A stretch of 64,000 nt of DNA from Candidatus Woesearchaeota archaeon (GTDB lineage Archaea > Nanobdellota > Nanobdellia > SCGC-AAA011-G17 > JACPIM01). The stretch is taken from NCBI GenBank assembly GCA_964513145.1, contig CAZELK010000002.1:1-64000 (forward strand), given 5' to 3'. The translations under genes were made by a program, and so were the position numbers. How positions within the stretch are numbered: the first letter of the stretch is position 1; every line of letters begins with the position of its first letter. The notes under the pieces were generated by a model. It saw only the letters and a list, made by a program, of their open reading frames with translations, was not told where the DNA came from and did not search any database. This document shows, piece after piece, positions 1 through 64,000 of this stretch.

Positions 1-140
1 TCTTTTTATATTTACTTAAAAATAGCTAATTTATCATATAAAACTATGTTGCAGTATTCTAGACAATTAAACTACTGTTTCTTTATAAAGAAAAATAAAC
101 TTAGATTTATTACTTATAGAAAGTAAGAATTAGTACTAAT

Positions 141-1412
141 TTAATATACTGTTGTTTGAAGATAAAATCCACTTGAAGATGAGGCTTGACAACAAACTTC
201 TAAAGGAACTGTGCCTGGGTTTGTTGATCCGAAACTTGAACAAGCGTTCGGACTTCTAAAGTCCCCGCAAGCGCCGACACTGCTATCCCATCTTTTTCCA
301 CTAGGACAACAACCAGCGCCAGGTGGTCTTGTATTTGGAGGCCAGAATGTACAAGTTGTACCAAATGTGCATTGATCAAGTCCGTTGCTGCAAAATGAGT
401 TTGTATTGCATATTGTTGATGTGCAAACTCCAGTATCACTTAAAAGATAAGTTAATGTTGCCTGAGAACCAGATGTACTGTCCAGTCTAATTCTCATGTC
501 TTTAATAGTGTCTGCTGGGGAACTTAAGTCAATATCTAAGAAATTGTTTTTAGCCAAGTTTGAAGTTGTTGATGAAACTGTGATGCTTACTGTGTTTTGA
601 TCTGGAACATTATTTAATCTTAATGTAAGAACCTGGTTATTCCAGATAAATTTTGAGCTTGAACCAGAATTTAATGTGACTGTAATTAAACCATATTCAC
701 ATTTATTTGATATTGAATCCCATTTTTTTCCAGGAGAACAACATTTGTTATTTGTACTATCCCAGTTGCATTCATTTGAAGTACATGCACTTTGTGAATT
801 ACATACATTATTCTGGCAGGAATTAATTGAACATAAAGTTGGTTCAGAACGATAATTTTTACAGCATAATTTAGTATTGTAACCAGAAATACAGTCACCT
901 ACATGAGCATTTGTATCACCCGAAATTGAGACTACACATTGTTCATCTGCATTGCAATTTCCTAGTCTGTAATTACAAGTTAAATCACTTGAACAAACTT
1001 TTTGAGCATAATTTCCAGTACCAGTTGGTTTTTCAACATGTGCATTTGTAACAGAACTTAATTTTATTATAACATCACTGTTATCTGCATCACAAGTCCT
1101 GTCTACGATTATTAAACCATTTGTACAAGCCCTAAAAGTATACGCAGTATCTGAAAACAATGCTGCATGTGCATTTGTTGAAGAACTTAATTTAAACAAT
1201 GTCTGTGAATCAGGACAATTATTCAGTATATTTTTTCCTGTAACTAGATTTTGAACATTAGTTTCCTTGCTGTAAAACTTATTGCTTATTTTCTGAAGAC
1301 CTTTTTGAAAACCTTCATTAAATTCATCAAGAACATTTAAAGCAAATACAGGAACTATTAGTATTAATAACATAATTAATGATAAAATTAAATGCCTGTT
1401 GTTTATTTTCAT
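141..1412 (-). CDS. Secreted Cys-rich surface protein with three (L/I)SxxTNAH repeats and two Cys-rich modules
   Basis: 423-aa ORF; N-terminal hydrophobic signal; LSSSTNAH, LSSVTNAH, ISGDTNAH; CCSPGKKWDS and CCPSGKRWDS modules. Confidence 0.75.
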   Translation of the reverse strand: MKINNRHLILSLIMLLILIVPVFALNVLDEFNEGFQKGLQKISNKFYSKETNVQNLVTGKNILNNCPDSQTLFKLSSSTNAHAALFSDTAYTFRACTNGLIIVDRTCDADNSDVIIKLSSVTNAHVEKPTGTGNYAQKVCSSDLTCNYRLGNCNADEQCVVSISGDTNAHVGDCISGYNTKLCCKNYRSEPTLCSINSCQNNVCNSQSACTSNECNWDSTNNKCCSPGKKWDSISNKCEYGLITVTLNSGSSSKFIWNNQVLTLRLNNVPDQNTVSITVSSTTSNLAKNNFLDIDLSSPADTIKDMRIRLDSTSGSQATLTYLLSDTGVCTSTICNTNSFCSNGLDQCTFGTTCTFWPPNTRPPGAGCCPSGKRWDSSVGACGDFRSPNACSSFGSTNPGTVPLEVCCQASSSSGFYLQTTVY

Positions 1413-1477
1413 TTACACTCTTTTTTTATCATAATTTATATTATTAATTTCCTTATAAAATTTTCTAAAGTTGATTC

Positions 1478-1583
1478 TGTATAATTAACTAAGGCTAGGA
1501 AATTTGAGTAATCCAAAACCCCAAATTTTGACAGTTTTAAACAAGAAAATTTTTCCAAAAGAAGTTTTATTTATAAATCCTTA
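1478..1583. repeat. 106-bp dispersed intergenic repeat, copy 1
   Basis: Direct alignment to 33356-33461 with 3 mismatches. Confidence 0.95.
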
Positions 1584-1614
1584 TCCAATAAGGTTTAAAA
1601 AGTCTTATTTCTAA

Positions 1615-2649
1615 ATGGAAACTATGGCAATAAAAGAATCAGAATTAAATGAAATAAGAAATTACATGGAAAAATCAGAAAACCCATTAATTTTTTTTGA
1701 TGATGATCATGATGGTCTGGCTTCTTATCTGCTGTTTAAAAAAGAATTTGAAAAATGCCATGGTGTCGTTGTTAAAAGTGGCATGAAAGATAATGAAATA
1801 TATTTCAGAAAAATTCAAGAATATAACCCAGACACAATTTTAATATTCGACAGGGCAGAAATAAGCCAGGAATTAATAGATTTTGTAAATGTTCCTTTAA
1901 TATGGCTGGATCACCACCCAGTAATTGAAAGAAACGGAGCAAAATATTACAACCCGAGAATCCATGATAAAGAAGACTCAAGACCTACATCATATTGGGC
2001 TTACCAAGTTGTTAAAAAAAATCTCTGGATAGGCATGGTTGGAATAATTGGGGATTATTGCCTGCCAAAAGATCTTATAGAAAATTTTGAATATAAGGAA
2101 TTATTTAACAATAAAACTGAAATAGAAGACATATTATATAATAGCGAATTTGGAAAATTAGTAAAAATATTTAATTTTATTTTAAAAGGTTCAACAACAG
2201 ATGTTAAAAAAAATATTAATCTTCTTTTAAAAATAGAAACTCCTTATGAGCTGCTTAATCAGGAAACAATTAAAGGAAAATACTTATACAATTTTTATAA
2301 AAAAGTAAACAAAGAATATGAAAAATTACTGGATAAAGTTAAAAATTGTTCAACTAAAGATAAAGTCCTGGTTTTTATATATCCAGATTCAAAATTAAGC
2401 CTGAGCGCAGCAGTTAGCAGTGAAGTAAAATATAAATTCCCTGATAAAGTAATAATAATAGCAAGAGAAAAAGACAATTACATGCGTGTTAGTCTTAGAA
2501 GCAATGATGTAATACTTCCACCATTGATAAAAAAAGCTTTGGAAGGACTTGACGGTTATGGTGGTGGTCATGATCATGCAGTTGGCGCAAATGTAAGTAA
2601 AAATGATTTTCAAAAATTTGTGAAATATATAAAAAACCATGTACAATAG
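1615..2649 (+). CDS. DHH-family phosphoesterase (RecJ/NrnA-like) with DHHA1 domain
   Basis: DDDHDG, LDHH and GGGHDHAVG motifs. Confidence 0.9.
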   Translation: METMAIKESELNEIRNYMEKSENPLIFFDDDHDGLASYLLFKKEFEKCHGVVVKSGMKDNEIYFRKIQEYNPDTILIFDRAEISQELIDFVNVPLIWLDHHPVIERNGAKYYNPRIHDKEDSRPTSYWAYQVVKKNLWIGMVGIIGDYCLPKDLIENFEYKELFNNKTEIEDILYNSEFGKLVKIFNFILKGSTTDVKKNINLLLKIETPYELLNQETIKGKYLYNFYKKVNKEYEKLLDKVKNCSTKDKVLVFIYPDSKLSLSAAVSSEVKYKFPDKVIIIAREKDNYMRVSLRSNDVILPPLIKKALEGLDGYGGGHDHAVGANVSKNDFQKFVKYIKNHVQ

Positions 2650-3226
2650 AAAAGATTCTTATTTTAAAAAAGCAAAAAAAGAAGGGTTTAGGGCTCGTTC
2701 AGCATATAAATTAATAGAATTAAATAGAAAATATAATTTAATTAAAAAATGTGATAAGCTCTTAGATATTGGCTGTTCACCAGGTTCATGGCTTCAGGTG
2801 GCAGTTAAATTAGTGTCTGAAAAAGGTTTGGTTCTTGGTATTGATATAATGCCGATTAAAAACATAAAAGGGGCTAAATTTCTACAAGCTGATATTTCAG
2901 ATCCAACAACAATTGATATGATTAAAACGTTTTCTGAACAATTTGATGTTATAATAAGTGATATTGCTCCAAAAACTTCAGGAATAAAAGACCTTGATCA
3001 TGAAAAGTCAATTTATTTAAATGAAAAAGTGCTTGAAGCAGCTCAGAAATTATTAAAGCCGGGTGGTAATTTTTTATGCAAGATATTTCAGGGAGAATAT
3101 TTTCCAGAATTCTTAAAAAAAGCAAATAAAAGTTTTGAATTTGTAAAAAGCAGTAAACCAGACTCATCCAGAAAAGAAAGCAGGGAAATTTACATAATTG
3201 CAAGAGGATATAAAACCAGCAAATAA
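2639..3226 (+). CDS. rlmE: 23S rRNA Um2552 2'-O-methyltransferase (RlmE/FtsJ)
   Basis: N-terminal DSYFKKAKKEGFRARSAYKL, DIGCSPGSW, SDIAP. Confidence 0.95.
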   Translation: MYNRKDSYFKKAKKEGFRARSAYKLIELNRKYNLIKKCDKLLDIGCSPGSWLQVAVKLVSEKGLVLGIDIMPIKNIKGAKFLQADISDPTTIDMIKTFSEQFDVIISDIAPKTSGIKDLDHEKSIYLNEKVLEAAQKLLKPGGNFLCKIFQGEYFPEFLKKANKSFEFVKSSKPDSSRKESREIYIIARGYKTSK

Positions 3227-3502
3227 TTAATAGTATTAACAAAGATTTTTAAAAAGAAAGATTATAACTTATTTATGACAGTCGTATCCAAGAAAACCAT
3301 GTTCTTCAGAACATGGATGAATTGGGGTATCTTTTTTAATATCATTTTTTCTTCTTAAAAATTTCTGCAGTTAATATCATGTCGGAAACTTTTCATAAAT
3401 CCCGCAAGCCTTCCGGAGAAACCACAAACATTCCGAAAATTTCTCATTAATAGCACTAAATCACAATAACATTTAAATATACTGGTTCTTTAATATAATT
3501 CA

Positions 3503-3698
3503 CTGCATCAGCAGTCTATCGCTGGACAAGCGAAAAGTGACGCCTGTTTGAGATAATGTAAGACCTGAACATTTTTGGAAAAAATCTTCACCAAAAACTA
3601 TTAAGGCATGTGTCGTTGATTCAGGAACTATATGCAAGTCAGACATATTTGACCTCTGCTGGAAACCACGCCATTCATGGCGTGGAGGACGTCATGCA
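3503..3698 (+). ncRNA. Candidate structured RNA or 5' leader of unassigned family
   Basis: TTTAAATA about 25 nt upstream; end pairing TGCA/TGCA; CAGCAG(3509-14)/CTGCTG(3656-61); TGACGCCT(3538-45)/AGGACGTCA(3686-94); several hairpins; locally GC-richer. Confidence 0.5.
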
Positions 3699-4167
3699 AA
3701 AAAGAGTGAATAATCTATTAACAAATATTTTAATATATTTGTCAATATTGGGAATAATAATATCTTCTTATTTGTTGTATTTACATTATGCAGAAGTTTC
3801 CAGTTTTTGTGATTTCAGCCCAAGTTTAAGCTGTGAAATAGTAAATAAAAGCAGATATTCAGAGTTTCCTCCTGGAAGTGATATACCTGTTTCAGGCATA
3901 GGGATATTAACATTTGTTTTTATTTTAATTAATTTAATATTAATAAAAAAAGATGCACAATTTAAATTATTCAACAAAAAATTAAATAAGAAGTTTTTAA
4001 TTAATTTAATATTTTATATATTAATAATCAGCATAATTTTCGCACTTTATCTGGTATATACAGAACTGTTTCTTATTCTATCTATTTGTATTTTATGTAT
4101 TGCCTTAGATATAATAATTTTAACAATGTTTATAATAATTTACAAATTAAGGAGCAAGAATGAATAA
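3694..4167 (+). CDS. Vitamin K epoxide reductase (VKOR) family membrane protein
   Basis: CDFSPSLSCEIVNKSRYS and ICILC motifs with TM helices; start moved to ATG 3694 (GGAGG at 3684) because the upstream extension is the structured region. Confidence 0.85.
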   Translation: MQKRVNNLLTNILIYLSILGIIISSYLLYLHYAEVSSFCDFSPSLSCEIVNKSRYSEFPPGSDIPVSGIGILTFVFILINLILIKKDAQFKLFNKKLNKKFLINLIFYILIISIIFALYLVYTELFLILSICILCIALDIIILTMFIIIYKLRSKNE

Positions 4168-4579
4168 TAAAATAATTTTATTGCTTATTCTGGGTATTAT
4201 GCTCGGGGGATGTACAAGCTCAAAATACAACAAAGAAATTATTGATAATCTTGCAAATTGTTTAGTAGAAAAAAATGCAAAAGAATATGGGGCGTTTTGG
4301 TGTCCTAATTGCGCAAAGCAGGAGAAAATGTTTGGTTCTTCTTTCAAAATAATAAAAGAAGGCTCTTATATAGAATGTGACCCAAGATGTTCTGTTTCAG
4401 ATATTAAAGACTTACCTTTAGCATGCAGGGGAGTTCTGGGCGAGACAGATTTATGCCTGCAAAAAAATGTAGAGAAATATCCAACCTGGGAATTTTCCAG
4501 TGGAAAAGTTTTAATCGGGGTGCAAGAATTTTCAGTTTTAGCAAGAGAAGCTGGATGTGAGTTTAATGAACAAAATTAA
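4160..4579 (+). CDS. Thioredoxin/glutaredoxin-like lipoprotein (VKOR partner type)
   Basis: LGGC lipobox-like signal; YGAFWCPNC and KYPTW motifs. Confidence 0.8.
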   Translation: MNNKIILLLILGIMLGGCTSSKYNKEIIDNLANCLVEKNAKEYGAFWCPNCAKQEKMFGSSFKIIKEGSYIECDPRCSVSDIKDLPLACRGVLGETDLCLQKNVEKYPTWEFSSGKVLIGVQEFSVLAREAGCEFNEQN

Positions 4580-5339
4580 ATTTTTATTTATATTTTTGCT
4601 GATTTTACTTTTCTCCCAAATTGCAAAGGCAGAAACAATATCTCTTCCAGCAATACCAATAGTTATTTCAACAGCCTTAGTTGATTCAATAAATCCATGT
4701 GCAATTGGTGTTCTGATATTATTGATGACTACATTACTAACATTATCCCATAATAAAAAGAGAATGTTATTTATAGGAATAATTTATATTATGGCAGTTT
4801 ACATAACATATTTCCTGGCTGGAATAGGGTTGCTATTATTTATTCAAAGATTCAATCTTGCAGAAATAATGGGCATATTAGTGGGGATAATTATAATAGT
4901 TTTGGGTTTAATAGAAATTAAAGATTTCTGGTGGTATGGAAAGGGATTTTCTTTGTCTATCCCGTACAAAAGATCGCTGCAAATAGAAAAAATGGTTAAA
5001 AAAATAACATTGCCTGGAGCAATAATTCTGGGGGTTTTTGTTGCAGCAGTTGAATTGCCATGTACAGGCGGACCATATCTTGCAATCACAGCTTTATTAT
5101 CAAAAATAGGATTTAATCCATTAGTAATATTTTATTTATTAATTTATAATTTTATATTTGTAATTCCATTAATTATGCTGCTTCTTTTAGTTTATTTTGG
5201 TGCAAGCATAAAGAGATTAAAAAAATGGAAAGAAAAAAATAAAAAGTGGATGCGATTAATAACCGGATTAGTGCTTGTTAGCCTTGGTATTTTGCTGATT
5301 TTATTTGCCACAAATACAATCGCTTTCACAATATACTAG
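4557..5339 (+). CDS. CcdA/DsbD-like transmembrane disulfide electron carrier
   Basis: DSINPCAIG and ELPCTGGPY motifs, multiple TM helices. Confidence 0.8.
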   Translation: MSLMNKIKFLFIFLLILLFSQIAKAETISLPAIPIVISTALVDSINPCAIGVLILLMTTLLTLSHNKKRMLFIGIIYIMAVYITYFLAGIGLLLFIQRFNLAEIMGILVGIIIIVLGLIEIKDFWWYGKGFSLSIPYKRSLQIEKMVKKITLPGAIILGVFVAAVELPCTGGPYLAITALLSKIGFNPLVIFYLLIYNFIFVIPLIMLLLLVYFGASIKRLKKWKEKNKKWMRLITGLVLVSLGILLILFATNTIAFTIY

Positions 5340-5347
5340 GAGGTATA

Positions 5348-5755
5348 ATGAAAAAAAGATTGTTAAAAAAAGAAGATAATTTTAAAAAAATAGAGTGGAT
5401 TTTAAGAATAGCTTTATTTGGTGAATTTCTAGGCCATGGTATATTTGCTATTCAACTAAAAACAAGATTTCTCGAAATGCTAACTGCATTTACAGGAATT
5501 ACCGGAGATTTAGCTAAAACTTTATTAACTACAATTGGTTATTTTGATATTTTAACAGCATTTCTGGCAATTGTATTTCCATTAAGATTAATACTAATAT
5601 GGGCTAGTTTATGGGGTTTTTTAACAGCATTAGCCAGGCCAATAGCCGGAGACCCAATATGGGATTTCATAGAAAGATGGGCTAACTGGGGAGTTCCTTT
5701 AGCATTGCTATATATAAGAGGGCTTCCTAAGAAATTAAAAGACTTGTTTGATTAA
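5348..5755 (+). CDS. Small membrane protein (DoxX-like)
   Basis: Four TM segments; GGAGG SD upstream; family call tentative. Confidence 0.5.
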   Translation: MKKRLLKKEDNFKKIEWILRIALFGEFLGHGIFAIQLKTRFLEMLTAFTGITGDLAKTLLTTIGYFDILTAFLAIVFPLRLILIWASLWGFLTALARPIAGDPIWDFIERWANWGVPLALLYIRGLPKKLKDLFD

Positions 5756-6357
5756 TTTTTTATTTTTTTTCCAATATTTAAATTAACAAAAGAACCAACT
5801 TTATCCTGACTTATTAATTTTAGTTTATTTTTAGAAAACAAATCTTTAAAATCATTTTTATTATAAATTTTTACACATCCAGGTTCCAGCTTCTCAAACA
5901 GTTTACTGAAAAAATAAAAGTCTATGTCAGCTATAATTAATTTCCCATTTTTTTTCAAGACTCTTCTCATTTCTTTAATAGCTATATCAGGGTCAGAAAA
6001 ATGATGAAAAGATTCAAAGCTAAAAACATAATCAAAAAAATTATCTTTAAACGGGATATTTTCAACACCTGCTGTTTTCAATACAGCATTATAGGATAAT
6101 TTCTTTTTTGCTTTTTTTATCATTAATCCAGATAAATCTATACCATAAAGTTTTTTCACATTATTGGCATATAAAATTTTCAAAGCATTGCCAGAGCCGC
6201 AGCCGACATCCAAAACAGAAGATTTATCTGGAATGCTTATTTTGTTTAATATTTCTGCTTGAATAGACTTTAACCATAAAGAAATTGGATCATAATCATA
6301 GAATAAAGACCATAATCCAAAATAAATTTTATTAATTTTACTTAAATATTCTTTCAT
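5752..6357 (-). CDS. Class I SAM-dependent methyltransferase
   Basis: VLDVGCGSG, FDYVF, HH motifs. Confidence 0.9.
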   Translation of the reverse strand: MKEYLSKINKIYFGLWSLFYDYDPISLWLKSIQAEILNKISIPDKSSVLDVGCGSGNALKILYANNVKKLYGIDLSGLMIKKAKKKLSYNAVLKTAGVENIPFKDNFFDYVFSFESFHHFSDPDIAIKEMRRVLKKNGKLIIADIDFYFFSKLFEKLEPGCVKIYNKNDFKDLFSKNKLKLISQDKVGSFVNLNIGKKIKN

Positions 6358-6359
6358 TA

Positions 6360-6950
6360 TTAATGTAATTCTTTTTTCATCTGGTCAAATTCTTTTTTGC
6401 TGATTTCTCCCTTTGCATATCTTTTTTTCAAGATCTCCAAAGAATCTGATCCAAAATTAAAACCCTGATTATTAAAAACCCTAAATAAAATGTAAATAAT
6501 TAATATTAAAATTATAATCCAAAATATCATAATAAACCCCCCATAAGCATAATAATTATAGCCCATCATATTACCAAATCCATTGCCAAAACCCATCATC
6601 CCAAAATAACCTCCCCGATTCATCATTGTATTCATCATATTAACAGGCATTACATTTCTTTCACCACAATACATCATCCTTGCTATATTAATGTGTATTT
6701 GTTTCAGGGTTTCTGAACCTTCTCCACCCATTCTAGCATCCATAAGTTCATGTAATTCTCCTGGGTGCATTTGTTCCATAAAATATTCTCCAATACTTTC
6801 TAATTGCTGGTCATTCAAGTTATTGCAAGGAGTCTTACTTTGAATTAATCTTTGCCCAGAGTCTATATCTTCTTGCTCAGAAGCAAAAGCTGAAGTTATC
6901 ACTATTATAAATACAAAAAGTAAAATACTTGTAAGTATCTTATGATTCAT
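6360..6950 (-). CDS. Membrane protein with His/Met-rich region and C-terminal SHOCT domain
   Basis: EILKKRYAKGEISKKEFDQMK at the C-terminus; EQMHPGELHELMD; start taken at MNHKIL. Confidence 0.75.
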   Translation of the reverse strand: MNHKILTSILLFVFIIVITSAFASEQEDIDSGQRLIQSKTPCNNLNDQQLESIGEYFMEQMHPGELHELMDARMGGEGSETLKQIHINIARMMYCGERNVMPVNMMNTMMNRGGYFGMMGFGNGFGNMMGYNYYAYGGFIMIFWIIILILIIYILFRVFNNQGFNFGSDSLEILKKRYAKGEISKKEFDQMKKELH

Positions 6951-7086
6951 CCAATAATTCTTCTTCGTAACCTTCCATAAATGCTTCTTCAATATCATTT
7001 ATCTCATCATCTTCTAAAAGCAAACTACGGATTGCTCTCTTATATATATCATTCTCCTCATTTTCTATCTCATTCTTATAATACAT
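6940..7086 (-). CDS. Small acidic protein (48 aa, not in ORF track)
   Basis: Manually translated MYYKNEIENEENDIYKRAIRSLLLEDDEINDIEEAFMEGYEEELLDES; GGAGGTG SD upstream. Confidence 0.7.
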   Translation of the reverse strand: MYYKNEIENEENDIYKRAIRSLLLEDDEINDIEEAFMEGYEEELLDES

Positions 7087-7126
7087 GTTACACCTCCAAG
7101 ATTTCAGCCTCTTTTAATGTAAACTA

Positions 7127-7145
7127 TGTATCATAATCTGATATA
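7127..7145. promoter_or_regulatory. Palindromic operator TGTATCA-TAATC-TGATATA
   Basis: Matches the site at 9996-10014; upstream of the PadR-TRASH gene. Confidence 0.65.
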
Positions 7146-7171
7146 TCATATACGGTAAAATATATAAATGT

Positions 7172-7594
7172 TTGCGTAAAACTATATTCAATATGAAAGA
7201 TATAAAAATAACAAACCTGATAAAATTTTATACATTGCTTATTTTATATAAAACTCCGATGCATGGCTATGAATTAATAAAACAACTGGAAGTTTGTACA
7301 GGCAAAAAAATAAGTACGAGTCATGTTTATCCATTTTTAAATAAACTGGAAAAAAACAATATAATAGAGCTAAAATCAAAAGGCGAAAGAGATAAAAAAC
7401 AATATTGTCTTACTAAATCTGGAAAAACATTTACAAAAAACTTGATTGACAGATTTTCTAATATAATTAATTTCAATCAAAAAATATGCACTAATTGCGG
7501 CTGCAAATTAATTGAAGGGGCATATAAAGAAAAAATAAAAGGTAAAATATTATATTTCTGCTGTAAATATTGTGCAAAAAGCTATAAAAATTAA
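7172..7594 (+). CDS. PadR-family regulator fused to a TRASH/YHS metal-binding domain
   Basis: [19 protein letters not shown] and YCLT winged HTH; C-terminal CTNCGC...YFCCKYC. Confidence 0.85.
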
Positions 7595-9996
7595 ATTTTT
7601 GGCTTATAAAATTTCATAAGCAGGGAATTAGTAACAACTGAAACTGAGGAAAATGCCATTGCTGCTGCTGCAATCATTGGGTTTAATAAAAAACCAAAAA
7701 AAGGATACAAAAGTCCGCCAGCTATAGGAATTCCGGCAGTATTATAAAAGAAAGCCCAGAATAAGTTTTGCTTTATTTTTTTCAAAGTTTTTTCACTAAT
7801 TTTAATCGCAATAGCAACATCCCTTAAGTCATTTCTCATTAAAACAACACTTCCAGTTTCAAGAGCAACATCAGTTCCAGAACCTATTGCAATTCCAACA
7901 TCAGCTTGAGCCAAAGCAGGTGCATCATTTATGCCATCTCCAACCATAATAACTTTTTTTCCGATTTCCTGCAATTCTTTAATTTCTTTAGCCTTATTCT
8001 CAGGCAAAACACCAGCTAATACCCTGTGTATGCCAGCAGTCTTAGCTATAGCCTTTGCAGTCCTTTCATTATCGCCAGTAATCATTATAACTTCCTTATT
8101 TAACTTTTTGAAAGATAAGATTGCTTCCTTAGAATGCTCTTTTAAAGTGTCAGCAACTGCAATTATGCCTGCAAGATTTTTATTCATGGCAAAAATCATG
8201 ACTGTTTTTCCATTATTTTCAAGATCATTAATTGTAGTTTCATTTATTAAAGAAATTTTATTATCATCCATAAGTTTCCGATTTCCAAATAATATTATGT
8301 CTTTATTTAATTTGCCAGTAACACCATGACCAGGAATAGCCTTGAAATCTTTTATATCTGAAAAAATCAAATTATTCTTTTTAGCTTCATTTACAATTGC
8401 TTCTGCCAAGGGATGTTCTGATTTTTTCTCAATGCTTGCTGCAATTTTTAATAATTCATCCTTGCTTAATTTTCCAAATGATATAATATCAGTTACTTCT
8501 GGTTTTCCTTTTGTTAAAGTTCCTGTTTTATCAAGAACAATTGTGTCTGCCTTATGTATTATTTCTAAAACTTCCGCACTTTTAATTAAAATTCCTTTCT
8601 CAGCCCCTTTTCCAGTGCCAACTATGATTGCTGTAGGTGTTGCCAAGCCCAAGCTGCATGGGCAGGCGATTATTAAGACAGCTATAAATGTACTTAAAGA
8701 AAAAGTAAAACTTTCGCCATAAATAAAAAACCAGAATACAAAAGTAAAAATAGAAATTATTAAAACACCCAAGACAAAATATTTTGATATAATATCAGCC
8801 AGCCTTTGTATTGGTGCTTTGCTTCCCTGTGCTTCTTCTACTAAATTAATTATCTGGTTCAGTACAGTGTCTTTTCCAATTTTTGTTGCCTTAAAAGTAA
8901 GATGCCCATGCTTATTTATAGTTCCACCAATTACATTATCCTTTATTCTTTTCTCAACAGGAATGCTCTCTCCAGTAATCATAGATTCATCAACAGAAGA
9001 ATTGCCTTCAACTATGATGCCGTCAACAGGAATCTTTTCACCTGGTTTTATTAAAATTAAGTCACCAATCCTAACATCCTCAATAGGAATAGTAACTTCC
9101 TGATCATTTCTAATAACCCTTGCTGTTTTTGGTTGCAGCCCCATTAATTTCTTTATAGCCTCTGAAGCCTTGCCTTTTGCCTTTGCCTCAAGCCATTTGC
9201 CCAAAATAATAAAAGTTATTATTACAGCACCAATATCAAAATACAAATCTTCTCCTCCAAAAATCTTTGGCATAAAAACACCAAGGGAACTGTAAAAAAA
9301 TGAGGCAGTAGTTCCCAAAACAATTAAAGTGTCCATGTTTGCATTAAATACCCGTAAGGCTGTAAAAGCACTCTTGTAAAACCTGTAACCAACAAAAAAT
9401 TGAACAGGTGCTGCAAGTAAAAATAAAACAATTTTCCTGTAAGAAAAATCTATAGAAAAAAACTCTGGAAAAGCCAGTATAACCAAAGGAATAGTTAAAG
9501 CTAAACTAACAAAAAATAAGTTTCTTAGGGTATTAATTTCTTTTTCCTTAATATCTTTTTCTCTGTCTAGACTATTTTCTTCAATAACATCAAAACCCAT
9601 ATCTCTTATTGCTTTTACAACTGAATTAGAAGATAATTTTTCAGGATCATATTTTATTTCGGCAGTTCCCTTAACATTTAATTTGCCTTCTGCAGAAGGA
9701 AGACTCATCAAGGTTTTTTTAACCTGTATCAAGGAAAACTGGTCAATCATTTCAGGTATTTTTAAACGGAGAAGTCCATTCTCACCAGTATTAGATGCTA
9801 CATCATATCCTAAAGACTTAATAGCTGCTGTAAATAAATTCTCATCAGCGCCATCCTCATATTCCAAGCTTGCTTTTTCAGTCGCATAATTTACGCCTGC
9901 TTTTGTTACTCCGGAGACTTTCTTTAATTTTCTTTCAATCAAAGTAGCGCAGCTTGCACAATGCATTCCTCTTATTGAGATTATTTTTTTCTTCAT
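7591..9996 (-). CDS. copA: Copper-translocating P1B-type ATPase
   Basis: GMHCASC HMA domain, TGES, CPC, DKTGTLT, EHP, GDGIND, YN and MAFSS motifs. Confidence 0.97.
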
Positions 9997-10014
9997 ATAT
10001 CAAAATCTGATATA
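9996..10014. promoter_or_regulatory. Palindromic operator TATATCA-AAATC-TGATATA
   Basis: Perfect 7-bp arms between the TATA-like TATTTAAATA (10021-30) and the copA start. Confidence 0.7.
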
Positions 10015-10033
10015 TTGCCCTATTTAAATATTT

Positions 10034-10639
10034 CTATAATTTTCTGCATTCCAATACAAATAGATAAGTGCCTTTCCTTATTCCAATTATTTTCTTATTC
10101 TTTATTATTAAAGGCAGATCTTTTATAAGTTCTGCTAAAAAATAATCTTTCCCTGACCCTAATAAAACCCTAATTGGCTGAAGAATTTTGGCAAAAAAAG
10201 AGGGTCTGGTTTTGAACTGGTCAACTACAACAATTTTTCCCTTAGGTTTTAAAACACGAATTATTTCTTTTAAAACTAAAATTGGTTGTGGCGTTACTCT
10301 CAAAACATAAGTCATTAATATTTTATCAAAATAATTATCTGGATATTTAATATTTGTTGCATCCATTTCTTCAAGCGTAATTTTTGCATTTGATTTCTTT
10401 TGTTTTGCTTTATAAAGCATTGAATTAGAAAAATCAATGCCAAATACTTCACAATATTTGGGGTATAATGGCAGATTAAGACCAGTCCCAACACCCACTT
10501 CCAAAACTTTCTCTCCATTTTTTATTTTTAGTTTCTGAATAACTTCATTTCTATCAAATTTATAACGAACATCAACAAAACTATCATAAAATTCTGACCA
10601 GAAAGCATAAATTATTTGAAGATATTTTTTTAAAAGCAT
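10034..10639 (-). CDS. Class I SAM methyltransferase (PmtA/UbiE-like)
   Basis: VLEVGVGTG motif. Confidence 0.85.
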   Translation of the reverse strand: MLLKKYLQIIYAFWSEFYDSFVDVRYKFDRNEVIQKLKIKNGEKVLEVGVGTGLNLPLYPKYCEVFGIDFSNSMLYKAKQKKSNAKITLEEMDATNIKYPDNYFDKILMTYVLRVTPQPILVLKEIIRVLKPKGKIVVVDQFKTRPSFFAKILQPIRVLLGSGKDYFLAELIKDLPLIIKNKKIIGIRKGTYLFVLECRKL

Positions 10640-10645
10640 GATCCA

Positions 10646-11521
10646 TCAACTTATAACACCATGACCAACTAAAACAGTATGCTCAGCTTGTGAAACTAAT
10701 GATTTGGATTTCTCGGGCAAAATAGTAAATTGTTCTATAATTTTTTCATTTTCAAGCATTTTTAATAATAATTTAGCTTTCAACCCAAACTCCTTAATTA
10801 TCCATCTTTCAGAAAATGGCAAGGTTCTATAATTTTCCTCTATAAATTTGATAATCTTTCTTGCGTCAAAATTTCTTGTATTTCTGATATTGTATAAAGA
10901 ATAAATTGAAGACATTTTTCCCTCAACAACAAGTCCTTGTCCAGTTGTTGCAAAAGGTTCTATGGCAATAACCATGTCTTCTTTTAATTTTGTTTTGTCA
11001 TTGTTATTGTAATTTGGAATAGTTGGCTGTGTATGGACTAAATATTGTCCCAGTCCATGGCCGCTTAAATTTTTAATAGGCGTAAAACCTGCCTTAGTAA
11101 TTTCATCTTGAATAACCCTGCCAATTTCAAAAATTTGTGTGCCTGGAACAGCCAATTTTACAGCCTCTTTCAAGGCATTTTCACTTGCCTCTATTAACTT
11201 CTGATTTTTATTTGAATTAATTTCAACAGTTACTGCAGTGTCAGCAATATACCCGTCAATATGAACACCCAAATCCACCTTAACTAGTTCGCCTTTTTTT
11301 AAAATTCTTTCATCTCCATGTAAAGGAGTATCATGAGCAGCTACTCCATCAACAGAAATATCAACTGGAAAAGCTGGTTTCCCACCTAATTCAATAATTT
11401 TATTTTCTATTTTATCAGCAATATCAATATATTTAGAATTTTCTTTTGTAATTTCTTTTGCATATTCCCTTGCCTTTCTTGCTATTTCTCCGGCCTTAAT
11501 TAAATTCTCCTTAAAATCCAT
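10646..11521 (-). CDS. map: Methionine aminopeptidase type II
   Basis: AFP, DLGVHIDGYIAD, LSGHG, IEPFAT, QAEHT. Confidence 0.97.
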   Translation of the reverse strand: MDFKENLIKAGEIARKAREYAKEITKENSKYIDIADKIENKIIELGGKPAFPVDISVDGVAAHDTPLHGDERILKKGELVKVDLGVHIDGYIADTAVTVEINSNKNQKLIEASENALKEAVKLAVPGTQIFEIGRVIQDEITKAGFTPIKNLSGHGLGQYLVHTQPTIPNYNNNDKTKLKEDMVIAIEPFATTGQGLVVEGKMSSIYSLYNIRNTRNFDARKIIKFIEENYRTLPFSERWIIKEFGLKAKLLLKMLENEKIIEQFTILPEKSKSLVSQAEHTVLVGHGVIS

Positions 11522-11573
11522 AGTATTAAATAAAACTGAAAATTTAAAAACCTACTCATTATTTTAAAGAAAT

Positions 11574-13874
11574 ATGAAGGGGTTTATTTTAGATTCTACT
11601 TATAAAACAATAGAAAGCAAGTCATGCATTTTATTATATGGAAGGCTGGAAAATAATGAGACTTTTCTAACAATAAACACATACAGGCCTTACTTTTACA
11701 TTAAAGAATCTGATTTAAAAAAAGCTTTAAGAATAAAAAATTTCTATTATGAAGAAAATAAATTCAAGAATTTTTCAAATGAAACTGTTGTAAAAGTAAT
11801 TGCAGATTTTCCAAGTGAAATAACAGAACTAAGAGAAAAATTTAAAGAAAATAAAATAGATTATTATGAAGCTGACTTGAAATTTGTCAATCGTTTTTTA
11901 ATTGATAGGGATATAAATAGTTCTTTAGATATAGATGGTGAGTTTGAAAGAAATGAAAAAATAGACAGAGTTTACAAAGAACCAAAATTAAAACCTGCGG
12001 ATTATTTTCCAAAAAACATAAAATTAGTATCATTAGATATAGAAACAGATTGCAAATCCGGAAAAATATTATACTGTGTTGGTCTATATGGAAAGGATTA
12101 TAACAAGGTTTTTCTAAACTCGAAAGATAAAGTTCAAAATGCAATAAGTTGCAATGATGAACTAGATTTGTTATTAAAATTCAAGGAAGAATTTTTTAAA
12201 TATGATCCAGATATAGTGACTGGATGGAATTTAGTTGATTTTGATTTAAAATATTTGCAAGAAAAATTTGATGAATATGGAATAGATTTCGATTTGGGAA
12301 GAAATAACGAGCGTGTAAGAATAAGAAAAGGGCGTAAGTTTTTTTCAAGCAGCAAAGCAGATATGCCTGGTCGCCAGGTTATAGATGGTATAAATCTGCT
12401 AATGACTTCATTTATTAAATTAAATGATTATAAATTAGATTCAGCAGCCCATCAATTTTTGGGCGAAAGAAAAACAATTGATAACAATAACAAGCACATA
12501 GAAATAGACAGGATGTACAAAGAAGATCAAAAGAAATTAGTTGAATATAATTTAAATGACTGCAAGCTGGTTTATGATATAATTCAAAAAACAGATGTCC
12601 TAAATCTAAGCATTCAAAGGTCGCTATTAACAGGCATGCCATTAGATAATGTAAAGGCATCAATAGCTTCATTAGATTCTTTATACATAAAAGAAGCAAT
12701 AAAAAGAAAAATTGTTTGCCCAACAGGGAAATATGATGATAGTGAAGAAAGAATAACTGGCGGTTATGTTATGGATAGCAAGCCGGGAATTTATGATTAT
12801 ATTTTGGTCTTGGATTTTAAAAGTTTGTATCCTTCCTTGATAAGAACATTCAACATAGATCCATATTCTTTTACAAAAGAAAAAACAAAAGATGTGATTA
12901 TTGCTCCAAATAAGGCTATGTTTAGAAATGAAGAAGGAATATTACCTGAAATAATTAAGAAATTACATAGTGAAAGAGAAAAAGCAAAAAAAGAAAATAA
13001 TAAGCCTGCAAGTTATGCTATAAAGATATTGCAAAATAGTTTCTTTGGTGTTCTTGCATCTTCCAGTTGCAGATTTTATAATCTAGAAATTGCTAATGCA
13101 ATTACTCACTTTGCCCGATATATTATCCAATTAACTGCTAAAAAAATTAATGAATTGGGTTATGAAGTTATCTACGAAGATACAGATTCGAATTTTGTAA
13201 TTTCAAATGCAAAAAATTACGAAGAAGCAAATAAAATTGGTAAGAAAATTGAGGAATATATAAATAGTTTTTATAAAGAATATATCAAAAAAGAATACAA
13301 AAGAACAAGTGTTCTGGAATTGCAATTTGAGAAATGTTTTATAAGATTTTTAATGCCAAAATTAAGGGGTTCTGAGAAAGGAGCTAAAAAGAGATATGCT
13401 GGTTTAATATTAAATGATAAAGGTAAAGAAGAAATTTCATTTACAGGACTTGAGAATATTCGTAGTGATTGGACTGATGCTGCTAAAAAATTCCAGTATG
13501 AATTATTAAATAGAGTTTTCCATAAAGAAGAAGTTTTCAATTTTGTTAAACAATTTGTTAAAGATTTAAGATCAGGAAAATTTGATAAAGATTTAGTTTA
13601 TCGAAAATCAATTAGAAAGGATTTAAAGGATTATGCCAATCTTCCTCCCCACGTAAAAGCTGCCAGAAAATTAGATAAATTAGAAAGCAGTATTATAGAA
13701 TATTACATAACTGAAGATGGACCAGAACCAATTCAAAAATTAAGGCATAAAATAGACTATGATCATTATATAAACAAACAGATTAAGCCTATAGCAGACG
13801 CAATTTTATTATTTTTTGATAAAAAATTTGATGATATGACAAAAGGAAAACAAAATACATTATTTGATTTTTAA
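11574..13874 (+). CDS. polB: Family B DNA polymerase (Pol II-like)
   Basis: Exonuclease DIET, DFKSLYPS, KILQNSFFG, YEDTDS, KKRYAG. Confidence 0.95.
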   Translation: MKGFILDSTYKTIESKSCILLYGRLENNETFLTINTYRPYFYIKESDLKKALRIKNFYYEENKFKNFSNETVVKVIADFPSEITELREKFKENKIDYYEADLKFVNRFLIDRDINSSLDIDGEFERNEKIDRVYKEPKLKPADYFPKNIKLVSLDIETDCKSGKILYCVGLYGKDYNKVFLNSKDKVQNAISCNDELDLLLKFKEEFFKYDPDIVTGWNLVDFDLKYLQEKFDEYGIDFDLGRNNERVRIRKGRKFFSSSKADMPGRQVIDGINLLMTSFIKLNDYKLDSAAHQFLGERKTIDNNNKHIEIDRMYKEDQKKLVEYNLNDCKLVYDIIQKTDVLNLSIQRSLLTGMPLDNVKASIASLDSLYIKEAIKRKIVCPTGKYDDSEERITGGYVMDSKPGIYDYILVLDFKSLYPSLIRTFNIDPYSFTKEKTKDVIIAPNKAMFRNEEGILPEIIKKLHSEREKAKKENNKPASYAIKILQNSFFGVLASSSCRFYNLEIANAITHFARYIIQLTAKKINELGYEVIYEDTDSNFVISNAKNYEEANKIGKKIEEYINSFYKEYIKKEYKRTSVLELQFEKCFIRFLMPKLRGSEKGAKKRYAGLILNDKGKEEISFTGLENIRSDWTDAAKKFQYELLNRVFHKEEVFNFVKQFVKDLRSGKFDKDLVYRKSIRKDLKDYANLPPHVKAARKLDKLESSIIEYYITEDGPEPIQKLRHKIDYDHYINKQIKPIADAILLFFDKKFDDMTKGKQNTLFDF

Positions 13875-14508
13875 AATGAAACTCTATTTAGTTCGTCATG
13901 CACAATCATTAAGAAATGTAGGAGAAGAGCATGATAAATTATCAGAAACTGGTATAGAGCAGGCTAAAAGATTGGGCTTATTTTTAAAAGACAGGCATAT
14001 AGATAAGATATATTGCAGCAAAAAAGGGAGGACTAAAGAAACTTTAGAATATATTCAAAAATACATAAAAGCTCCAGTAACATTTACAGAACAAATTCAA
14101 GAACAAAATACAGGCGTGTTTGAAAACAAGTCTGATAAAGAATTTTTTTATCATATAATGTCATTAAAATTAAAAGGAAGGGAATTTGCAGAATATACGC
14201 CAGAAGGGAATGGAGAAAATTTGTTTGAAGTTGAAAAAAGAGCCCAGGAATTTTTAGATAATATAAAAAAAGAGCATAAATCCAAAGAACATATTTTAAT
14301 AGTATCTCATAGCACCTTCCTGAGGTTGCTTGTTTTAAGAATTTTAAAATTGCATTTAAAAGAAATGCAGTACTTTAGCATTCACAATGCTTCATTATCA
14401 ACCTTTGAATTGGATGAAACTTTTAATGTTAAAGACTTTGAAATTGATGACTATAAGCACCTATTAAAATTCTCTTCATATAAAAGAGAGACTGTAGAAA
14501 AAGTTTAA
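13864..14508 (+). CDS. Histidine phosphatase family protein
   Basis: LYLVRHAQ, IQEQNTG, IVSH. Confidence 0.9.
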   Translation: MIFKMKLYLVRHAQSLRNVGEEHDKLSETGIEQAKRLGLFLKDRHIDKIYCSKKGRTKETLEYIQKYIKAPVTFTEQIQEQNTGVFENKSDKEFFYHIMSLKLKGREFAEYTPEGNGENLFEVEKRAQEFLDNIKKEHKSKEHILIVSHSTFLRLLVLRILKLHLKEMQYFSIHNASLSTFELDETFNVKDFEIDDYKHLLKFSSYKRETVEKV

Positions 14509-14576
14509 TTTAAATTTTCGAAATAAACAAGCAATTTTCGTATTATTTTCGATTTTTCTTACGTAAAATTTATAAA

Positions 14577-14593
14577 CTATAGAATCTCTATAG
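14577..14593. promoter_or_regulatory. Palindrome CTATAG-AATCT-CTATAG upstream of the antitoxin; likely autoregulatory operator
   Basis: Seen in sequence just before ATG 14599. Confidence 0.45.
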
Positions 14594-14598
14594 CTAGT

Positions 14599-14823
14599 AT
14601 GATAACAACAATTCAAATACACGAAAAAGTTAAAACCGCTTTAGATAAGCTAAAAGACTCAAAAAATAAGACTTATGAAGAAGTTATTCTAGATTTAATG
14701 AAAAAAGCCGAAATAGAAAAAAGGAAGAGTAAAGAATTATTAATAGAAGGGTGTAAAGAAATGGCAGAAGATTCTTTAAAAATAACAAATGAATGGGCTT
14801 ATGCTGATAAAGATTGGGATTAA
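14599..14823 (+). CDS. Putative antitoxin (RHH-like)
   Basis: MITTIQIHEKVKTALDKLK...TYEEVI; directly upstream of mazF. Confidence 0.75.
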   Translation: MITTIQIHEKVKTALDKLKDSKNKTYEEVILDLMKKAEIEKRKSKELLIEGCKEMAEDSLKITNEWAYADKDWD

Positions 14824-14824
14824 A

Positions 14825-15169
14825 ATGATAGTTCAAAGAGGTGAAATTTTTCTTGTAAACCTAGACCCTGTTAAAGGATCAGAACAAGGAAATATCAGAC
14901 CAGCATTAATAATTCAAAATGATTCTAGTAATCAATATAGTCCAACTACTATAGTTGCTCCAATTACTTCTAAGATTTACACCAAAGAATTTCCCACAAA
15001 TGTAGAAATATTAAAAAATGAAGGTGGACTAGAAAAAGAGTCTACAATTTTATTAAATCAAATTCGAACAATAGATAAAACGCGTATAATTAAAAAATTG
15101 AAAAAAATAAATCCTGAAACAATGATGAAAGTGGATTTAGCTATAAAATCAAGTTTGGGTTTAGATTAA
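14825..15169 (+). CDS. mazF: MazF/PemK endoribonuclease toxin
   Basis: RGEIFLVNLDPVKGSEQGNIRPALIIQND, LNQIRTIDKTR. Confidence 0.95.
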   Translation: MIVQRGEIFLVNLDPVKGSEQGNIRPALIIQNDSSNQYSPTTIVAPITSKIYTKEFPTNVEILKNEGGLEKESTILLNQIRTIDKTRIIKKLKKINPETMMKVDLAIKSSLGLD

Positions 15170-15828
15170 TTTTTAATATAGTTCATTAAATCCTGTTTAA
15201 CATTAATTAATTGTACATTTTCTGGATTAAAAATAAATGTATCTTTAGCATCAAAATAACCACATCTGAAATTTTCTAAAGGCAAATTTATTCTTTTGCT
15301 CAGCATTAAAGCATAGAAGTAAGTTTGTGTGCTTGCATATTTCTCTTTTGCTGCATTTGGCTTATAATCCCATATCCAGATCTTGTCTCCTTCAATTCTC
15401 AATAAATCTATATGTCCAGTTAAAGTTTCATCTGTGTTAAAAATCTCCTTATACAAACTCAATTCATTGTGATTTAACCAAATTGGAACTTCAATAGCAA
15501 CGGTTTTAGGATCATTTTCAAGCATGAAATTCTGAACTCGAGGATGGTTTTCAAAAAATCTTTCTTTATTAATTTCTAAGCCGTATTTTGCCAATAAACA
15601 AATTTCATAATCAATAAGATGGGTTATATTTACAGAGGGGATCTGAAATTTTAATGCTGAACTTCTTGGTCCTTTAAAAAAATATTCATTTGGACAATTT
15701 TTAAGCATATGACTCAGGTACTTTGCCAGGGAACAAAAATTTTGATTGCAAAGCAAATTAATTTTTGGATTATGAATTTTAAAATCATAAAATCCGCCAG
15801 GATGTCCCAATACAGTATGTGTTATCAT
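15166..15828 (-). CDS. PD-(D/E)XK nuclease family protein
   Basis: EVPIW...GHIDLL...IWDYKP...QTYFYA. Confidence 0.8.
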   Translation of the reverse strand: MITHTVLGHPGGFYDFKIHNPKINLLCNQNFCSLAKYLSHMLKNCPNEYFFKGPRSSALKFQIPSVNITHLIDYEICLLAKYGLEINKERFFENHPRVQNFMLENDPKTVAIEVPIWLNHNELSLYKEIFNTDETLTGHIDLLRIEGDKIWIWDYKPNAAKEKYASTQTYFYALMLSKRINLPLENFRCGYFDAKDTFIFNPENVQLINVKQDLMNYIKN

Positions 15829-15859
15829 TCAACCTCTTTTTCTAAAATTTCATAAAAGA

Positions 15860-16369
15860 CTATCTTAATAAAATAAATTTAGTTCTTTCATCCAAGTCTA
15901 TAAAACTGTCGACTTCTTCAATTAATTTTGAGCTTGTGCTTTTTCCAAAAGATATGCCTTCAACTCTGCATCCAATTGCTCTTTGTAAATGTTCTACCAA
16001 AGGCAAGAAATCACCGTCACCAGAGATTAAAATAACAGTGTCTAATTTTGGACCTAATTCAATAGCATCCATTGCAATTCCAACATCCCAATCCCCTTTT
16101 TTTGCACCCCCATAAAATATTTGCAAATCTTTTGACTTTATCTCAAATCCAATCTGCTCCAAGGCGTCAAAAAAACTCTTTTCAGCAAGAACATCTGTTT
16201 TAATAACATAAGCCAGTGCCCTCACTAATTTTCTGCCACCGACAGCTATTTTCAGTAATTCTTTAAAATTTATTTTAGCATTATAAATATTTTTTGCAGA
16301 ATAATATAAGTTTTGTACATCAACAAAAATACCGACTCTCTGGTCTTTCGGTTGCTTAATCATATACAC
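15860..16369 (-). CDS. NYN domain protein (LabA/DUF88)
   Basis: FVDVQNLY, KKGDWDVGIAMD, SGDGDF. Confidence 0.92.
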   Translation of the reverse strand: MYMIKQPKDQRVGIFVDVQNLYYSAKNIYNAKINFKELLKIAVGGRKLVRALAYVIKTDVLAEKSFFDALEQIGFEIKSKDLQIFYGGAKKGDWDVGIAMDAIELGPKLDTVILISGDGDFLPLVEHLQRAIGCRVEGISFGKSTSSKLIEEVDSFIDLDERTKFILLR

Positions 16370-16479
16370 ACCCCATTTTAAATTTGTAAACCCTTTTAAT
16401 TATAAATCTTTGGGTTAATTTAAAAAGTGAAAATAGTTATTAAATAAACTTAAATATTAATTATAACTCTAATTTTAAC

Positions 16480-17496
16480 ATGGGTGTAAAATTAGGCAAG
16501 TTATTGTACAGACAAGAAATAAATTTTGACAGTTTAAGGGGAAAAACAATATCAGTTGATTTTAGCAATTCAGCTTATCAGTTCCTTTCATCTATTAGGC
16601 AGCCTGATGGAACTCCATTAAAAGACTCGTCTGGAAATACAACATCTCATTTAATGGGCATATGGACAAGATTTTCTAATTTAATTGGAAAAGGTGTAAA
16701 ATTAATTATAGTGCTGGATGGGGAAATGCCAGCATTAAAAAAAAGAACCTCAGAAGAAAGGGCTGGAAAAAAAGTAATTGCCCAGGAATTATATGAAAAG
16801 GCTGTTGATGAAGAGGATTTAGAATCAATGAATCTTTATGCTAAGCAAACTTCTTTCTTAACAAAGGATATGGTTAAAGAAAGCAGGGAATTAATGGACT
16901 CCATGGGATTGCCAGTTATTCAAGCACCAGCAGAAGCAGATGCCCAGATGGCTTATTTATGTAAAAATAATGATGCCTGGGCTGCAGCAACAAGCGATGT
17001 AGATCCTTTATTGCATGGTTGTCAGAGAACTATAACAAATTTGACTCTGACTCAAAGAAAGAAATTGCGTTCAGGAAGTACCACTAAAATAAACCCAGAA
17101 TTAGTTAACTTGGATGAAAATTTAAAAAAGCTCGGCCTTACTCAGGAGAAATTAATTTTGCTTTCAATTTTAGTTGGTACAGATTACAATAAAGGAATAA
17201 AAGGCATTGGACCAAAAAAAGCATTAAAATTAGTTAAAGAAAATAATGACTACAATAAAATGTTTTCTAATGCAGGAGCAGATTTTAATTGGAAGGAAAT
17301 ATATGAACTATTTGTAAATATGAAAGTTCAAAAAGATTATATGCTTAAATGGGAAAAACCAAATACTGAAAAAATTAAGAGCTTGCTAGTTGAGAAACAT
17401 GAGTTTAATGAAGAGCGCGTAAATAAAGTTCTAGAAAGTCTTGATCAAAGCAATAAAGAATTCCAGCAAAAAGGCTTGGATAGCTGGGTGAAATAA
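16480..17496 (+). CDS. fen: Flap endonuclease 1
   Basis: MGVKL, YQFLSSIRQPDG, EADAQ, GTDYN..GIGPKKAL, C-terminal PIP box QKGLDSW. Confidence 0.97.
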   Translation: MGVKLGKLLYRQEINFDSLRGKTISVDFSNSAYQFLSSIRQPDGTPLKDSSGNTTSHLMGIWTRFSNLIGKGVKLIIVLDGEMPALKKRTSEERAGKKVIAQELYEKAVDEEDLESMNLYAKQTSFLTKDMVKESRELMDSMGLPVIQAPAEADAQMAYLCKNNDAWAAATSDVDPLLHGCQRTITNLTLTQRKKLRSGSTTKINPELVNLDENLKKLGLTQEKLILLSILVGTDYNKGIKGIGPKKALKLVKENNDYNKMFSNAGADFNWKEIYELFVNMKVQKDYMLKWEKPNTEKIKSLLVEKHEFNEERVNKVLESLDQSNKEFQQKGLDSWVK

Positions 17497-18390
17497 TTGG
17501 AAGAGTGGTTTATTTTGGCTTTATATGCTGCTGCATTTGCCACATTTTCAACAATACTAGATAAAAAAATCTTATATAAAGAGCATGCCCTAGAATATGT
17601 AACTACATGGGCTATAGCAACTTTTTTTCTTAGCGCGCCATTTTTTATTTTTAAAATTAATTTCAATTTTGAAATTTATATTTGGGGCATATTAATTTTA
17701 GTTTCTATCATAAATACAGCTGGTTTAATATATTTAGCAAAGGCATTCAGGCATTTAAAAATCTCAGTTGCCTCGCCTCTGATGGGTTTTGAACCTGTCT
17801 TCGTTGTTTTATTGTCATTTTTATTTTTAAAAGAACAGATAAGCAGCACACAAGGATGGGGTCTTATGTTAATAATGGCTGGTGGATATTTATTGGAATT
17901 AAAAAAAGACAAATTCAGTTTAATACAGCCGATAAAAGATGCAATAAATTCGAAATATATTCACTATGGTCTTCTGTCAATTGTATTTTATAGTTTTAGT
18001 TCAGTAATCAGCAGGTTTATTATAAATACAGAAAATAGTTCTGGCTTAAACATATATACTTATCATGTTATTGTAAGATTTTTTGTGGCTTTTTTTCTTT
18101 TAATTCTTTTGTCAGTATTTTATGATGGCATACAGGGAGTTAAAAACGGGATTAAAAAAATGGGTTGGCTATTATTGCCAGCTTCATTCTTGTCAGTAGC
18201 ACATGGCTTATTAACATTAAAGGCTTTTTCTATACCTTCAGCAAACGCAGGTCTTGTATTGGCTGTAAAAAGAATCAGCATATTTTTTGAAACTTTAATT
18301 GGCGGAGAATTATTTCATGATAAAGATTTAATGATTAAAGTAATTTCAAGCATAACAATGATAATTGGAGCCTATTTAATGTTAAGATGA
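17497..18390 (+). CDS. EamA/DMT-family transporter
   Basis: About 10 TM helices in two repeats; TTG start. Confidence 0.8.
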   Translation: MEEWFILALYAAAFATFSTILDKKILYKEHALEYVTTWAIATFFLSAPFFIFKINFNFEIYIWGILILVSIINTAGLIYLAKAFRHLKISVASPLMGFEPVFVVLLSFLFLKEQISSTQGWGLMLIMAGGYLLELKKDKFSLIQPIKDAINSKYIHYGLLSIVFYSFSSVISRFIINTENSSGLNIYTYHVIVRFFVAFFLLILLSVFYDGIQGVKNGIKKMGWLLLPASFLSVAHGLLTLKAFSIPSANAGLVLAVKRISIFFETLIGGELFHDKDLMIKVISSITMIIGAYLMLR

Positions 18391-19232
18391 AAATTAAGGA
18401 ATTTTTAAAAGATAAAATACAGGAGACTAAATTAAATTATATACCTGCATCCTTTGATGTTATTGGAAATATCTGTATAATTGAAATCAAGGATGAAATA
18501 AAAAAACATGAAAAATTAATAGGTAATGCAATTTTAGAATTAAATAAAAATATAAAAAGTGTTTTTAAAAAAATTAGTGCAAGAAGAGGGAAATACAGGA
18601 CATATAAATTAAAGTTGATCTGTGGTGAAGATAATAAAGAAACAATTTACAAAGAAAACGGAGTTTTTTTTAAATTGGATGTTGAAAAATGTTATTTCAC
18701 ACCTAGGTGGAGCAATGAAAGGTTAAGAATAAGCAAATTAGTCGGGAAAAATGAAAATGTTTTAGTGATGTTTTCAGGCATAGGCAGCTTTATTTATGTT
18801 ATATTAAAAAACAGCAGCCCAAAATCAGTTTATGGAATTGAAATAAACAAAACAGCACACAAATATGCCATGGAAAACTTAAGATTAAATAAATTTGATG
18901 AAAATAAAGTTAAATTATTCAATGGGGATGTAAAAAATATTCTTCCCAAAATAAAAATAAAATTTGACAGGATTTTAATGCCTTTGCCAAAAGAAAGTTA
19001 TAAATTTTTGGATATTGCAATTAAAAGATTAAAGAAAAATGGCATAATTCATTACTACACATTCTTGGAAGAGCCAAAAGAAAAACTAAATTCTAAAAAA
19101 TTAGAAGATTATTGGAAAAAGTTGTTAAAAGAACAGTTAAAAATAAAAAATCTGAAAATTGTAAAAATAAGAAAATCAGGTGTATACGCCCCAAGGATAT
19201 CAAGGGTTTGTGCTGATATAAAAGCAGCTTAA
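18387..19232 (+). CDS. Trm5/Taw2 (Met-10+) tRNA methyltransferase family
   Basis: FDVIGNI, TIYKENG, YFTPR..NER, MFSGIG, DRILMPLP. Confidence 0.88.
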   Translation: MKIKEFLKDKIQETKLNYIPASFDVIGNICIIEIKDEIKKHEKLIGNAILELNKNIKSVFKKISARRGKYRTYKLKLICGEDNKETIYKENGVFFKLDVEKCYFTPRWSNERLRISKLVGKNENVLVMFSGIGSFIYVILKNSSPKSVYGIEINKTAHKYAMENLRLNKFDENKVKLFNGDVKNILPKIKIKFDRILMPLPKESYKFLDIAIKRLKKNGIIHYYTFLEEPKEKLNSKKLEDYWKKLLKEQLKIKNLKIVKIRKSGVYAPRISRVCADIKAA

Positions 19233-19267
19233 GATAAATTTAAAAATCAAAGGTTTCTTCAAATAAT

Positions 19268-19789
19268 ATGATAAATAAAAAAAATTTAGGAATGATAATT
19301 TTAGTAGTTTCAATAATATTTTTAATGACTATTGTAATATTTTCTTATCAGATAAATAATTTGATTTCAGAATTAATGAAATTAAGCAATAATAACTGCT
19401 TTATAAATGGTGAATGTACTCATCAGCAAAGCAATTTGCCAATTTACATAGGCTTGATAGCTGTAACTTTAAACATAGTTCTTGGGATTTACATAATTAT
19501 TCTTAATAAATCAGAACGTGAAGTAAAAAACTATATTGATACAGAAAAGAAGCAAAAAAATAAAGAAGAAAGATTTGAAATTATTTTAAAAGCTCTTGAC
19601 GAAGATGAAAAAAAGATAATAAAAGCAGTAAAAGAACAGGATGGAATTTCACAGTCAACATTAAGGATAAGAACAGATATGAGCAAAGCTAAATTAAGTG
19701 TTGTTTTAAGCAATCTGGAAAAGAAAAATCTCATTAAAAAAGTACAGACTGGAAAATTCAATAAAATATTTCTTAAAATAGCTTTATGA
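19268..19789 (+). CDS. Membrane-anchored winged-HTH protein
   Basis: Two TM helices then GISQSTLRIRTDMSKAKLSVVLSNLEKK. Confidence 0.75.
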   Translation: MINKKNLGMIILVVSIIFLMTIVIFSYQINNLISELMKLSNNNCFINGECTHQQSNLPIYIGLIAVTLNIVLGIYIIILNKSEREVKNYIDTEKKQKNKEERFEIILKALDEDEKKIIKAVKEQDGISQSTLRIRTDMSKAKLSVVLSNLEKKNLIKKVQTGKFNKIFLKIAL

Positions 19790-19879
19790 ACGATTCTGAA
19801 CGGTTATAATGCATTCTCAGCCAAAATAAGACCTACAGTTTCTCAGGTTAAATATAAATAGGGTTTTATTCACAAAAAA

Positions 19880-20080
19880 ATGATGAAATTAAAATTAAAC
19901 ATAAATGGAATGCACTGTAAAAGTTGTGAAGTTCTGATCAAGGAAAGTCTGAATGATATTAATGTAAAAGCTGAAGTTGACTATGAAAAAGGCACAGTTG
20001 AAGTTGAATTTAATGAAAAAGAAACAAGCCTGGATAAAATAAAAGAAATTATATCAAAAGAAGGCTATAAAGTTGAATAA
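19880..20080 (+). CDS. copZ: Copper chaperone (HMA domain)
   Basis: GMHCKSC in a 66-aa protein. Confidence 0.9.
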   Translation: MMKLKLNINGMHCKSCEVLIKESLNDINVKAEVDYEKGTVEVEFNEKETSLDKIKEIISKEGYKVE

Positions 20081-20100
20081 AATATCTGATATAATAAAAA

Positions 20101-21060
20101 GTGAGCTTAATAATTGTAAAGCAGAATATATCAGATTGGAAGAAAATGAAGAGTCTTAAATTAACAATCAAGGGAATGCATTGTGAAGCATGTGAGAAAA
20201 ATATAAAAAGAGCCTTAAGTAATTTTGATCACATCAAAGATATAAATTTAAAGTTTAATAATGAAAATGCAGAAATATTTTACAATCCGGAAATAAATGT
20301 TAATGAAGTAATTAAAATTATAAAAAACCTGGGTTATGATGCTTCTGAAAAGATATCTCGAAAAGTAAACTTCAATCATTTTTTAAATGAATTATTCTCA
20401 GGCAATAATATTGAAAAGGAAGTGTTGCTGTTGTTTTTTAATATATTAATAATTTTAACAATATCAGAAATAGTAGCTTATCTTGGTTTTTTTGGTAATG
20501 TTGAGAATTTTTTTGATAAAATTGGTTACTTTTTAATTTACCTGATTCTTAGTGTAGTTGCATTGTCAAGTTCAGTTTGGCATATAAAGGCTTACAGCAG
20601 TGATTTTAGTTGCATGTCTGGAATGATGATTGGAATGACAATTGGCATGCTGTCTGGTTTTTTAATTGGTGCTGTAATTGGGGCAACAAATGGAATATTT
20701 ATTGGTTCTGTAATCGGAATAATAATGGGAATGAGTATAGGAAGCTGGTGTGGAAATTGTTGCGGGATCATGGGCATATTAGAAGGAATGATGGCTGGGT
20801 TAATGGGTGGATTGATGGGCCCAATGACCAGTTTAATGCTGATAAACGACAATCTAAAATTGATATTTCCTGTTATCTTTGTAGCTTCATTTTTAATTAT
20901 ATTTGGACTTGACTATATGATATTCAAGGAAACAAAGTCAAAAGACATAACAAACTTTTATAAGTATAATAAATTTAATTTTATAACATTTTGTTTTGTA
21001 ATAACAATGTTGCTGACATTTATAATGGTCTATGGGCCAAAATCAGCATTATTCAGGTAA
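20101..21060 (+). CDS. HMA domain fused to a Met/Gly/Cys-rich multi-TM domain
   Basis: GMHCEAC; CMSGMMIGM...CGNCCG...GMMAGLMGGLMGPM; true start may be MKSLKL. Confidence 0.75.
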   Translation: MSLIIVKQNISDWKKMKSLKLTIKGMHCEACEKNIKRALSNFDHIKDINLKFNNENAEIFYNPEINVNEVIKIIKNLGYDASEKISRKVNFNHFLNELFSGNNIEKEVLLLFFNILIILTISEIVAYLGFFGNVENFFDKIGYFLIYLILSVVALSSSVWHIKAYSSDFSCMSGMMIGMTIGMLSGFLIGAVIGATNGIFIGSVIGIIMGMSIGSWCGNCCGIMGILEGMMAGLMGGLMGPMTSLMLINDNLKLIFPVIFVASFLIIFGLDYMIFKETKSKDITNFYKYNKFNFITFCFVITMLLTFIMVYGPKSALFR

Positions 21061-21062
21061 AA

Positions 21063-21491
21063 ATGGCGGAAGAATTAAAAATAAATAAGAAAACATTATA
21101 CAAACTAATTTGTGTAAGTGTCATTGGGATTTTTTTGTTAACTGCTTTTGTAAATATTTTTTCAGCAGCAGATGATGAGCTGGTAAAAGGAGGTTCAGAA
21201 GGTTCAAATAAAATTATTTACCAAGATGGAAAACAAATAGTGAACTTGGGAATTGCAAATTATAATTATGATCCGAATACAATAAAAGTAAAAGTAAATG
21301 AGCCTGTAAAGATAGTTGGAAACATGGCCCAGCTACAGGGATGTTTAAGGGCATTTGTAATCCCACAATTAAGAATAACAAAATTATTCAAAAATAATGA
21401 CAATGTGCTGGAGTTTACGCCAACAAGAAAAGGAACTTTTCCATTTAGCTGTTCAATGGGCATGGGCACAGGAACTTTAATTGTGGAATAA
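21063..21491 (+). CDS. Membrane-anchored cupredoxin-domain protein
   Basis: YDPNTIKV, GC, EFTP..KGTFPFSCSMGM. Confidence 0.8.
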   Translation: MAEELKINKKTLYKLICVSVIGIFLLTAFVNIFSAADDELVKGGSEGSNKIIYQDGKQIVNLGIANYNYDPNTIKVKVNEPVKIVGNMAQLQGCLRAFVIPQLRITKLFKNNDNVLEFTPTRKGTFPFSCSMGMGTGTLIVE

Positions 21492-21931
21492 TGATAAAAG
21501 AAGTAACAGAAAACAAATTAACTTTCTTATTATCATTCTTTTCATATTTGGTATTATCTTTAATTTTAATAAATTATTTCTACAATGGTTTTTATTTGTT
21601 TTTTAATAATCCGATAAAATATTATCCCTGGATAAGCCTTTTCCTGACATTGGTTTTGTCTTTTTTATTTGGGACCAATATTGCAATTTTAATATCAGGT
21701 TTTTTAAGTTTAAATAAAGCTAAGTTTGGCATATTGCCTGTTACAGGCTTATTCGCAGCAGGCTGTCCGGTCTGCTCTTTGTCAATGATAAGTTTGTTAA
21801 TACCAGGATTAAGTTTAACATTTACTCTGGCAGCATTGCCTTTTAAGGGGCTGGAAATACAATTTATTGCAATAATCTTGTTAGCAATAAGTATTAAAAT
21901 ATTAACAAGAAAAAATATATGTAAAAAATGA
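21491..21931 (+). CDS. Membrane protein with CxxC motif
   Basis: AAGCPVC within TM segments. Confidence 0.6.
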   Translation: MIKEVTENKLTFLLSFFSYLVLSLILINYFYNGFYLFFNNPIKYYPWISLFLTLVLSFLFGTNIAILISGFLSLNKAKFGILPVTGLFAAGCPVCSLSMISLLIPGLSLTFTLAALPFKGLEIQFIAIILLAISIKILTRKNICKK

Positions 21932-22314
21932 GAATAAAAATTAAGACACTATTGATAATAATTTCATTATTTGGGATAATATCCACCTTATATTTAACAT
22001 ATGCACATTATTTTGGCAGTAATCTTTGTGATATTAATGATTTCTTATCATGTGGCACAGTAAACATAAGCGAATATTCAACAATTTTCAATATACCTTT
22101 GGCTATTCTGGGCATAATTTATTTTTTATTAACATTTGCCTTAATAATTAATAATAAAACAAAATTAGCAGGATATTTATCAATACCTGTAATAATTTAT
22201 TCTTTATATTTAACATATGTAGAATTTTTTATAATAGAAGCATTATGTATAGTTTGTGAGATTACAAAAATGTTTATGTTTGGAATAATAGTTTTGGCAA
22301 TTTATAAGAAATAA
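21928..22314 (+). CDS. Second VKOR family protein
   Basis: CDINDFLSCGTVNISEYS and ALCIVC. Confidence 0.88.
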   Translation: MRIKIKTLLIIISLFGIISTLYLTYAHYFGSNLCDINDFLSCGTVNISEYSTIFNIPLAILGIIYFLLTFALIINNKTKLAGYLSIPVIIYSLYLTYVEFFIIEALCIVCEITKMFMFGIIVLAIYKK

Positions 22315-22356
22315 TAAAAAATTAAAGTTCTTCCGTTAATGCTTTTTCTAAAATGT

Positions 22357-27891
<5,535 letters not shown>

Positions 27892-27926
27892 TTTTTATTT
27901 TGTTACTTTTCTTAATCTTTTTGATG

Positions 27927-28289
27927 TTATGATTTTAAAACCCTTTTTATTCTTTTTGTAAAAAATATGCTTAGTTTCTCTGGTTCTTCTAAACTCATAT
28001 AAATAATTTTATCTATTTCTTTAGCTAATTCCTCTTGAAAAGTTATAATCTCTTTTGGTATTGAAACAACATAGCTATTTCCAACAAACCTCAGCTTTAC
28101 ATTAAATTCCTTTCTTTTCAATTTTTCAAAATTATTATACTCTTGTAAATCTAAGGGATGAAACCATCTTTTATGACAATTGTTGCACTCCCATGATCTT
28201 AATTTAAAACCATCTTTAAGTACAAATCCTTTAGTTGTCTTTCTATTGCAATTTTCGCATAAAATTGTTGTATCATATATATCGGCCAT
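27927..28289 (-). CDS. Zinc ribbon plus AbrB/MazE-like domain protein
   Basis: CENC...CNNC; VKLRFVGNSYVVSIPK; palindrome TGTATATA-TTAAG-TATATACA at 28302-28322 upstream. Confidence 0.7.
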   Translation of the reverse strand: MADIYDTTILCENCNRKTTKGFVLKDGFKLRSWECNNCHKRWFHPLDLQEYNNFEKLKRKEFNVKLRFVGNSYVVSIPKEIITFQEELAKEIDKIIYMSLEEPEKLSIFFTKRIKRVLKS

Positions 28290-28439
28290 ATTTAAATTAA
28301 ATGTATATATTAAGTATATACAAGAAATATATAAATATTTCGGTAATAAGGGCTTTGCACAAGTTAGGCATTTCTGCACAAGAATAGAATTTGTAATTGA
28401 AGTTAATAACAGCAAAGTATTATAAAATTTTAAATGAAA

Positions 28440-28679
28440 TTAATTATTTCTTCCTTTATGCCCCTGAATATGCCAATGTAATTTTTTATCAACATTCATT
28501 ATTTTTGCAAATAACCCAAAAGTTAAAGTTATATTAGCAATGACAAAAGCTAAAATAGCATCTTCAATACTCCAACTACCACCCAAAATAATTTTTGAGA
28601 TTTGATAAATTAAAATTATACTCAATATAAAAGCAAAGATTTGTGCAACAATAGTTAAAATATTCCAAAAGTTTTTCAT
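28440..28679 (-). CDS. Small membrane protein
   Basis: 79 aa, two TM helices. Confidence 0.55.
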   Translation of the reverse strand: MKNFWNILTIVAQIFAFILSIILIYQISKIILGGSWSIEDAILAFVIANITLTFGLFAKIMNVDKKLHWHIQGHKGRNN

Positions 28680-28825
28680 TAAATACCACCATATAATCTT
28701 TTAATTAATAAAATAGTTGTAAGCACAATTAAAAGAAACATAATTATCATTAAAACTTTAAGAAAAAATGCATTAAACTTTTCTAATCTTGTCTCACCAA
28801 AATCATTTTCAATAAATTTATCCAT
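28679..28825 (-). CDS. Small membrane protein (48 aa, not in ORF track)
   Basis: MDKFIENDFGETRLEKFNAFFLKVLMIIMFLLIVLTTILLIKRLYGGI; stop overlaps the next ATG. Confidence 0.5.
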   Translation of the reverse strand: MDKFIENDFGETRLEKFNAFFLKVLMIIMFLLIVLTTILLIKRLYGGI

Positions 28826-28929
28826 AAAAAGTATTATTATTCTCTTCTTAATAACTTTTACTCAAGATTTTTCGCAAGAAATCCGAAACAATCCGTTTAA
28901 ATCTGAATCTCTTGGATTTTAGCCGGGAT

Positions 28930-29616
28930 TTATGAAATAATTTTGTCGCACCAAATGCAACCCTCTTTAGGGCAATCAGAATTAAGCAATTTTAGTGCTT
29001 TCCTAAACAAATATTCTGCATTTTCAACATTAGTATTCCTTCTTGCCAAAACAGTATCAAAAATTACTTGTCCTGTTTCCAAAACTTCTTTTGGGATATA
29101 AAATAACAAGAAAGCAAAATCCTCTGTTTCAAATCCATTCTTTCTTAATAAAAAATTATAAAAATCCAGTTGGTTCTGGTAACTATTGCCAGATTCAGTT
29201 TCATTCTTTATAGGATAACCTTTTGTTTTGTAGTCAAGAACAATTAATTTTTTGCCATTAACTAGGATATTATCAACTGCCCCAGATAAAATATTTCCAT
29301 TTTCATCTGTCCATCTTATTCCTTTTAAGTTGTTTCTCCATACTTTCAAAAGTTCTAAATCATCAAATAATTTTAATCCTTTTGTATGGTGGTGGTCTTT
29401 TATTTCAGGGGGTAATTCTCCTTTGTCTCTAAATTTGTCAAAATGGGTTTTAATTATTTTGTCCATACCATTTGGCAATTGGGGAAATGGTGTTTCTGGT
29501 CTTTTCCAAATTTTATGTTTATCTAGCCAGAAACAACGAGAACAAGATAACATTAAATTTATAGAAGAAGGGGATAACTTGTACACCTGTTCTGCAGCAC
29601 CTTCTTGAATTTTCAT
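28930..29616 (-). CDS. Solo Cas4/AddB-like PD-(D/E)XK nuclease
   Basis: LSPSSIN...CSRCFW, GAVDNIL...LDYKT, QLDFY, C-terminal CIWC. Confidence 0.85.
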   Translation of the reverse strand: MKIQEGAAEQVYKLSPSSINLMLSCSRCFWLDKHKIWKRPETPFPQLPNGMDKIIKTHFDKFRDKGELPPEIKDHHHTKGLKLFDDLELLKVWRNNLKGIRWTDENGNILSGAVDNILVNGKKLIVLDYKTKGYPIKNETESGNSYQNQLDFYNFLLRKNGFETEDFAFLLFYIPKEVLETGQVIFDTVLARRNTNVENAEYLFRKALKLLNSDCPKEGCIWCDKIIS

Positions 29617-29649
29617 CTTTTTTATAAAATTAATGCAATATATAAATCT

Positions 29650-29688
29650 TAGTCAGGTCTTTGTCTTGTCCAGTAGGTTTTGTCCAGT
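29650..29688 (-). repeat. 39-bp repeat, copy 1 (inverted relative to 35267-35305)
   Basis: ACTGGACAAAACCTACTGGACAAGACAAAGACCTG(A/C)CTA, 1 mismatch. Confidence 0.93.
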
Positions 29689-29693
29689 AATAT

Positions 29694-29948
29694 TTAAGTT
29701 TTCAAATCTTTAATTTGATTGGATAAATTGTTTAGATTGACATTAGTTTTTCTATAAATATAATAAACTGTGGAGCAAATAATAGCCAAAATAGCAGAAT
29801 AAATAAACCATTTTTCAAAATTTAAAATTAGACCGCCCAAAAAAGTGATTACGCTCCAGATACCTAAGCTTAAAGTAGCGTTTAAAATTTGCAAGTTTTT
29901 CTGATATTCCAAATCTAAACAGTTTTTTTGTAAATGTATTTTGTTCAT
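29694..29948 (-). CDS. Small membrane protein
   Basis: 84 aa, two TM helices. Confidence 0.55.
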   Translation of the reverse strand: MNKIHLQKNCLDLEYQKNLQILNATLSLGIWSVITFLGGLILNFEKWFIYSAILAIICSTVYYIYRKTNVNLNNLSNQIKDLKT

Positions 29949-30094
29949 TTTTCAGAAGTTATAATACCAATCCCTATTCCTATCAAAATTATTCCTGTAA
30001 TAACATAAGGTATATTTTGTGTATTCAGATTTATAAAGTACAAACCTAAAAGAATAGCAACTACGCCGCCACCCATTTTTATTGGATTTACCAT
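29945..30094 (-). CDS. Small membrane protein (49 aa, not in ORF track)
   Basis: MVNPIKMGGGVVAILLGLYF...IGIGIITSEK; ATGA overlap with the next gene. Confidence 0.5.
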   Translation of the reverse strand: MVNPIKMGGGVVAILLGLYFINLNTQNIPYVITGIILIGIGIGIITSEK

Positions 30095-30188
30095 AATATT
30101 AAAAAAGAAAGGTCTTTAATAAATCTTATGTAATAATTCTCGAAAAATTTCCAGAATTTATAAGAAATAATAAAAGTTTTTCGAAATT

Positions 30189-30377
30189 TTAGTTAGAATT
30201 CGTTTCTTCTTTTTTATCTTTTTTTCTCATATCAAACCATAAGTTTAGTAAATCATTCACATCTTCTTTTTTATGTTCTTTTTTCTCTTCTGCAATGAAT
30301 TTACCTAATTTCTTCTCTTTGGGAACATATTTTACCTGGTTAAACTTTCGTTTTCCTCCACCCATATAATAATTCAA
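30189..30377 (-). CDS. Small basic hypothetical protein
   Basis: 62-aa ORF. Confidence 0.45.
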   Translation of the reverse strand: MNYYMGGGKRKFNQVKYVPKEKKLGKFIAEEKKEHKKEDVNDLLNLWFDMRKKDKKEETNSN

Positions 30378-30488
30378 AAAATAGTAATTTTTAAGCTTTT
30401 CTAATACCTGCTTTGCACATAAATTAATCCTTTTTAATACCCAAAGGTTTATTTTAGTTGGGCTTTAATAAGATTTGTAGAATTTAAA

Positions 30489-31115
30489 ATGATAACAACA
30501 GGAATTAAAGAGTTAGACGATTTAATACAGGGTTATAAAGAAGAATTAAACCTCATCTACGGTCCTCCGGGTTCAGGAAAAACAACCTTATGTAAATTAG
30601 TGGCAATTAATTTGCTAAATAAAAACAAAAAAGTCATATATATTGATACTGAAAACGGCTTTTCATTAGAAAGATTTAGGCAATTATCAGATAATTATGA
30701 GAAAATATTGGATAATTTAATTTTAATTAAAGTTAAAAGTTTTGAAGACCAGTGTATAAAAACAGAAAATTTAGTAGAAATAAAAAAAATAAGTCTTGTA
30801 ATAATAGACTCAATAGGTAAATTTTACAGAAGCGAAGTAAAGGAAGATCCAAAAGAAATAAATAAAAAATTCATTTCTAATTTAAATTCTTTAAGAACAA
30901 TATCAAAAAATAATATACCAATAATTATAACAAATCAAATCTATGCAGATTTTAATGACAATAATAAAGTAATACCCCTGGGTGGAAAAATAATCCAAAA
31001 TTTCTGTAAAAAAATTATTGAATTAAAAATCTCTCCAAGAAGATTAATACAAAAAAAACCAGAAGAAAAAGAAATGCTGTTCGAAATAAATGAAAAAGGG
31101 ATAATAAAAGTTTAG
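30489..31115 (+). CDS. radB: DNA repair protein RadB
   Basis: TTGIKELDDL, YGPPGSGKT, YIDTENGFS, IIDSI, ITNQ. Confidence 0.9.
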   Translation: MITTGIKELDDLIQGYKEELNLIYGPPGSGKTTLCKLVAINLLNKNKKVIYIDTENGFSLERFRQLSDNYEKILDNLILIKVKSFEDQCIKTENLVEIKKISLVIIDSIGKFYRSEVKEDPKEINKKFISNLNSLRTISKNNIPIIITNQIYADFNDNNKVIPLGGKIIQNFCKKIIELKISPRRLIQKKPEEKEMLFEINEKGIIKV

Positions 31116-33307
31116 ACTTGTTTCTTTTTTCTTCCTATTTTTGATTTTTCTTTCATTTGCTCATCTTTATTTTTAGGAGTTTCTTTTTCTTCCGTAGTTT
31201 TTCCCTGATGAGTTTTATCTTCGTTTTTTGGTAAAGCTTCTGTCGTTTTTCCATGAAGGCTTTTGTCAAAAGGCTTGGCCCAAGCTTCTTTAGATTTGCA
31301 ATTTGGTGTTAAGCATAATTTCCATGGTCTTTTTCCAGCCCTAATAACCAAAACTTGGTAAAAGTTGCATTCTTTGCATTTTTCTTCCAATTTTTTTATC
31401 AATCCATTTCTTGGTAAAGAATAAATGTTCTTACATTCTGGATAGCTTGAACATCCTACAAATTTGCTTTTTGTTTTGGGAGAATATAATATTTTCAGGT
31501 TTCCTTTCTCGCATTTAGGGCATTGCCCAAGTGTATTAGTATCTTCTTCTGTTTTTCTTTGTGAGACTAATAATTCTTTTCCAATATCAGTTTCATGTTC
31601 TTTAAATTTATCAAAAATTTTAATTAAAGTTTCTTTGGCTTTTCCTAAAATTTCTTGCTCATCAGCTTTTCCTTCCCTTATTTTCTCCATTTCTTTTTCA
31701 AAATGTCTTGTCAATTTTTCATCAATAATTTCTTCAGAATATTTTTGCAAAGTATCGATTAATTTTATTCCCAATTCAGTTGCTTGAATAGAATTGTCTT
31801 TAATGTAATTTCTTTGATATAATGTATCCAAAATAGCTGCGCGAGTACTTTTTGTACCTAAAAATTTTTTATCAAGTTCTTTAATTATTGAAGCTTGTAT
31901 ATATCTTTTTGGTGGTTGTGTCTCTTTGTTTTCTATTTTAATTTCTTTAACTTTTACTTCTTCCATTTCTTTCAATTTAGGAAGTTCAACGTCCTTAGAC
32001 AAAGCATATTTTCCATAATATTTTTGCCAGCCTTTTTCTAAAGTTATTGTTCCAGAAACAGAAAATAATTCGTTGTTTACATCAATATTTAAAGTATTAG
32101 TTTGTTTTTTAGCAGGTTCGCCAAAAGTGCTTAAGAATCTTCTGACAATTAAATCATATAATTTAAATCCTTTTCCATCCACTTTAGCAAATTCCCCAGT
32201 GGGATGCACGCTGGGATGGGCAGGATCAGATTTTTTTCCTTCATTTGGAATTAATACATTTTTATTCAACAATTCAGAACAAATTTCTTCATAATTATTG
32301 TTTTTCTTTAATTTTTCAAATATTTTTTTAAAATTCAAAGCACTGGGCAGCTTTTGCGATGAAGTTCTGGGATAAGAAATATATCCATTTATATACAAAT
32401 CTTGCGCAATACTTAAAGTTTCTTTGGGAGATATATGTAAAGTCCTGTATGCTTCTACTTGTAAAGAAGTTAAATCAAATGGATAGGGTGGTTCTTGTAA
32501 AAACTCTCTTTTAGAAATTTTTTTAATAAATGCTTTATTTCCTTCAGTATTTTTTAAAATTGTTTCAGCTTCTTTCTTATCCCAAATATCTCCTTTAATA
32601 TGCCCAGCAGTAAATTTATCTGATATTAAATTTACCAGCCAAAAGGGAACTGGTTTAAAATTTTGAATTTCCTTTTCTCTTTTTACAATTAAATTTAAGG
32701 CTGGCCCCTGAACCCTTCCGCTTGACATTAATTTAAATGCTCCGGCGCTTTTTATTGCCAACGTCAAAGCTCTTGACATATTTATCCCCCATATCCAATC
32801 CATAATATGCCTAGTTTCACCTGAGTAAGCTAAAGGAAAATCAAGATGTTTTTTAACATTTTTATAACTATCAATTAAATCATCTTTTGTTAAAGTTGAG
32901 AACTCCATCCTCAACCCATCTTTTTTATTAAAAATATATCTTAAAATATTCCATCCAATAACTTCTCCCTCTAAATCCTTATCAGTAGCAACAATGAATT
33001 CATCAGCATCTTTACTTAATTCTTTTAGAAGATCAAAATATTTTTGTGTGTAAGCAGACTTTTTCTTAACCTTAAAACTTTCTCTCCATTCAACATCAAA
33101 AACAGGATACTTTGATCCTTCTTTCTTTTTTTCTGCTAAATTAAATAAATGTCCTACAGTACAACAGACAATAACTTTTTTTCCTTTTATTTGAATATTA
33201 TAATAAGGCACTCCATCTTCTTTGTAAGCTGTTACTTTGCCGTCAGCTAAAGAATCTGCTATTTTCAAAGCTGCTGATGGTTTCTCGCATAAAATTAATT
33301 GTGTCAT
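31112..33307 (-). CDS. topA: Type IA DNA topoisomerase
   Basis: LILCEKP, ATDKDLEGE, SSGRVQ, ISYPRT, C-terminal zinc ribbons; start set at MTQLIL. Confidence 0.96.
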   Translation of the reverse strand: MTQLILCEKPSAALKIADSLADGKVTAYKEDGVPYYNIQIKGKKVIVCCTVGHLFNLAEKKKEGSKYPVFDVEWRESFKVKKKSAYTQKYFDLLKELSKDADEFIVATDKDLEGEVIGWNILRYIFNKKDGLRMEFSTLTKDDLIDSYKNVKKHLDFPLAYSGETRHIMDWIWGINMSRALTLAIKSAGAFKLMSSGRVQGPALNLIVKREKEIQNFKPVPFWLVNLISDKFTAGHIKGDIWDKKEAETILKNTEGNKAFIKKISKREFLQEPPYPFDLTSLQVEAYRTLHISPKETLSIAQDLYINGYISYPRTSSQKLPSALNFKKIFEKLKKNNNYEEICSELLNKNVLIPNEGKKSDPAHPSVHPTGEFAKVDGKGFKLYDLIVRRFLSTFGEPAKKQTNTLNIDVNNELFSVSGTITLEKGWQKYYGKYALSKDVELPKLKEMEEVKVKEIKIENKETQPPKRYIQASIIKELDKKFLGTKSTRAAILDTLYQRNYIKDNSIQATELGIKLIDTLQKYSEEIIDEKLTRHFEKEMEKIREGKADEQEILGKAKETLIKIFDKFKEHETDIGKELLVSQRKTEEDTNTLGQCPKCEKGNLKILYSPKTKSKFVGCSSYPECKNIYSLPRNGLIKKLEEKCKECNFYQVLVIRAGKRPWKLCLTPNCKSKEAWAKPFDKSLHGKTTEALPKNEDKTHQGKTTEEKETPKNKDEQMKEKSKIGRKKKQV

Positions 33308-33355
33308 AAAATGCCCAAATATAAGACATTTATTAAATTTTTGCTTAAAAGATTT

Positions 33356-33461
33356 TGTATAATTAACTAAGGCTAAGAAATTTGAGTAATCCAAAACCCC
33401 AAATTTTGGCAGTTTTAAATAAGAAAATTTTTCCAAAAGAAGTTTTATTTATAAATCCTTA
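33356..33461. repeat. 106-bp dispersed intergenic repeat, copy 2
   Basis: 103/106 identical to 1478-1583, same orientation. Confidence 0.95.
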
Positions 33462-33539
33462 ATTAACTTTACAGAGCCGCTTAAAATCTAAAATAGAATG
33501 TAGAAAGATTTAAAGGGTTCTTATTATTATTTTTAAATA

Positions 33540-34292
33540 ATGAAATCTAAAATTATGAATTCTTATGAGACTTTTGGAGAAATATATTATGAATCAAGAA
33601 AGAAAAAAAATGGAATAAGCTATTTTTACAATGAAAATCTTGAGATGCCTGCAACTTTAAAATTATTAGGTAATGTTAAGGGAAAGAAGATTCTGGATGT
33701 TGGCTGCGGTCCGGGAATTTACGCCAGGATTCTTACTGAAGCAGGAGCGTCTGTAAAAGGCATAGATTTCTCTAAAAAATTTATATCAATTGCAAAAAAT
33801 GAAGCACCAAAAGCATTATTTACATTAGGGGATGCAGAAAAATTACCATACCAAAACAAAGAATTTGATATTGTTTTGTCAACATTAATGTTGGGCCATT
33901 TTGAAAATTGGGATAATATATTTTCTGAAATAAAGAGAGTTCTGAAAAATAATTGTATTTTCATATTTTCAATAAAAAACCCAATTACTTCCAGCATGCA
34001 AAAAAGAAAATGGTTCTTTAGATCATTCAGGGAAGTTGTTGATTACTTTAATGAAAAATGGGTTTCGAATAAATGGAGAAGGGAAAATAGGGGAAATACC
34101 ATAACATCTTATGTGTCAGAACATCATAAAACATACAGCACTATAATCAAGACAATTATAAAAAATAGTTTTGAGATTATTGATTATGAAGATGCAAGGC
34201 CTTTGTTAAAAGCAAAAAATCTATTCCCAAAAGAATACAAAAGAACAATTAATATGCCACATTTTTGTATATGGAAACTTAGAAAGAAATAA
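33540..34292 (+). CDS. Class I SAM methyltransferase
   Basis: ILDVGCGPG, GIDFS, FDIV. Confidence 0.9.
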   Translation: MKSKIMNSYETFGEIYYESRKKKNGISYFYNENLEMPATLKLLGNVKGKKILDVGCGPGIYARILTEAGASVKGIDFSKKFISIAKNEAPKALFTLGDAEKLPYQNKEFDIVLSTLMLGHFENWDNIFSEIKRVLKNNCIFIFSIKNPITSSMQKRKWFFRSFREVVDYFNEKWVSNKWRRENRGNTITSYVSEHHKTYSTIIKTIIKNSFEIIDYEDARPLLKAKNLFPKEYKRTINMPHFCIWKLRKK

Positions 34293-34330
34293 ATTATCCT
34301 ATTACTAAATTACTATTTTTTGTAAAACTT

Positions 34331-34365
34331 CTTTTAGTCCTTGATTAAACTTTTTCTAAGGGTTT
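34331..34365 (-). repeat. Free-standing copy of the palindromic element also found in the tRNA introns
   Basis: Minus strand AAACCCTTAGAAAAAGTTTAATCAAGGACTAAAAG versus the Phe intron AAACTTTTTAGAAAAAAGTTTAATCAAAAAAACTAAGAAG. Confidence 0.8.
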
Positions 34366-34369
34366 AAAA

Positions 34370-34488
34370 TGGGCCCGATCAGATTTGAACTGACGGCCGC
34401 TCGATTATCAGTCGAGTGCTCCAATTGTCCATACTTTTAGTTTTGCCAAAGCTTTTCCTAAAAGCTTTCCAGACTAAGCTACGGGCCC
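34370..34488 (-). tRNA. tRNA-Ile(GAU) with a 44-nt D-loop intron (34425-34468)
   Basis: Acceptor GGGCCCG/CGGGCCC-A; anticodon arm CTCGA-CTGATAA-TCGAG; T arm GTCAG-TTCAAAT-CTGAT; BHB central helix GTCT/GGAC with bulges GGA and AAT. Confidence 0.92.
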
Positions 34489-34540
34489 ATAAAGGAAACA
34501 CAATTATTTCATTTATTAAATTTTGCATATAAAAATTGAT

Positions 34541-34924
34541 TTAAAAATCAGTTAATTTAGAAAGTCTTCCTGAAACTTTGCCAGTAAAATACCTTGAGTC
34601 TTTTGGGATAAGGGGCACATAAACAGGATCTAGCTCTATTCCTAAATATCTGGCTTTGGTATAAATATGGCCTAGAGCATAGCAATAAGAATCACGTACA
34701 ATTTTATTAGCTTGCCTGAAAACAGCGATTTCACAAATTAAATCTTCAACAAATCCCCGCATTTTTTGCTCTATATTATTCATCTTCCTATTAACAGATA
34801 ATTTAGCAAGATCATACCTTCCTTCAGTCTTATGTTTAGTAATTTGAAATGATTTAGATTGTTTCAATTTTGTAACTAAATCATCTATTGAAGTTATCCT
34901 TGATTTAAGTTCTTTTTTATCCAT
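34541..34924 (-). CDS. Hypothetical protein
   Basis: 127-aa ORF, no recognised motif. Confidence 0.55.
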   Translation of the reverse strand: MDKKELKSRITSIDDLVTKLKQSKSFQITKHKTEGRYDLAKLSVNRKMNNIEQKMRGFVEDLICEIAVFRQANKIVRDSYCYALGHIYTKARYLGIELDPVYVPLIPKDSRYFTGKVSGRLSKLTDF

Positions 34925-34950
34925 AAACCCAATATAAAAAAGAAAGGCTT

Positions 34951-35112
34951 TTAATCCTTCCTTTTTTTCGTTCTAAAAGCCCTTATTAAATCATCAGGGC
35001 ATCTGGTTGTTTTATAGCAATTAGGGCAGATTAAGATAGGGTTATCAGCATCAAACTTATAAGGTCCCATAAAATTGTGGCATCCACATTTACATGTAAA
35101 TTCATATTCCAT
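34951..35112 (-). CDS. Small Cys-rich (zinc-finger-like) protein (53 aa, not in ORF track)
   Basis: MEYEFTCKCGCHNFMGPYKFDADNPILICPNCYKTTRCPDD... Confidence 0.55.
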   Translation of the reverse strand: MEYEFTCKCGCHNFMGPYKFDADNPILICPNCYKTTRCPDDLIRAFRTKKRKD

Positions 35113-35266
35113 TATTAATAAAAATCAAACTAATTATTTAAAGAAAAGCTGTATAAATTAATACTTTATTTTCTAAAAAATACAGATGCATATATTTTTG
35201 TTAAAAACTTTCAAAATAAAATTTTGTACTACTATTAAATTATTACTTCTACTATTTATAAATACC

Positions 35267-35305
35267 ACTGGACAAAACCTACTGGACAAGACAAAGACCT
35301 GCCTA
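35267..35305 (+). repeat. 39-bp repeat, copy 2
   Basis: Directly after the TATA-like TTTATAAATA; inverted copy of 29650-29688. Confidence 0.93.
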
Positions 35306-35395
35306 GCACTTTTAAAGTAAATTATCTTTTTACAATATAAGAAAAAGTTAAAAACATTTTGTCAAACTTTTTCAAAAAAATCGGAGGTACTAAAA

Positions 35396-35604
35396 TGATA
35401 ATGCAATTATTAAGCAAAAAAGAAGACAAATACATGAGTTGGGAAGAGTATAAAAAAAGGATGATAGAAATGCAGGTAATACATCTTATAGAGCAGTTCA
35501 TCAAACAAGATTCAAGTTATAGTTATGATGATCTAGAAAATTTAGACATAGCAAGATTTAAACAAATTGGGGGTGTTAAAAATGCAGGGAATATATTCGA
35601 ATGA
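35396..35604 (+). CDS. Small hypothetical protein
   Basis: GGAGGT SD before ATG 35396. Confidence 0.55.
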
Positions 35605-35695
35605 GTTTAGGGAAGAGTTAATAGATGATGATGAGATCTCAGCAGAAGAATATTTTTTTATGCTTGGATATGAATCTGAAGATTTAGATTTTTAA
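35582..35695 (+). CDS. Small acidic protein (37 aa, not in ORF track); possible paralog of 6940-7086
   Basis: MQGIYSNEFREELIDDDEISAEEYFFMLGYESEDLDF; GGGGTG upstream. Confidence 0.65.
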   Translation: MQGIYSNEFREELIDDDEISAEEYFFMLGYESEDLDF

Positions 35696-35730
35696 ATTTT
35701 ATTTTTTTATTTAATTTATAAAAATTAAAA

Positions 35731-36024
35731 ATGAATGAATTAAATTTTAAAGATAAATTTGAGAAAAATATAATCCTAACACTAGAACGAATAAAACATA
35801 TAAGTCTTCATATTCAAGTAAATAATTATATTTCAATCATTGAGAATACGTTAAAATATCCGGAGATTTTATCAAAAGACTCTGAAAAAAATATATATTA
35901 TTACCAAAAATATTTAAAGTTAGAGAACATATATTTTATAATAGTAGTTAAACTTACTAATGAAGAGGGTTCGATAATAACAGTTTATAAAATGCAAAAC
36001 CAAAAAAATGAAACAAAAAATTAA
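35731..36024 (+). CDS. Putative RelE/BrnT-like toxin
   Basis: ERIKHI..H, IENTLKYPE, IITVY; upstream of a DUF2283-like gene. Confidence 0.6.
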   Translation: MNELNFKDKFEKNIILTLERIKHISLHIQVNNYISIIENTLKYPEILSKDSEKNIYYYQKYLKLENIYFIIVVKLTNEEGSIITVYKMQNQKNETKN

Positions 36025-36226
36025 AATATTGTATGATGAGGAAGGCGATTATTTAGAAATAAATTTAAGGAAAACTAAAGATACTTATTTTGATGAAATA
36101 AAAAAAGATTTTGCTCGAATTTTAGAAACAAAAACAAATAAAATTGTAGGTTATGCAGTTTTTAATTTTACAAAACAAAAAAACAAACCTATTGAAATCG
36201 AGATACCGACCGTAATTTCAGCTTAG
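36008..36226 (+). CDS. DUF2283-like protein (putative antitoxin)
   Basis: YDEEGDYLEI...KIVGYAVFNF. Confidence 0.75.
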   Translation: MKQKIKILYDEEGDYLEINLRKTKDTYFDEIKKDFARILETKTNKIVGYAVFNFTKQKNKPIEIEIPTVISA

Positions 36227-36230
36227 AAAA

Positions 36231-37316
36231 TTAATCTAAAAAGTCTTTATTTTTAATTTTTTCAGGTAAGTATTTCTCAGAAATAAAACTTATACCTTTA
36301 GAAGTAAGGGACTGAATTTCTACTTTAGCTTCGAATTCTTTCATCATCTTAAATTGTCTTTGCCATTCTTTATTATCTTTAAACCAAGCATATTCTGAAA
36401 CTTGTTTAATTCTTGCATAATCTTTTTCATCTAATTTAATGAAGTGTTTTTTAAGATCGTATTTGATAACATCATCCATAGTGATACCAACATATTTTAC
36501 GCCCGGAATTGTTAATCTTCCTGACGCATGAGACAGCGCGATGCTGCCGTATTTAATTACGGAGTAAATATATGCACCGTAAATGTCCCCGTCACAGAGT
36601 ACATAAACTGGTAGCTTATGTTCTTCATATAATCTTTGTAATAATCTTCTAATTCCTCTTGTAGTTTGACCTTGTGAAGAAATTATAATACAATCATTTT
36701 TTTCCCAGAATTTATCTTCCTGCAAACGTTCCCAAACAGCTGCTTTTTCCATATAAAGAACATATTTAGCATTTACTTTCTTAAATATGATTTCATCAGT
36801 GATAGATGGGACACTCCACCCCCCACTACCCATTTTACTTAAGTCAATAGTATCTCCTTTATCTTCAATTACAACTTTTCCAGCTACACTTCCCATTTTA
36901 TTAGCAGCTACATGTAATTGTTCCCTGGAAAAATCAGTAATGACTTCTAAATCTTCAATAGCTTTGTCAGATTCGGTTTGATCATCAACTAGATTAATAT
37001 TTGTGCCTGGTATAGTTCTCTTTACCATGTAAAATACATCTCTTAAACTTGAATGTTTGCCAGAACTCAATAATTCATTTTTTATAACAGAGGCAACTTC
37101 AACAGTCTGTAAAAATTTCTTGGAATGTGCAACATTAAAGAAGCTCCTGGAAGACATTTTGTCTCCTAATTTTAGTATTTTTTGTTTAGTATCATAAACT
37201 ATATTGCTTAAATTTCTTAAGCTCATTTCAATTTCAGGATTTTTTCCTTTTTTAATTTGATCAACTATCTTATTGCCAAAATCTTCCAAAACTTTTTTTG
37301 ATTTATTTTCTGCCAT
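36231..37316 (-). CDS. top6A: DNA topoisomerase VI subunit A
   Basis: SLRDVFY, YMEK, QGQ..RG, CDGDIYG, EIQSL. Confidence 0.96.
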   Translation of the reverse strand: MAENKSKKVLEDFGNKIVDQIKKGKNPEIEMSLRNLSNIVYDTKQKILKLGDKMSSRSFFNVAHSKKFLQTVEVASVIKNELLSSGKHSSLRDVFYMVKRTIPGTNINLVDDQTESDKAIEDLEVITDFSREQLHVAANKMGSVAGKVVIEDKGDTIDLSKMGSGGWSVPSITDEIIFKKVNAKYVLYMEKAAVWERLQEDKFWEKNDCIIISSQGQTTRGIRRLLQRLYEEHKLPVYVLCDGDIYGAYIYSVIKYGSIALSHASGRLTIPGVKYVGITMDDVIKYDLKKHFIKLDEKDYARIKQVSEYAWFKDNKEWQRQFKMMKEFEAKVEIQSLTSKGISFISEKYLPEKIKNKDFLD

Positions 37317-37318
37317 AA

Positions 37319-39040
37319 TTATTTGCCAAGCTTGGTTTGTCTATCCTTGCCAGATTTTTTCTTTTCTTTGCCTTTCTTTGTTTCTTTCTTATTATCTTCC
37401 ATTAACTCTTTTTGTTCTTCCATATCTTGCTTGATTTCTTCTTTTAACTCTTTATTTTCAACACTGCTTAACAATTCTTTCATATTTTTATGAAGTATTT
37501 TTGTAAGTTCCTCAGTTAGAATATTTTCTTTTTCATTAGTTAACATACTTAAAGCCCTGGATAATTCTGGAATATATTTGATAAATAAATCTATTTTTTC
37601 TTTTTGCTCTTTAGCTTTGACATTTTTCCTGATAAATATTCCTAGTCTTCTTCCGCATTCTTGCAATCCCAATTTAATTTCTTTAATTATATCTTCATAA
37701 TGGGCAATTGCGTCCTTGCTTTCAGATGTAAATGGCACCCATACAGATGCCATGTGGACAACTAATACTAAAGGTCCGTAAGGTAATGATCCTGAACTTT
37801 GCTGTAATCCATAAGGTCTCCAATTTATGTTTTGAACACTTTCAGTAATTGCACATGCGCCTTGTTGATATAATAAGGGAACCCTGTTTGCAAATCTCAT
37901 TAATCTGACTTGTCCTTCTTTTTCTAAATCTCCCCCAAATGCACAGCTCACTTCTATGGCAAAGGGTCTTCCTTTGTAAACTACAGGGCTTCTTGAAACA
38001 GCAGTATAAAAATCAGCATTAATTTCTTTTTTCAACCCTTTAACTAATAATTCTTCTCCAATTGGGCTGATGCAATTAGTAGGCGGAGCAATTATTTTTG
38101 TGTTCTGCATTGATTTATACAAACTTTCACTTTGTGCAAGATCTAACTCTTCTGGTTTTAATTTTGCATCCAATATTGCTTTATCACAAATCTCTTTTGC
38201 AGTTACAGAGCTAATCCTTGAAAAATCATTTTGTAAAAAAGAGCTTAATGTTCGTGACTCTGTGTTTTTCAGCATTTTAATTAAAATACCTAATTCAATG
38301 CCATAAGGATGCGGCTTAATTTCCTGTGCTTCAACAGGCAGTTCGTTAGTTGCCCTAGGATACTCAACTTTCTCATTTAAAGGATTTATATAAACAATTC
38401 TAGCATGCGGGTTTACAATTGCAGTTTGTTTTAAATATTCGTCAACACTTTGTTTTCCTTTTTGGTACTTTCCTTCTAATTCAAGTTCTACCTTGGTTCC
38501 ATGATCTTTATTCCAGTCAAAATTTTCCTCTTTAACAATTTCAGGTTCATTTTTTACTGTGTCAATATGCAGCCAATAATGATGTGCTTTTTGTTTAGGT
38601 CCGATTTTGGAAGTTATAATAACTGGTTTTCCAGTAGTTAATTGAGAATATAAAACAGCAGCGCTTATCCCAATTCCTTGCTGTCCTCTTTGCATTTTCA
38701 TAGCATGAAACTTGCTTCCATATAATAATTTTGCAAAAATTCTCGGAATTTGTTCTTTTACAATCCCAGGTCCATTATCTTCAACTATAATTTTAAACCT
38801 GCTTTCAGATAATTGTTTTATTTCGACAAAGATTTCGGGTAGTATCTTCATTTCTTGAGCTGCGTCAAGAGAATTATCGCAAGCTTCTTTAATTGCCATC
38901 AAAATTGCTTTAGCTGGACTATCAAAACCTAGTAAATGCCTGTTTTTGGTAAAAAATTCAGAAACTGATATTTCACGTTGCTTCTTTGCAAGCTCTTCAG
39001 CTTTAATCACTTCTTTTATTTCACTATCCTTTGACATCAT
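37319..39040 (-). CDS. top6B: DNA topoisomerase VI subunit B
   Basis: EACDNSLDA, EDNGPG, GSKF, RGQQGIGIS, RFANRVPL. Confidence 0.97.
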   Translation of the reverse strand: MMSKDSEIKEVIKAEELAKKQREISVSEFFTKNRHLLGFDSPAKAILMAIKEACDNSLDAAQEMKILPEIFVEIKQLSESRFKIIVEDNGPGIVKEQIPRIFAKLLYGSKFHAMKMQRGQQGIGISAAVLYSQLTTGKPVIITSKIGPKQKAHHYWLHIDTVKNEPEIVKEENFDWNKDHGTKVELELEGKYQKGKQSVDEYLKQTAIVNPHARIVYINPLNEKVEYPRATNELPVEAQEIKPHPYGIELGILIKMLKNTESRTLSSFLQNDFSRISSVTAKEICDKAILDAKLKPEELDLAQSESLYKSMQNTKIIAPPTNCISPIGEELLVKGLKKEINADFYTAVSRSPVVYKGRPFAIEVSCAFGGDLEKEGQVRLMRFANRVPLLYQQGACAITESVQNINWRPYGLQQSSGSLPYGPLVLVVHMASVWVPFTSESKDAIAHYEDIIKEIKLGLQECGRRLGIFIRKNVKAKEQKEKIDLFIKYIPELSRALSMLTNEKENILTEELTKILHKNMKELLSSVENKELKEEIKQDMEEQKELMEDNKKETKKGKEKKKSGKDRQTKLGK

Positions 39041-39296
39041 GATTGAAAAAAATTATTTATTTATAAAGTTTTGTTTTTAAGCAGGTTAGGCAATTTTATA
39101 AAAATATTTTAATATATCAAAAATATGGGCTCTGATAAACAGACAAATTTATTTTTCAGAAGAAAATATTTAATTGATATTAATTATGTTAATTATTATT
39201 GGAGTAAAAATAGATTATATTAATAGCTGCAGTTGACAAAGATATACATTATCACATAATGCACACCATCTTAGAAATTGATTCGGAAATTTTATA

Positions 39297-39809
39297 CTAA
39301 AGTTCGTCTATTTTACTAAGTTCTCTTTCCATGTATTTGTAAGCATTTCCATGAGGCGCTCCCCTTAATAAAATTTCCATTCCTCTTTTGGCGATATCAA
39401 CTTGTATTATTTTGCCTATAATAGAAACAGTTTTTCCATAAATAACAATATTAGTATCAGTTAAATTTTCTACTGCTTCTCTTGCCTTTCCCTCTTTTCC
39501 AATAATCCTTGCTTTTAATCTCTCAAATTTCTTCTTGGATTTTCCTGTAAAATCTTTTATATTTATAATCTCAATGCAAAATTCATCTTTTAATAAATTC
39601 TTGGCAACTGAAGGGTTAAAACCACGGCCAACTGCCTTTACAATAAGATTGGCGTCATAAACTCCAATACCCTCTCCTTCAATAAAAACTCCGCCTTCTT
39701 TATCAACAGTTATCTTTGTATGTGTATCTCTCTCTATTGATTTCTTTACTTCTCCATTCTTTCCAATTAAAACTCCAACCCTTTCTTTGGGTATTCTTAA
39801 GTCATGCAT
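39297..39809 (-). CDS. KH-domain pre-rRNA processing protein (Dim2/Pno1-like)
   Basis: RVGVLIGKNG, AVGRGF, RIIGKEG, GAPHGNAY. Confidence 0.92.
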   Translation of the reverse strand: MHDLRIPKERVGVLIGKNGEVKKSIERDTHTKITVDKEGGVFIEGEGIGVYDANLIVKAVGRGFNPSVAKNLLKDEFCIEIINIKDFTGKSKKKFERLKARIIGKEGKAREAVENLTDTNIVIYGKTVSIIGKIIQVDIAKRGMEILLRGAPHGNAYKYMERELSKIDEL

Positions 39810-39813
39810 TTTT

Positions 39814-40158
39814 CTAGAATTCTTCTACATTTTCCAGCTTCTTAATATAATTCTTTTGTTTTAGCCATTCAATTTGAGATGGCCTGTATTTAAAAATTAT
39901 GTCTCCTTTTTCATCTCCACCTAAAGCCCAAGGTTCAACTAAAACATAATCTCCTTCTCTTAGCCATAATTTTCTTTTTAGTCTTCCTGGAATTCTGCAT
40001 ATTCTTACTTTTCCATCAAAACATTTCACTCTCATTCTACTGGCACCAAGTCTTTGGTCTAGCAACCCTATACTCTGGTTGCCTCTTGGTAATTTAACCC
40101 TTGAAATCTCGCTCTGTATTTCTTCTTGCTTTGCTAGCTCGTCGCTTTTCTTGCTCAT
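39814..40158 (-). CDS. eif1a: Translation initiation factor aIF-1A
   Basis: LGASRMRVKCFDGKVRICRIPGRLKRKLWLREGDYV. Confidence 0.96.
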   Translation of the reverse strand: MSKKSDELAKQEEIQSEISRVKLPRGNQSIGLLDQRLGASRMRVKCFDGKVRICRIPGRLKRKLWLREGDYVLVEPWALGGDEKGDIIFKYRPSQIEWLKQKNYIKKLENVEEF

Positions 40159-40195
40159 ATATTAAGATTTAATTAACAAATGTTTATAAAAGTTC

Positions 40196-41038
40196 TTATT
40201 CCCTATTGATAATATAGAAAATTTCATTTTCAGTGTCAAGTCTTTCATAATTTAAATTTATTTTACCCAATAAATTTACAAACCATTTCCTTTCTATGTT
40301 TCTCATATTTTTCAAAGAAATAGTTTTTTTAGAAAAACTTACAACTAAGTATTTGCAGTTTATATTGTCAATTAAATTATTGAAGAAAATTATCCTCTTA
40401 TTGGCCAGATCTAAAAACTTAAATAAAAAACATACATCTGCTTTTTCATAATTAAAATAATCAACTATATTTCTAACTCTCGCCTTGCCGAAAATTCCGA
40501 ATTTGGAAACTTCCTTAAAATAATTGTTTAAAAAATCAACATCACTCTTGCTTATATCATATGCAAAATAATTTCCTTTAAATTGGCTTAATATAATTGA
40601 ACATGGATTCAAGCCGCAAGCCAGATCTAATATTGATTTAGGCTTTCCAGTAATATTGAAAATAAGATTATAAACTTTTGAATAATTCTCAAGTCTTTCT
40701 CTTGAAGAAGTGTGCAGTTTTAAAATCTCTTTGGATAGCTTTTTTATTGCGTCTAAATTTTCTGTTTTTTGTAATTCTACTAGCAACTTATTTTTCTTAG
40801 ATTGTTTCTTTATTTGAAAAACCCCATAATTTTTATACAATTGCTTTCTGATTTCTTTAGTTAATTGTTTAAATTTTTTATTCTTAATAATTAAATCTAA
40901 ATCTTTTTTAAAAAGTCCATTAAAATAATCATTTTTTAAGTATTTGGATAAAATAGTTGATACATAAGAATCATCAATCCCAAAATTTTTCTTTCCCTTA
41001 ATCAAAAAAATTAACTTCTGAATCTTGTTTTTCTTCAT
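40196..41038 (-). CDS. ArmA/Rmt/Sgm (FmrO)-like rRNA methyltransferase homolog
   Basis: LKLHTSSRERL, SILDLACGLNP, YDIS, FLFKFLD, VVSFSKKTIS. Confidence 0.8.
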   Translation of the reverse strand: MKKNKIQKLIFLIKGKKNFGIDDSYVSTILSKYLKNDYFNGLFKKDLDLIIKNKKFKQLTKEIRKQLYKNYGVFQIKKQSKKNKLLVELQKTENLDAIKKLSKEILKLHTSSRERLENYSKVYNLIFNITGKPKSILDLACGLNPCSIILSQFKGNYFAYDISKSDVDFLNNYFKEVSKFGIFGKARVRNIVDYFNYEKADVCFLFKFLDLANKRIIFFNNLIDNINCKYLVVSFSKKTISLKNMRNIERKWFVNLLGKINLNYERLDTENEIFYIINRE

Positions 41039-41357
41039 TTAATCTAAAACAAACAGTAACCCTATAAATATCCTTGCTTGACATCTTGTCTCTGGTATGC
41101 AGTTTTCTGCTTAAAATTAATTTGCCTTTAAAACTTCTCTTCAGCTTCTGTCCCAAAGCCCTGGCAAATCTCTGGTCACTCAAATAAATATCAACACCAG
41201 TTTTTAAATTAATCTCTTTGGCAATAAAAACATTTTTTCTTTCTGAAATTCTATCTAAAACAAACTTATAGAGTTTTTCATCCCTGGGTCTTAGCTGTAT
41301 AATAGCTTGAAAATAACCATGATGTTTATCTGGATCATAATCTGACGCCTTGAGCAT
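40998..41357 (-). CDS. Stand-alone NMD3-like C-terminal domain protein
   Basis: YFQAIIQLR, GVDIYL, RKLHTRD...YRVTVCFR. Confidence 0.7.
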   Translation of the reverse strand: MLKASDYDPDKHHGYFQAIIQLRPRDEKLYKFVLDRISERKNVFIAKEINLKTGVDIYLSDQRFARALGQKLKRSFKGKLILSRKLHTRDKMSSKDIYRVTVCFRLNEEKQDSEVNFFD

Positions 41358-41640
41358 GTGGTACTCCTTTTATTGTAATAATGCTGTCTTCATGTATAAG
41401 ATGCAATTCTAAAGCCATGGCAACTATGTCCTTGCCAACAATATTAAAATTATCTGACTGTACTAAGACTTCTTTGGCTTTTTCACTATTTATTTTTTCT
41501 CCTTTATAAAAATCTTCTTTAACATCAAAAAAAAGATCTCCTTCCTCAAAAGTTTTCCCCAAAATTCCTTCATCACAAATAGCTGCTACTTCTCTGCCTA
41601 ATTTTTGATGAATTTTAACAAAAAACATTTTTTCTTCCAT
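41335..41640 (-). CDS. DUF424 family protein
   Basis: VAAICDEGILGK.FEEG, FYKGE, NIVG, GVPHAQ. Confidence 0.85.
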   Translation of the reverse strand: MEEKMFFVKIHQKLGREVAAICDEGILGKTFEEGDLFFDVKEDFYKGEKINSEKAKEVLVQSDNFNIVGKDIVAMALELHLIHEDSIITIKGVPHAQGVRL

Positions 41641-41672
41641 TTTAGATTAGGAGTTGATAAGAACCTTGGTTC

Positions 41673-42082
41673 TTATATTTTGGCTGTGACAGAATGCTTT
41701 GCTCCGCAAGCACTACACCTTAGAAATAAAAATCGGTCTTCTTTAATTAATTTCGTGTCAGGTTTGCCGCATTCTTTGCATAAAACAAAATTCTTGGCAA
41801 ATTGTTCTATTCTTTGGTTAATAAAATTAGAATTTAATTTTCTTCCAAAAATTAATCTTTGCCCGTCAATTTGTGCAGGCGTAGCTAATTCTTTTTGTAA
41901 ATATTTTAGAAGCTGTGCAGGTTCTCTGCCAAATGTATTACATATAGCTATGAAGTTTGTAACTATAGTCTTGTTCCCTTCTACATGTCCAGTAACTGTC
42001 GGGATTTCAAATCTCTCCTTTGTATTAACAATAGTTTTAGGAAGTTCATTTCTCGCTTTTTTCAATAATTCAACATATTCCA
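41673..42082 (-). CDS. eif2b: Translation initiation factor aIF-2 beta
   Basis: ERFEIP, GNKTIVTNF, CKECGKPDT, CSACGA. Confidence 0.95.
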
Positions 42083-42157
42083 TAAAAACTCTAAAGAAAA
42101 GCACTTTTTAAAGGTTTTTAATGCAAGGGCTTTGCACATAACAGTAATTTTTCAAAA

Positions 42158-42544
42158 TTATTCAGTTAGTATTAATCCAAATTCTTTTAATCTTTCAAAA
42201 TGTTTTTTATTATTAGTTAATAATTCTATATTATTATCGATGCAAATTGCAGCTATAAATATATCTTTTAACTCTAGTATCTGCCCTTTTAATTCTAGCT
42301 TTCTTAAAATATCTCCTGCTAAAATAGATGATTCTTGATTAAACTCTAAAACATTAAGCCATTCAAAAAATTGGAAAATATCTTCTGAATTTTTTCTTCC
42401 ATACCATAATTCAAAAGTATTTATAGAAGTAGTAAACAAATCAGCATCTAAATTCTGAATCATTTTAATAGTTTCATTTTGATTTCTTAATATATTAATT
42501 AATACATCAGAATCTAGGCATACTTTTCTTGCCATTTCTTCCAC
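42158..42544 (-). CDS. vapC: VapC PIN-domain toxin
   Basis: CLDSDVLI, FELWYG, DIFIAA, TNNKKHF. Confidence 0.92.
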   Translation of the reverse strand: MEEMARKVCLDSDVLINILRNQNETIKMIQNLDADLFTTSINTFELWYGRKNSEDIFQFFEWLNVLEFNQESSILAGDILRKLELKGQILELKDIFIAAICIDNNIELLTNNKKHFERLKEFGLILTE

Positions 42545-42732
42545 ATCTTTTCCAGATTAGAAATTCTTTTGCTATCAATTCCGTCAGTTCCTGCAAAAGA
42601 CAGAACCTTCTCCTTGTTAGTTTTGCTTTTATTTTCTATCATACTTCTAAGTAATTTTGAATAACTCTCATTTCCTTTCATTTTTTTAAGATTTTTGTAA
42701 ACATCATCTGATACACTTATTAATTTTGACAT
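42514..42732 (-). CDS. vapB: VapB-like antitoxin
   Basis: KLISVSDDVYKNLKKMKGNESYSKLL; overlaps vapC. Confidence 0.8.
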   Translation of the reverse strand: MSKLISVSDDVYKNLKKMKGNESYSKLLRSMIENKSKTNKEKVLSFAGTDGIDSKRISNLEKMWKKWQEKYA

Positions 42733-42768
42733 AAAAATATAAATATATACATATATATATAAATATTT

Positions 42769-45700
42769 CTAAATCTTGCTAATAAATCCAACTTTGGGCT
42801 GGAATATTTCTCCTTCCCTTTTCATTTTTTCAAGAACTTCATCTATAACACTTTCTTCCAAGCCTTTCTCCCTGCACACGCTGATTATATCGTTAACAGG
42901 AATAGTCTTAATTCCATTTTTATCAAATTCATAAATAACTTCTCTTACTACAATTATTTTATTTCTTTGGCTTGTTGTAATTCCAGTAGCAAGAACATCA
43001 ACATCAAGTTTTCCTGTTTGTGGGTCAATTCCAACTTGATATAAACATTTTTTCAAAATTCTGATTGCTCTTTTTGCATCGTCCTTTGTTATTTTATTGC
43101 TTAATCTTATTTTAGCAGAAGCCTCACTTAATCTTATCAAAGCTTCTAATTGTCTAGCACTAATTGGTATTGGTTTTACATCATCCTTACTGCTGCCAGA
43201 ATTTCTAATACTAACATAAAAATTTCTAATTTCATCTTTTGCAACATCGCTCAATTTTGGAAAGACTTTATTTTTAGCATATGAAACATATTTTCTTAAT
43301 AAACTTGGCTCTATATCTGGTTCCATATTTCCTGTATTTCCATGAACATCTAAAATATGTGTAGCTATTTTAGCATCTAATTTTTCATCAGGTATATCTC
43401 TCATAGGAAAAATTAAATCAAATCTATTAATCAAAGCAGGGGGTAAATTAATTTGTGCGGCAATTGGCTGATAAGGATCAAATCTTCCTAATTTTGGATT
43501 TGCAGCAGCTAAAGCGCTGACTCTTGTTAACAAAGTAGCTTGAATATTTGCTTTGCTAAAACTAATTTGCTGTTGTTCTAAACCTTCGTGCAAAGCGCTG
43601 GTATCATCTTCATCCATTTTATCAAGTTCATCTAAAAAGATTGCTCCACCATTTGCTAAAGCCATTGCTCCGCCTTCCAAAGCCCATCCTTTTAAAAATT
43701 CATCTTTGACTATTGCACCAGTCAATCCCGCAGCCGAAGCTGACTTACCAGAAACATATCTTGCTTTTGGTGCAACTTTAGACATATACATAAGTAAAGA
43801 AGAATTATGACAATAAAAATTATTAGCAACAAAATTATGAACTTTATCAACAGTTAAATCATAAACAAATTCTTCTTCAGATTTTATTTTTTCTACAGAT
43901 TGAATTTTATCCCAAAATATACTTGAGTAAGCTAAATAGTATAAACGAAGTATTCCTTGTTTCAAAGCAAAATCATTAACTATTCCTTTTATTAAACTTA
44001 AAAGAGATTCATTAATATATGATTGTTGTACTGGCCTAATTTTTTCTAACTCATAATGTGAAATTAAAGTTTGGGAACAATTAACAGAATTCGCTAAAGT
44101 TGCTTGACTAGTGTATAGATCTTCTCTTAAGCTTTTTGAATCAAATTCTTGTTTTTTTAAAACTGAAATCAAATAAGAATATCGTTCACTTACAGCAGTT
44201 AAGATTTTTCTTAAAGAATTTCTCGAAGGATTTCTATCTCCTCTTTCAAAATGTTGGTAAGTGGTTCTAGGAATACCAAATTCAAACTGAGTTAATTTTA
44301 ATTTTTTTCTTACTGATTTAAGAATTTTAGGTAATCCAGGTATAACATCAATATTAGTATTATAAGTTTGATCAGGATTATTTATTGAATTAATCAATTT
44401 TCTTTGTTTTTCAGAAGAATTAAAACCTATCTTACTAGAATATTTTAAAACTTCTTTTCCAGATACAGTTAAAATCCAATAAGGTCTTTTTATTTTGGCT
44501 TTTGTATTAGTGGCACAGGCTATAGTTTTATGAGTTTGTGAAATAATATTAAACCTTAATAATAAAGTCTTTAAATCATAAATTAAATCCTTACTAGCAG
44601 AAGAAACTTTTACCTCTCTTTTATCTTCCACAACAGTAGCTTCACCGTCAAAATAACTTTTTAAAAACTCTTTAACAATTGAGTTTGGAGATTTTTGAAT
44701 TATTTTTGGTACTTGTTTATGTTTAGCTCTCATAATTAAGCTAGGTTCTATTTTCTCAAAAAATCTTAAAAACTCAATTGATGAAACATCTAATTCAGAA
44801 GCAATTTTTCCTTTTCTAGGTTTTTTAAATCTAGGTTCAATATTAAAAATTTTTTTTACTAAGAAACTATAATCATCTAATAAAATTTTATCTTCATTAG
44901 TGAAAGCAGTTCGTCCAGTAGTTTCTTCATAATTCATATAAGTTTCTGAAGTTAAATATCCTAATAATCTTGCTAATTCAGGACTGCAAAATTTAGGAAT
45001 TTTAATATGTGTACCATTATGAGCTGAAGTTCTCTCTATATCAAAATCTATTTTTTGAAATTCTGTATTAAGTTTTAGATTTCTGGGGCTTGCAATAAAA
45101 TCTCCTTTTTTTAATTCTTCACTTCTTTTAGAAAAAACAATTCCATTTTCAGTTAAAAACATCGGGTGTGTTGGAGAAACAGTAATCTCATTGCCAGTCT
45201 CAGTTATTATTTTATATAAAAATTCAGGAGCTTTTCTTTTCCAAACAGCATTGCATAAACCAGTATAATTTCTATAATCAAATCCTAAAGAAGATAAAGA
45301 AAAATTAGTTTTATTAAAAACTCCATCATCACATTTCTCAAAATTATTTAAATTTTCATCAACTAAATATTTTATTTCTTTAATTGAACCATCTTTTAAA
45401 ATAACTTTCGTATCTCCTTTTACACACTTGGATGATCCTGGATCACCTACCAATAAAATATGTATATCTCCCCTGTTCCATGTGCCGTCTTTTCTTTCCT
45501 TCCTTACTCCACCCATTAATTGCAATGATAAGGCTTCTTTAATATCAGCATGACCGTAAATTGATGGAGCAATACTTCCAATAAATTTATCATAAATTTT
45601 TGGATTCTTGCTTAAGGAAATAATTTTTTCTTCCTCTTCTTTGTCAATTATAAGCTCTTCAAAAGTTTCTTCAAGAGGTTCAATAAAATTAGAGTCCATC

Positions 45701-46419
45701 ATCAAATCATATTTTGTGCTTGCAGCTCCAGTTCTTAGTAAAATAGGAACTTCTTTTACAACTCCATTTACTCGTACTTTGCTTCCTGGGGTGGTTTTTC
45801 TTTCCATTATAGGCTCAACTAAATCTTCCTTTAAAAATATACTGAGTCTTTTTGGCTGTTCACCGCCTTGCAAACTATCAGGGCTTTCTTCAAGAACAAG
45901 TCTTTGTGCATCAACTAATTCTTTGCTCAATAATCTGAATCTCCCTTTTTTTCCACAAGTACATCTATAGGGTTCTTTAAATTTAGCATCTAATTGTAAA
46001 ATAGAAATTGAATTTCCACAACTAGGGCATTCAAACTTTGCGCTTGTAACTTGTGGTCTTACATCCGAAGCTTGTCTTACTATCCCTTCAATAATTAAAA
46101 ATTGTCCTAAGTGTTCGCTTCTTACATCTTTAATTTTTATTTTTTGGTTTACAGGCAAATTAAAAAATCTAATTCTTAAATACCTGTCAATTTCAAAATT
46201 TTCTAATGATAACTCAAAAGCCTTGATAGTTTCTTCAGGCTCATCCAATAATTGGTCAGCCAATTGGTGATCGTATTCTGCAAGCTTGGAGAAATCAATA
46301 AGTAAAAATTTTTTTCCAGTTAAAATAGCCTGGTTAATTTGATCTCTATAATTCTGATCTATAAAATCATTAAACTTCTCTACTTGCTCAATAACATCAT
46401 TCACCAAATCTTCCCCCAA
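42769..46419 (-). CDS. mcm: MCM replicative helicase with one intein (675-aa extein)
   Basis: Zinc finger, GDPGSSK|S Walker A, LDELDKM, AAANP, RFD, ARQLEALIRLSEA. Confidence 0.97.
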   Translation of the reverse strand: MGEDLVNDVIEQVEKFNDFIDQNYRDQINQAILTGKKFLLIDFSKLAEYDHQLADQLLDEPEETIKAFELSLENFEIDRYLRIRFFNLPVNQKIKIKDVRSEHLGQFLIIEGIVRQASDVRPQVTSAKFECPSCGNSISILQLDAKFKEPYRCTCGKKGRFRLLSKELVDAQRLVLEESPDSLQGGEQPKRLSIFLKEDLVEPIMERKTTPGSKVRVNGVVKEVPILLRTGAASTKYDLMMDSNFIEPLEETFEELIIDKEEEEKIISLSKNPKIYDKFIGSIAPSIYGHADIKEALSLQLMGGVRKERKDGTWNRGDIHILLVGDPGSSKCVKGDTKVILKDGSIKEIKYLVDENLNNFEKCDDGVFNKTNFSLSSLGFDYRNYTGLCNAVWKRKAPEFLYKIITETGNEITVSPTHPMFLTENGIVFSKRSEELKKGDFIASPRNLKLNTEFQKIDFDIERTSAHNGTHIKIPKFCSPELARLLGYLTSETYMNYEETTGRTAFTNEDKILLDDYSFLVKKIFNIEPRFKKPRKGKIASELDVSSIEFLRFFEKIEPSLIMRAKHKQVPKIIQKSPNSIVKEFLKSYFDGEATVVEDKREVKVSSASKDLIYDLKTLLLRFNIISQTHKTIACATNTKAKIKRPYWILTVSGKEVLKYSSKIGFNSSEKQRKLINSINNPDQTYNTNIDVIPGLPKILKSVRKKLKLTQFEFGIPRTTYQHFERGDRNPSRNSLRKILTAVSERYSYLISVLKKQEFDSKSLREDLYTSQATLANSVNCSQTLISHYELEKIRPVQQSYINESLLSLIKGIVNDFALKQGILRLYYLAYSSIFWDKIQSVEKIKSEEEFVYDLTVDKVHNFVANNFYCHNSSLLMYMSKVAPKARYVSGKSASAAGLTGAIVKDEFLKGWALEGGAMALANGGAIFLDELDKMDEDDTSALHEGLEQQQISFSKANIQATLLTRVSALAAANPKLGRFDPYQPIAAQINLPPALINRFDLIFPMRDIPDEKLDAKIATHILDVHGNTGNMEPDIEPSLLRKYVSYAKNKVFPKLSDVAKDEIRNFYVSIRNSGSSKDDVKPIPISARQLEALIRLSEASAKIRLSNKITKDDAKRAIRILKKCLYQVGIDPQTGKLDVDVLATGITTSQRNKIIVVREVIYEFDKNGIKTIPVNDIISVCREKGLEESVIDEVLEKMKREGEIFQPKVGFISKI
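43804..45426 (-). mobile_element. MCM intein (541 aa; LAGLIDADG-type with two XRE-like HTHs)
   Basis: GSSK|CVKGDT...YCHN|SSLL. Confidence 0.93.
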
Positions 46420-46509
46420 TATATTAAATTACAATAGATAATTCACTTGTTTATATAATTTCTGTAAAGATTTTTATAATTACTGAAAATATTCCTAAGA
46501 AGTCGTAAA

Positions 46510-47442
46510 TTATTCAAATTCCTTTGCAAAACTTTCTAAATCCATAAAATTCATTAGTGTGTCTCCTTTAGAAGATATAGACTCGAAAAACAACAAGCTG
46601 GCATAATTTTTACTTAGTTTCTTCATCCATTTTCTTCCTATGCCAAAAGCTACAGAATGACCGACTAATTCATTTGCCAGCCTGTCTTCTAATAAAGGGT
46701 ATCTTTCCATATAATTTTTTAAATCTAAAGAATGTTTTTTAAATTCTTTTCCTGCATCAGTTAGTATCCAGTCTAAACCCTTTCCAGTTTTCTTTTGAAC
46801 ATTTGAAATTATATTTTTTACAAAATAATATACTATGACTGCAAAAATTAGTAAAGGTAATGTAAAAAAAGCTATTTGTGGAATAAATATAGATATTATA
46901 AAAAGAAAAATTAGTGATGCTATTATTGCCCATTTCGGGATTATTTTTATATTTTCAATATTTATTGGTTTATTGGAATTTTTAATTGAATATTTATCAT
47001 AAGATTTAACTTTTAAATCAACTTTTAAACCCCTATGCTTATCAGAGAATTCTTTAATTGCATCTTTTATATGTTTTGTCATTTTTTTCTGGAAATCTTT
47101 ATCAACAACGCCTTCAGTTATCATGCCATTTGTTATTATTTTTATTAATTCCTTGAATTTGGTACTATAGGCTATAATCCCCATTTCATCAAAAGTTAGT
47201 GATTCTTTACTGCCAAAAATTATTTTTATAAATTTATTTTCAAAATCTTTGGCTGGTTTTTTGTTTGTCATGATAATATGTTTGCCAACAACATTTAGAT
47301 TTCCTTTTACAATAAGATCCAGAATTGTGGCAGTAATTTCTCTGGGTCCAATAGACCAATCTACCAATACGCCAGAAAACCCAGGAGGAATTTTACTTAA
47401 TTTGTGAAAATTTAAATTTGATATATCATGAGAATCAGTCAT
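46510..47442 (-). CDS. Membrane protein (DUF2207-like)
   Basis: PPG..G.LVD, ITATILDLIVKG, two TM helices, AFGIGRKW. Confidence 0.6.
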   Translation of the reverse strand: MTDSHDISNLNFHKLSKIPPGFSGVLVDWSIGPREITATILDLIVKGNLNVVGKHIIMTNKKPAKDFENKFIKIIFGSKESLTFDEMGIIAYSTKFKELIKIITNGMITEGVVDKDFQKKMTKHIKDAIKEFSDKHRGLKVDLKVKSYDKYSIKNSNKPINIENIKIIPKWAIIASLIFLFIISIFIPQIAFFTLPLLIFAVIVYYFVKNIISNVQKKTGKGLDWILTDAGKEFKKHSLDLKNYMERYPLLEDRLANELVGHSVAFGIGRKWMKKLSKNYASLLFFESISSKGDTLMNFMDLESFAKEFE

Positions 47443-47455
47443 TTAATTTATATAT

Positions 47456-48013
47456 TTATTTTTTCTTGACAATTTTATTCAGATTTTTAACAAGCATGTC
47501 TACTGCTTCTCTTAATTTACCTTCGCTTCTTGTTCCTGTACAAACAATTTTTCCATTGCTAAATAATAAAAAAGTAGCCCTAGTTCCTTCCAATTTATAA
47601 ACCAAGCCAGGAAACTGCTCTGGTTCATATTCAGTGTTTTCTAAATCCAAAGCCAAAGAATTTAAATTTAAATCCATGTGAATGCTTCCAGAAGCAACCA
47701 TGTTCTGGACTTTAATTTGTGGAAAAGTTGTTATTCTTATTTTTATCTTTTCTATATTTTTAATAATAGCCTGGACAGCTAATTTAACCTTAGCCATTGA
47801 CTTTGCGCCTGTACAGACTATTTTTCCTGAACTAAAAATCAAGGCAGAAGTCTTAGGTTCTTTAATCCTCATTACCAATCCTGGAAATTGCTCAGGATTA
47901 TATTCTGTATTAGGCAATGCCTCTGCTAATTTTATTAATGGGATATCATGCCCCAAAGAAGCTGAAGCCACTATATTCTGTATTTTTATTTCTTTTTTAG
48001 CCATTTTATTCAT
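47456..48013 (-). CDS. tbp: TATA-binding protein
   Basis: Two repeats: QNIVAS/QNMVAS, Y(N/E)PEQFPGLV, L(I/L)FS(S/N)GKIVCTG. Confidence 0.98.
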   Translation of the reverse strand: MNKMAKKEIKIQNIVASASLGHDIPLIKLAEALPNTEYNPEQFPGLVMRIKEPKTSALIFSSGKIVCTGAKSMAKVKLAVQAIIKNIEKIKIRITTFPQIKVQNMVASGSIHMDLNLNSLALDLENTEYEPEQFPGLVYKLEGTRATFLLFSNGKIVCTGTRSEGKLREAVDMLVKNLNKIVKKK

Positions 48014-48061
48014 TTATAAATAGCTGAAAAGATTTATAAACCTTCGCCAAAAAAATAACTT

Positions 48062-49417
48062 CTATAACCTCTTTATAACTGGTTCTTTTTTAGTATCCTC
48101 AATAATATAGCCTTCCCTTTTAATCAAGTCTCTTAATCTGTCAGATTCTTTGAAATTTTTTTTCTTTCTAGCTTCTTCTCTTTTTTTAACCAGTTCTTTG
48201 ATTTCTCTCGGAATTTCTAGTTTCTCAAAATCCAAAAACCCAAAAAAAGTATTTATTTCTTCAAAGAATTTTAGGACTTTTTTGCCTCCAGAATTAATTT
48301 TGTTCAAATCCCTAATTAAGTTAAAAACAACAGCCAAGGCATTGGGTGTATCTAAATCATCATCCATAAATTTAAAAAATTCTTTTTTATATTTTAACAA
48401 AAGTTTGTTTGATTCTTTTGTATCTTTTCCATTCTTTAATTTCAAAATAAAATCCTGAATTCTTTGTAGGGAATTTTTAGCATCATTCATCAATTCTTCA
48501 GAATATTCAATTGAAGATCTGTAATTATGTGATAAATAAAAGTATCTTATTAATTTGAAATCATATTTTCCTAAAAAATCTCTCAAAGAAATAATATTGC
48601 CCAAAGATTTGGACATTTTACTTTTTTTCATATTTAAAAAAGCAGTATGTACCCAGTACTTAACCAAGGGTTTTCCAGAAATAGCTTCCATCTGTGAAAT
48701 TTCTGCTTCATGGTGCGGGAAAATTAAATCAACAGCCCCACCATGCATATCATATTGTGCGCCAAAAAAACTCTCAGTTATTGCAGTATCTTCTATATGC
48801 CAGCCAGGTCTTCCTTTAAAATTATCCATTTCCCAATATGGTTCATTTTCTTTCTTAAATTTCCATAAACAAAAATCCGCTTTATTTCTTTTTTCAGAAT
48901 TTTCATCTATTCTCGAAACTCCATCCTCAGCTTCTTGAATTGTTCTTCTTGCTAATTTTCCATAATCTTTAAATTTAGTGACATCAAAGTAATATCCATC
49001 AGAAATCTTGTAAGCGTATCCATTTTCAATTAATCTTTTTACTTGTGACACAATTTGAGAAATATAGTTAGTCGCACTAGCATATTTAGTTACAGAATCT
49101 ATATTTAGTTTTTTTATATCTTCAAAATAGGCTTTCTCATATTTTTCAGACAGTTGTTTCCAAGTTAGTTTTTCTTCCTTTGCTTTACTAATTATTTTAT
49201 CATCTATATCGGTAATATTCTGCAGATAAAAGACATTATATTTTTTAAATCTTAAATATTTAACAATAAAATCAAATTGAGTATAAGTTTTTGCATTACC
49301 AATATGAATATAAGAATAAGTTGTTGGACCGCATACAAACATATTTATTTTTTTTCCATACAGTGGCTTAAAAACTTCTTTTTTTCTTGTTAAAGTGTTA
49401 AATAATTTTAAGACCAT
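48062..49417 (-). CDS. cysS: Cysteinyl-tRNA synthetase
   Basis: CGPT, HIGN, GRPGWHIE, DLIFPHHE, KMSKS. Confidence 0.97.
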   Translation of the reverse strand: MVLKLFNTLTRKKEVFKPLYGKKINMFVCGPTTYSYIHIGNAKTYTQFDFIVKYLRFKKYNVFYLQNITDIDDKIISKAKEEKLTWKQLSEKYEKAYFEDIKKLNIDSVTKYASATNYISQIVSQVKRLIENGYAYKISDGYYFDVTKFKDYGKLARRTIQEAEDGVSRIDENSEKRNKADFCLWKFKKENEPYWEMDNFKGRPGWHIEDTAITESFFGAQYDMHGGAVDLIFPHHEAEISQMEAISGKPLVKYWVHTAFLNMKKSKMSKSLGNIISLRDFLGKYDFKLIRYFYLSHNYRSSIEYSEELMNDAKNSLQRIQDFILKLKNGKDTKESNKLLLKYKKEFFKFMDDDLDTPNALAVVFNLIRDLNKINSGGKKVLKFFEEINTFFGFLDFEKLEIPREIKELVKKREEARKKKNFKESDRLRDLIKREGYIIEDTKKEPVIKRL

Positions 49418-49451
49418 AAGAATAAAACCAATTACTTATTTATATTATTTT

Positions 49452-49991
49452 TTAATTAAAAAGACCCTGGTTTTTTACTACAGTAACAACCAAAGATTCA
49501 GAATTATCCCCTTTGATTGTAGGAACATCAATATTACATACTTTTACGCCCAAAGCTCCGCCCTTGTCCTTGACAATTAATTTTATGTCAACTTGTTTTC
49601 CAGATTGAAGCGGATATTCTTTGGATTCTGTTTTTAATGTATCAGCAAATAAGCATTCTAAGGTTTTGTCAGAACTAGTTACTCTAGCTTTGACATTTAA
49701 AGTAGTTTCTTCAAAATCAGTAACTATAAATTGCACAATTTGCGAAGATTCTTGTTCTAATTCAATAGATGGGGGGGAAACATATACTGTTTTGTCAACT
49801 TCCTTGAAAATGTCAGATATAGCCCCGTCAGCCTTTTCAAAAGCCCCTTGCGAGAGTCTGTTTATATTCTTAAAAGTCCCCCTAACCCAGATCAAGCCCA
49901 AACTCAATAAAGTAATACCTAAAATAATAACAATAATAGTAGTCATAGAAAGTTCTATTGCCCCTTTTTTTTGAAAACTCTTTTTTCGCAT
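49452..49991 (-). CDS. Type IV pilin-like protein with class III signal peptide
   Basis: KKG|AIELSMTTIIVIILGITLL. Confidence 0.75.
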   Translation of the reverse strand: MRKKSFQKKGAIELSMTTIIVIILGITLLSLGLIWVRGTFKNINRLSQGAFEKADGAISDIFKEVDKTVYVSPPSIELEQESSQIVQFIVTDFEETTLNVKARVTSSDKTLECLFADTLKTESKEYPLQSGKQVDIKLIVKDKGGALGVKVCNIDVPTIKGDNSESLVVTVVKNQGLFN

Positions 49992-50099
49992 CTATTTATT
50001 GATAACTTAATATATTAATAAAGTTTTCTTTCAAAATTGATTTTGTTTATTGTAAGTTTTTGACTAGACTTGAAACATTTTCTTTTGAAGAAAAGCTTA

Positions 50100-50223
50100 T
50101 GGGCCCGGAGTGATTTGAACACCCGACATATACGGCTTCAGCGTATTGCTCTCCTTAGCCACTCTTCTTAGTTTTTTTGATTAAACTTTTTTCTAAAAAG
50201 TTTACAGGCTGAGCTACGGGCCC
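50100..50223 (-). tRNA. tRNA-Phe(GAA) with a 50-nt D-loop intron (50155-50204, position 18/19)
   Basis: Splicing restores GCTCAGCCTGGGAGAGC; anticodon arm ATACG-CTGAAGC-CGTAT; T arm GGGTG-TTCAAAT-CACTC; BHB central helix AGCC/GGCT with bulges TGT and AAG. Confidence 0.93.
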
Positions 50224-50281
50224 GAAAAGAAAAATTAGAAGAAGGTATTTAAAGATTTCCAAGAAGGTAACGTAAAATTTA

Positions 50282-50300
50282 TATAGTATTTTATACTATA
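50282..50300. promoter_or_regulatory. Palindrome TATAGTA-TTTTA-TACTATA upstream of a toxin-like gene
   Basis: Perfect 7-bp arms. Confidence 0.5.
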
Positions 50301-50309
50301 AAATATTGA

Positions 50310-50519
50310 ATGGTTCACTTCAAAGAGATAAAGGCAACAGAACACTATAAAAATGAACATGAAAGAGAAGTTCCATTTGACAAAGTTATTGAAATAATCT
50401 TGTCTACAAAAAACCCAAGGAAAAAAGAAGATAAATTTGAAATTGAAAAAGAAGGTTACTATATATTGTTTGAAATACAAAACAATATTTTATATGTAAT
50501 AAATGCCAAAAAAACTTAG
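50310..50519 (+). CDS. Putative BrnT/RelE-like toxin
   Basis: 69 aa, HEREVPFDKVIEII...LYVINAKK; paired with the downstream gene. Confidence 0.5.
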   Translation: MVHFKEIKATEHYKNEHEREVPFDKVIEIILSTKNPRKKEDKFEIEKEGYYILFEIQNNILYVINAKKT

Positions 50520-50529
50520 GAGAGTAAAA

Positions 50530-50844
50530 ATGAAATGTCCAAATTGTAGTTCGGAATTAAAAAAGGTAAAGGTAAAGGTAGAGAGAGCTAAAAATCCAGT
50601 CATAAGCCATCAATGTACTAATTGTGATTATTTTGAATTTGAAGAAGAATCATCAAAAAGAGTTATAGAAGAATTAAGAGAAAGTCCTCTAAAAATAAAA
50701 CAAAAAATTGTAAAAATATCACAAGATAAATTAGGAATCTATTTTAATAGTAACATTATAAGAAGTTTAGAATTAAAAAAGGGTGAAGAGATTTATATTT
50801 CTGTTCCCGATAAAAAGCATATTGTTTTAGAATTAAAAAAATAA
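50530..50844 (+). CDS. Zinc ribbon plus AbrB-like protein (putative antitoxin)
   Basis: MKCPNC...CTNC; KIVKISQDKLGIYF...LKKGEEIYI. Confidence 0.65.
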   Translation: MKCPNCSSELKKVKVKVERAKNPVISHQCTNCDYFEFEEESSKRVIEELRESPLKIKQKIVKISQDKLGIYFNSNIIRSLELKKGEEIYISVPDKKHIVLELKK

Positions 50845-50961
50845 TCTAAAGGTATTCCCTGTAGTATAATCAATTTTAGTTCTCCATGATAGCTTTTTTA
50901 AGATTATTATTTAATTAATTTTTTAGTGAAGTTTTCCGTTAATGCTTTTCGCAAAATGGTT

Positions 50962-51999
50962 CTATTTCGTCAATACTCGTTTAGTTCTAAATTTACTTTT
51001 AGGTCTGGAATTCAGCATTTTATCTTGTTCTTTTATTTTAACAAAATTCCACTTCCAAACATCTTCGTCCCTTACAAAAATTATAACCCTGCTTATTTTA
51101 TCTTTTAATTTGGGAATATAACCTGTTTTATCCCCTATAACTTTTCCATACTCCTCTATATCTTTCATTGTAGGCATGTTACTTAGTTTGAGTCTTTTTT
51201 TACTTTCTCCTAGCCAGGAATACCCTTTTAATTGCACAAATTTTGGTTTGTAAATATTAATTAAATCAGAAAATTCAGAGGCATTATGATCATTCAAACC
51301 TTTTGTAATTGTAGTTCTCATTATAGTTCTTGAGTGTTTAAATTCTTTCATTAAACTTAAACTTTCTTTAACTTTTTCAAAAGCATTTGGAATCATGGAA
51401 TTTGTAATTTTTTTATAATCTTCTTCATTCGTAGCATAAACACTAATGCTTAAATTATTCGGTTCAGCATCTTTGTCCAACATTTCTTTAATTCTGTTTG
51501 GCATTGTTCCATTTGTAACAATAAAAACAGTCATCTTTCTATTTTTTATTTCTTTAATTAAATCTGCAATTTTTGGATAAAGTGTTGGTTCTCCGTCTAA
51601 TGAAATTGCAACATGATGTGGATCCATTGCCTGAGCAAAATTTTCTTTAGTAACTATTCCGCCAAAACCAGATAATAAATTTCTTTGTGCACCAATTATT
51701 CCATCAACAATTTCTTCAGGCTCATCCCATTTATTTTCTGACTTAAATCTGTCTTTGCCAAATTTACGCCAACAAAATGTGCAGGAAAAATCACAAAAAT
51801 CCATTGAGCTGGTCATTTGGACACAGCGGTGAGATTTAATACCGTAAATAGATTTGTAACAGTTATGGTCATTTTTAATTTTAGATTTAGTCCAGCGACA
51901 TAACTGAACAGCAGTATGTTTATTCTTGCCTACAAATCTATATCCTGCTTTCTCATACTTTTTCTGTTCGTCGTTCGATAATTTTACAAATTCTTGCAT
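50962..51999 (-). CDS. taw1: Radical SAM 4-demethylwyosine synthase (TYW1/Taw1)
   Basis: KHTAVQLCRWT, YGIKSHRCVQM, CDFSCTFCWR, ISLDGEPTLY, VTNGT. Confidence 0.92.
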   Translation of the reverse strand: MQEFVKLSNDEQKKYEKAGYRFVGKNKHTAVQLCRWTKSKIKNDHNCYKSIYGIKSHRCVQMTSSMDFCDFSCTFCWRKFGKDRFKSENKWDEPEEIVDGIIGAQRNLLSGFGGIVTKENFAQAMDPHHVAISLDGEPTLYPKIADLIKEIKNRKMTVFIVTNGTMPNRIKEMLDKDAEPNNLSISVYATNEEDYKKITNSMIPNAFEKVKESLSLMKEFKHSRTIMRTTITKGLNDHNASEFSDLINIYKPKFVQLKGYSWLGESKKRLKLSNMPTMKDIEEYGKVIGDKTGYIPKLKDKISRVIIFVRDEDVWKWNFVKIKEQDKMLNSRPKSKFRTKRVLTK

Positions 52000-52041
52000 A
52001 ATAGATTTAAGAAAGAGACATTTATAAAGACAACTTACAAT

Positions 52042-52355
52042 TTATCTTGTTCTTCTTCTAAAAAAGAAATTTCTATATCCAGTAGAGAAATTTGTTATAG
52101 CTCTTTCATTAGTTATATCAACTTCTGGCAAACCATATTGTCTTAATATTGGGTTAACTTCATCAAATATAATTTTGGCCAAACCTTCTCTTCTTTTTTT
52201 ACTATTTCTGATAAGGTCTTTGCTCTTTCTATAGCTTGATTTCTATCAATTAATGAAGTAACATAGGCTTCTATAGATTCACTAGCTGTATCTGAAAATT
52301 CTAATGGTACCTTAGTATTTCTTCCAAAAATTTCTTCATAATTATGTATTAACAT
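52042..52355 (-). pseudogene. Apparently frameshifted hypothetical gene
   Basis: Reading continues as KIIFDEVNPILRQYGLPEVDIT in the -1 frame from the A-run at 52173-52176. Confidence 0.4.
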
Positions 52356-52392
52356 AAACTTTCTAAAAATTTTTATTTTATAAATGTTACTA

Positions 52393-52793
52393 TTATTTTG
52401 TAGCTAAATAATGAGTTAGATACCCTACCCAATCACCTATTACAGATCTATCCCTTATAGTTTCAGGATCTAAACTGTAAATTCCACCAACAGGTATTTC
52501 TTTATATAATTTAAACAAATATCTATTGAAAGCATATAATTTACTTATTAGAGCCTCATGAATTATTTTTCTATTTTGTCTAACTCTTCTATTCTATTAA
52601 CTACATCCCATTCTTCTCTATATTTTATTAATTGAATTCTTCTTTCCATACTTGAAACAAATTCCACGTATCTTTTACAACTGTCTACAAGATCATCTAA
52701 AAGTTCTAATCCTAATTTATCATTATGATCAATAAGAAATTTATGAATTAATTCATATCTCCAGCCAGCTTTTTCAACCTCTTCTTCTGACAT
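52393..52793 (-). pseudogene. Frameshifted DUF3232-like gene
   Basis: After DKIEK* the -1 frame continues IIHEALISKLYAFNRYLFK...PVGGIY...IGDWVG; family call from recall. Confidence 0.55.
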
Positions 52794-52835
52794 TAATTTA
52801 TTAAACATAGAAAACATTATAAATATTTTTAACTA

Positions 52836-54359
52836 ATGTCATTTATAATGGAAAATTATGATGCTATATTTGTATTCCCTAAGTTATGGGAAAAAGAATT
52901 TAATCCACCTAATCAGCCGCCTTATGGTTTGTTAATGTGCTCTGACTTATTATTAAAAAAAGGATACAATGTTTTAGTTTATGATGAAAGATTGGAAAGC
53001 CTGGGTGTAAAAAGCAGGTCAGAATTAGTTCAGGCTGTAAAGCACAGCAAGCCTTTATTTTTTGGAATATCTTCGCAATCAGGTCCAATGATTGAAAATG
53101 GTCTGTTAAATTCAAAATTCTTTAAACATGAATGTCCAGATACTCCTGTAGTCTGGGGTGGTGTTCATCCAACATTATTGCCAGACCAGACAATCAAACA
53201 TCCATTAATTGATGCTGTAATAAAAGGAGAAGGAGAACTGCCTTGTTTGGGATTGGCTGAAAATTTAAAAAAAGGAAATAAAGATTTTTCAAAAATTGAT
53301 GGTTTATATTGGAAAGACAAAAATAAAAATATTAAAATAAATAAGCCTTGCCCAGGTGTTCCAGATTTAGATGAAATTAACATGAGGTGGGATTTAGTAA
53401 ATCCGCAGCATTATATAAGAGACATTGATGGAAAGAAATGGTTAGGGGTTATCACAAGCAGAGGATGTCCTTTTAGATGTGGTTTTTGTTATAACATATC
53501 TTTCTTTGGAATGAGAAAATTCCGTGGATGGAGTCCTAAAAAATCCATAGAAGAAATAAAAAAAGTTTTGGAATGGGGTGTTGATTTTATTAATTTTGAT
53601 GATGATTATATTTTCGGCGACCCACTAAGAATGTGGGGTATTTTAGATTTAAAAAAACAAGAAAATTTAAACTTCGAATGGAAAGCCCCGATAAGAGGCC
53701 ATCTATTAAGAGATGCATTAACAAAAAGACTCAAAGATGGTGGCTGTGCAAGTGTAACAATTGGTGCAGAAAGTGGAAGTGAAAAAGTTTTAGATTATAT
53801 GACAAAAGATTCTGGTCCAGACGCTTATTATATGGCTGCCAAGAATTTAAAAAGATACGATATTCAGGGGAATTTCAGTTGGATTTTAGGTTATCCCGGT
53901 GAAACACTAAAAGATGTTTACATAACTCTAAATGTAATTAAAGACTTGGAAGAAATAAATCCAGACACAGAGCATGTTATTAACATTTATGCACCTTATC
54001 CAGGCACGCCTAGTTTTGATCAGGCTATAGAACGTGGATTCGTGCCTCCACCATCATTAGAAGGATGGACTGATAATTTCCGTGAAGCTTGCAAAGAATT
54101 GTCATACATTGATGAAAAAAATAAAAAAATAATGGAAGCAATACGATGGGCTGGTATTTTCAGGACAATGTACAAAAGAAAGAGATTATATGCAAGCTGG
54201 ATTAGACCTATTGTAAATGTTTTGGGGACTATTTCTAATGTAAGATGGAACCATAATCTATATAGCCTGCCAATAGAGCAAAAATCAGTAATTCTGGGAA
54301 GAGAAGTTTTAAAAAGAATGACAAGAAAGAAAAACGAAGAAATTGAAAACTTCTGTTAG
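52836..54359 (+). CDS. B12-binding-domain radical SAM protein
   Basis: PPYGL, WGGVHPT, GEGE, SRGCPFRCGFC, GAESGS. Confidence 0.93.
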   Translation: MSFIMENYDAIFVFPKLWEKEFNPPNQPPYGLLMCSDLLLKKGYNVLVYDERLESLGVKSRSELVQAVKHSKPLFFGISSQSGPMIENGLLNSKFFKHECPDTPVVWGGVHPTLLPDQTIKHPLIDAVIKGEGELPCLGLAENLKKGNKDFSKIDGLYWKDKNKNIKINKPCPGVPDLDEINMRWDLVNPQHYIRDIDGKKWLGVITSRGCPFRCGFCYNISFFGMRKFRGWSPKKSIEEIKKVLEWGVDFINFDDDYIFGDPLRMWGILDLKKQENLNFEWKAPIRGHLLRDALTKRLKDGGCASVTIGAESGSEKVLDYMTKDSGPDAYYMAAKNLKRYDIQGNFSWILGYPGETLKDVYITLNVIKDLEEINPDTEHVINIYAPYPGTPSFDQAIERGFVPPPSLEGWTDNFREACKELSYIDEKNKKIMEAIRWAGIFRTMYKRKRLYASWIRPIVNVLGTISNVRWNHNLYSLPIEQKSVILGREVLKRMTRKKNEEIENFC

Positions 54360-54387
54360 AAACTTTTTTTAAAAGTTTCATCAAAAG
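54359..54387 (+). repeat. Free-standing copy of the palindromic element
   Basis: GAAACTTTT-TTT-AAAAGTTTC-ATCAAAAG. Confidence 0.75.
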
Positions 54388-54400
54388 CGAGATGTAGATT

Positions 54401-54556
54401 ATGGGGAACATCACTGTTAAAGCGAGTAATGGAAAAGTAGGACATAAATTGAAAAAGTTAAAAGAACACGGGCTTTATTTATGTTTAACTTGTGGTGAAA
54501 TAGTTAAATCTGACGGAAATTTATTAGAAGGAAATGAATTTCATGGCGTGAATTAA
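54401..54556 (+). CDS. Small protein with CxxC (51 aa, not in ORF track)
   Basis: MGNITVKASNGKVGHKLKKLKEHGLYLCLTCGEIV... Confidence 0.45.
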   Translation: MGNITVKASNGKVGHKLKKLKEHGLYLCLTCGEIVKSDGNLLEGNEFHGVN

Positions 54557-54851
54557 TGACAGAATCCTATAAAAATATATTATTAGATATAGCTGGCTTT
54601 ACTATTGTTTCATTTGGTATAAAAACAGAAGATGTTTTTACAACTATTTTTGGTTTATTAATTATTTTTTAGATATTAAATTCAAATTAAATGAGGTTGA
54701 AAATAAAATAGAAGATTTAAATATTAGAATAGAAGATTTAAATATTAGAATAGAAGATTTAAATATTAGAATAGATAACTATAAAGATATTGTAGAATTA
54801 AATCAAGAAATTAATCAAATAAAAAAAGGATTAGGTAAAAATAAAAAATGA
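54556..54851 (+). pseudogene. Frameshifted membrane/coiled-coil gene
   Basis: ATT TTT TAG at the T-run 54665-54670; the -1 frame continues LDIKFKLNEVENKIEDLNIR x3. Confidence 0.5.
54707..54775 (+). repeat. Tandem repeat, 21 bp x about 3.3 (IEDLNIR heptad)
   Basis: AATAGAAGATTTAAATATTAG repeated exactly three times. Confidence 0.95.
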
Positions 54852-54931
54852 TAAATAAATATGGAAAAAATAAATTAGATGCATCAACAATTCTAATAAT
54901 AATATTAATTATTGTTTTTTTATATTTCCTA

Positions 54932-55351
54932 TTACACAATAAAGGATTTATCTAAAAAGTATTTTTCAAAATTCTCACAAGGTTCATTTAACCAGGAAGG
55001 TATTTTTTCTTTTTGATTTAAGTTAGTCCATATAAACTCAGTGTGTTCTTCACTTAATTTTATAGTATTTGTAATTGGCTTGCAAAAAAATATCAGCATA
55101 ATTATTTTTTGACCATCATCTCTTATAAAATGCTGAACTTGTGAGGGAGAAATAATATTAATATCCAACCCAGTTTCTTCTTTAGTTTCTCTTTTTAATC
55201 CAATAAAAGGGTCTTCACCTAGTTCTAATCTTCCACCAGGAATATCCCAAGCTCCAGGTTTGTGAACATCATTGGTTCTTCTCCTAATTAAAAGAACATT
55301 TCCTTTATTATCAACAATAAATGATTTTACAGCTATTCTAAAATTCTCCAT
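54932..55351 (-). CDS. NUDIX hydrolase
   Basis: PGGRLELGEDPFIGLKRETKEETG. Confidence 0.93.
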   Translation of the reverse strand: MENFRIAVKSFIVDNKGNVLLIRRRTNDVHKPGAWDIPGGRLELGEDPFIGLKRETKEETGLDINIISPSQVQHFIRDDGQKIIMLIFFCKPITNTIKLSEEHTEFIWTNLNQKEKIPSWLNEPCENFEKYFLDKSFIV

Positions 55352-55358
55352 TTTCCAG

Positions 55359-55880
55359 TCATTTTTCTTTTTTTAATTTATCAAATAAAATCCAAAATTG
55401 ATTTATAATTTCACCACTTAATCTAAAATTATGTGAAGTCATCTCTGTAATCAAAAACTGAACTTCTTTTTCTGTAATAAACTTTTTCTTAAAAGCGAGT
55501 AATAAAACCCTTAAAGACCCACCTGAATTTAACCCATATAATTTAGCTACCTTTCGTGCGGTTTTATCGTCAGTTAACAATTCATCATGTTCCTGTAAAG
55601 CTAAAGCAATAGATTGCGCTTCACCTTTGCCTAATTGATACGTTTTTCTTAAAGATTCAGATTTATCATTCCATTTATCTTCAAGTTTCTTAACAGTAAT
55701 AAATTTATTTTCAAGAAAATCCTTTACTAGAAAAGAATCCGGAGTATTATTTATAATTCCGTTCCGAACTACTTCTTTGTATACTGCTTCAGAAATAAGT
55801 AAGTTCGAGAAAACTCTTTTTAGTAAACCTAATTTATTCAATTTACCAAAGATAATTAATGAAGTAGAATCACAGATCAT
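55359..55880 (-). CDS. PIN-domain toxin (DUF3368-like)
   Basis: ICDSTSLI, GEAQSIALA, LLTDDKTAR, GSLRVL. Confidence 0.85.
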   Translation of the reverse strand: MICDSTSLIIFGKLNKLGLLKRVFSNLLISEAVYKEVVRNGIINNTPDSFLVKDFLENKFITVKKLEDKWNDKSESLRKTYQLGKGEAQSIALALQEHDELLTDDKTARKVAKLYGLNSGGSLRVLLLAFKKKFITEKEVQFLITEMTSHNFRLSGEIINQFWILFDKLKKEK

Positions 55881-56173
55881 AAGCCTTCAAAATCTTCGAT
55901 CAATTCTTCCTTTGAGTAATGAAATAACAATCCTTTTTCTTTTAGGATATCCATAAATCTTGTTAAAGGTATTTCAGCTAATTCCGCAGCTTTCCCAATG
56001 CTTATTTCTTCTTTTTGGTATTTCTCTAAGGCAATTTCTAATTTTTTATTTTTAATGCCTATTTCTAATACATCCCTAAGTACATCTGATTTGGAGATTT
56101 TTTCTTGTTTGGATATCTGGTCTATTTCTTTAAGATTTTTTTCAGGTATTCTTACTGATATTGTTTCTGCCAT
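55877..56173 (-). CDS. UPF0175 family antitoxin with N-terminal RHH
   Basis: ETISVRIP; YQKEEISIGKAAELA. Confidence 0.85.
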   Translation of the reverse strand: MAETISVRIPEKNLKEIDQISKQEKISKSDVLRDVLEIGIKNKKLEIALEKYQKEEISIGKAAELAEIPLTRFMDILKEKGLLFHYSKEELIEDFEGL

Positions 56174-56269
56174 AATGTATACATATGTAGCAAGATGTAT
56201 ATAAATATTTTGTTTCACAAAAAATTTGTAAATAATTAACAATATTTGCAGATTTGCGGTTCTTTTTTC

Positions 56270-56692
56270 TTAACAATTCTTTTTTTGGATTTCACAACTT
56301 TTTTTGGTTTTGCCATTTTCATTCCTACTTTGATAAACTGACCAGACAATATCAGATACAGGCTTTAAAGATTCAAATACATTTTCTCCATAAAAATAAC
56401 AAAGTGCTTCTTCTATTAATTCCCTGCCTTCTTCATTTAAATAAAAATATCTTCCTATCGGTGCAAATTTCAATAACCCGGAATTCAATATATCTCTTTC
56501 AAAATTAGTATCGCTATTTATATTAAAAAGATTAAGAAAATCGCTGAGATCAGGATAATTAGTTCCTACATTTTTTAAAGTATTAATTAGATCGTCCTCT
56601 GTAAATATTTTACTGTCTCCTTCTCTTAAAAGAATTGCGCCCAATACCTTGTCAACTGGATTAATTCTTCCAACTTCTTCTGGAATTTTCAT
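56270..56692 (-). CDS. Hypothetical protein
   Basis: 140-aa ORF. Confidence 0.55.
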   Translation of the reverse strand: MKIPEEVGRINPVDKVLGAILLREGDSKIFTEDDLINTLKNVGTNYPDLSDFLNLFNINSDTNFERDILNSGLLKFAPIGRYFYLNEEGRELIEEALCYFYGENVFESLKPVSDIVWSVYQSRNENGKTKKSCEIQKKNC

Positions 56693-56759
56693 GATAAATA
56701 CTTAATAACTACAATTTATATCTTTTTTGATTAAATAAATTTAGTAAATAGAATATATA

Positions 56760-56960
56760 TTATAAATAATCTAAAGCTTCATCTATAGATTCAAAATCAT
56801 CATCACTATTTTGTATATCTTTATTCTCTTCTGTTGATTTTTGTTCAGATGGACTTTCAGTAAGCGTTTCAGTTGTTTTTTCTTTGGTGGCAAAATAATA
56901 AACCAGTCCAATAATTAAAATCACTGCAACAATTAAAGAAATAATTTTTGAAGTTTTCAT
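56760..56960 (-). CDS. Small membrane-anchored acidic protein
   Basis: One TM helix then an acidic tail. Confidence 0.55.
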   Translation of the reverse strand: MKTSKIISLIVAVILIIGLVYYFATKEKTTETLTESPSEQKSTEENKDIQNSDDDFESIDEALDYL

Positions 56961-57586
56961 TTTAAGCCAGCATCCTTCCATATATTCTTAAGCTGTTCTA
57001 ATAAGGGTTTTATTTCATTTTTCGACTTATCTAAAAATAATTTCTCTTTAATTTGTATTATAATGTCAATTATTTGTGCAGATTTTTGAGTATCTAATTT
57101 TCCTTGTTCATTTGCTTCTTCAACTCTTTCTTGTAAATCATATAGTAAAAATACAACATAATTTCTCAATGCTCCTTTGTTGTTTGCTTTCGCTTCATTT
57201 TCTAAATTTCCTTTTCCAATAAATCCAGCTATTCTTTTGAAACACTGGTCTTTTTGAACGCCATTTAAATCATAACAAGAATTAACTTTGTTGTACAAAG
57301 CCTGGCAATTGGAAGGATTAGGCAAAACTCTGCAAGATTCTTCAACACTTGATGTATCCAAACCTTTCTTTTCTAATCTGCATTTAACTCTTTCAAGACG
57401 AATATTAAAATTTTCACAAGTTTCTTTATCTGCTTCTTTTGCTGATCTTGAGTTAAATTCATCGGGGTCATCAGTAAAGCCGCTAGGAACATCATCATTA
57501 GAACCTCCGCCACCCCCGCCGCCAGCTCCATTAACTAAGGAAATCATCAATATACATATAAAAAATAAAACAAACAATTTTTTCAT
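56957..57586 (-). CDS. Secreted protein with Gly run and Cys pairs
   Basis: Signal peptide, GAGGGGGGS linker. Confidence 0.65.
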   Translation of the reverse strand: MKKLFVLFFICILMISLVNGAGGGGGGGSNDDVPSGFTDDPDEFNSRSAKEADKETCENFNIRLERVKCRLEKKGLDTSSVEESCRVLPNPSNCQALYNKVNSCYDLNGVQKDQCFKRIAGFIGKGNLENEAKANNKGALRNYVVFLLYDLQERVEEANEQGKLDTQKSAQIIDIIIQIKEKLFLDKSKNEIKPLLEQLKNIWKDAGLK

Positions 57587-57704
57587 GTAGTTATTGTAAT
57601 TTAAAAGTTTATAAATTTTAGGAAGAAAGTTATTTAAATATTGATTAAAACTGTTAAAATATGAATTTGGAAGGAAACTATAATTTTAAAGAAGCTGAAA
57701 AAAA

Positions 57705-60089
57705 ATGACAAAACTAGAAATAAAGCAATGGACAAAAGAATTAGAGAAACCAATATATGAATTATGGAAAAAAGAAAATGTGTATAAGTTTAATAAAAAT
57801 TCTAATAAAAAAATTTATTCAATAGATACTCCTCCTCCTTATATTAATACTCCAATTCACATAGGGCAAGCCACAACTTATGTTCTTATGGATATGTTTG
57901 CTCGTTTTAGAAGAATGACTGGGCAAGAAGTTCTATTTCCCCTGGGATTAGATAAAAATGGACTACCAATAGAAATAGCAACTGAAAAAAAATTTAATAT
58001 AAAATTAACAGAAACCTCCAGAGAAAAGTTTCTAGAATTATGCAAGAAATTGCTAGATGAAGCTGGAACAGCAACTATAGATTCTTTTTTAAAACTTGGA
58101 ATTAGTTTTAATTCTTTTGAAAAAGGGGAAAAAGTTGGAGAAATATATGAAACAGATTCAGAAAATTATAGGGCTTTAACTCAAAATACATTTATTGATT
58201 TATGGAATAAAGGTTTAATTTATGAAGATGAAAGAATAAATAATTGGGATCCAAAATTACAAACAACATTGGCAGATTCAGAAATAAATTATGAAGATAT
58301 TCCAACTTTATTTAACGAAATAAAATTTAAAGTTAAAGAAATAAATGAAGAAATAATAATCGGCACTACAAGACCAGAGCTTATTTGCACTTGTGCAACA
58401 ATAATTTATAATCCCGAAGACAAAAGATATAAACATCTAAAAAATAAAACTGCAATTACACCAATTTATAATAAAGAAATAAAAATAATTCCCCATCCTT
58501 TAGCACAAATAGACAAAGGAACTGGCTTAGTTATGATGTGTTCTGCTGGAGATTTATCTGATATTAGATTCTTCAGAGAAATGAATTTAGATCCAGTTAT
58601 AGCAATTGAAAAAGATGGAAAAATGAATCATCATTCTGGTTTTTTAAAAGGTCTAAAAGTAAAAGAAGCAAGAGAAAAAATAATTGAAGAATTAAATAAT
58701 AAAAACTTATTAATAAAACAAACTAATATTTCTCACAGAACTCCAATTTCAGAACGTAGTGGAGCAGAAATTGAATTCATTTCTATGAAAGAGTTTTATT
58801 TAAAACAAATAGATTTTAAGGGTAAGATGAAAGAAATTGCTAATAAAATTAATTTTTTTTCTGATGAATCTAAAAATATTTTATTAAATTGGATAGAAGC
58901 CATATCTATAGATTGGCCTATTTCAAGAAGAAGATATTATGCTACAGAAATTCCGTTATGGTACTGTCAAAATTGTTCTGAAGTCATTATACCTCCAAAA
59001 GGAAAATACTATCAACCATGGAAATCAGACCCACCAATAAAAGAATGTCCTAAATGTAAATCGAAAAAATTCAGTGGCGAAACTAGGGTTTTTGACACTT
59101 GGTTTGATTCGTCAATATCACCACTATATATTTTAATGTATGAAAGAGACAATGAGTTTTTTAAAAAAGCATTTCCTTGTACACTAAGACCATCAGGAAA
59201 AGAAATAGTGAGAACTTGGGGATATTACACTCTTTTACGTTGTTATCAATTAACTAATAAAGTAATTTTCAAAGACCATTGGGTTAATTATCATATAGTA
59301 GATGAAAGTGGGCGTAAAATGTCAAAATCTTTAGGCAATGTAATTGATCCAAAAATAATTCTTGATAAATTTGGAGCAGAACCATTTAGATTATGGGCAG
59401 CAATAGAAGGGAATTTAGAAAAAATTGATTTTAAATGTTCATTAGAAAGAATAGAAGGAGCAGGTAAAACAATTACAAAATTATTAAATGCATCAAAGTT
59501 TATTTTTTTATTTAATGAAGTTAAAAAACCAAAAAAATTAGAAACTTTAGATAGTTTAATAATAAATGAAATAAATAAAATAATTAAATTTGCTAGAGAA
59601 AATTATGAAATATATGATTTTCATAATCCGGCAATAAAATTAAAAAATTTCTTATGGGAATTATTTGCATCTCATTATATTGAATTAGTAAAGGCACGAG
59701 CCTATAATCAAGATAAAAAATTCACTAGAGAACAGCAAGATTCAGCTATTTTCACTTTATACCTTTGTTTGGATAAAATATTAAAGGTTTTAGCACCCAT
59801 AAATCCACTTATAACTTATAGAATATATAAAGATTGGAAAAACAAAGATATACATTTAGAAGAATTTCCAGATATTGAAAAAGTAGAAAAAATTGATTTC
59901 AATATTGAAGAAATGATGGAATTAAATAGGCAAATTTGGAATTTTAAAAAATCAAATAATAAATCATTAAATACTGAACTATCAAAGGCTATAATTCCAA
60001 AAAAATTCAAAATAATAGAAAATGATTTAGTAAATACTCATAAAATAAAAATATTCGAATTTGGTAAGGAATTAAAAATAGAGCTATAA
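57705..60089 (+). CDS. valS: Valyl-tRNA synthetase
   Basis: DTPPPY...HIGQ, GTGLVMMC, DWPISRRR, DTWFDSS, KMSKS. Confidence 0.95.
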   Translation: MTKLEIKQWTKELEKPIYELWKKENVYKFNKNSNKKIYSIDTPPPYINTPIHIGQATTYVLMDMFARFRRMTGQEVLFPLGLDKNGLPIEIATEKKFNIKLTETSREKFLELCKKLLDEAGTATIDSFLKLGISFNSFEKGEKVGEIYETDSENYRALTQNTFIDLWNKGLIYEDERINNWDPKLQTTLADSEINYEDIPTLFNEIKFKVKEINEEIIIGTTRPELICTCATIIYNPEDKRYKHLKNKTAITPIYNKEIKIIPHPLAQIDKGTGLVMMCSAGDLSDIRFFREMNLDPVIAIEKDGKMNHHSGFLKGLKVKEAREKIIEELNNKNLLIKQTNISHRTPISERSGAEIEFISMKEFYLKQIDFKGKMKEIANKINFFSDESKNILLNWIEAISIDWPISRRRYYATEIPLWYCQNCSEVIIPPKGKYYQPWKSDPPIKECPKCKSKKFSGETRVFDTWFDSSISPLYILMYERDNEFFKKAFPCTLRPSGKEIVRTWGYYTLLRCYQLTNKVIFKDHWVNYHIVDESGRKMSKSLGNVIDPKIILDKFGAEPFRLWAAIEGNLEKIDFKCSLERIEGAGKTITKLLNASKFIFLFNEVKKPKKLETLDSLIINEINKIIKFARENYEIYDFHNPAIKLKNFLWELFASHYIELVKARAYNQDKKFTREQQDSAIFTLYLCLDKILKVLAPINPLITYRIYKDWKNKDIHLEEFPDIEKVEKIDFNIEEMMELNRQIWNFKKSNNKSLNTELSKAIIPKKFKIIENDLVNTHKIKIFEFGKELKIEL

Positions 60090-60094
60090 AGAAG

Positions 60095-62704
60095 ATGGAC
60101 TTAAAAACAAAACAAAAATTAAAGAAATTTATAGCAAACTTGTCAATAGTCAGGGGAAGGCATACTGAGTTGGTTTCTGTTTATGTTCCAGCTGGATACG
60201 ATTTAAATAAAATTATTAATCATTTGCAGCAGGAGCAGGGAACAGCATCCAACATAAAAGATGCAAGAACAAGGGCAAATGTAACAGATAGTCTGGAAAG
60301 AATGATCAAGCACCTAAGATTATTTAAAAGAACTCCTGAAAACGGCTTGGCTGTATTTGCCGGTGATATTTCTCAGGCAGAAAATAAAATTGATATTCAA
60401 GTTTTTAGTATTGAACCGCCAGAGCCATTAAAAGTAAAAATTTACAGGTGCGATCAGACATTTTATTTAGATTTAATTAAAGACATGATGGAGCATAAAG
60501 AAGTTTACGGTCTTATAACTATGGACAAAAGAGAATGCAGCATTGGTTATTTACAAGGCACTTACATAAAATTAGCACATAATTTAACATCTGGTGTTCC
60601 TGGGAAAATGCGTGCCGGAGGGCAGTGCTTATTACCAGACACACTAATACAATCTGCGGAAGGCGATATTTTTGAAATTGAAAAAAGTCACAATCCTCAT
60701 GTTTTAGTTGGCTGTGAAATAGATAAATTATCAGCTAAGAATACGCCAATCACAGATAAATGGAATACTAAAAAAAATACAATTTACAAAATAATAACAA
60801 AATATCCAAGAATAGAATTAGAATGTTCAAAAGATCACGTATTTTTTGTGAGAGAAGATAAATTAGTTGAAAAAGCAGCTGAAGAACTTAAAGAAGGCGA
60901 TTTTTTAATAATGCCTGAACAAATTAATATTAAAGGTAAAGAAATCCACTTTAATCCAATAAAATATTATAATATACTTTATTTAACAAAAGAAGGTAGA
61001 GATTTAATTAAGAATTTAAGAGAAGAAAAGAAACTATATCAAAAGCAATTAGCAAAAGAAATAGGTGTAACTCAAACAGCAATTTCAATAATCGAATTAG
61101 GCAAAGAAGGAATAAGAGCTAATTTCTTGCAAAGATTATGTCAAAAATTACAGATTAATTTTGAGGAATTTATAAATAATTATACTTCTCATAAATCAAC
61201 TATAAAACTTCCAGAGAGATTAGATGAGAAACTTGCACAAATTACTGGATATTTTTTAGGTGATGGAAACTATGAAGAAGAAAGAATCTGTTTTTCAGAA
61301 GAAAGAAAAGACGTTGCAGAATATTATAGTAATTTATTAAAAAATTACTTTCGTGCAAAGGTCAGTTTAAAATATAGAGAGAAAAAGCATTATTGGTTAA
61401 TAAGAGCCAACGGAAAACCAATAGTGAGATTTTTAAAAAATGAATTTCCAGAATTAAGAAATAATGATATAAATACAATTCCAAAGAAAATACTTGAATC
61501 AGATAATAAAATAGTTGCTGCTTTTTTAAATGGTCTTTTTGACGCCGAAGGGTATCCAAGTTCTTCTCGATCAGTCAGCCTTGGGATGAATAATAAAAGA
61601 TTAATTCAACAACTACAAATGCTTTTGTTAAGATTTAGCATAATTTCCTCATTTATTGAAAATGATAATAAACATAATCCTTATACTAAAAATCATTGTT
61701 TTATTGTAGATATTACAGAAAAAGAGTCAATAAAATTATTCAAGGAGAATATCGGTTTTACAGCTATAGGAAAATGTAAAAATCTAAATGAAATAATAAA
61801 CCTAAGAAAAAACAAAAAAGAATTAAGTAGAGTAAGAAGAATTTTGATGTCTGGGAAAAAAGTTCGAGAGATTATAGAAGAGTTCGGTTATAATATAGAA
61901 TTATTCCCTAAAGTTTCAGGATTTTTTATTGATAAAAGAATGATAAGCAAAAAAGTGTTCTATAAATCAATTTTAAAAGAAGTAGAAAATAAAGATAAAA
62001 AATTATATAATAAATTATTTGAAATTTACAAAGCGAATATTCTCCCAGTTAAAATTAAATCAATAGAAGTAACAAATAAATCAGTAAAAATGGTTGATAT
62101 CTCAACGCAACAAGGTAATTTTATAGCAAATTGTTTAATAGTCCATAACTCTGCAAATCGTTTCGCAAGATTAAGGGAAGAAGCTGCTAAAGAATTTTAT
62201 AACAGAATAAGTGAAATTGTAAATAAAGAATTTTTGGGCAGACAAGAAATAAAAGGAATTATAATAGGTGGTCCAGGCCATACAAAGGAAGAGTTGCTAG
62301 AGTATCTAAATAATGAAATCAGGAAAAAAGTAATTGGCACTAAGGATATTACTTACACAGATGAATCTGGTCTTCATGATTTAGTTGAAAAATCTCAAGA
62401 TATTTTAGCAAATGAAATTGTTATGCAGGAAAAGGCATTGATGGCTCGATTCTTCGATACCTTAGGAAAAACTCCAAATAAAATTGTTTATGGTATAAAC
62501 GAAGTTAGACATGCCCTGGAATTATCTGCAGTCGACATAGTTCTTGCTAGTGAAGATTTAGATGATAAAACAATCGAGGAATTAGAAGAATCATGTATAA
62601 AAAGTGGCTGTAAGCTTCAGATAATATCTGTTGATACAAGGGAAGGAAAACAATTGAAAGATCTTGGTAGTGTTGGGGCTATTTTAAGATATGAGATTCA
62701 ATAA
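60095..62704 (+). CDS. prf1: Archaeal peptide chain release factor aRF1 with intein (361-aa extein)
   Basis: GTASNIKD, YRCD, GKMRAGGQ|...|SANRFARLR, GSVGAILRY. Confidence 0.96.
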   Translation: MDLKTKQKLKKFIANLSIVRGRHTELVSVYVPAGYDLNKIINHLQQEQGTASNIKDARTRANVTDSLERMIKHLRLFKRTPENGLAVFAGDISQAENKIDIQVFSIEPPEPLKVKIYRCDQTFYLDLIKDMMEHKEVYGLITMDKRECSIGYLQGTYIKLAHNLTSGVPGKMRAGGQCLLPDTLIQSAEGDIFEIEKSHNPHVLVGCEIDKLSAKNTPITDKWNTKKNTIYKIITKYPRIELECSKDHVFFVREDKLVEKAAEELKEGDFLIMPEQINIKGKEIHFNPIKYYNILYLTKEGRDLIKNLREEKKLYQKQLAKEIGVTQTAISIIELGKEGIRANFLQRLCQKLQINFEEFINNYTSHKSTIKLPERLDEKLAQITGYFLGDGNYEEERICFSEERKDVAEYYSNLLKNYFRAKVSLKYREKKHYWLIRANGKPIVRFLKNEFPELRNNDINTIPKKILESDNKIVAAFLNGLFDAEGYPSSSRSVSLGMNNKRLIQQLQMLLLRFSIISSFIENDNKHNPYTKNHCFIVDITEKESIKLFKENIGFTAIGKCKNLNEIINLRKNKKELSRVRRILMSGKKVREIIEEFGYNIELFPKVSGFFIDKRMISKKVFYKSILKEVENKDKKLYNKLFEIYKANILPVKIKSIEVTNKSVKMVDISTQQGNFIANCLIVHNSANRFARLREEAAKEFYNRISEIVNKEFLGRQEIKGIIIGGPGHTKEELLEYLNNEIRKKVIGTKDITYTDESGLHDLVEKSQDILANEIVMQEKALMARFFDTLGKTPNKIVYGINEVRHALELSAVDIVLASEDLDDKTIEELEESCIKSGCKLQIISVDTREGKQLKDLGSVGAILRYEIQ
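60626..62149 (+). mobile_element. aRF1 intein (508 aa; LAGLIDADG plus XRE HTH)
   Basis: GGQ|CLLPDT...IVHN|SANR; ITGYFLGDGN, FLNGLFDAEGY. Confidence 0.94.
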
Positions 62705-62705
62705 A

Positions 62706-63554
62706 TTATTTCTCTGCTTTTACAAGAATATATTCAATCAAACCTTTTTTAAAAGATTTTAGAACGAAATAATCAATAAAAAAACTTAGTTCTGTAAGAA
62801 TTAATCCCCTAATTTTCCTTAAGTCTTTTCTAACAACTTTTCGTCTTTGTTCATAATAATATCCAGGAATTACAGATTTTCCAACCTCTTTAATTATTAT
62901 ATTCTTAAATCCTGCTTGAACTAGTTTTTCTTTGTAAACTGTAACATCATAAACATTTGCTTTTGGCACATGCCAGAGTTTTCTCGCAGCTTTTATGACA
63001 AATTTTTCCCATAAGCTTTTAGGCTGTCTCTTAATAATATAATCAGAAAGACAAATAACTCCTTTCGGTTTGAGCACTCTATATGCTTCTAAAAAAAATT
63101 TCTCCCTAGTATCAAAATGTTCTGGTCCCTCAATACTTAAGACATTTGTAAAAGAATTATCTTTAAAAGGTAAATTTATTGCAGTTCCATGAAAAATTTG
63201 AATATCTTTAGTCATATTATTTTTTTCTATGCGCTCTTTAGCAATTTTTACATGATTCCAAGTAACATCTAAAGCAGTGATATTAGATCTAAAACTCTTT
63301 TGAAGAAATACATCTTGAGCACCCATGCCACAGGCAACATCGAGCAGTTTGCTCCTTTTATTTAAACCGAGCATTCTGCCTAAAGTTAGAATAAGATTTT
63401 CAGCAGCCTTTATATAATCATTATTACCTTGTTCCCATAACCCAAAATTTAAATAACCACCATGAAAATCTCCAAATTTTTCAACGCTATCGCCATAAAA
63501 ATGCTCAACTTGATATTCCTGAAGCCCTTTAGACCAATTAACTCTTTCGTCCAT
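62706..63554 (-). CDS. SAM methyltransferase (sterol/tocopherol-MT-like)
   Basis: YLNFGLW, LLDVACGMG, SIEGPEHF. Confidence 0.88.
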   Translation of the reverse strand: MDERVNWSKGLQEYQVEHFYGDSVEKFGDFHGGYLNFGLWEQGNNDYIKAAENLILTLGRMLGLNKRSKLLDVACGMGAQDVFLQKSFRSNITALDVTWNHVKIAKERIEKNNMTKDIQIFHGTAINLPFKDNSFTNVLSIEGPEHFDTREKFFLEAYRVLKPKGVICLSDYIIKRQPKSLWEKFVIKAARKLWHVPKANVYDVTVYKEKLVQAGFKNIIIKEVGKSVIPGYYYEQRRKVVRKDLRKIRGLILTELSFFIDYFVLKSFKKGLIEYILVKAEK

Positions 63555-63639
63555 AAAAAATTAAGATTAAATGAATTTTTAATACTTGCTAAATAAAAAA
63601 GTCATAAGGTTTAAAAATAATTAATAATATAAATTATAG

Positions 63640-64000
63640 ATGGAAAACCCAGAAGTAAAGCACAAAATAGAAGCAATACTGTTTACTCTGGGTAAATTCG
63701 TTTCTTTAGAAGAATTAGCCAGATACTGCGAAATAGGAAGCGTTGGTTTGGTAAAAGAAGCTATAGAAGAATTAAAAAAAGATTACCAAAATAAAAATTG
63801 TTCTTTGGAAATTCAGGAAAATGAAGGTAAAATAAAATTAAATATAAAAAAAGAATTTGGTTATTTGACAAATAAACTTCTTACAACAAATGAGCTCGAC
63901 AGTCCAACAACGAAAACATTGGCAATTATAGCGTATAAACAACCAGTAACTCAAAATGAAGTTATAAAAATTCGGGGAAATAAAGCTTATGATCATATAA
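63640..64000 (+). CDS. scpB: SMC-Scp complex subunit ScpB (truncated by window end)
   Basis: Manual translation: KIEAILFTLG...TLAIIAYKQPVTQNEVIKIRGNKAYDHI. Confidence 0.92.
   Translation, partial: MENPEVKHKIEAILFTLGKFVSLEELARYCEIGSVGLVKEAIEELKKDYQNKNCSLEIQENEGKIKLNIKKEFGYLTNKLLTTNELDSPTTKTLAIIAYKQPVTQNEVIKIRGNKAYDHI

Follow-up and report, generated by a model that had tools for sequence, protein, structure and literature searches.

The window, a stretch of 64,000 nucleotides, carries two tRNA genes whose D-loops are interrupted by introns resembling short sequences that also lie free between genes, which raises the question of whether new tRNA introns can be made from copies of a dispersed palindromic repeat. 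Neither gene (tRNA-Ile or tRNA-Phe) was found by ARAGORN, run with and without introns, and Rfam at the gathering score recognised only their 3' parts; both were located by a custom acceptor/T-arm scan, a looser acceptor-pair scan having been dropped after it gave thousands of false positives. A low number of model-detectable tRNAs was considered as a mark of genomes bearing the element and was discarded, since the number is low (8–29) in the whole family, including genera without the exact element. In the following, G000 denotes the genome under study, G001, G002 and G003 its congeners, and G008 the outgroup.

The repeat unit is a hairpin of ~30 nt, reading TAAAC-TTTT, loop, AAAA-GTTTA and then ATCAAAA, of which linked AAGC and AACC variants exist. 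Inspection of the letters alone (hereafter the sequence-only reading) had taken the Ile and Phe D-loop introns to be related, and indeed both genes are real tRNAs whose introns open with this hairpin-plus-tail unit; in tRNA-Ile, an AAGC-type unit (34441-34468) is followed by a generic CTAAAAG and then by the host-specific 3' end. The two free copies named in that reading are likewise real members of the family as judged by nhmmer (Table 1). The copy next to tRNA-Ile has an extended form (the unit, then ACTAAAAG-AAGTTT) that is also seen in a G000-specific tRNA-Gly T-arm intron, and has no counterpart downstream of tRNA-Ile in G001 and G002, where synteny differs. The other directly adjoins a TAG stop (54357-54359), and 14 nt separate its end from the following ATG (54401). 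The degenerate copies fared unevenly: that at 3568-3600 is a related variant, matched by a unit that follows a TnpB gene on contig 12, and those at 1546-1567 and about 35357-35380 cannot be told apart from the AT-rich background.

Table 1 Features of the two interrupted tRNA genes and of the repeat copies in the window
Feature	Position	Strand	Remarks
Diverged variant unit	3568..3600	+	ACAT..ATCT arms, CACCAAAA tail; E 5.4, not significant alone
Free extended unit copy	34325..34366	-	nhmmer E 0.017; begins 4 nt past the tRNA-Ile discriminator (3' trailer)
tRNA-Ile(GAU) gene	34370-34488	-	44-nt D-loop intron within
tRNA-Ile(GAU) exon 2	34370..34424	-	From the 3' strand of the D-stem to the discriminator; anticodon GAT
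tRNA-Ile D-loop intron, 44 nt	34425..34468	-	In G000, G001; absent in G002, G008
tRNA-Ile(GAU) exon 1	34469..34488	-	5' strands of acceptor and D-stem, D-loop as far as GG; junction set by intron-less G002 ortholog
tRNA-Phe(GAA) gene	50100-50223	-	50-nt D-loop intron within
tRNA-Phe(GAA) exon 2	50100..50154	-	
tRNA-Phe D-loop intron, 50 nt	50155..50204	-	AAAC-type unit from first intron base
tRNA-Phe(GAA) exon 1	50205..50223	-	Junction set by intron-less G001 ortholog
Free unit copy	54360..54386	+	nhmmer E 6.5e-4; fills spacer between two co-oriented genes

A profile search of the whole 978-kb genome with nhmmer returned 45 unit copies at E<0.05, where a third-order Markov version of the same sequence gave none, and a strict regex found 33. 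Ten of the 45 lie in tRNA introns and 35 elsewhere (32 intergenic and 3 overlapping called ORFs); at the relaxed cut-off of E<0.5, 13 copies are held by 8 tRNA genes. The proposal of a repeat common to tRNA introns and non-tRNA sites is thus confirmed, and more strongly than it was first stated. That the resemblance is merely chance low-complexity similarity might be supposed for a unit of nearly pure A/T in a genome of 29% G+C, two of whose proposed copies could not be separated from background, but such similarity accounts neither for the Markov result nor for the 23 matches to the exact pattern in G000 against 0 with a reversed control, nor for the 100 stretches matching the pattern in viral contigs against 5 for its reverse. 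Moreover, a TAAA prefix that had not been part of the search is present in 81% of the matches outside G000. The chance explanation, refuted by the Markov, reversed and prefix controls, is practically untenable.

Three subfamilies, AAAC/GTTT/AATC (n = 23), AAGC/GCTT/AAGC (n = 9) and AACC/GCTT/AACC (n = 5), together comprise 37 of 42 copies; the linkage between arm and tail conserves no base pair, and therefore looks like descent from master copies. Among the 32 intergenic copies, the 5' end lies within 10 nt of a gene end in 14 (10 stop codons and 4 start codons) and the 3' end abuts a gene end in none. Ten begin, in the sense direction, at or within 4 nt after a stop codon, four are placed 3–5 nt upstream of divergent starts, and the remainder show no fixed spacing. 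Outside tRNA genes the units occur in both orientations and partly in tandem clusters, including antisense copies in the 16S-23S rRNA spacer and copies in TnpB guide-RNA loops. Neighbouring clusters are co-oriented in 19 of 26 pairs, compared with 13.7 ± 2.5 expected from gene orientation (P ~0.02).

Within tRNA genes, the units begin at a distance of 0–3 nt from the 5' splice site; of the 13 copies at E<0.5, 12 lie in the sense direction. Unit-bearing introns interrupt the D-loop, position 37/38 and the T-arm in Ile, Phe, Gly, Ser (two genes), Arg (two genes) and other tRNAs, and related introns share one position across different tRNAs (the D-loop after CCTGG). By eye, the unit is carried by roughly 15 of about 45 tRNA introns in the genome, approximate counts that include tRNAs found by a G+C-island scan. 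Reading by hand gave a bulge-helix-bulge (BHB) motif in each window intron, composed of a 4-bp helix (GTCT/GGAC in Ile; AGCC/GGCT in Phe) between two 3-nt bulges that hold the splice sites (GG|A and AA|T in Ile; TG|T and AA|G in Phe), with weak outer helices of 1–3 bp; in the free copies, a helix of 4 bp would arise within 40 nt by chance alone. The central helix is made by the host-specific 3' end of the intron, as had been suggested from the letters, although this end measures ~9 nt in each window intron rather than ~6-8. The predicted spliced D-loop of tRNA-Ile is identical to those of G002 and G008, and that of tRNA-Phe to that of G001. The genome also has an EndA gene (a single PF01974 match, E 3.7e-31, in a 197-aa frame; contig 7, 33779-34039). 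The tRNA copies sit where a BHB motif would allow their removal, and the unit-bearing introns are presumably cut out by EndA.

Comparison with the sister genomes revealed both empty sites and lineage-specific gains made of the unit; a comparison for empty sites had been proposed in the sequence-only reading. Besides the Ile intron (Table 1), the Phe D-loop intron is precisely missing in G001, and G002, G003 and G008 keep its position and 3' end with differing interiors. The D-loop and T-loop introns of tRNA-Ser(UGA) are missing in the outgroup, and tRNA-Gly carries a T-arm intron in G000 alone and a D-arm intron in G003 alone. Each new intron consists of one unit plus 6–10 host-specific bases that complete the BHB motif, and no target duplication was seen at the Ile, Phe, Gly and Ser sites, where filled and empty forms differ by exactly the intron. 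Since these terminal-branch, non-canonical introns are composed in this way, the repeat can be regarded as raw material of new tRNA introns. Several intron positions are old, being common to another genus, so that the unit may there have entered a pre-existing intron and not created it.

A picture of simple insertion is nevertheless insufficient, because the inner unit changes between orthologous introns whose position and 3' end stay the same. In tRNA-Arg(GCG), the position of the D-loop intron and its 3' end CCAGA are constant across G000-G003 and G008; what lies inside is an AAGC unit (G001 and G003), a mixed unit (G000), a second hairpin family (G002) or both families together (G008). This second family, TTATCAACC, is not a repeat in G000. 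The interior unit of the tRNA-Ser T-loop intron is likewise exchanged, with position and 3' end kept. The spacer orthologous to the 54360 site holds other unit numbers, variants and orientations in G001, G002 and G003, and a different repeat in G008. These differences between orthologous introns and spacers indicate that the units are exchanged like cassettes, and much of the pattern is therefore cassette turnover within introns already present, besides new insertion.

The element is also not private to the lineage. Unexpectedly, the exact core recurs in Firmicutes, in Aminicenantes, in giant-virus contigs and in further archaea, and yet the exact element is lacking in most genera of its own family. 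In the giant-virus-like contigs, forward copies come after each stop and reverse ones before each start. Rfam gave no match on ten outside loci, no convincing match was obtained in cultured-phage and plasmid collections (where the low-complexity filter of BLAST may hide some), and the unit sequence was not found in the literature searched. We raise only tentatively, and with more doubt than belief, the idea of the 30-nt core as a hairpin mini-element that lacks a transposase and spans the domains. One identical sequence would then form a dispersed repeat in Oscillospirales Firmicutes, an Aminicenantes MAG, DPANN archaea, methanogen-related MAGs and giant-virus contigs; it would move horizontally and multiply through host replication or repair only and, in archaea with EndA, would also seed new tRNA introns.

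The search for a mobilising enzyme did not support the 'MITE' mechanism suggested at the outset. Y1/RAYT transposase (PF01797) had no match in G000, G001, G002, G003, G019 and G020, all of which carry the element, and reverse transcriptase (RVT_1) was not detected in G000, G001 and G019; across the 40 relatives compared, the presence of neither family tracks the element. Both enzymes were accordingly rejected as drivers, being missing from G000 and distributed without relation to the element. Clustering of the proteins encoded around 207 copies in other organisms yielded only virus-group and housekeeping clusters, with no protein family that recurs next to the element. Four TnpB genes are present in the genome, and some carry units in the 3' RNA region; these are inserted in RNA loops and do not form the element ends. 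With neither a target duplication nor a Y1 transposase or reverse transcriptase in the genome, a MITE is not shown.

We consider it probable that a REP/BIME-like hairpin mini-repeat of ~30 nt, copied and swapped at the DNA level, supplies new tRNA introns. The element would be one family in a REP/BIME-like set of the form TAA, stem, loop, stem, TTA, (A)TCAA and A-run, whose units would fill almost all DNA of this archaeon that is free of coding or structural constraint, namely spacers, the 16S-23S spacer, TnpB guide-RNA loops and the interiors of BHB introns. They would be copied, swapped, multiplied and inverted as DNA, possibly in single-stranded form at the replication fork, and so rapidly that they differ between species within one genus. 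Within tRNA genes a unit would survive only if it runs in the sense direction, adjoins the 5' splice site and has behind it a short stretch complementary to the final bases of the exon, so that EndA could excise it. Against this account stand the immediate spliceability that insertion into a single-copy essential tRNA would need, the failure to find a mobilising enzyme in G000, the functional appearance of some copies (two reverse ones with the tail exactly at the TATA position), and the fact that not every tRNA intron carries the unit.

The placement of the ten sense copies just after stop codons could also mean that the unit is a host terminator/promoter module kept by selection, the intron copies being incidental or regulating pre-tRNA transcription. 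Its T-run would come right after the stop, and on the other strand the BRE/TATA-like A-run/T-run and the TTTGATTAAA tail would together serve as a TATA box. The mRNAs of the genome are leaderless, with the TATA box at -30/-29, and the reverse copies at C3:67827 and C2:91060 put the TTTGATTAAA tail at -30/-28; in G001 and G002, the spacer orthologous to the 54360 site likewise has reverse units, 2–3 nt ahead of the ATG, and the arrangement in the giant-virus-like contigs fits the same idea. However, most copies keep no fixed distance from a start codon (12 to 585 nt for forward copies, which were for this reason rejected as promoters of downstream genes), and number, variant and orientation vary at a single orthologous spacer among four congeners. 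Nor would a function explain the tri-site linkage of the subfamilies, the lack of the exact element in most genera of the family with its presence in other families, or the copies antisense in the rRNA spacer and within TnpB RNA loops, and essential tRNA genes would be harmed by a T-run terminator within them. We therefore judge a selected module to be unlikely. Still less probable is a mobile BHB intron that spreads as RNA by being reverse-spliced into other RNAs, copied to DNA and recombined, with the free copies as retro-copies in transcribed spacers. The coincidence of the unit's 5' end with the 5' splice site, the nearly uniform sense orientation in introns, and the related introns after CCTGG in different tRNAs, comparable to the Thermoproteales groups as summarised in a review (PMC4033280), all speak for it; the failure to detect a reverse transcriptase in G000, G001 and G019, the majority of copies outside tRNAs in tandem arrays and both orientations, and the exact core in giant viruses and in bacteria, which are without EndA, speak against it. 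Mobility of whole introns also does not predict that the unit is swapped while the 3' end of the intron stays.

Like the REP/BIME (REPIN) sequences of bacteria, the repeat is a short and imperfect palindrome whose flank is asymmetric and conserved; it has dozens of extragenic copies, often just past gene ends, forms two-orientation variant mosaics and turns over fast among near relatives. A clustered, multi-copy extragenic palindrome was found and a cognate RAYT (Y1 HUH) gene was not, either in the genome or in its congeners; unlike REPs, moreover, the units reside in an archaeal host, lie also within spliced introns of essential RNA genes, and share an exact core across domains. The ends of IS200/IS605 elements and of their miniature derivatives (PATEs), as well as TnpB/omega-RNA elements, have parallels here in the hairpin beside a short fixed motif (TCAA, or TTGAT on the other strand), which may be akin to the right-end motif of IS608 and the target motif of ISDra2, and in the lack of target duplication, the hint of strand polarity and the TnpB genes. 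There is, however, no TnpA, a single hairpin replaces the left and right ends, and the units sit within TnpB RNA loops and not as element ends.

Among archaea, groups of tRNA introns at non-canonical positions, for which transposition was inferred, have been described in Thermoproteales (Fujishima et al. 2010, Mol Biol Evol 27:2233, via PMC4033280). As in the summary given in that review, multiple introns per tRNA gene at non-canonical positions, removed through BHB motifs, sequence-similar introns in different tRNA species and positions, and rapid gain within a clade are all found here. Compared with the same summary, the present case differs in that only the 5' two-thirds of the intron is shared, that the repeat copies lie mostly outside tRNA genes (after stops, in arrays and in the rRNA spacer), and that the unit is exchanged as a cassette inside orthologous introns. 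In Asgard archaea, tRNA genes are heavily interrupted and many D-arm introns escape standard software, and a census found repeated terminal-branch gains at BHB-competent sites and no route of arrival (bioRxiv 10.64898/2026.10.13.758758). Interrupted tRNAs, missed D-arm introns and terminal-branch gains recur here, but the gained introns are visibly built from a dispersed repeat.

For such genomes, a practical consequence is that standard tRNA finders miss most tRNA genes. Should the cross-domain identity of the core hold, it would point to very small elements of a hitherto unrecognised kind that spread horizontally. The origin of archaeal tRNA introns is an open question, for which the repeat gives a visible source of new ones: the route of arrival can be seen in sequence, the terminal-branch introns being a unit plus the few bases that complete the splice motif. 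With the same units in intergenic DNA, and with filled and empty sites in sister species, the birth of an intron becomes testable.

The observation that tRNA introns of this genome (hereafter designated G000; 977.6 kb in 18 contigs, 29% G+C, 98.8% complete by marker genes; the window is bases 1–64000 of contig 2) are built from a dispersed repeat was confirmed. At the start of the tRNA-Ile and tRNA-Phe introns, the repeat unit consists of TAAAC (or AAAGC), a T-run, a loop of 2–4 nt, an A-run, GTTT (or GCTT), and then AATCAAAA (or a G/C variant), and its hairpin was calculated at −3.25 kcal/mol against −0.28 kcal/mol for same-base shuffles. A strict regular expression found 33 copies in G000, and a profile built from them gave 45 matches at E<0.05 and 63 at E<1, compared with 0 and 3–5, respectively, in a genome simulated by a third-order Markov model. 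Together with the exact pattern (23 matches vs 0 for its reversed control), these counts show that the motif exceeds AT-rich background expectation. Three variants with changes linked across 5′ arm, 3′ arm, and tail (AAAC/GTTT/AATC, AAGC/GCTT/AAGC, and AACC/GCTT/AACC) account for 37 of 42 copies (23, 9, and 5). The arm-to-arm change is compensatory; since the arm-to-tail link preserves no base pair, the variants resemble subfamilies that each arose from a master copy.

In the window, ARAGORN reported no tRNA and Rfam just the 3′ part of one; the tRNA-Ile and tRNA-Phe genes with their insertions are listed in the table. At both insertions, a 4-bp central helix (GTCT/GGAC in Ile, AGCC/GGCT in Phe) flanked by two 3-nt bulges can form when the final exon bases pair with the insertion's 3′ end, and the predicted cut after the second bulge base leaves a D-loop identical to that of the intron-less orthologs, namely those of G002 (same genus) and G008 (another genus of the family) for Ile and that of G001 (same genus) for Phe. 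Because this geometry, the spliced sequence, and the presence of one EndA homolog in G000 agree, both insertions are predicted to be bulge-helix-bulge (BHB) introns at non-canonical positions, as had been proposed. The EndA frame has the size of the single-unit (homotetramer-type) enzyme, despite many non-canonical introns with weak outer helices. Just 15–18 tRNA genes of G000 reached the Rfam cut-off, where 40 or more are expected, and 8–29 tRNAs per genome were detectable across the whole taxonomic family, which indicates that tRNA genes are heavily interrupted throughout the family, independently of this one repeat.

Features of the repeat, its host genes, and related RNAs in G000
Feature	Location	Strand	Remark
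Diverged variant unit	contig 2, 3568–3600		
Free copy	contig 2, 34325–34366		tRNA-Ile 3′ trailer
tRNA-Ile(GAU)	contig 2, 34370–34488	−	minus-strand reading; 44-nt insertion after G19, D-loop
tRNA-Phe(GAA)	contig 2, 50100–50223	−	minus-strand reading; 50-nt insertion after G18
Free copy	contig 2, 54360–54386		gap from TAG stop to next ATG
RNase P RNA	contig 2, 94901–95248	−	outside the window
EndA homolog	contig 7, 33779–34039	−	197-aa frame
TnpB 3′ RNA region copies	contig 7, 19019–19260; contig 1, 189679–189960	−	outside the window; one TnpB gene intact, one broken
Isolated 3′ end of TnpB RNA region	contig 4, 90785–90807		
Region with 23S rRNA and 16S-23S spacer	contig 3, 53636–58958	−	
Unit in 16S-23S spacer	contig 3, 57133–57163		antisense
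Tandem array	contig 6, 73984–74080	+	39-nt period

The 45 copies comprised 10 in tRNA introns, 32 in intergenic regions, and 3 overlapping called ORFs, bearing out a repeat common to tRNA introns and non-tRNA sites. At E<0.5, 13 copies lay within 8 tRNA genes, with two element introns in tRNA-Gly, three in tRNA-Ser(UGA), two in a second tRNA-Ser, and others in two tRNA-Arg genes; these copies began at a distance of 0–3 nt from the 5′ splice site, 12 of the 13 in the sense direction. The 5′ end of 14 of the 32 intergenic copies lay within 10 nt of a gene (in 10 cases the stop codon of a co-oriented gene, in 4 the start codon of a divergent one), and none had its 3′ end next to a gene; the intergenic polarity is the same as in introns. 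The free copies initially placed at 34331–34365 and 54359–54387 are genuine units, and of three supposed degenerate copies, that at 3568–3600 is a diverged variant and the other two (1546–1567 and about 35357–35380) were unsupported. Head-to-tail clusters with related variant units occurred on contig 9 at 8.7 kb, contig 3 at 88.2 kb, and contig 4 at 90.7 kb. The tandem array on contig 6 runs into a run of N, and array copy numbers are therefore probably underestimated in the present assembly.

The exact pattern matched 26–33 times in each of G001–G003 (same genus), 30 times in G008, and 33 and 12 times in G019 and G020, from two other families; three further relatives gave a single match and 31 none. 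Relatives with the repeat were labelled Woesearchaeota, Pacearchaeota, and Nanoarchaeota, among others. Empty sites, which the sequence-only reading had sought in orthologous tRNAs, were found: the Ile D-loop intron was present in G000 and G001 (near-consensus AAGC unit) and missing in G002 and G008, which carry other introns, and the Phe D-loop intron, having a common 3′ end in G000, G002, G003, and G008, was precisely missing in G001. tRNA-Ser(UGA) had one intron (37/38) in G008 vs three in G000, G001, and G002. In tRNA-Gly(GCC), the 37/38 intron stood alone in G008 and G001, and an extra intron was found in the T-arm in G000 only and in the D-arm in G003 only; with G008 as the outgroup, these two are terminal-branch gains. 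Each consists of an AAAC-type unit from the splice site onward and a small number of host-specific bases. In the G000 T-arm intron the unit is extended, its 3′ end AAGTTT pairing with its own AAACTT to form the outer helix, and is followed by six tRNA-specific bases only (CGGG-AT); the free copy in the tRNA-Ile trailer has the same extended form.

Established introns also changed in content. The tRNA-Arg(GCG) D-loop intron kept its position and 3′ end in five genomes, and its interior varied: G001 and G003 have an AAGC unit, G000 has a mixed one, G002 has a unit of a second hairpin family, and G008 has both families; the Ser T-loop intron showed the same swap, and the Phe intron interior differed in every genome compared. 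Likewise, the spacer at 54360 contained a single forward unit in G000 and different variants in G003; G001 and G002 had several units there, a reverse one among them, and G008 had another repeat. Intron interiors and spacers thus behave alike, and both appear, from these comparisons, to be unconstrained DNA that units of a few hairpin families keep filling anew. The second of these families has a TAAGGAT stem, a TGC loop, and a TCAACC-TGCA tail, and in G002 and G008 (loci L290, L291, and L047) it sits in those same tRNA introns and spacers. It is laid out like the first (TAA, stem, loop, stem, TTA, TCAA) and is not a repeat in G000.

Units or probable insertions were also seen at other RNAs. 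The RNA region 3′ of a TnpB gene exists as two 95%-identical paralogous copies, one with one unit and the other with two in tandem, placed in the loop of the stem CCACACAG .. CTGTG; its conserved 3′ end, CTGTGACTGGGAG-TTCAC, also occurs in isolation. The 16S-23S spacer holds a unit, and the 23S rRNA spans 3421 nt vs a 2987-position model, and therefore has about 430 nt of insertions, likely introns. The RNase P RNA (348 nt vs a 288-position model, 115 bits) has element-like A/T hairpins within its gene near 95100–95190, which suggests that it also carries insertions.

Unexpectedly, what appears to be the identical 30-nt A/T sequence recurs across domains, a provisional result. An exact 21-base pattern was searched against a species-representative genome collection and IMG/VR, giving at least 118 stretches in the former and 100 in the latter (5 for the reversed control). 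The unsearched TAAA prefix was present in 99 of the 122 genome matches listed, so those matches are full units. Among archaea, the hosts included members of many DPANN phyla as well as MAGs labelled Methanosarcinales, Methanophagales, and Methanobacteriota; among bacteria, they included Acutalibacteraceae and Ruminococcus MAGs, with contigs carrying LuxS, D-Ala-D-Ala carboxypeptidase, and CdaA and ending in the repeat. An Aminicenantes MAG had copies on at least 8 contigs (44–49% G+C), the unit lying inside a longer mosaic repeat. At seven of its loci (L063, L085, L104, L112, L125, L131, and L154) the 30-nt core is 100% conserved, preceded by a G+C-rich hairpin and followed by another hairpin (CTTTTGAT .. 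ATCAAAAG) in which the tail is used again. Viral hosts included contigs that carry major capsid genes of giant viruses; on these the unit occurs in arrays and in every intergenic gap. Eleven T4-like phage matches, at one conserved site without the TAAA prefix, may be due to chance. True copies came without exception from records derived from metagenomes. Collections of cultured phages and of plasmids gave no convincing match, no Rfam family matched at ten loci of copies from outside G000, and none of the papers searched contained the unit sequence.

As to how the unit spreads, the proposed REP/MITE-like element stood as regards the repeat-intron link and the intron gains, and a MITE mechanism gained no support. 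The intron is all that distinguishes a filled from an empty site, which leaves no target duplication, and no cognate transposase was found: Y1/RAYT was absent from G000–G003, G019, and G020, RVT_1 reverse transcriptase was absent from G000, G001, and G019, and neither family tracks the presence of the element. G000 has four TnpB genes, and units are inserted in TnpB regions and do not form their ends. Adjacent element clusters were co-oriented in 19 of 26 pairs, vs 13.7 ± 2.5 expected from nearby genes (P ~0.02); all nine copies on contig 3 lie on one strand, and contig 2 shows a strand switch near 92–97 kb, which hints at element polarity with the replication strand. This orientation bias, together with the arrays, the copies in antisense, and the swapped units, favours spread at the DNA level over RNA-level intron mobility.

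Some copies may serve the host as signals, either as terminators after stop codons or through a TATA-like tail at −30, where a few reverse copies do place it. Upstream regions throughout G000 combine an A-rich BRE with a TATA box whose position peaks sharply at −30/−29 from the ATG, and they lack a Shine-Dalgarno signal, from which the mRNAs are predicted to be mostly leaderless. A signal function leaves the patchy distribution, subfamily linkage, and turnover unexplained. The closest known counterparts of repeat-derived introns are the intron groups of Thermoproteales and the bacterial REP/BIME elements, and the present case joins the two.
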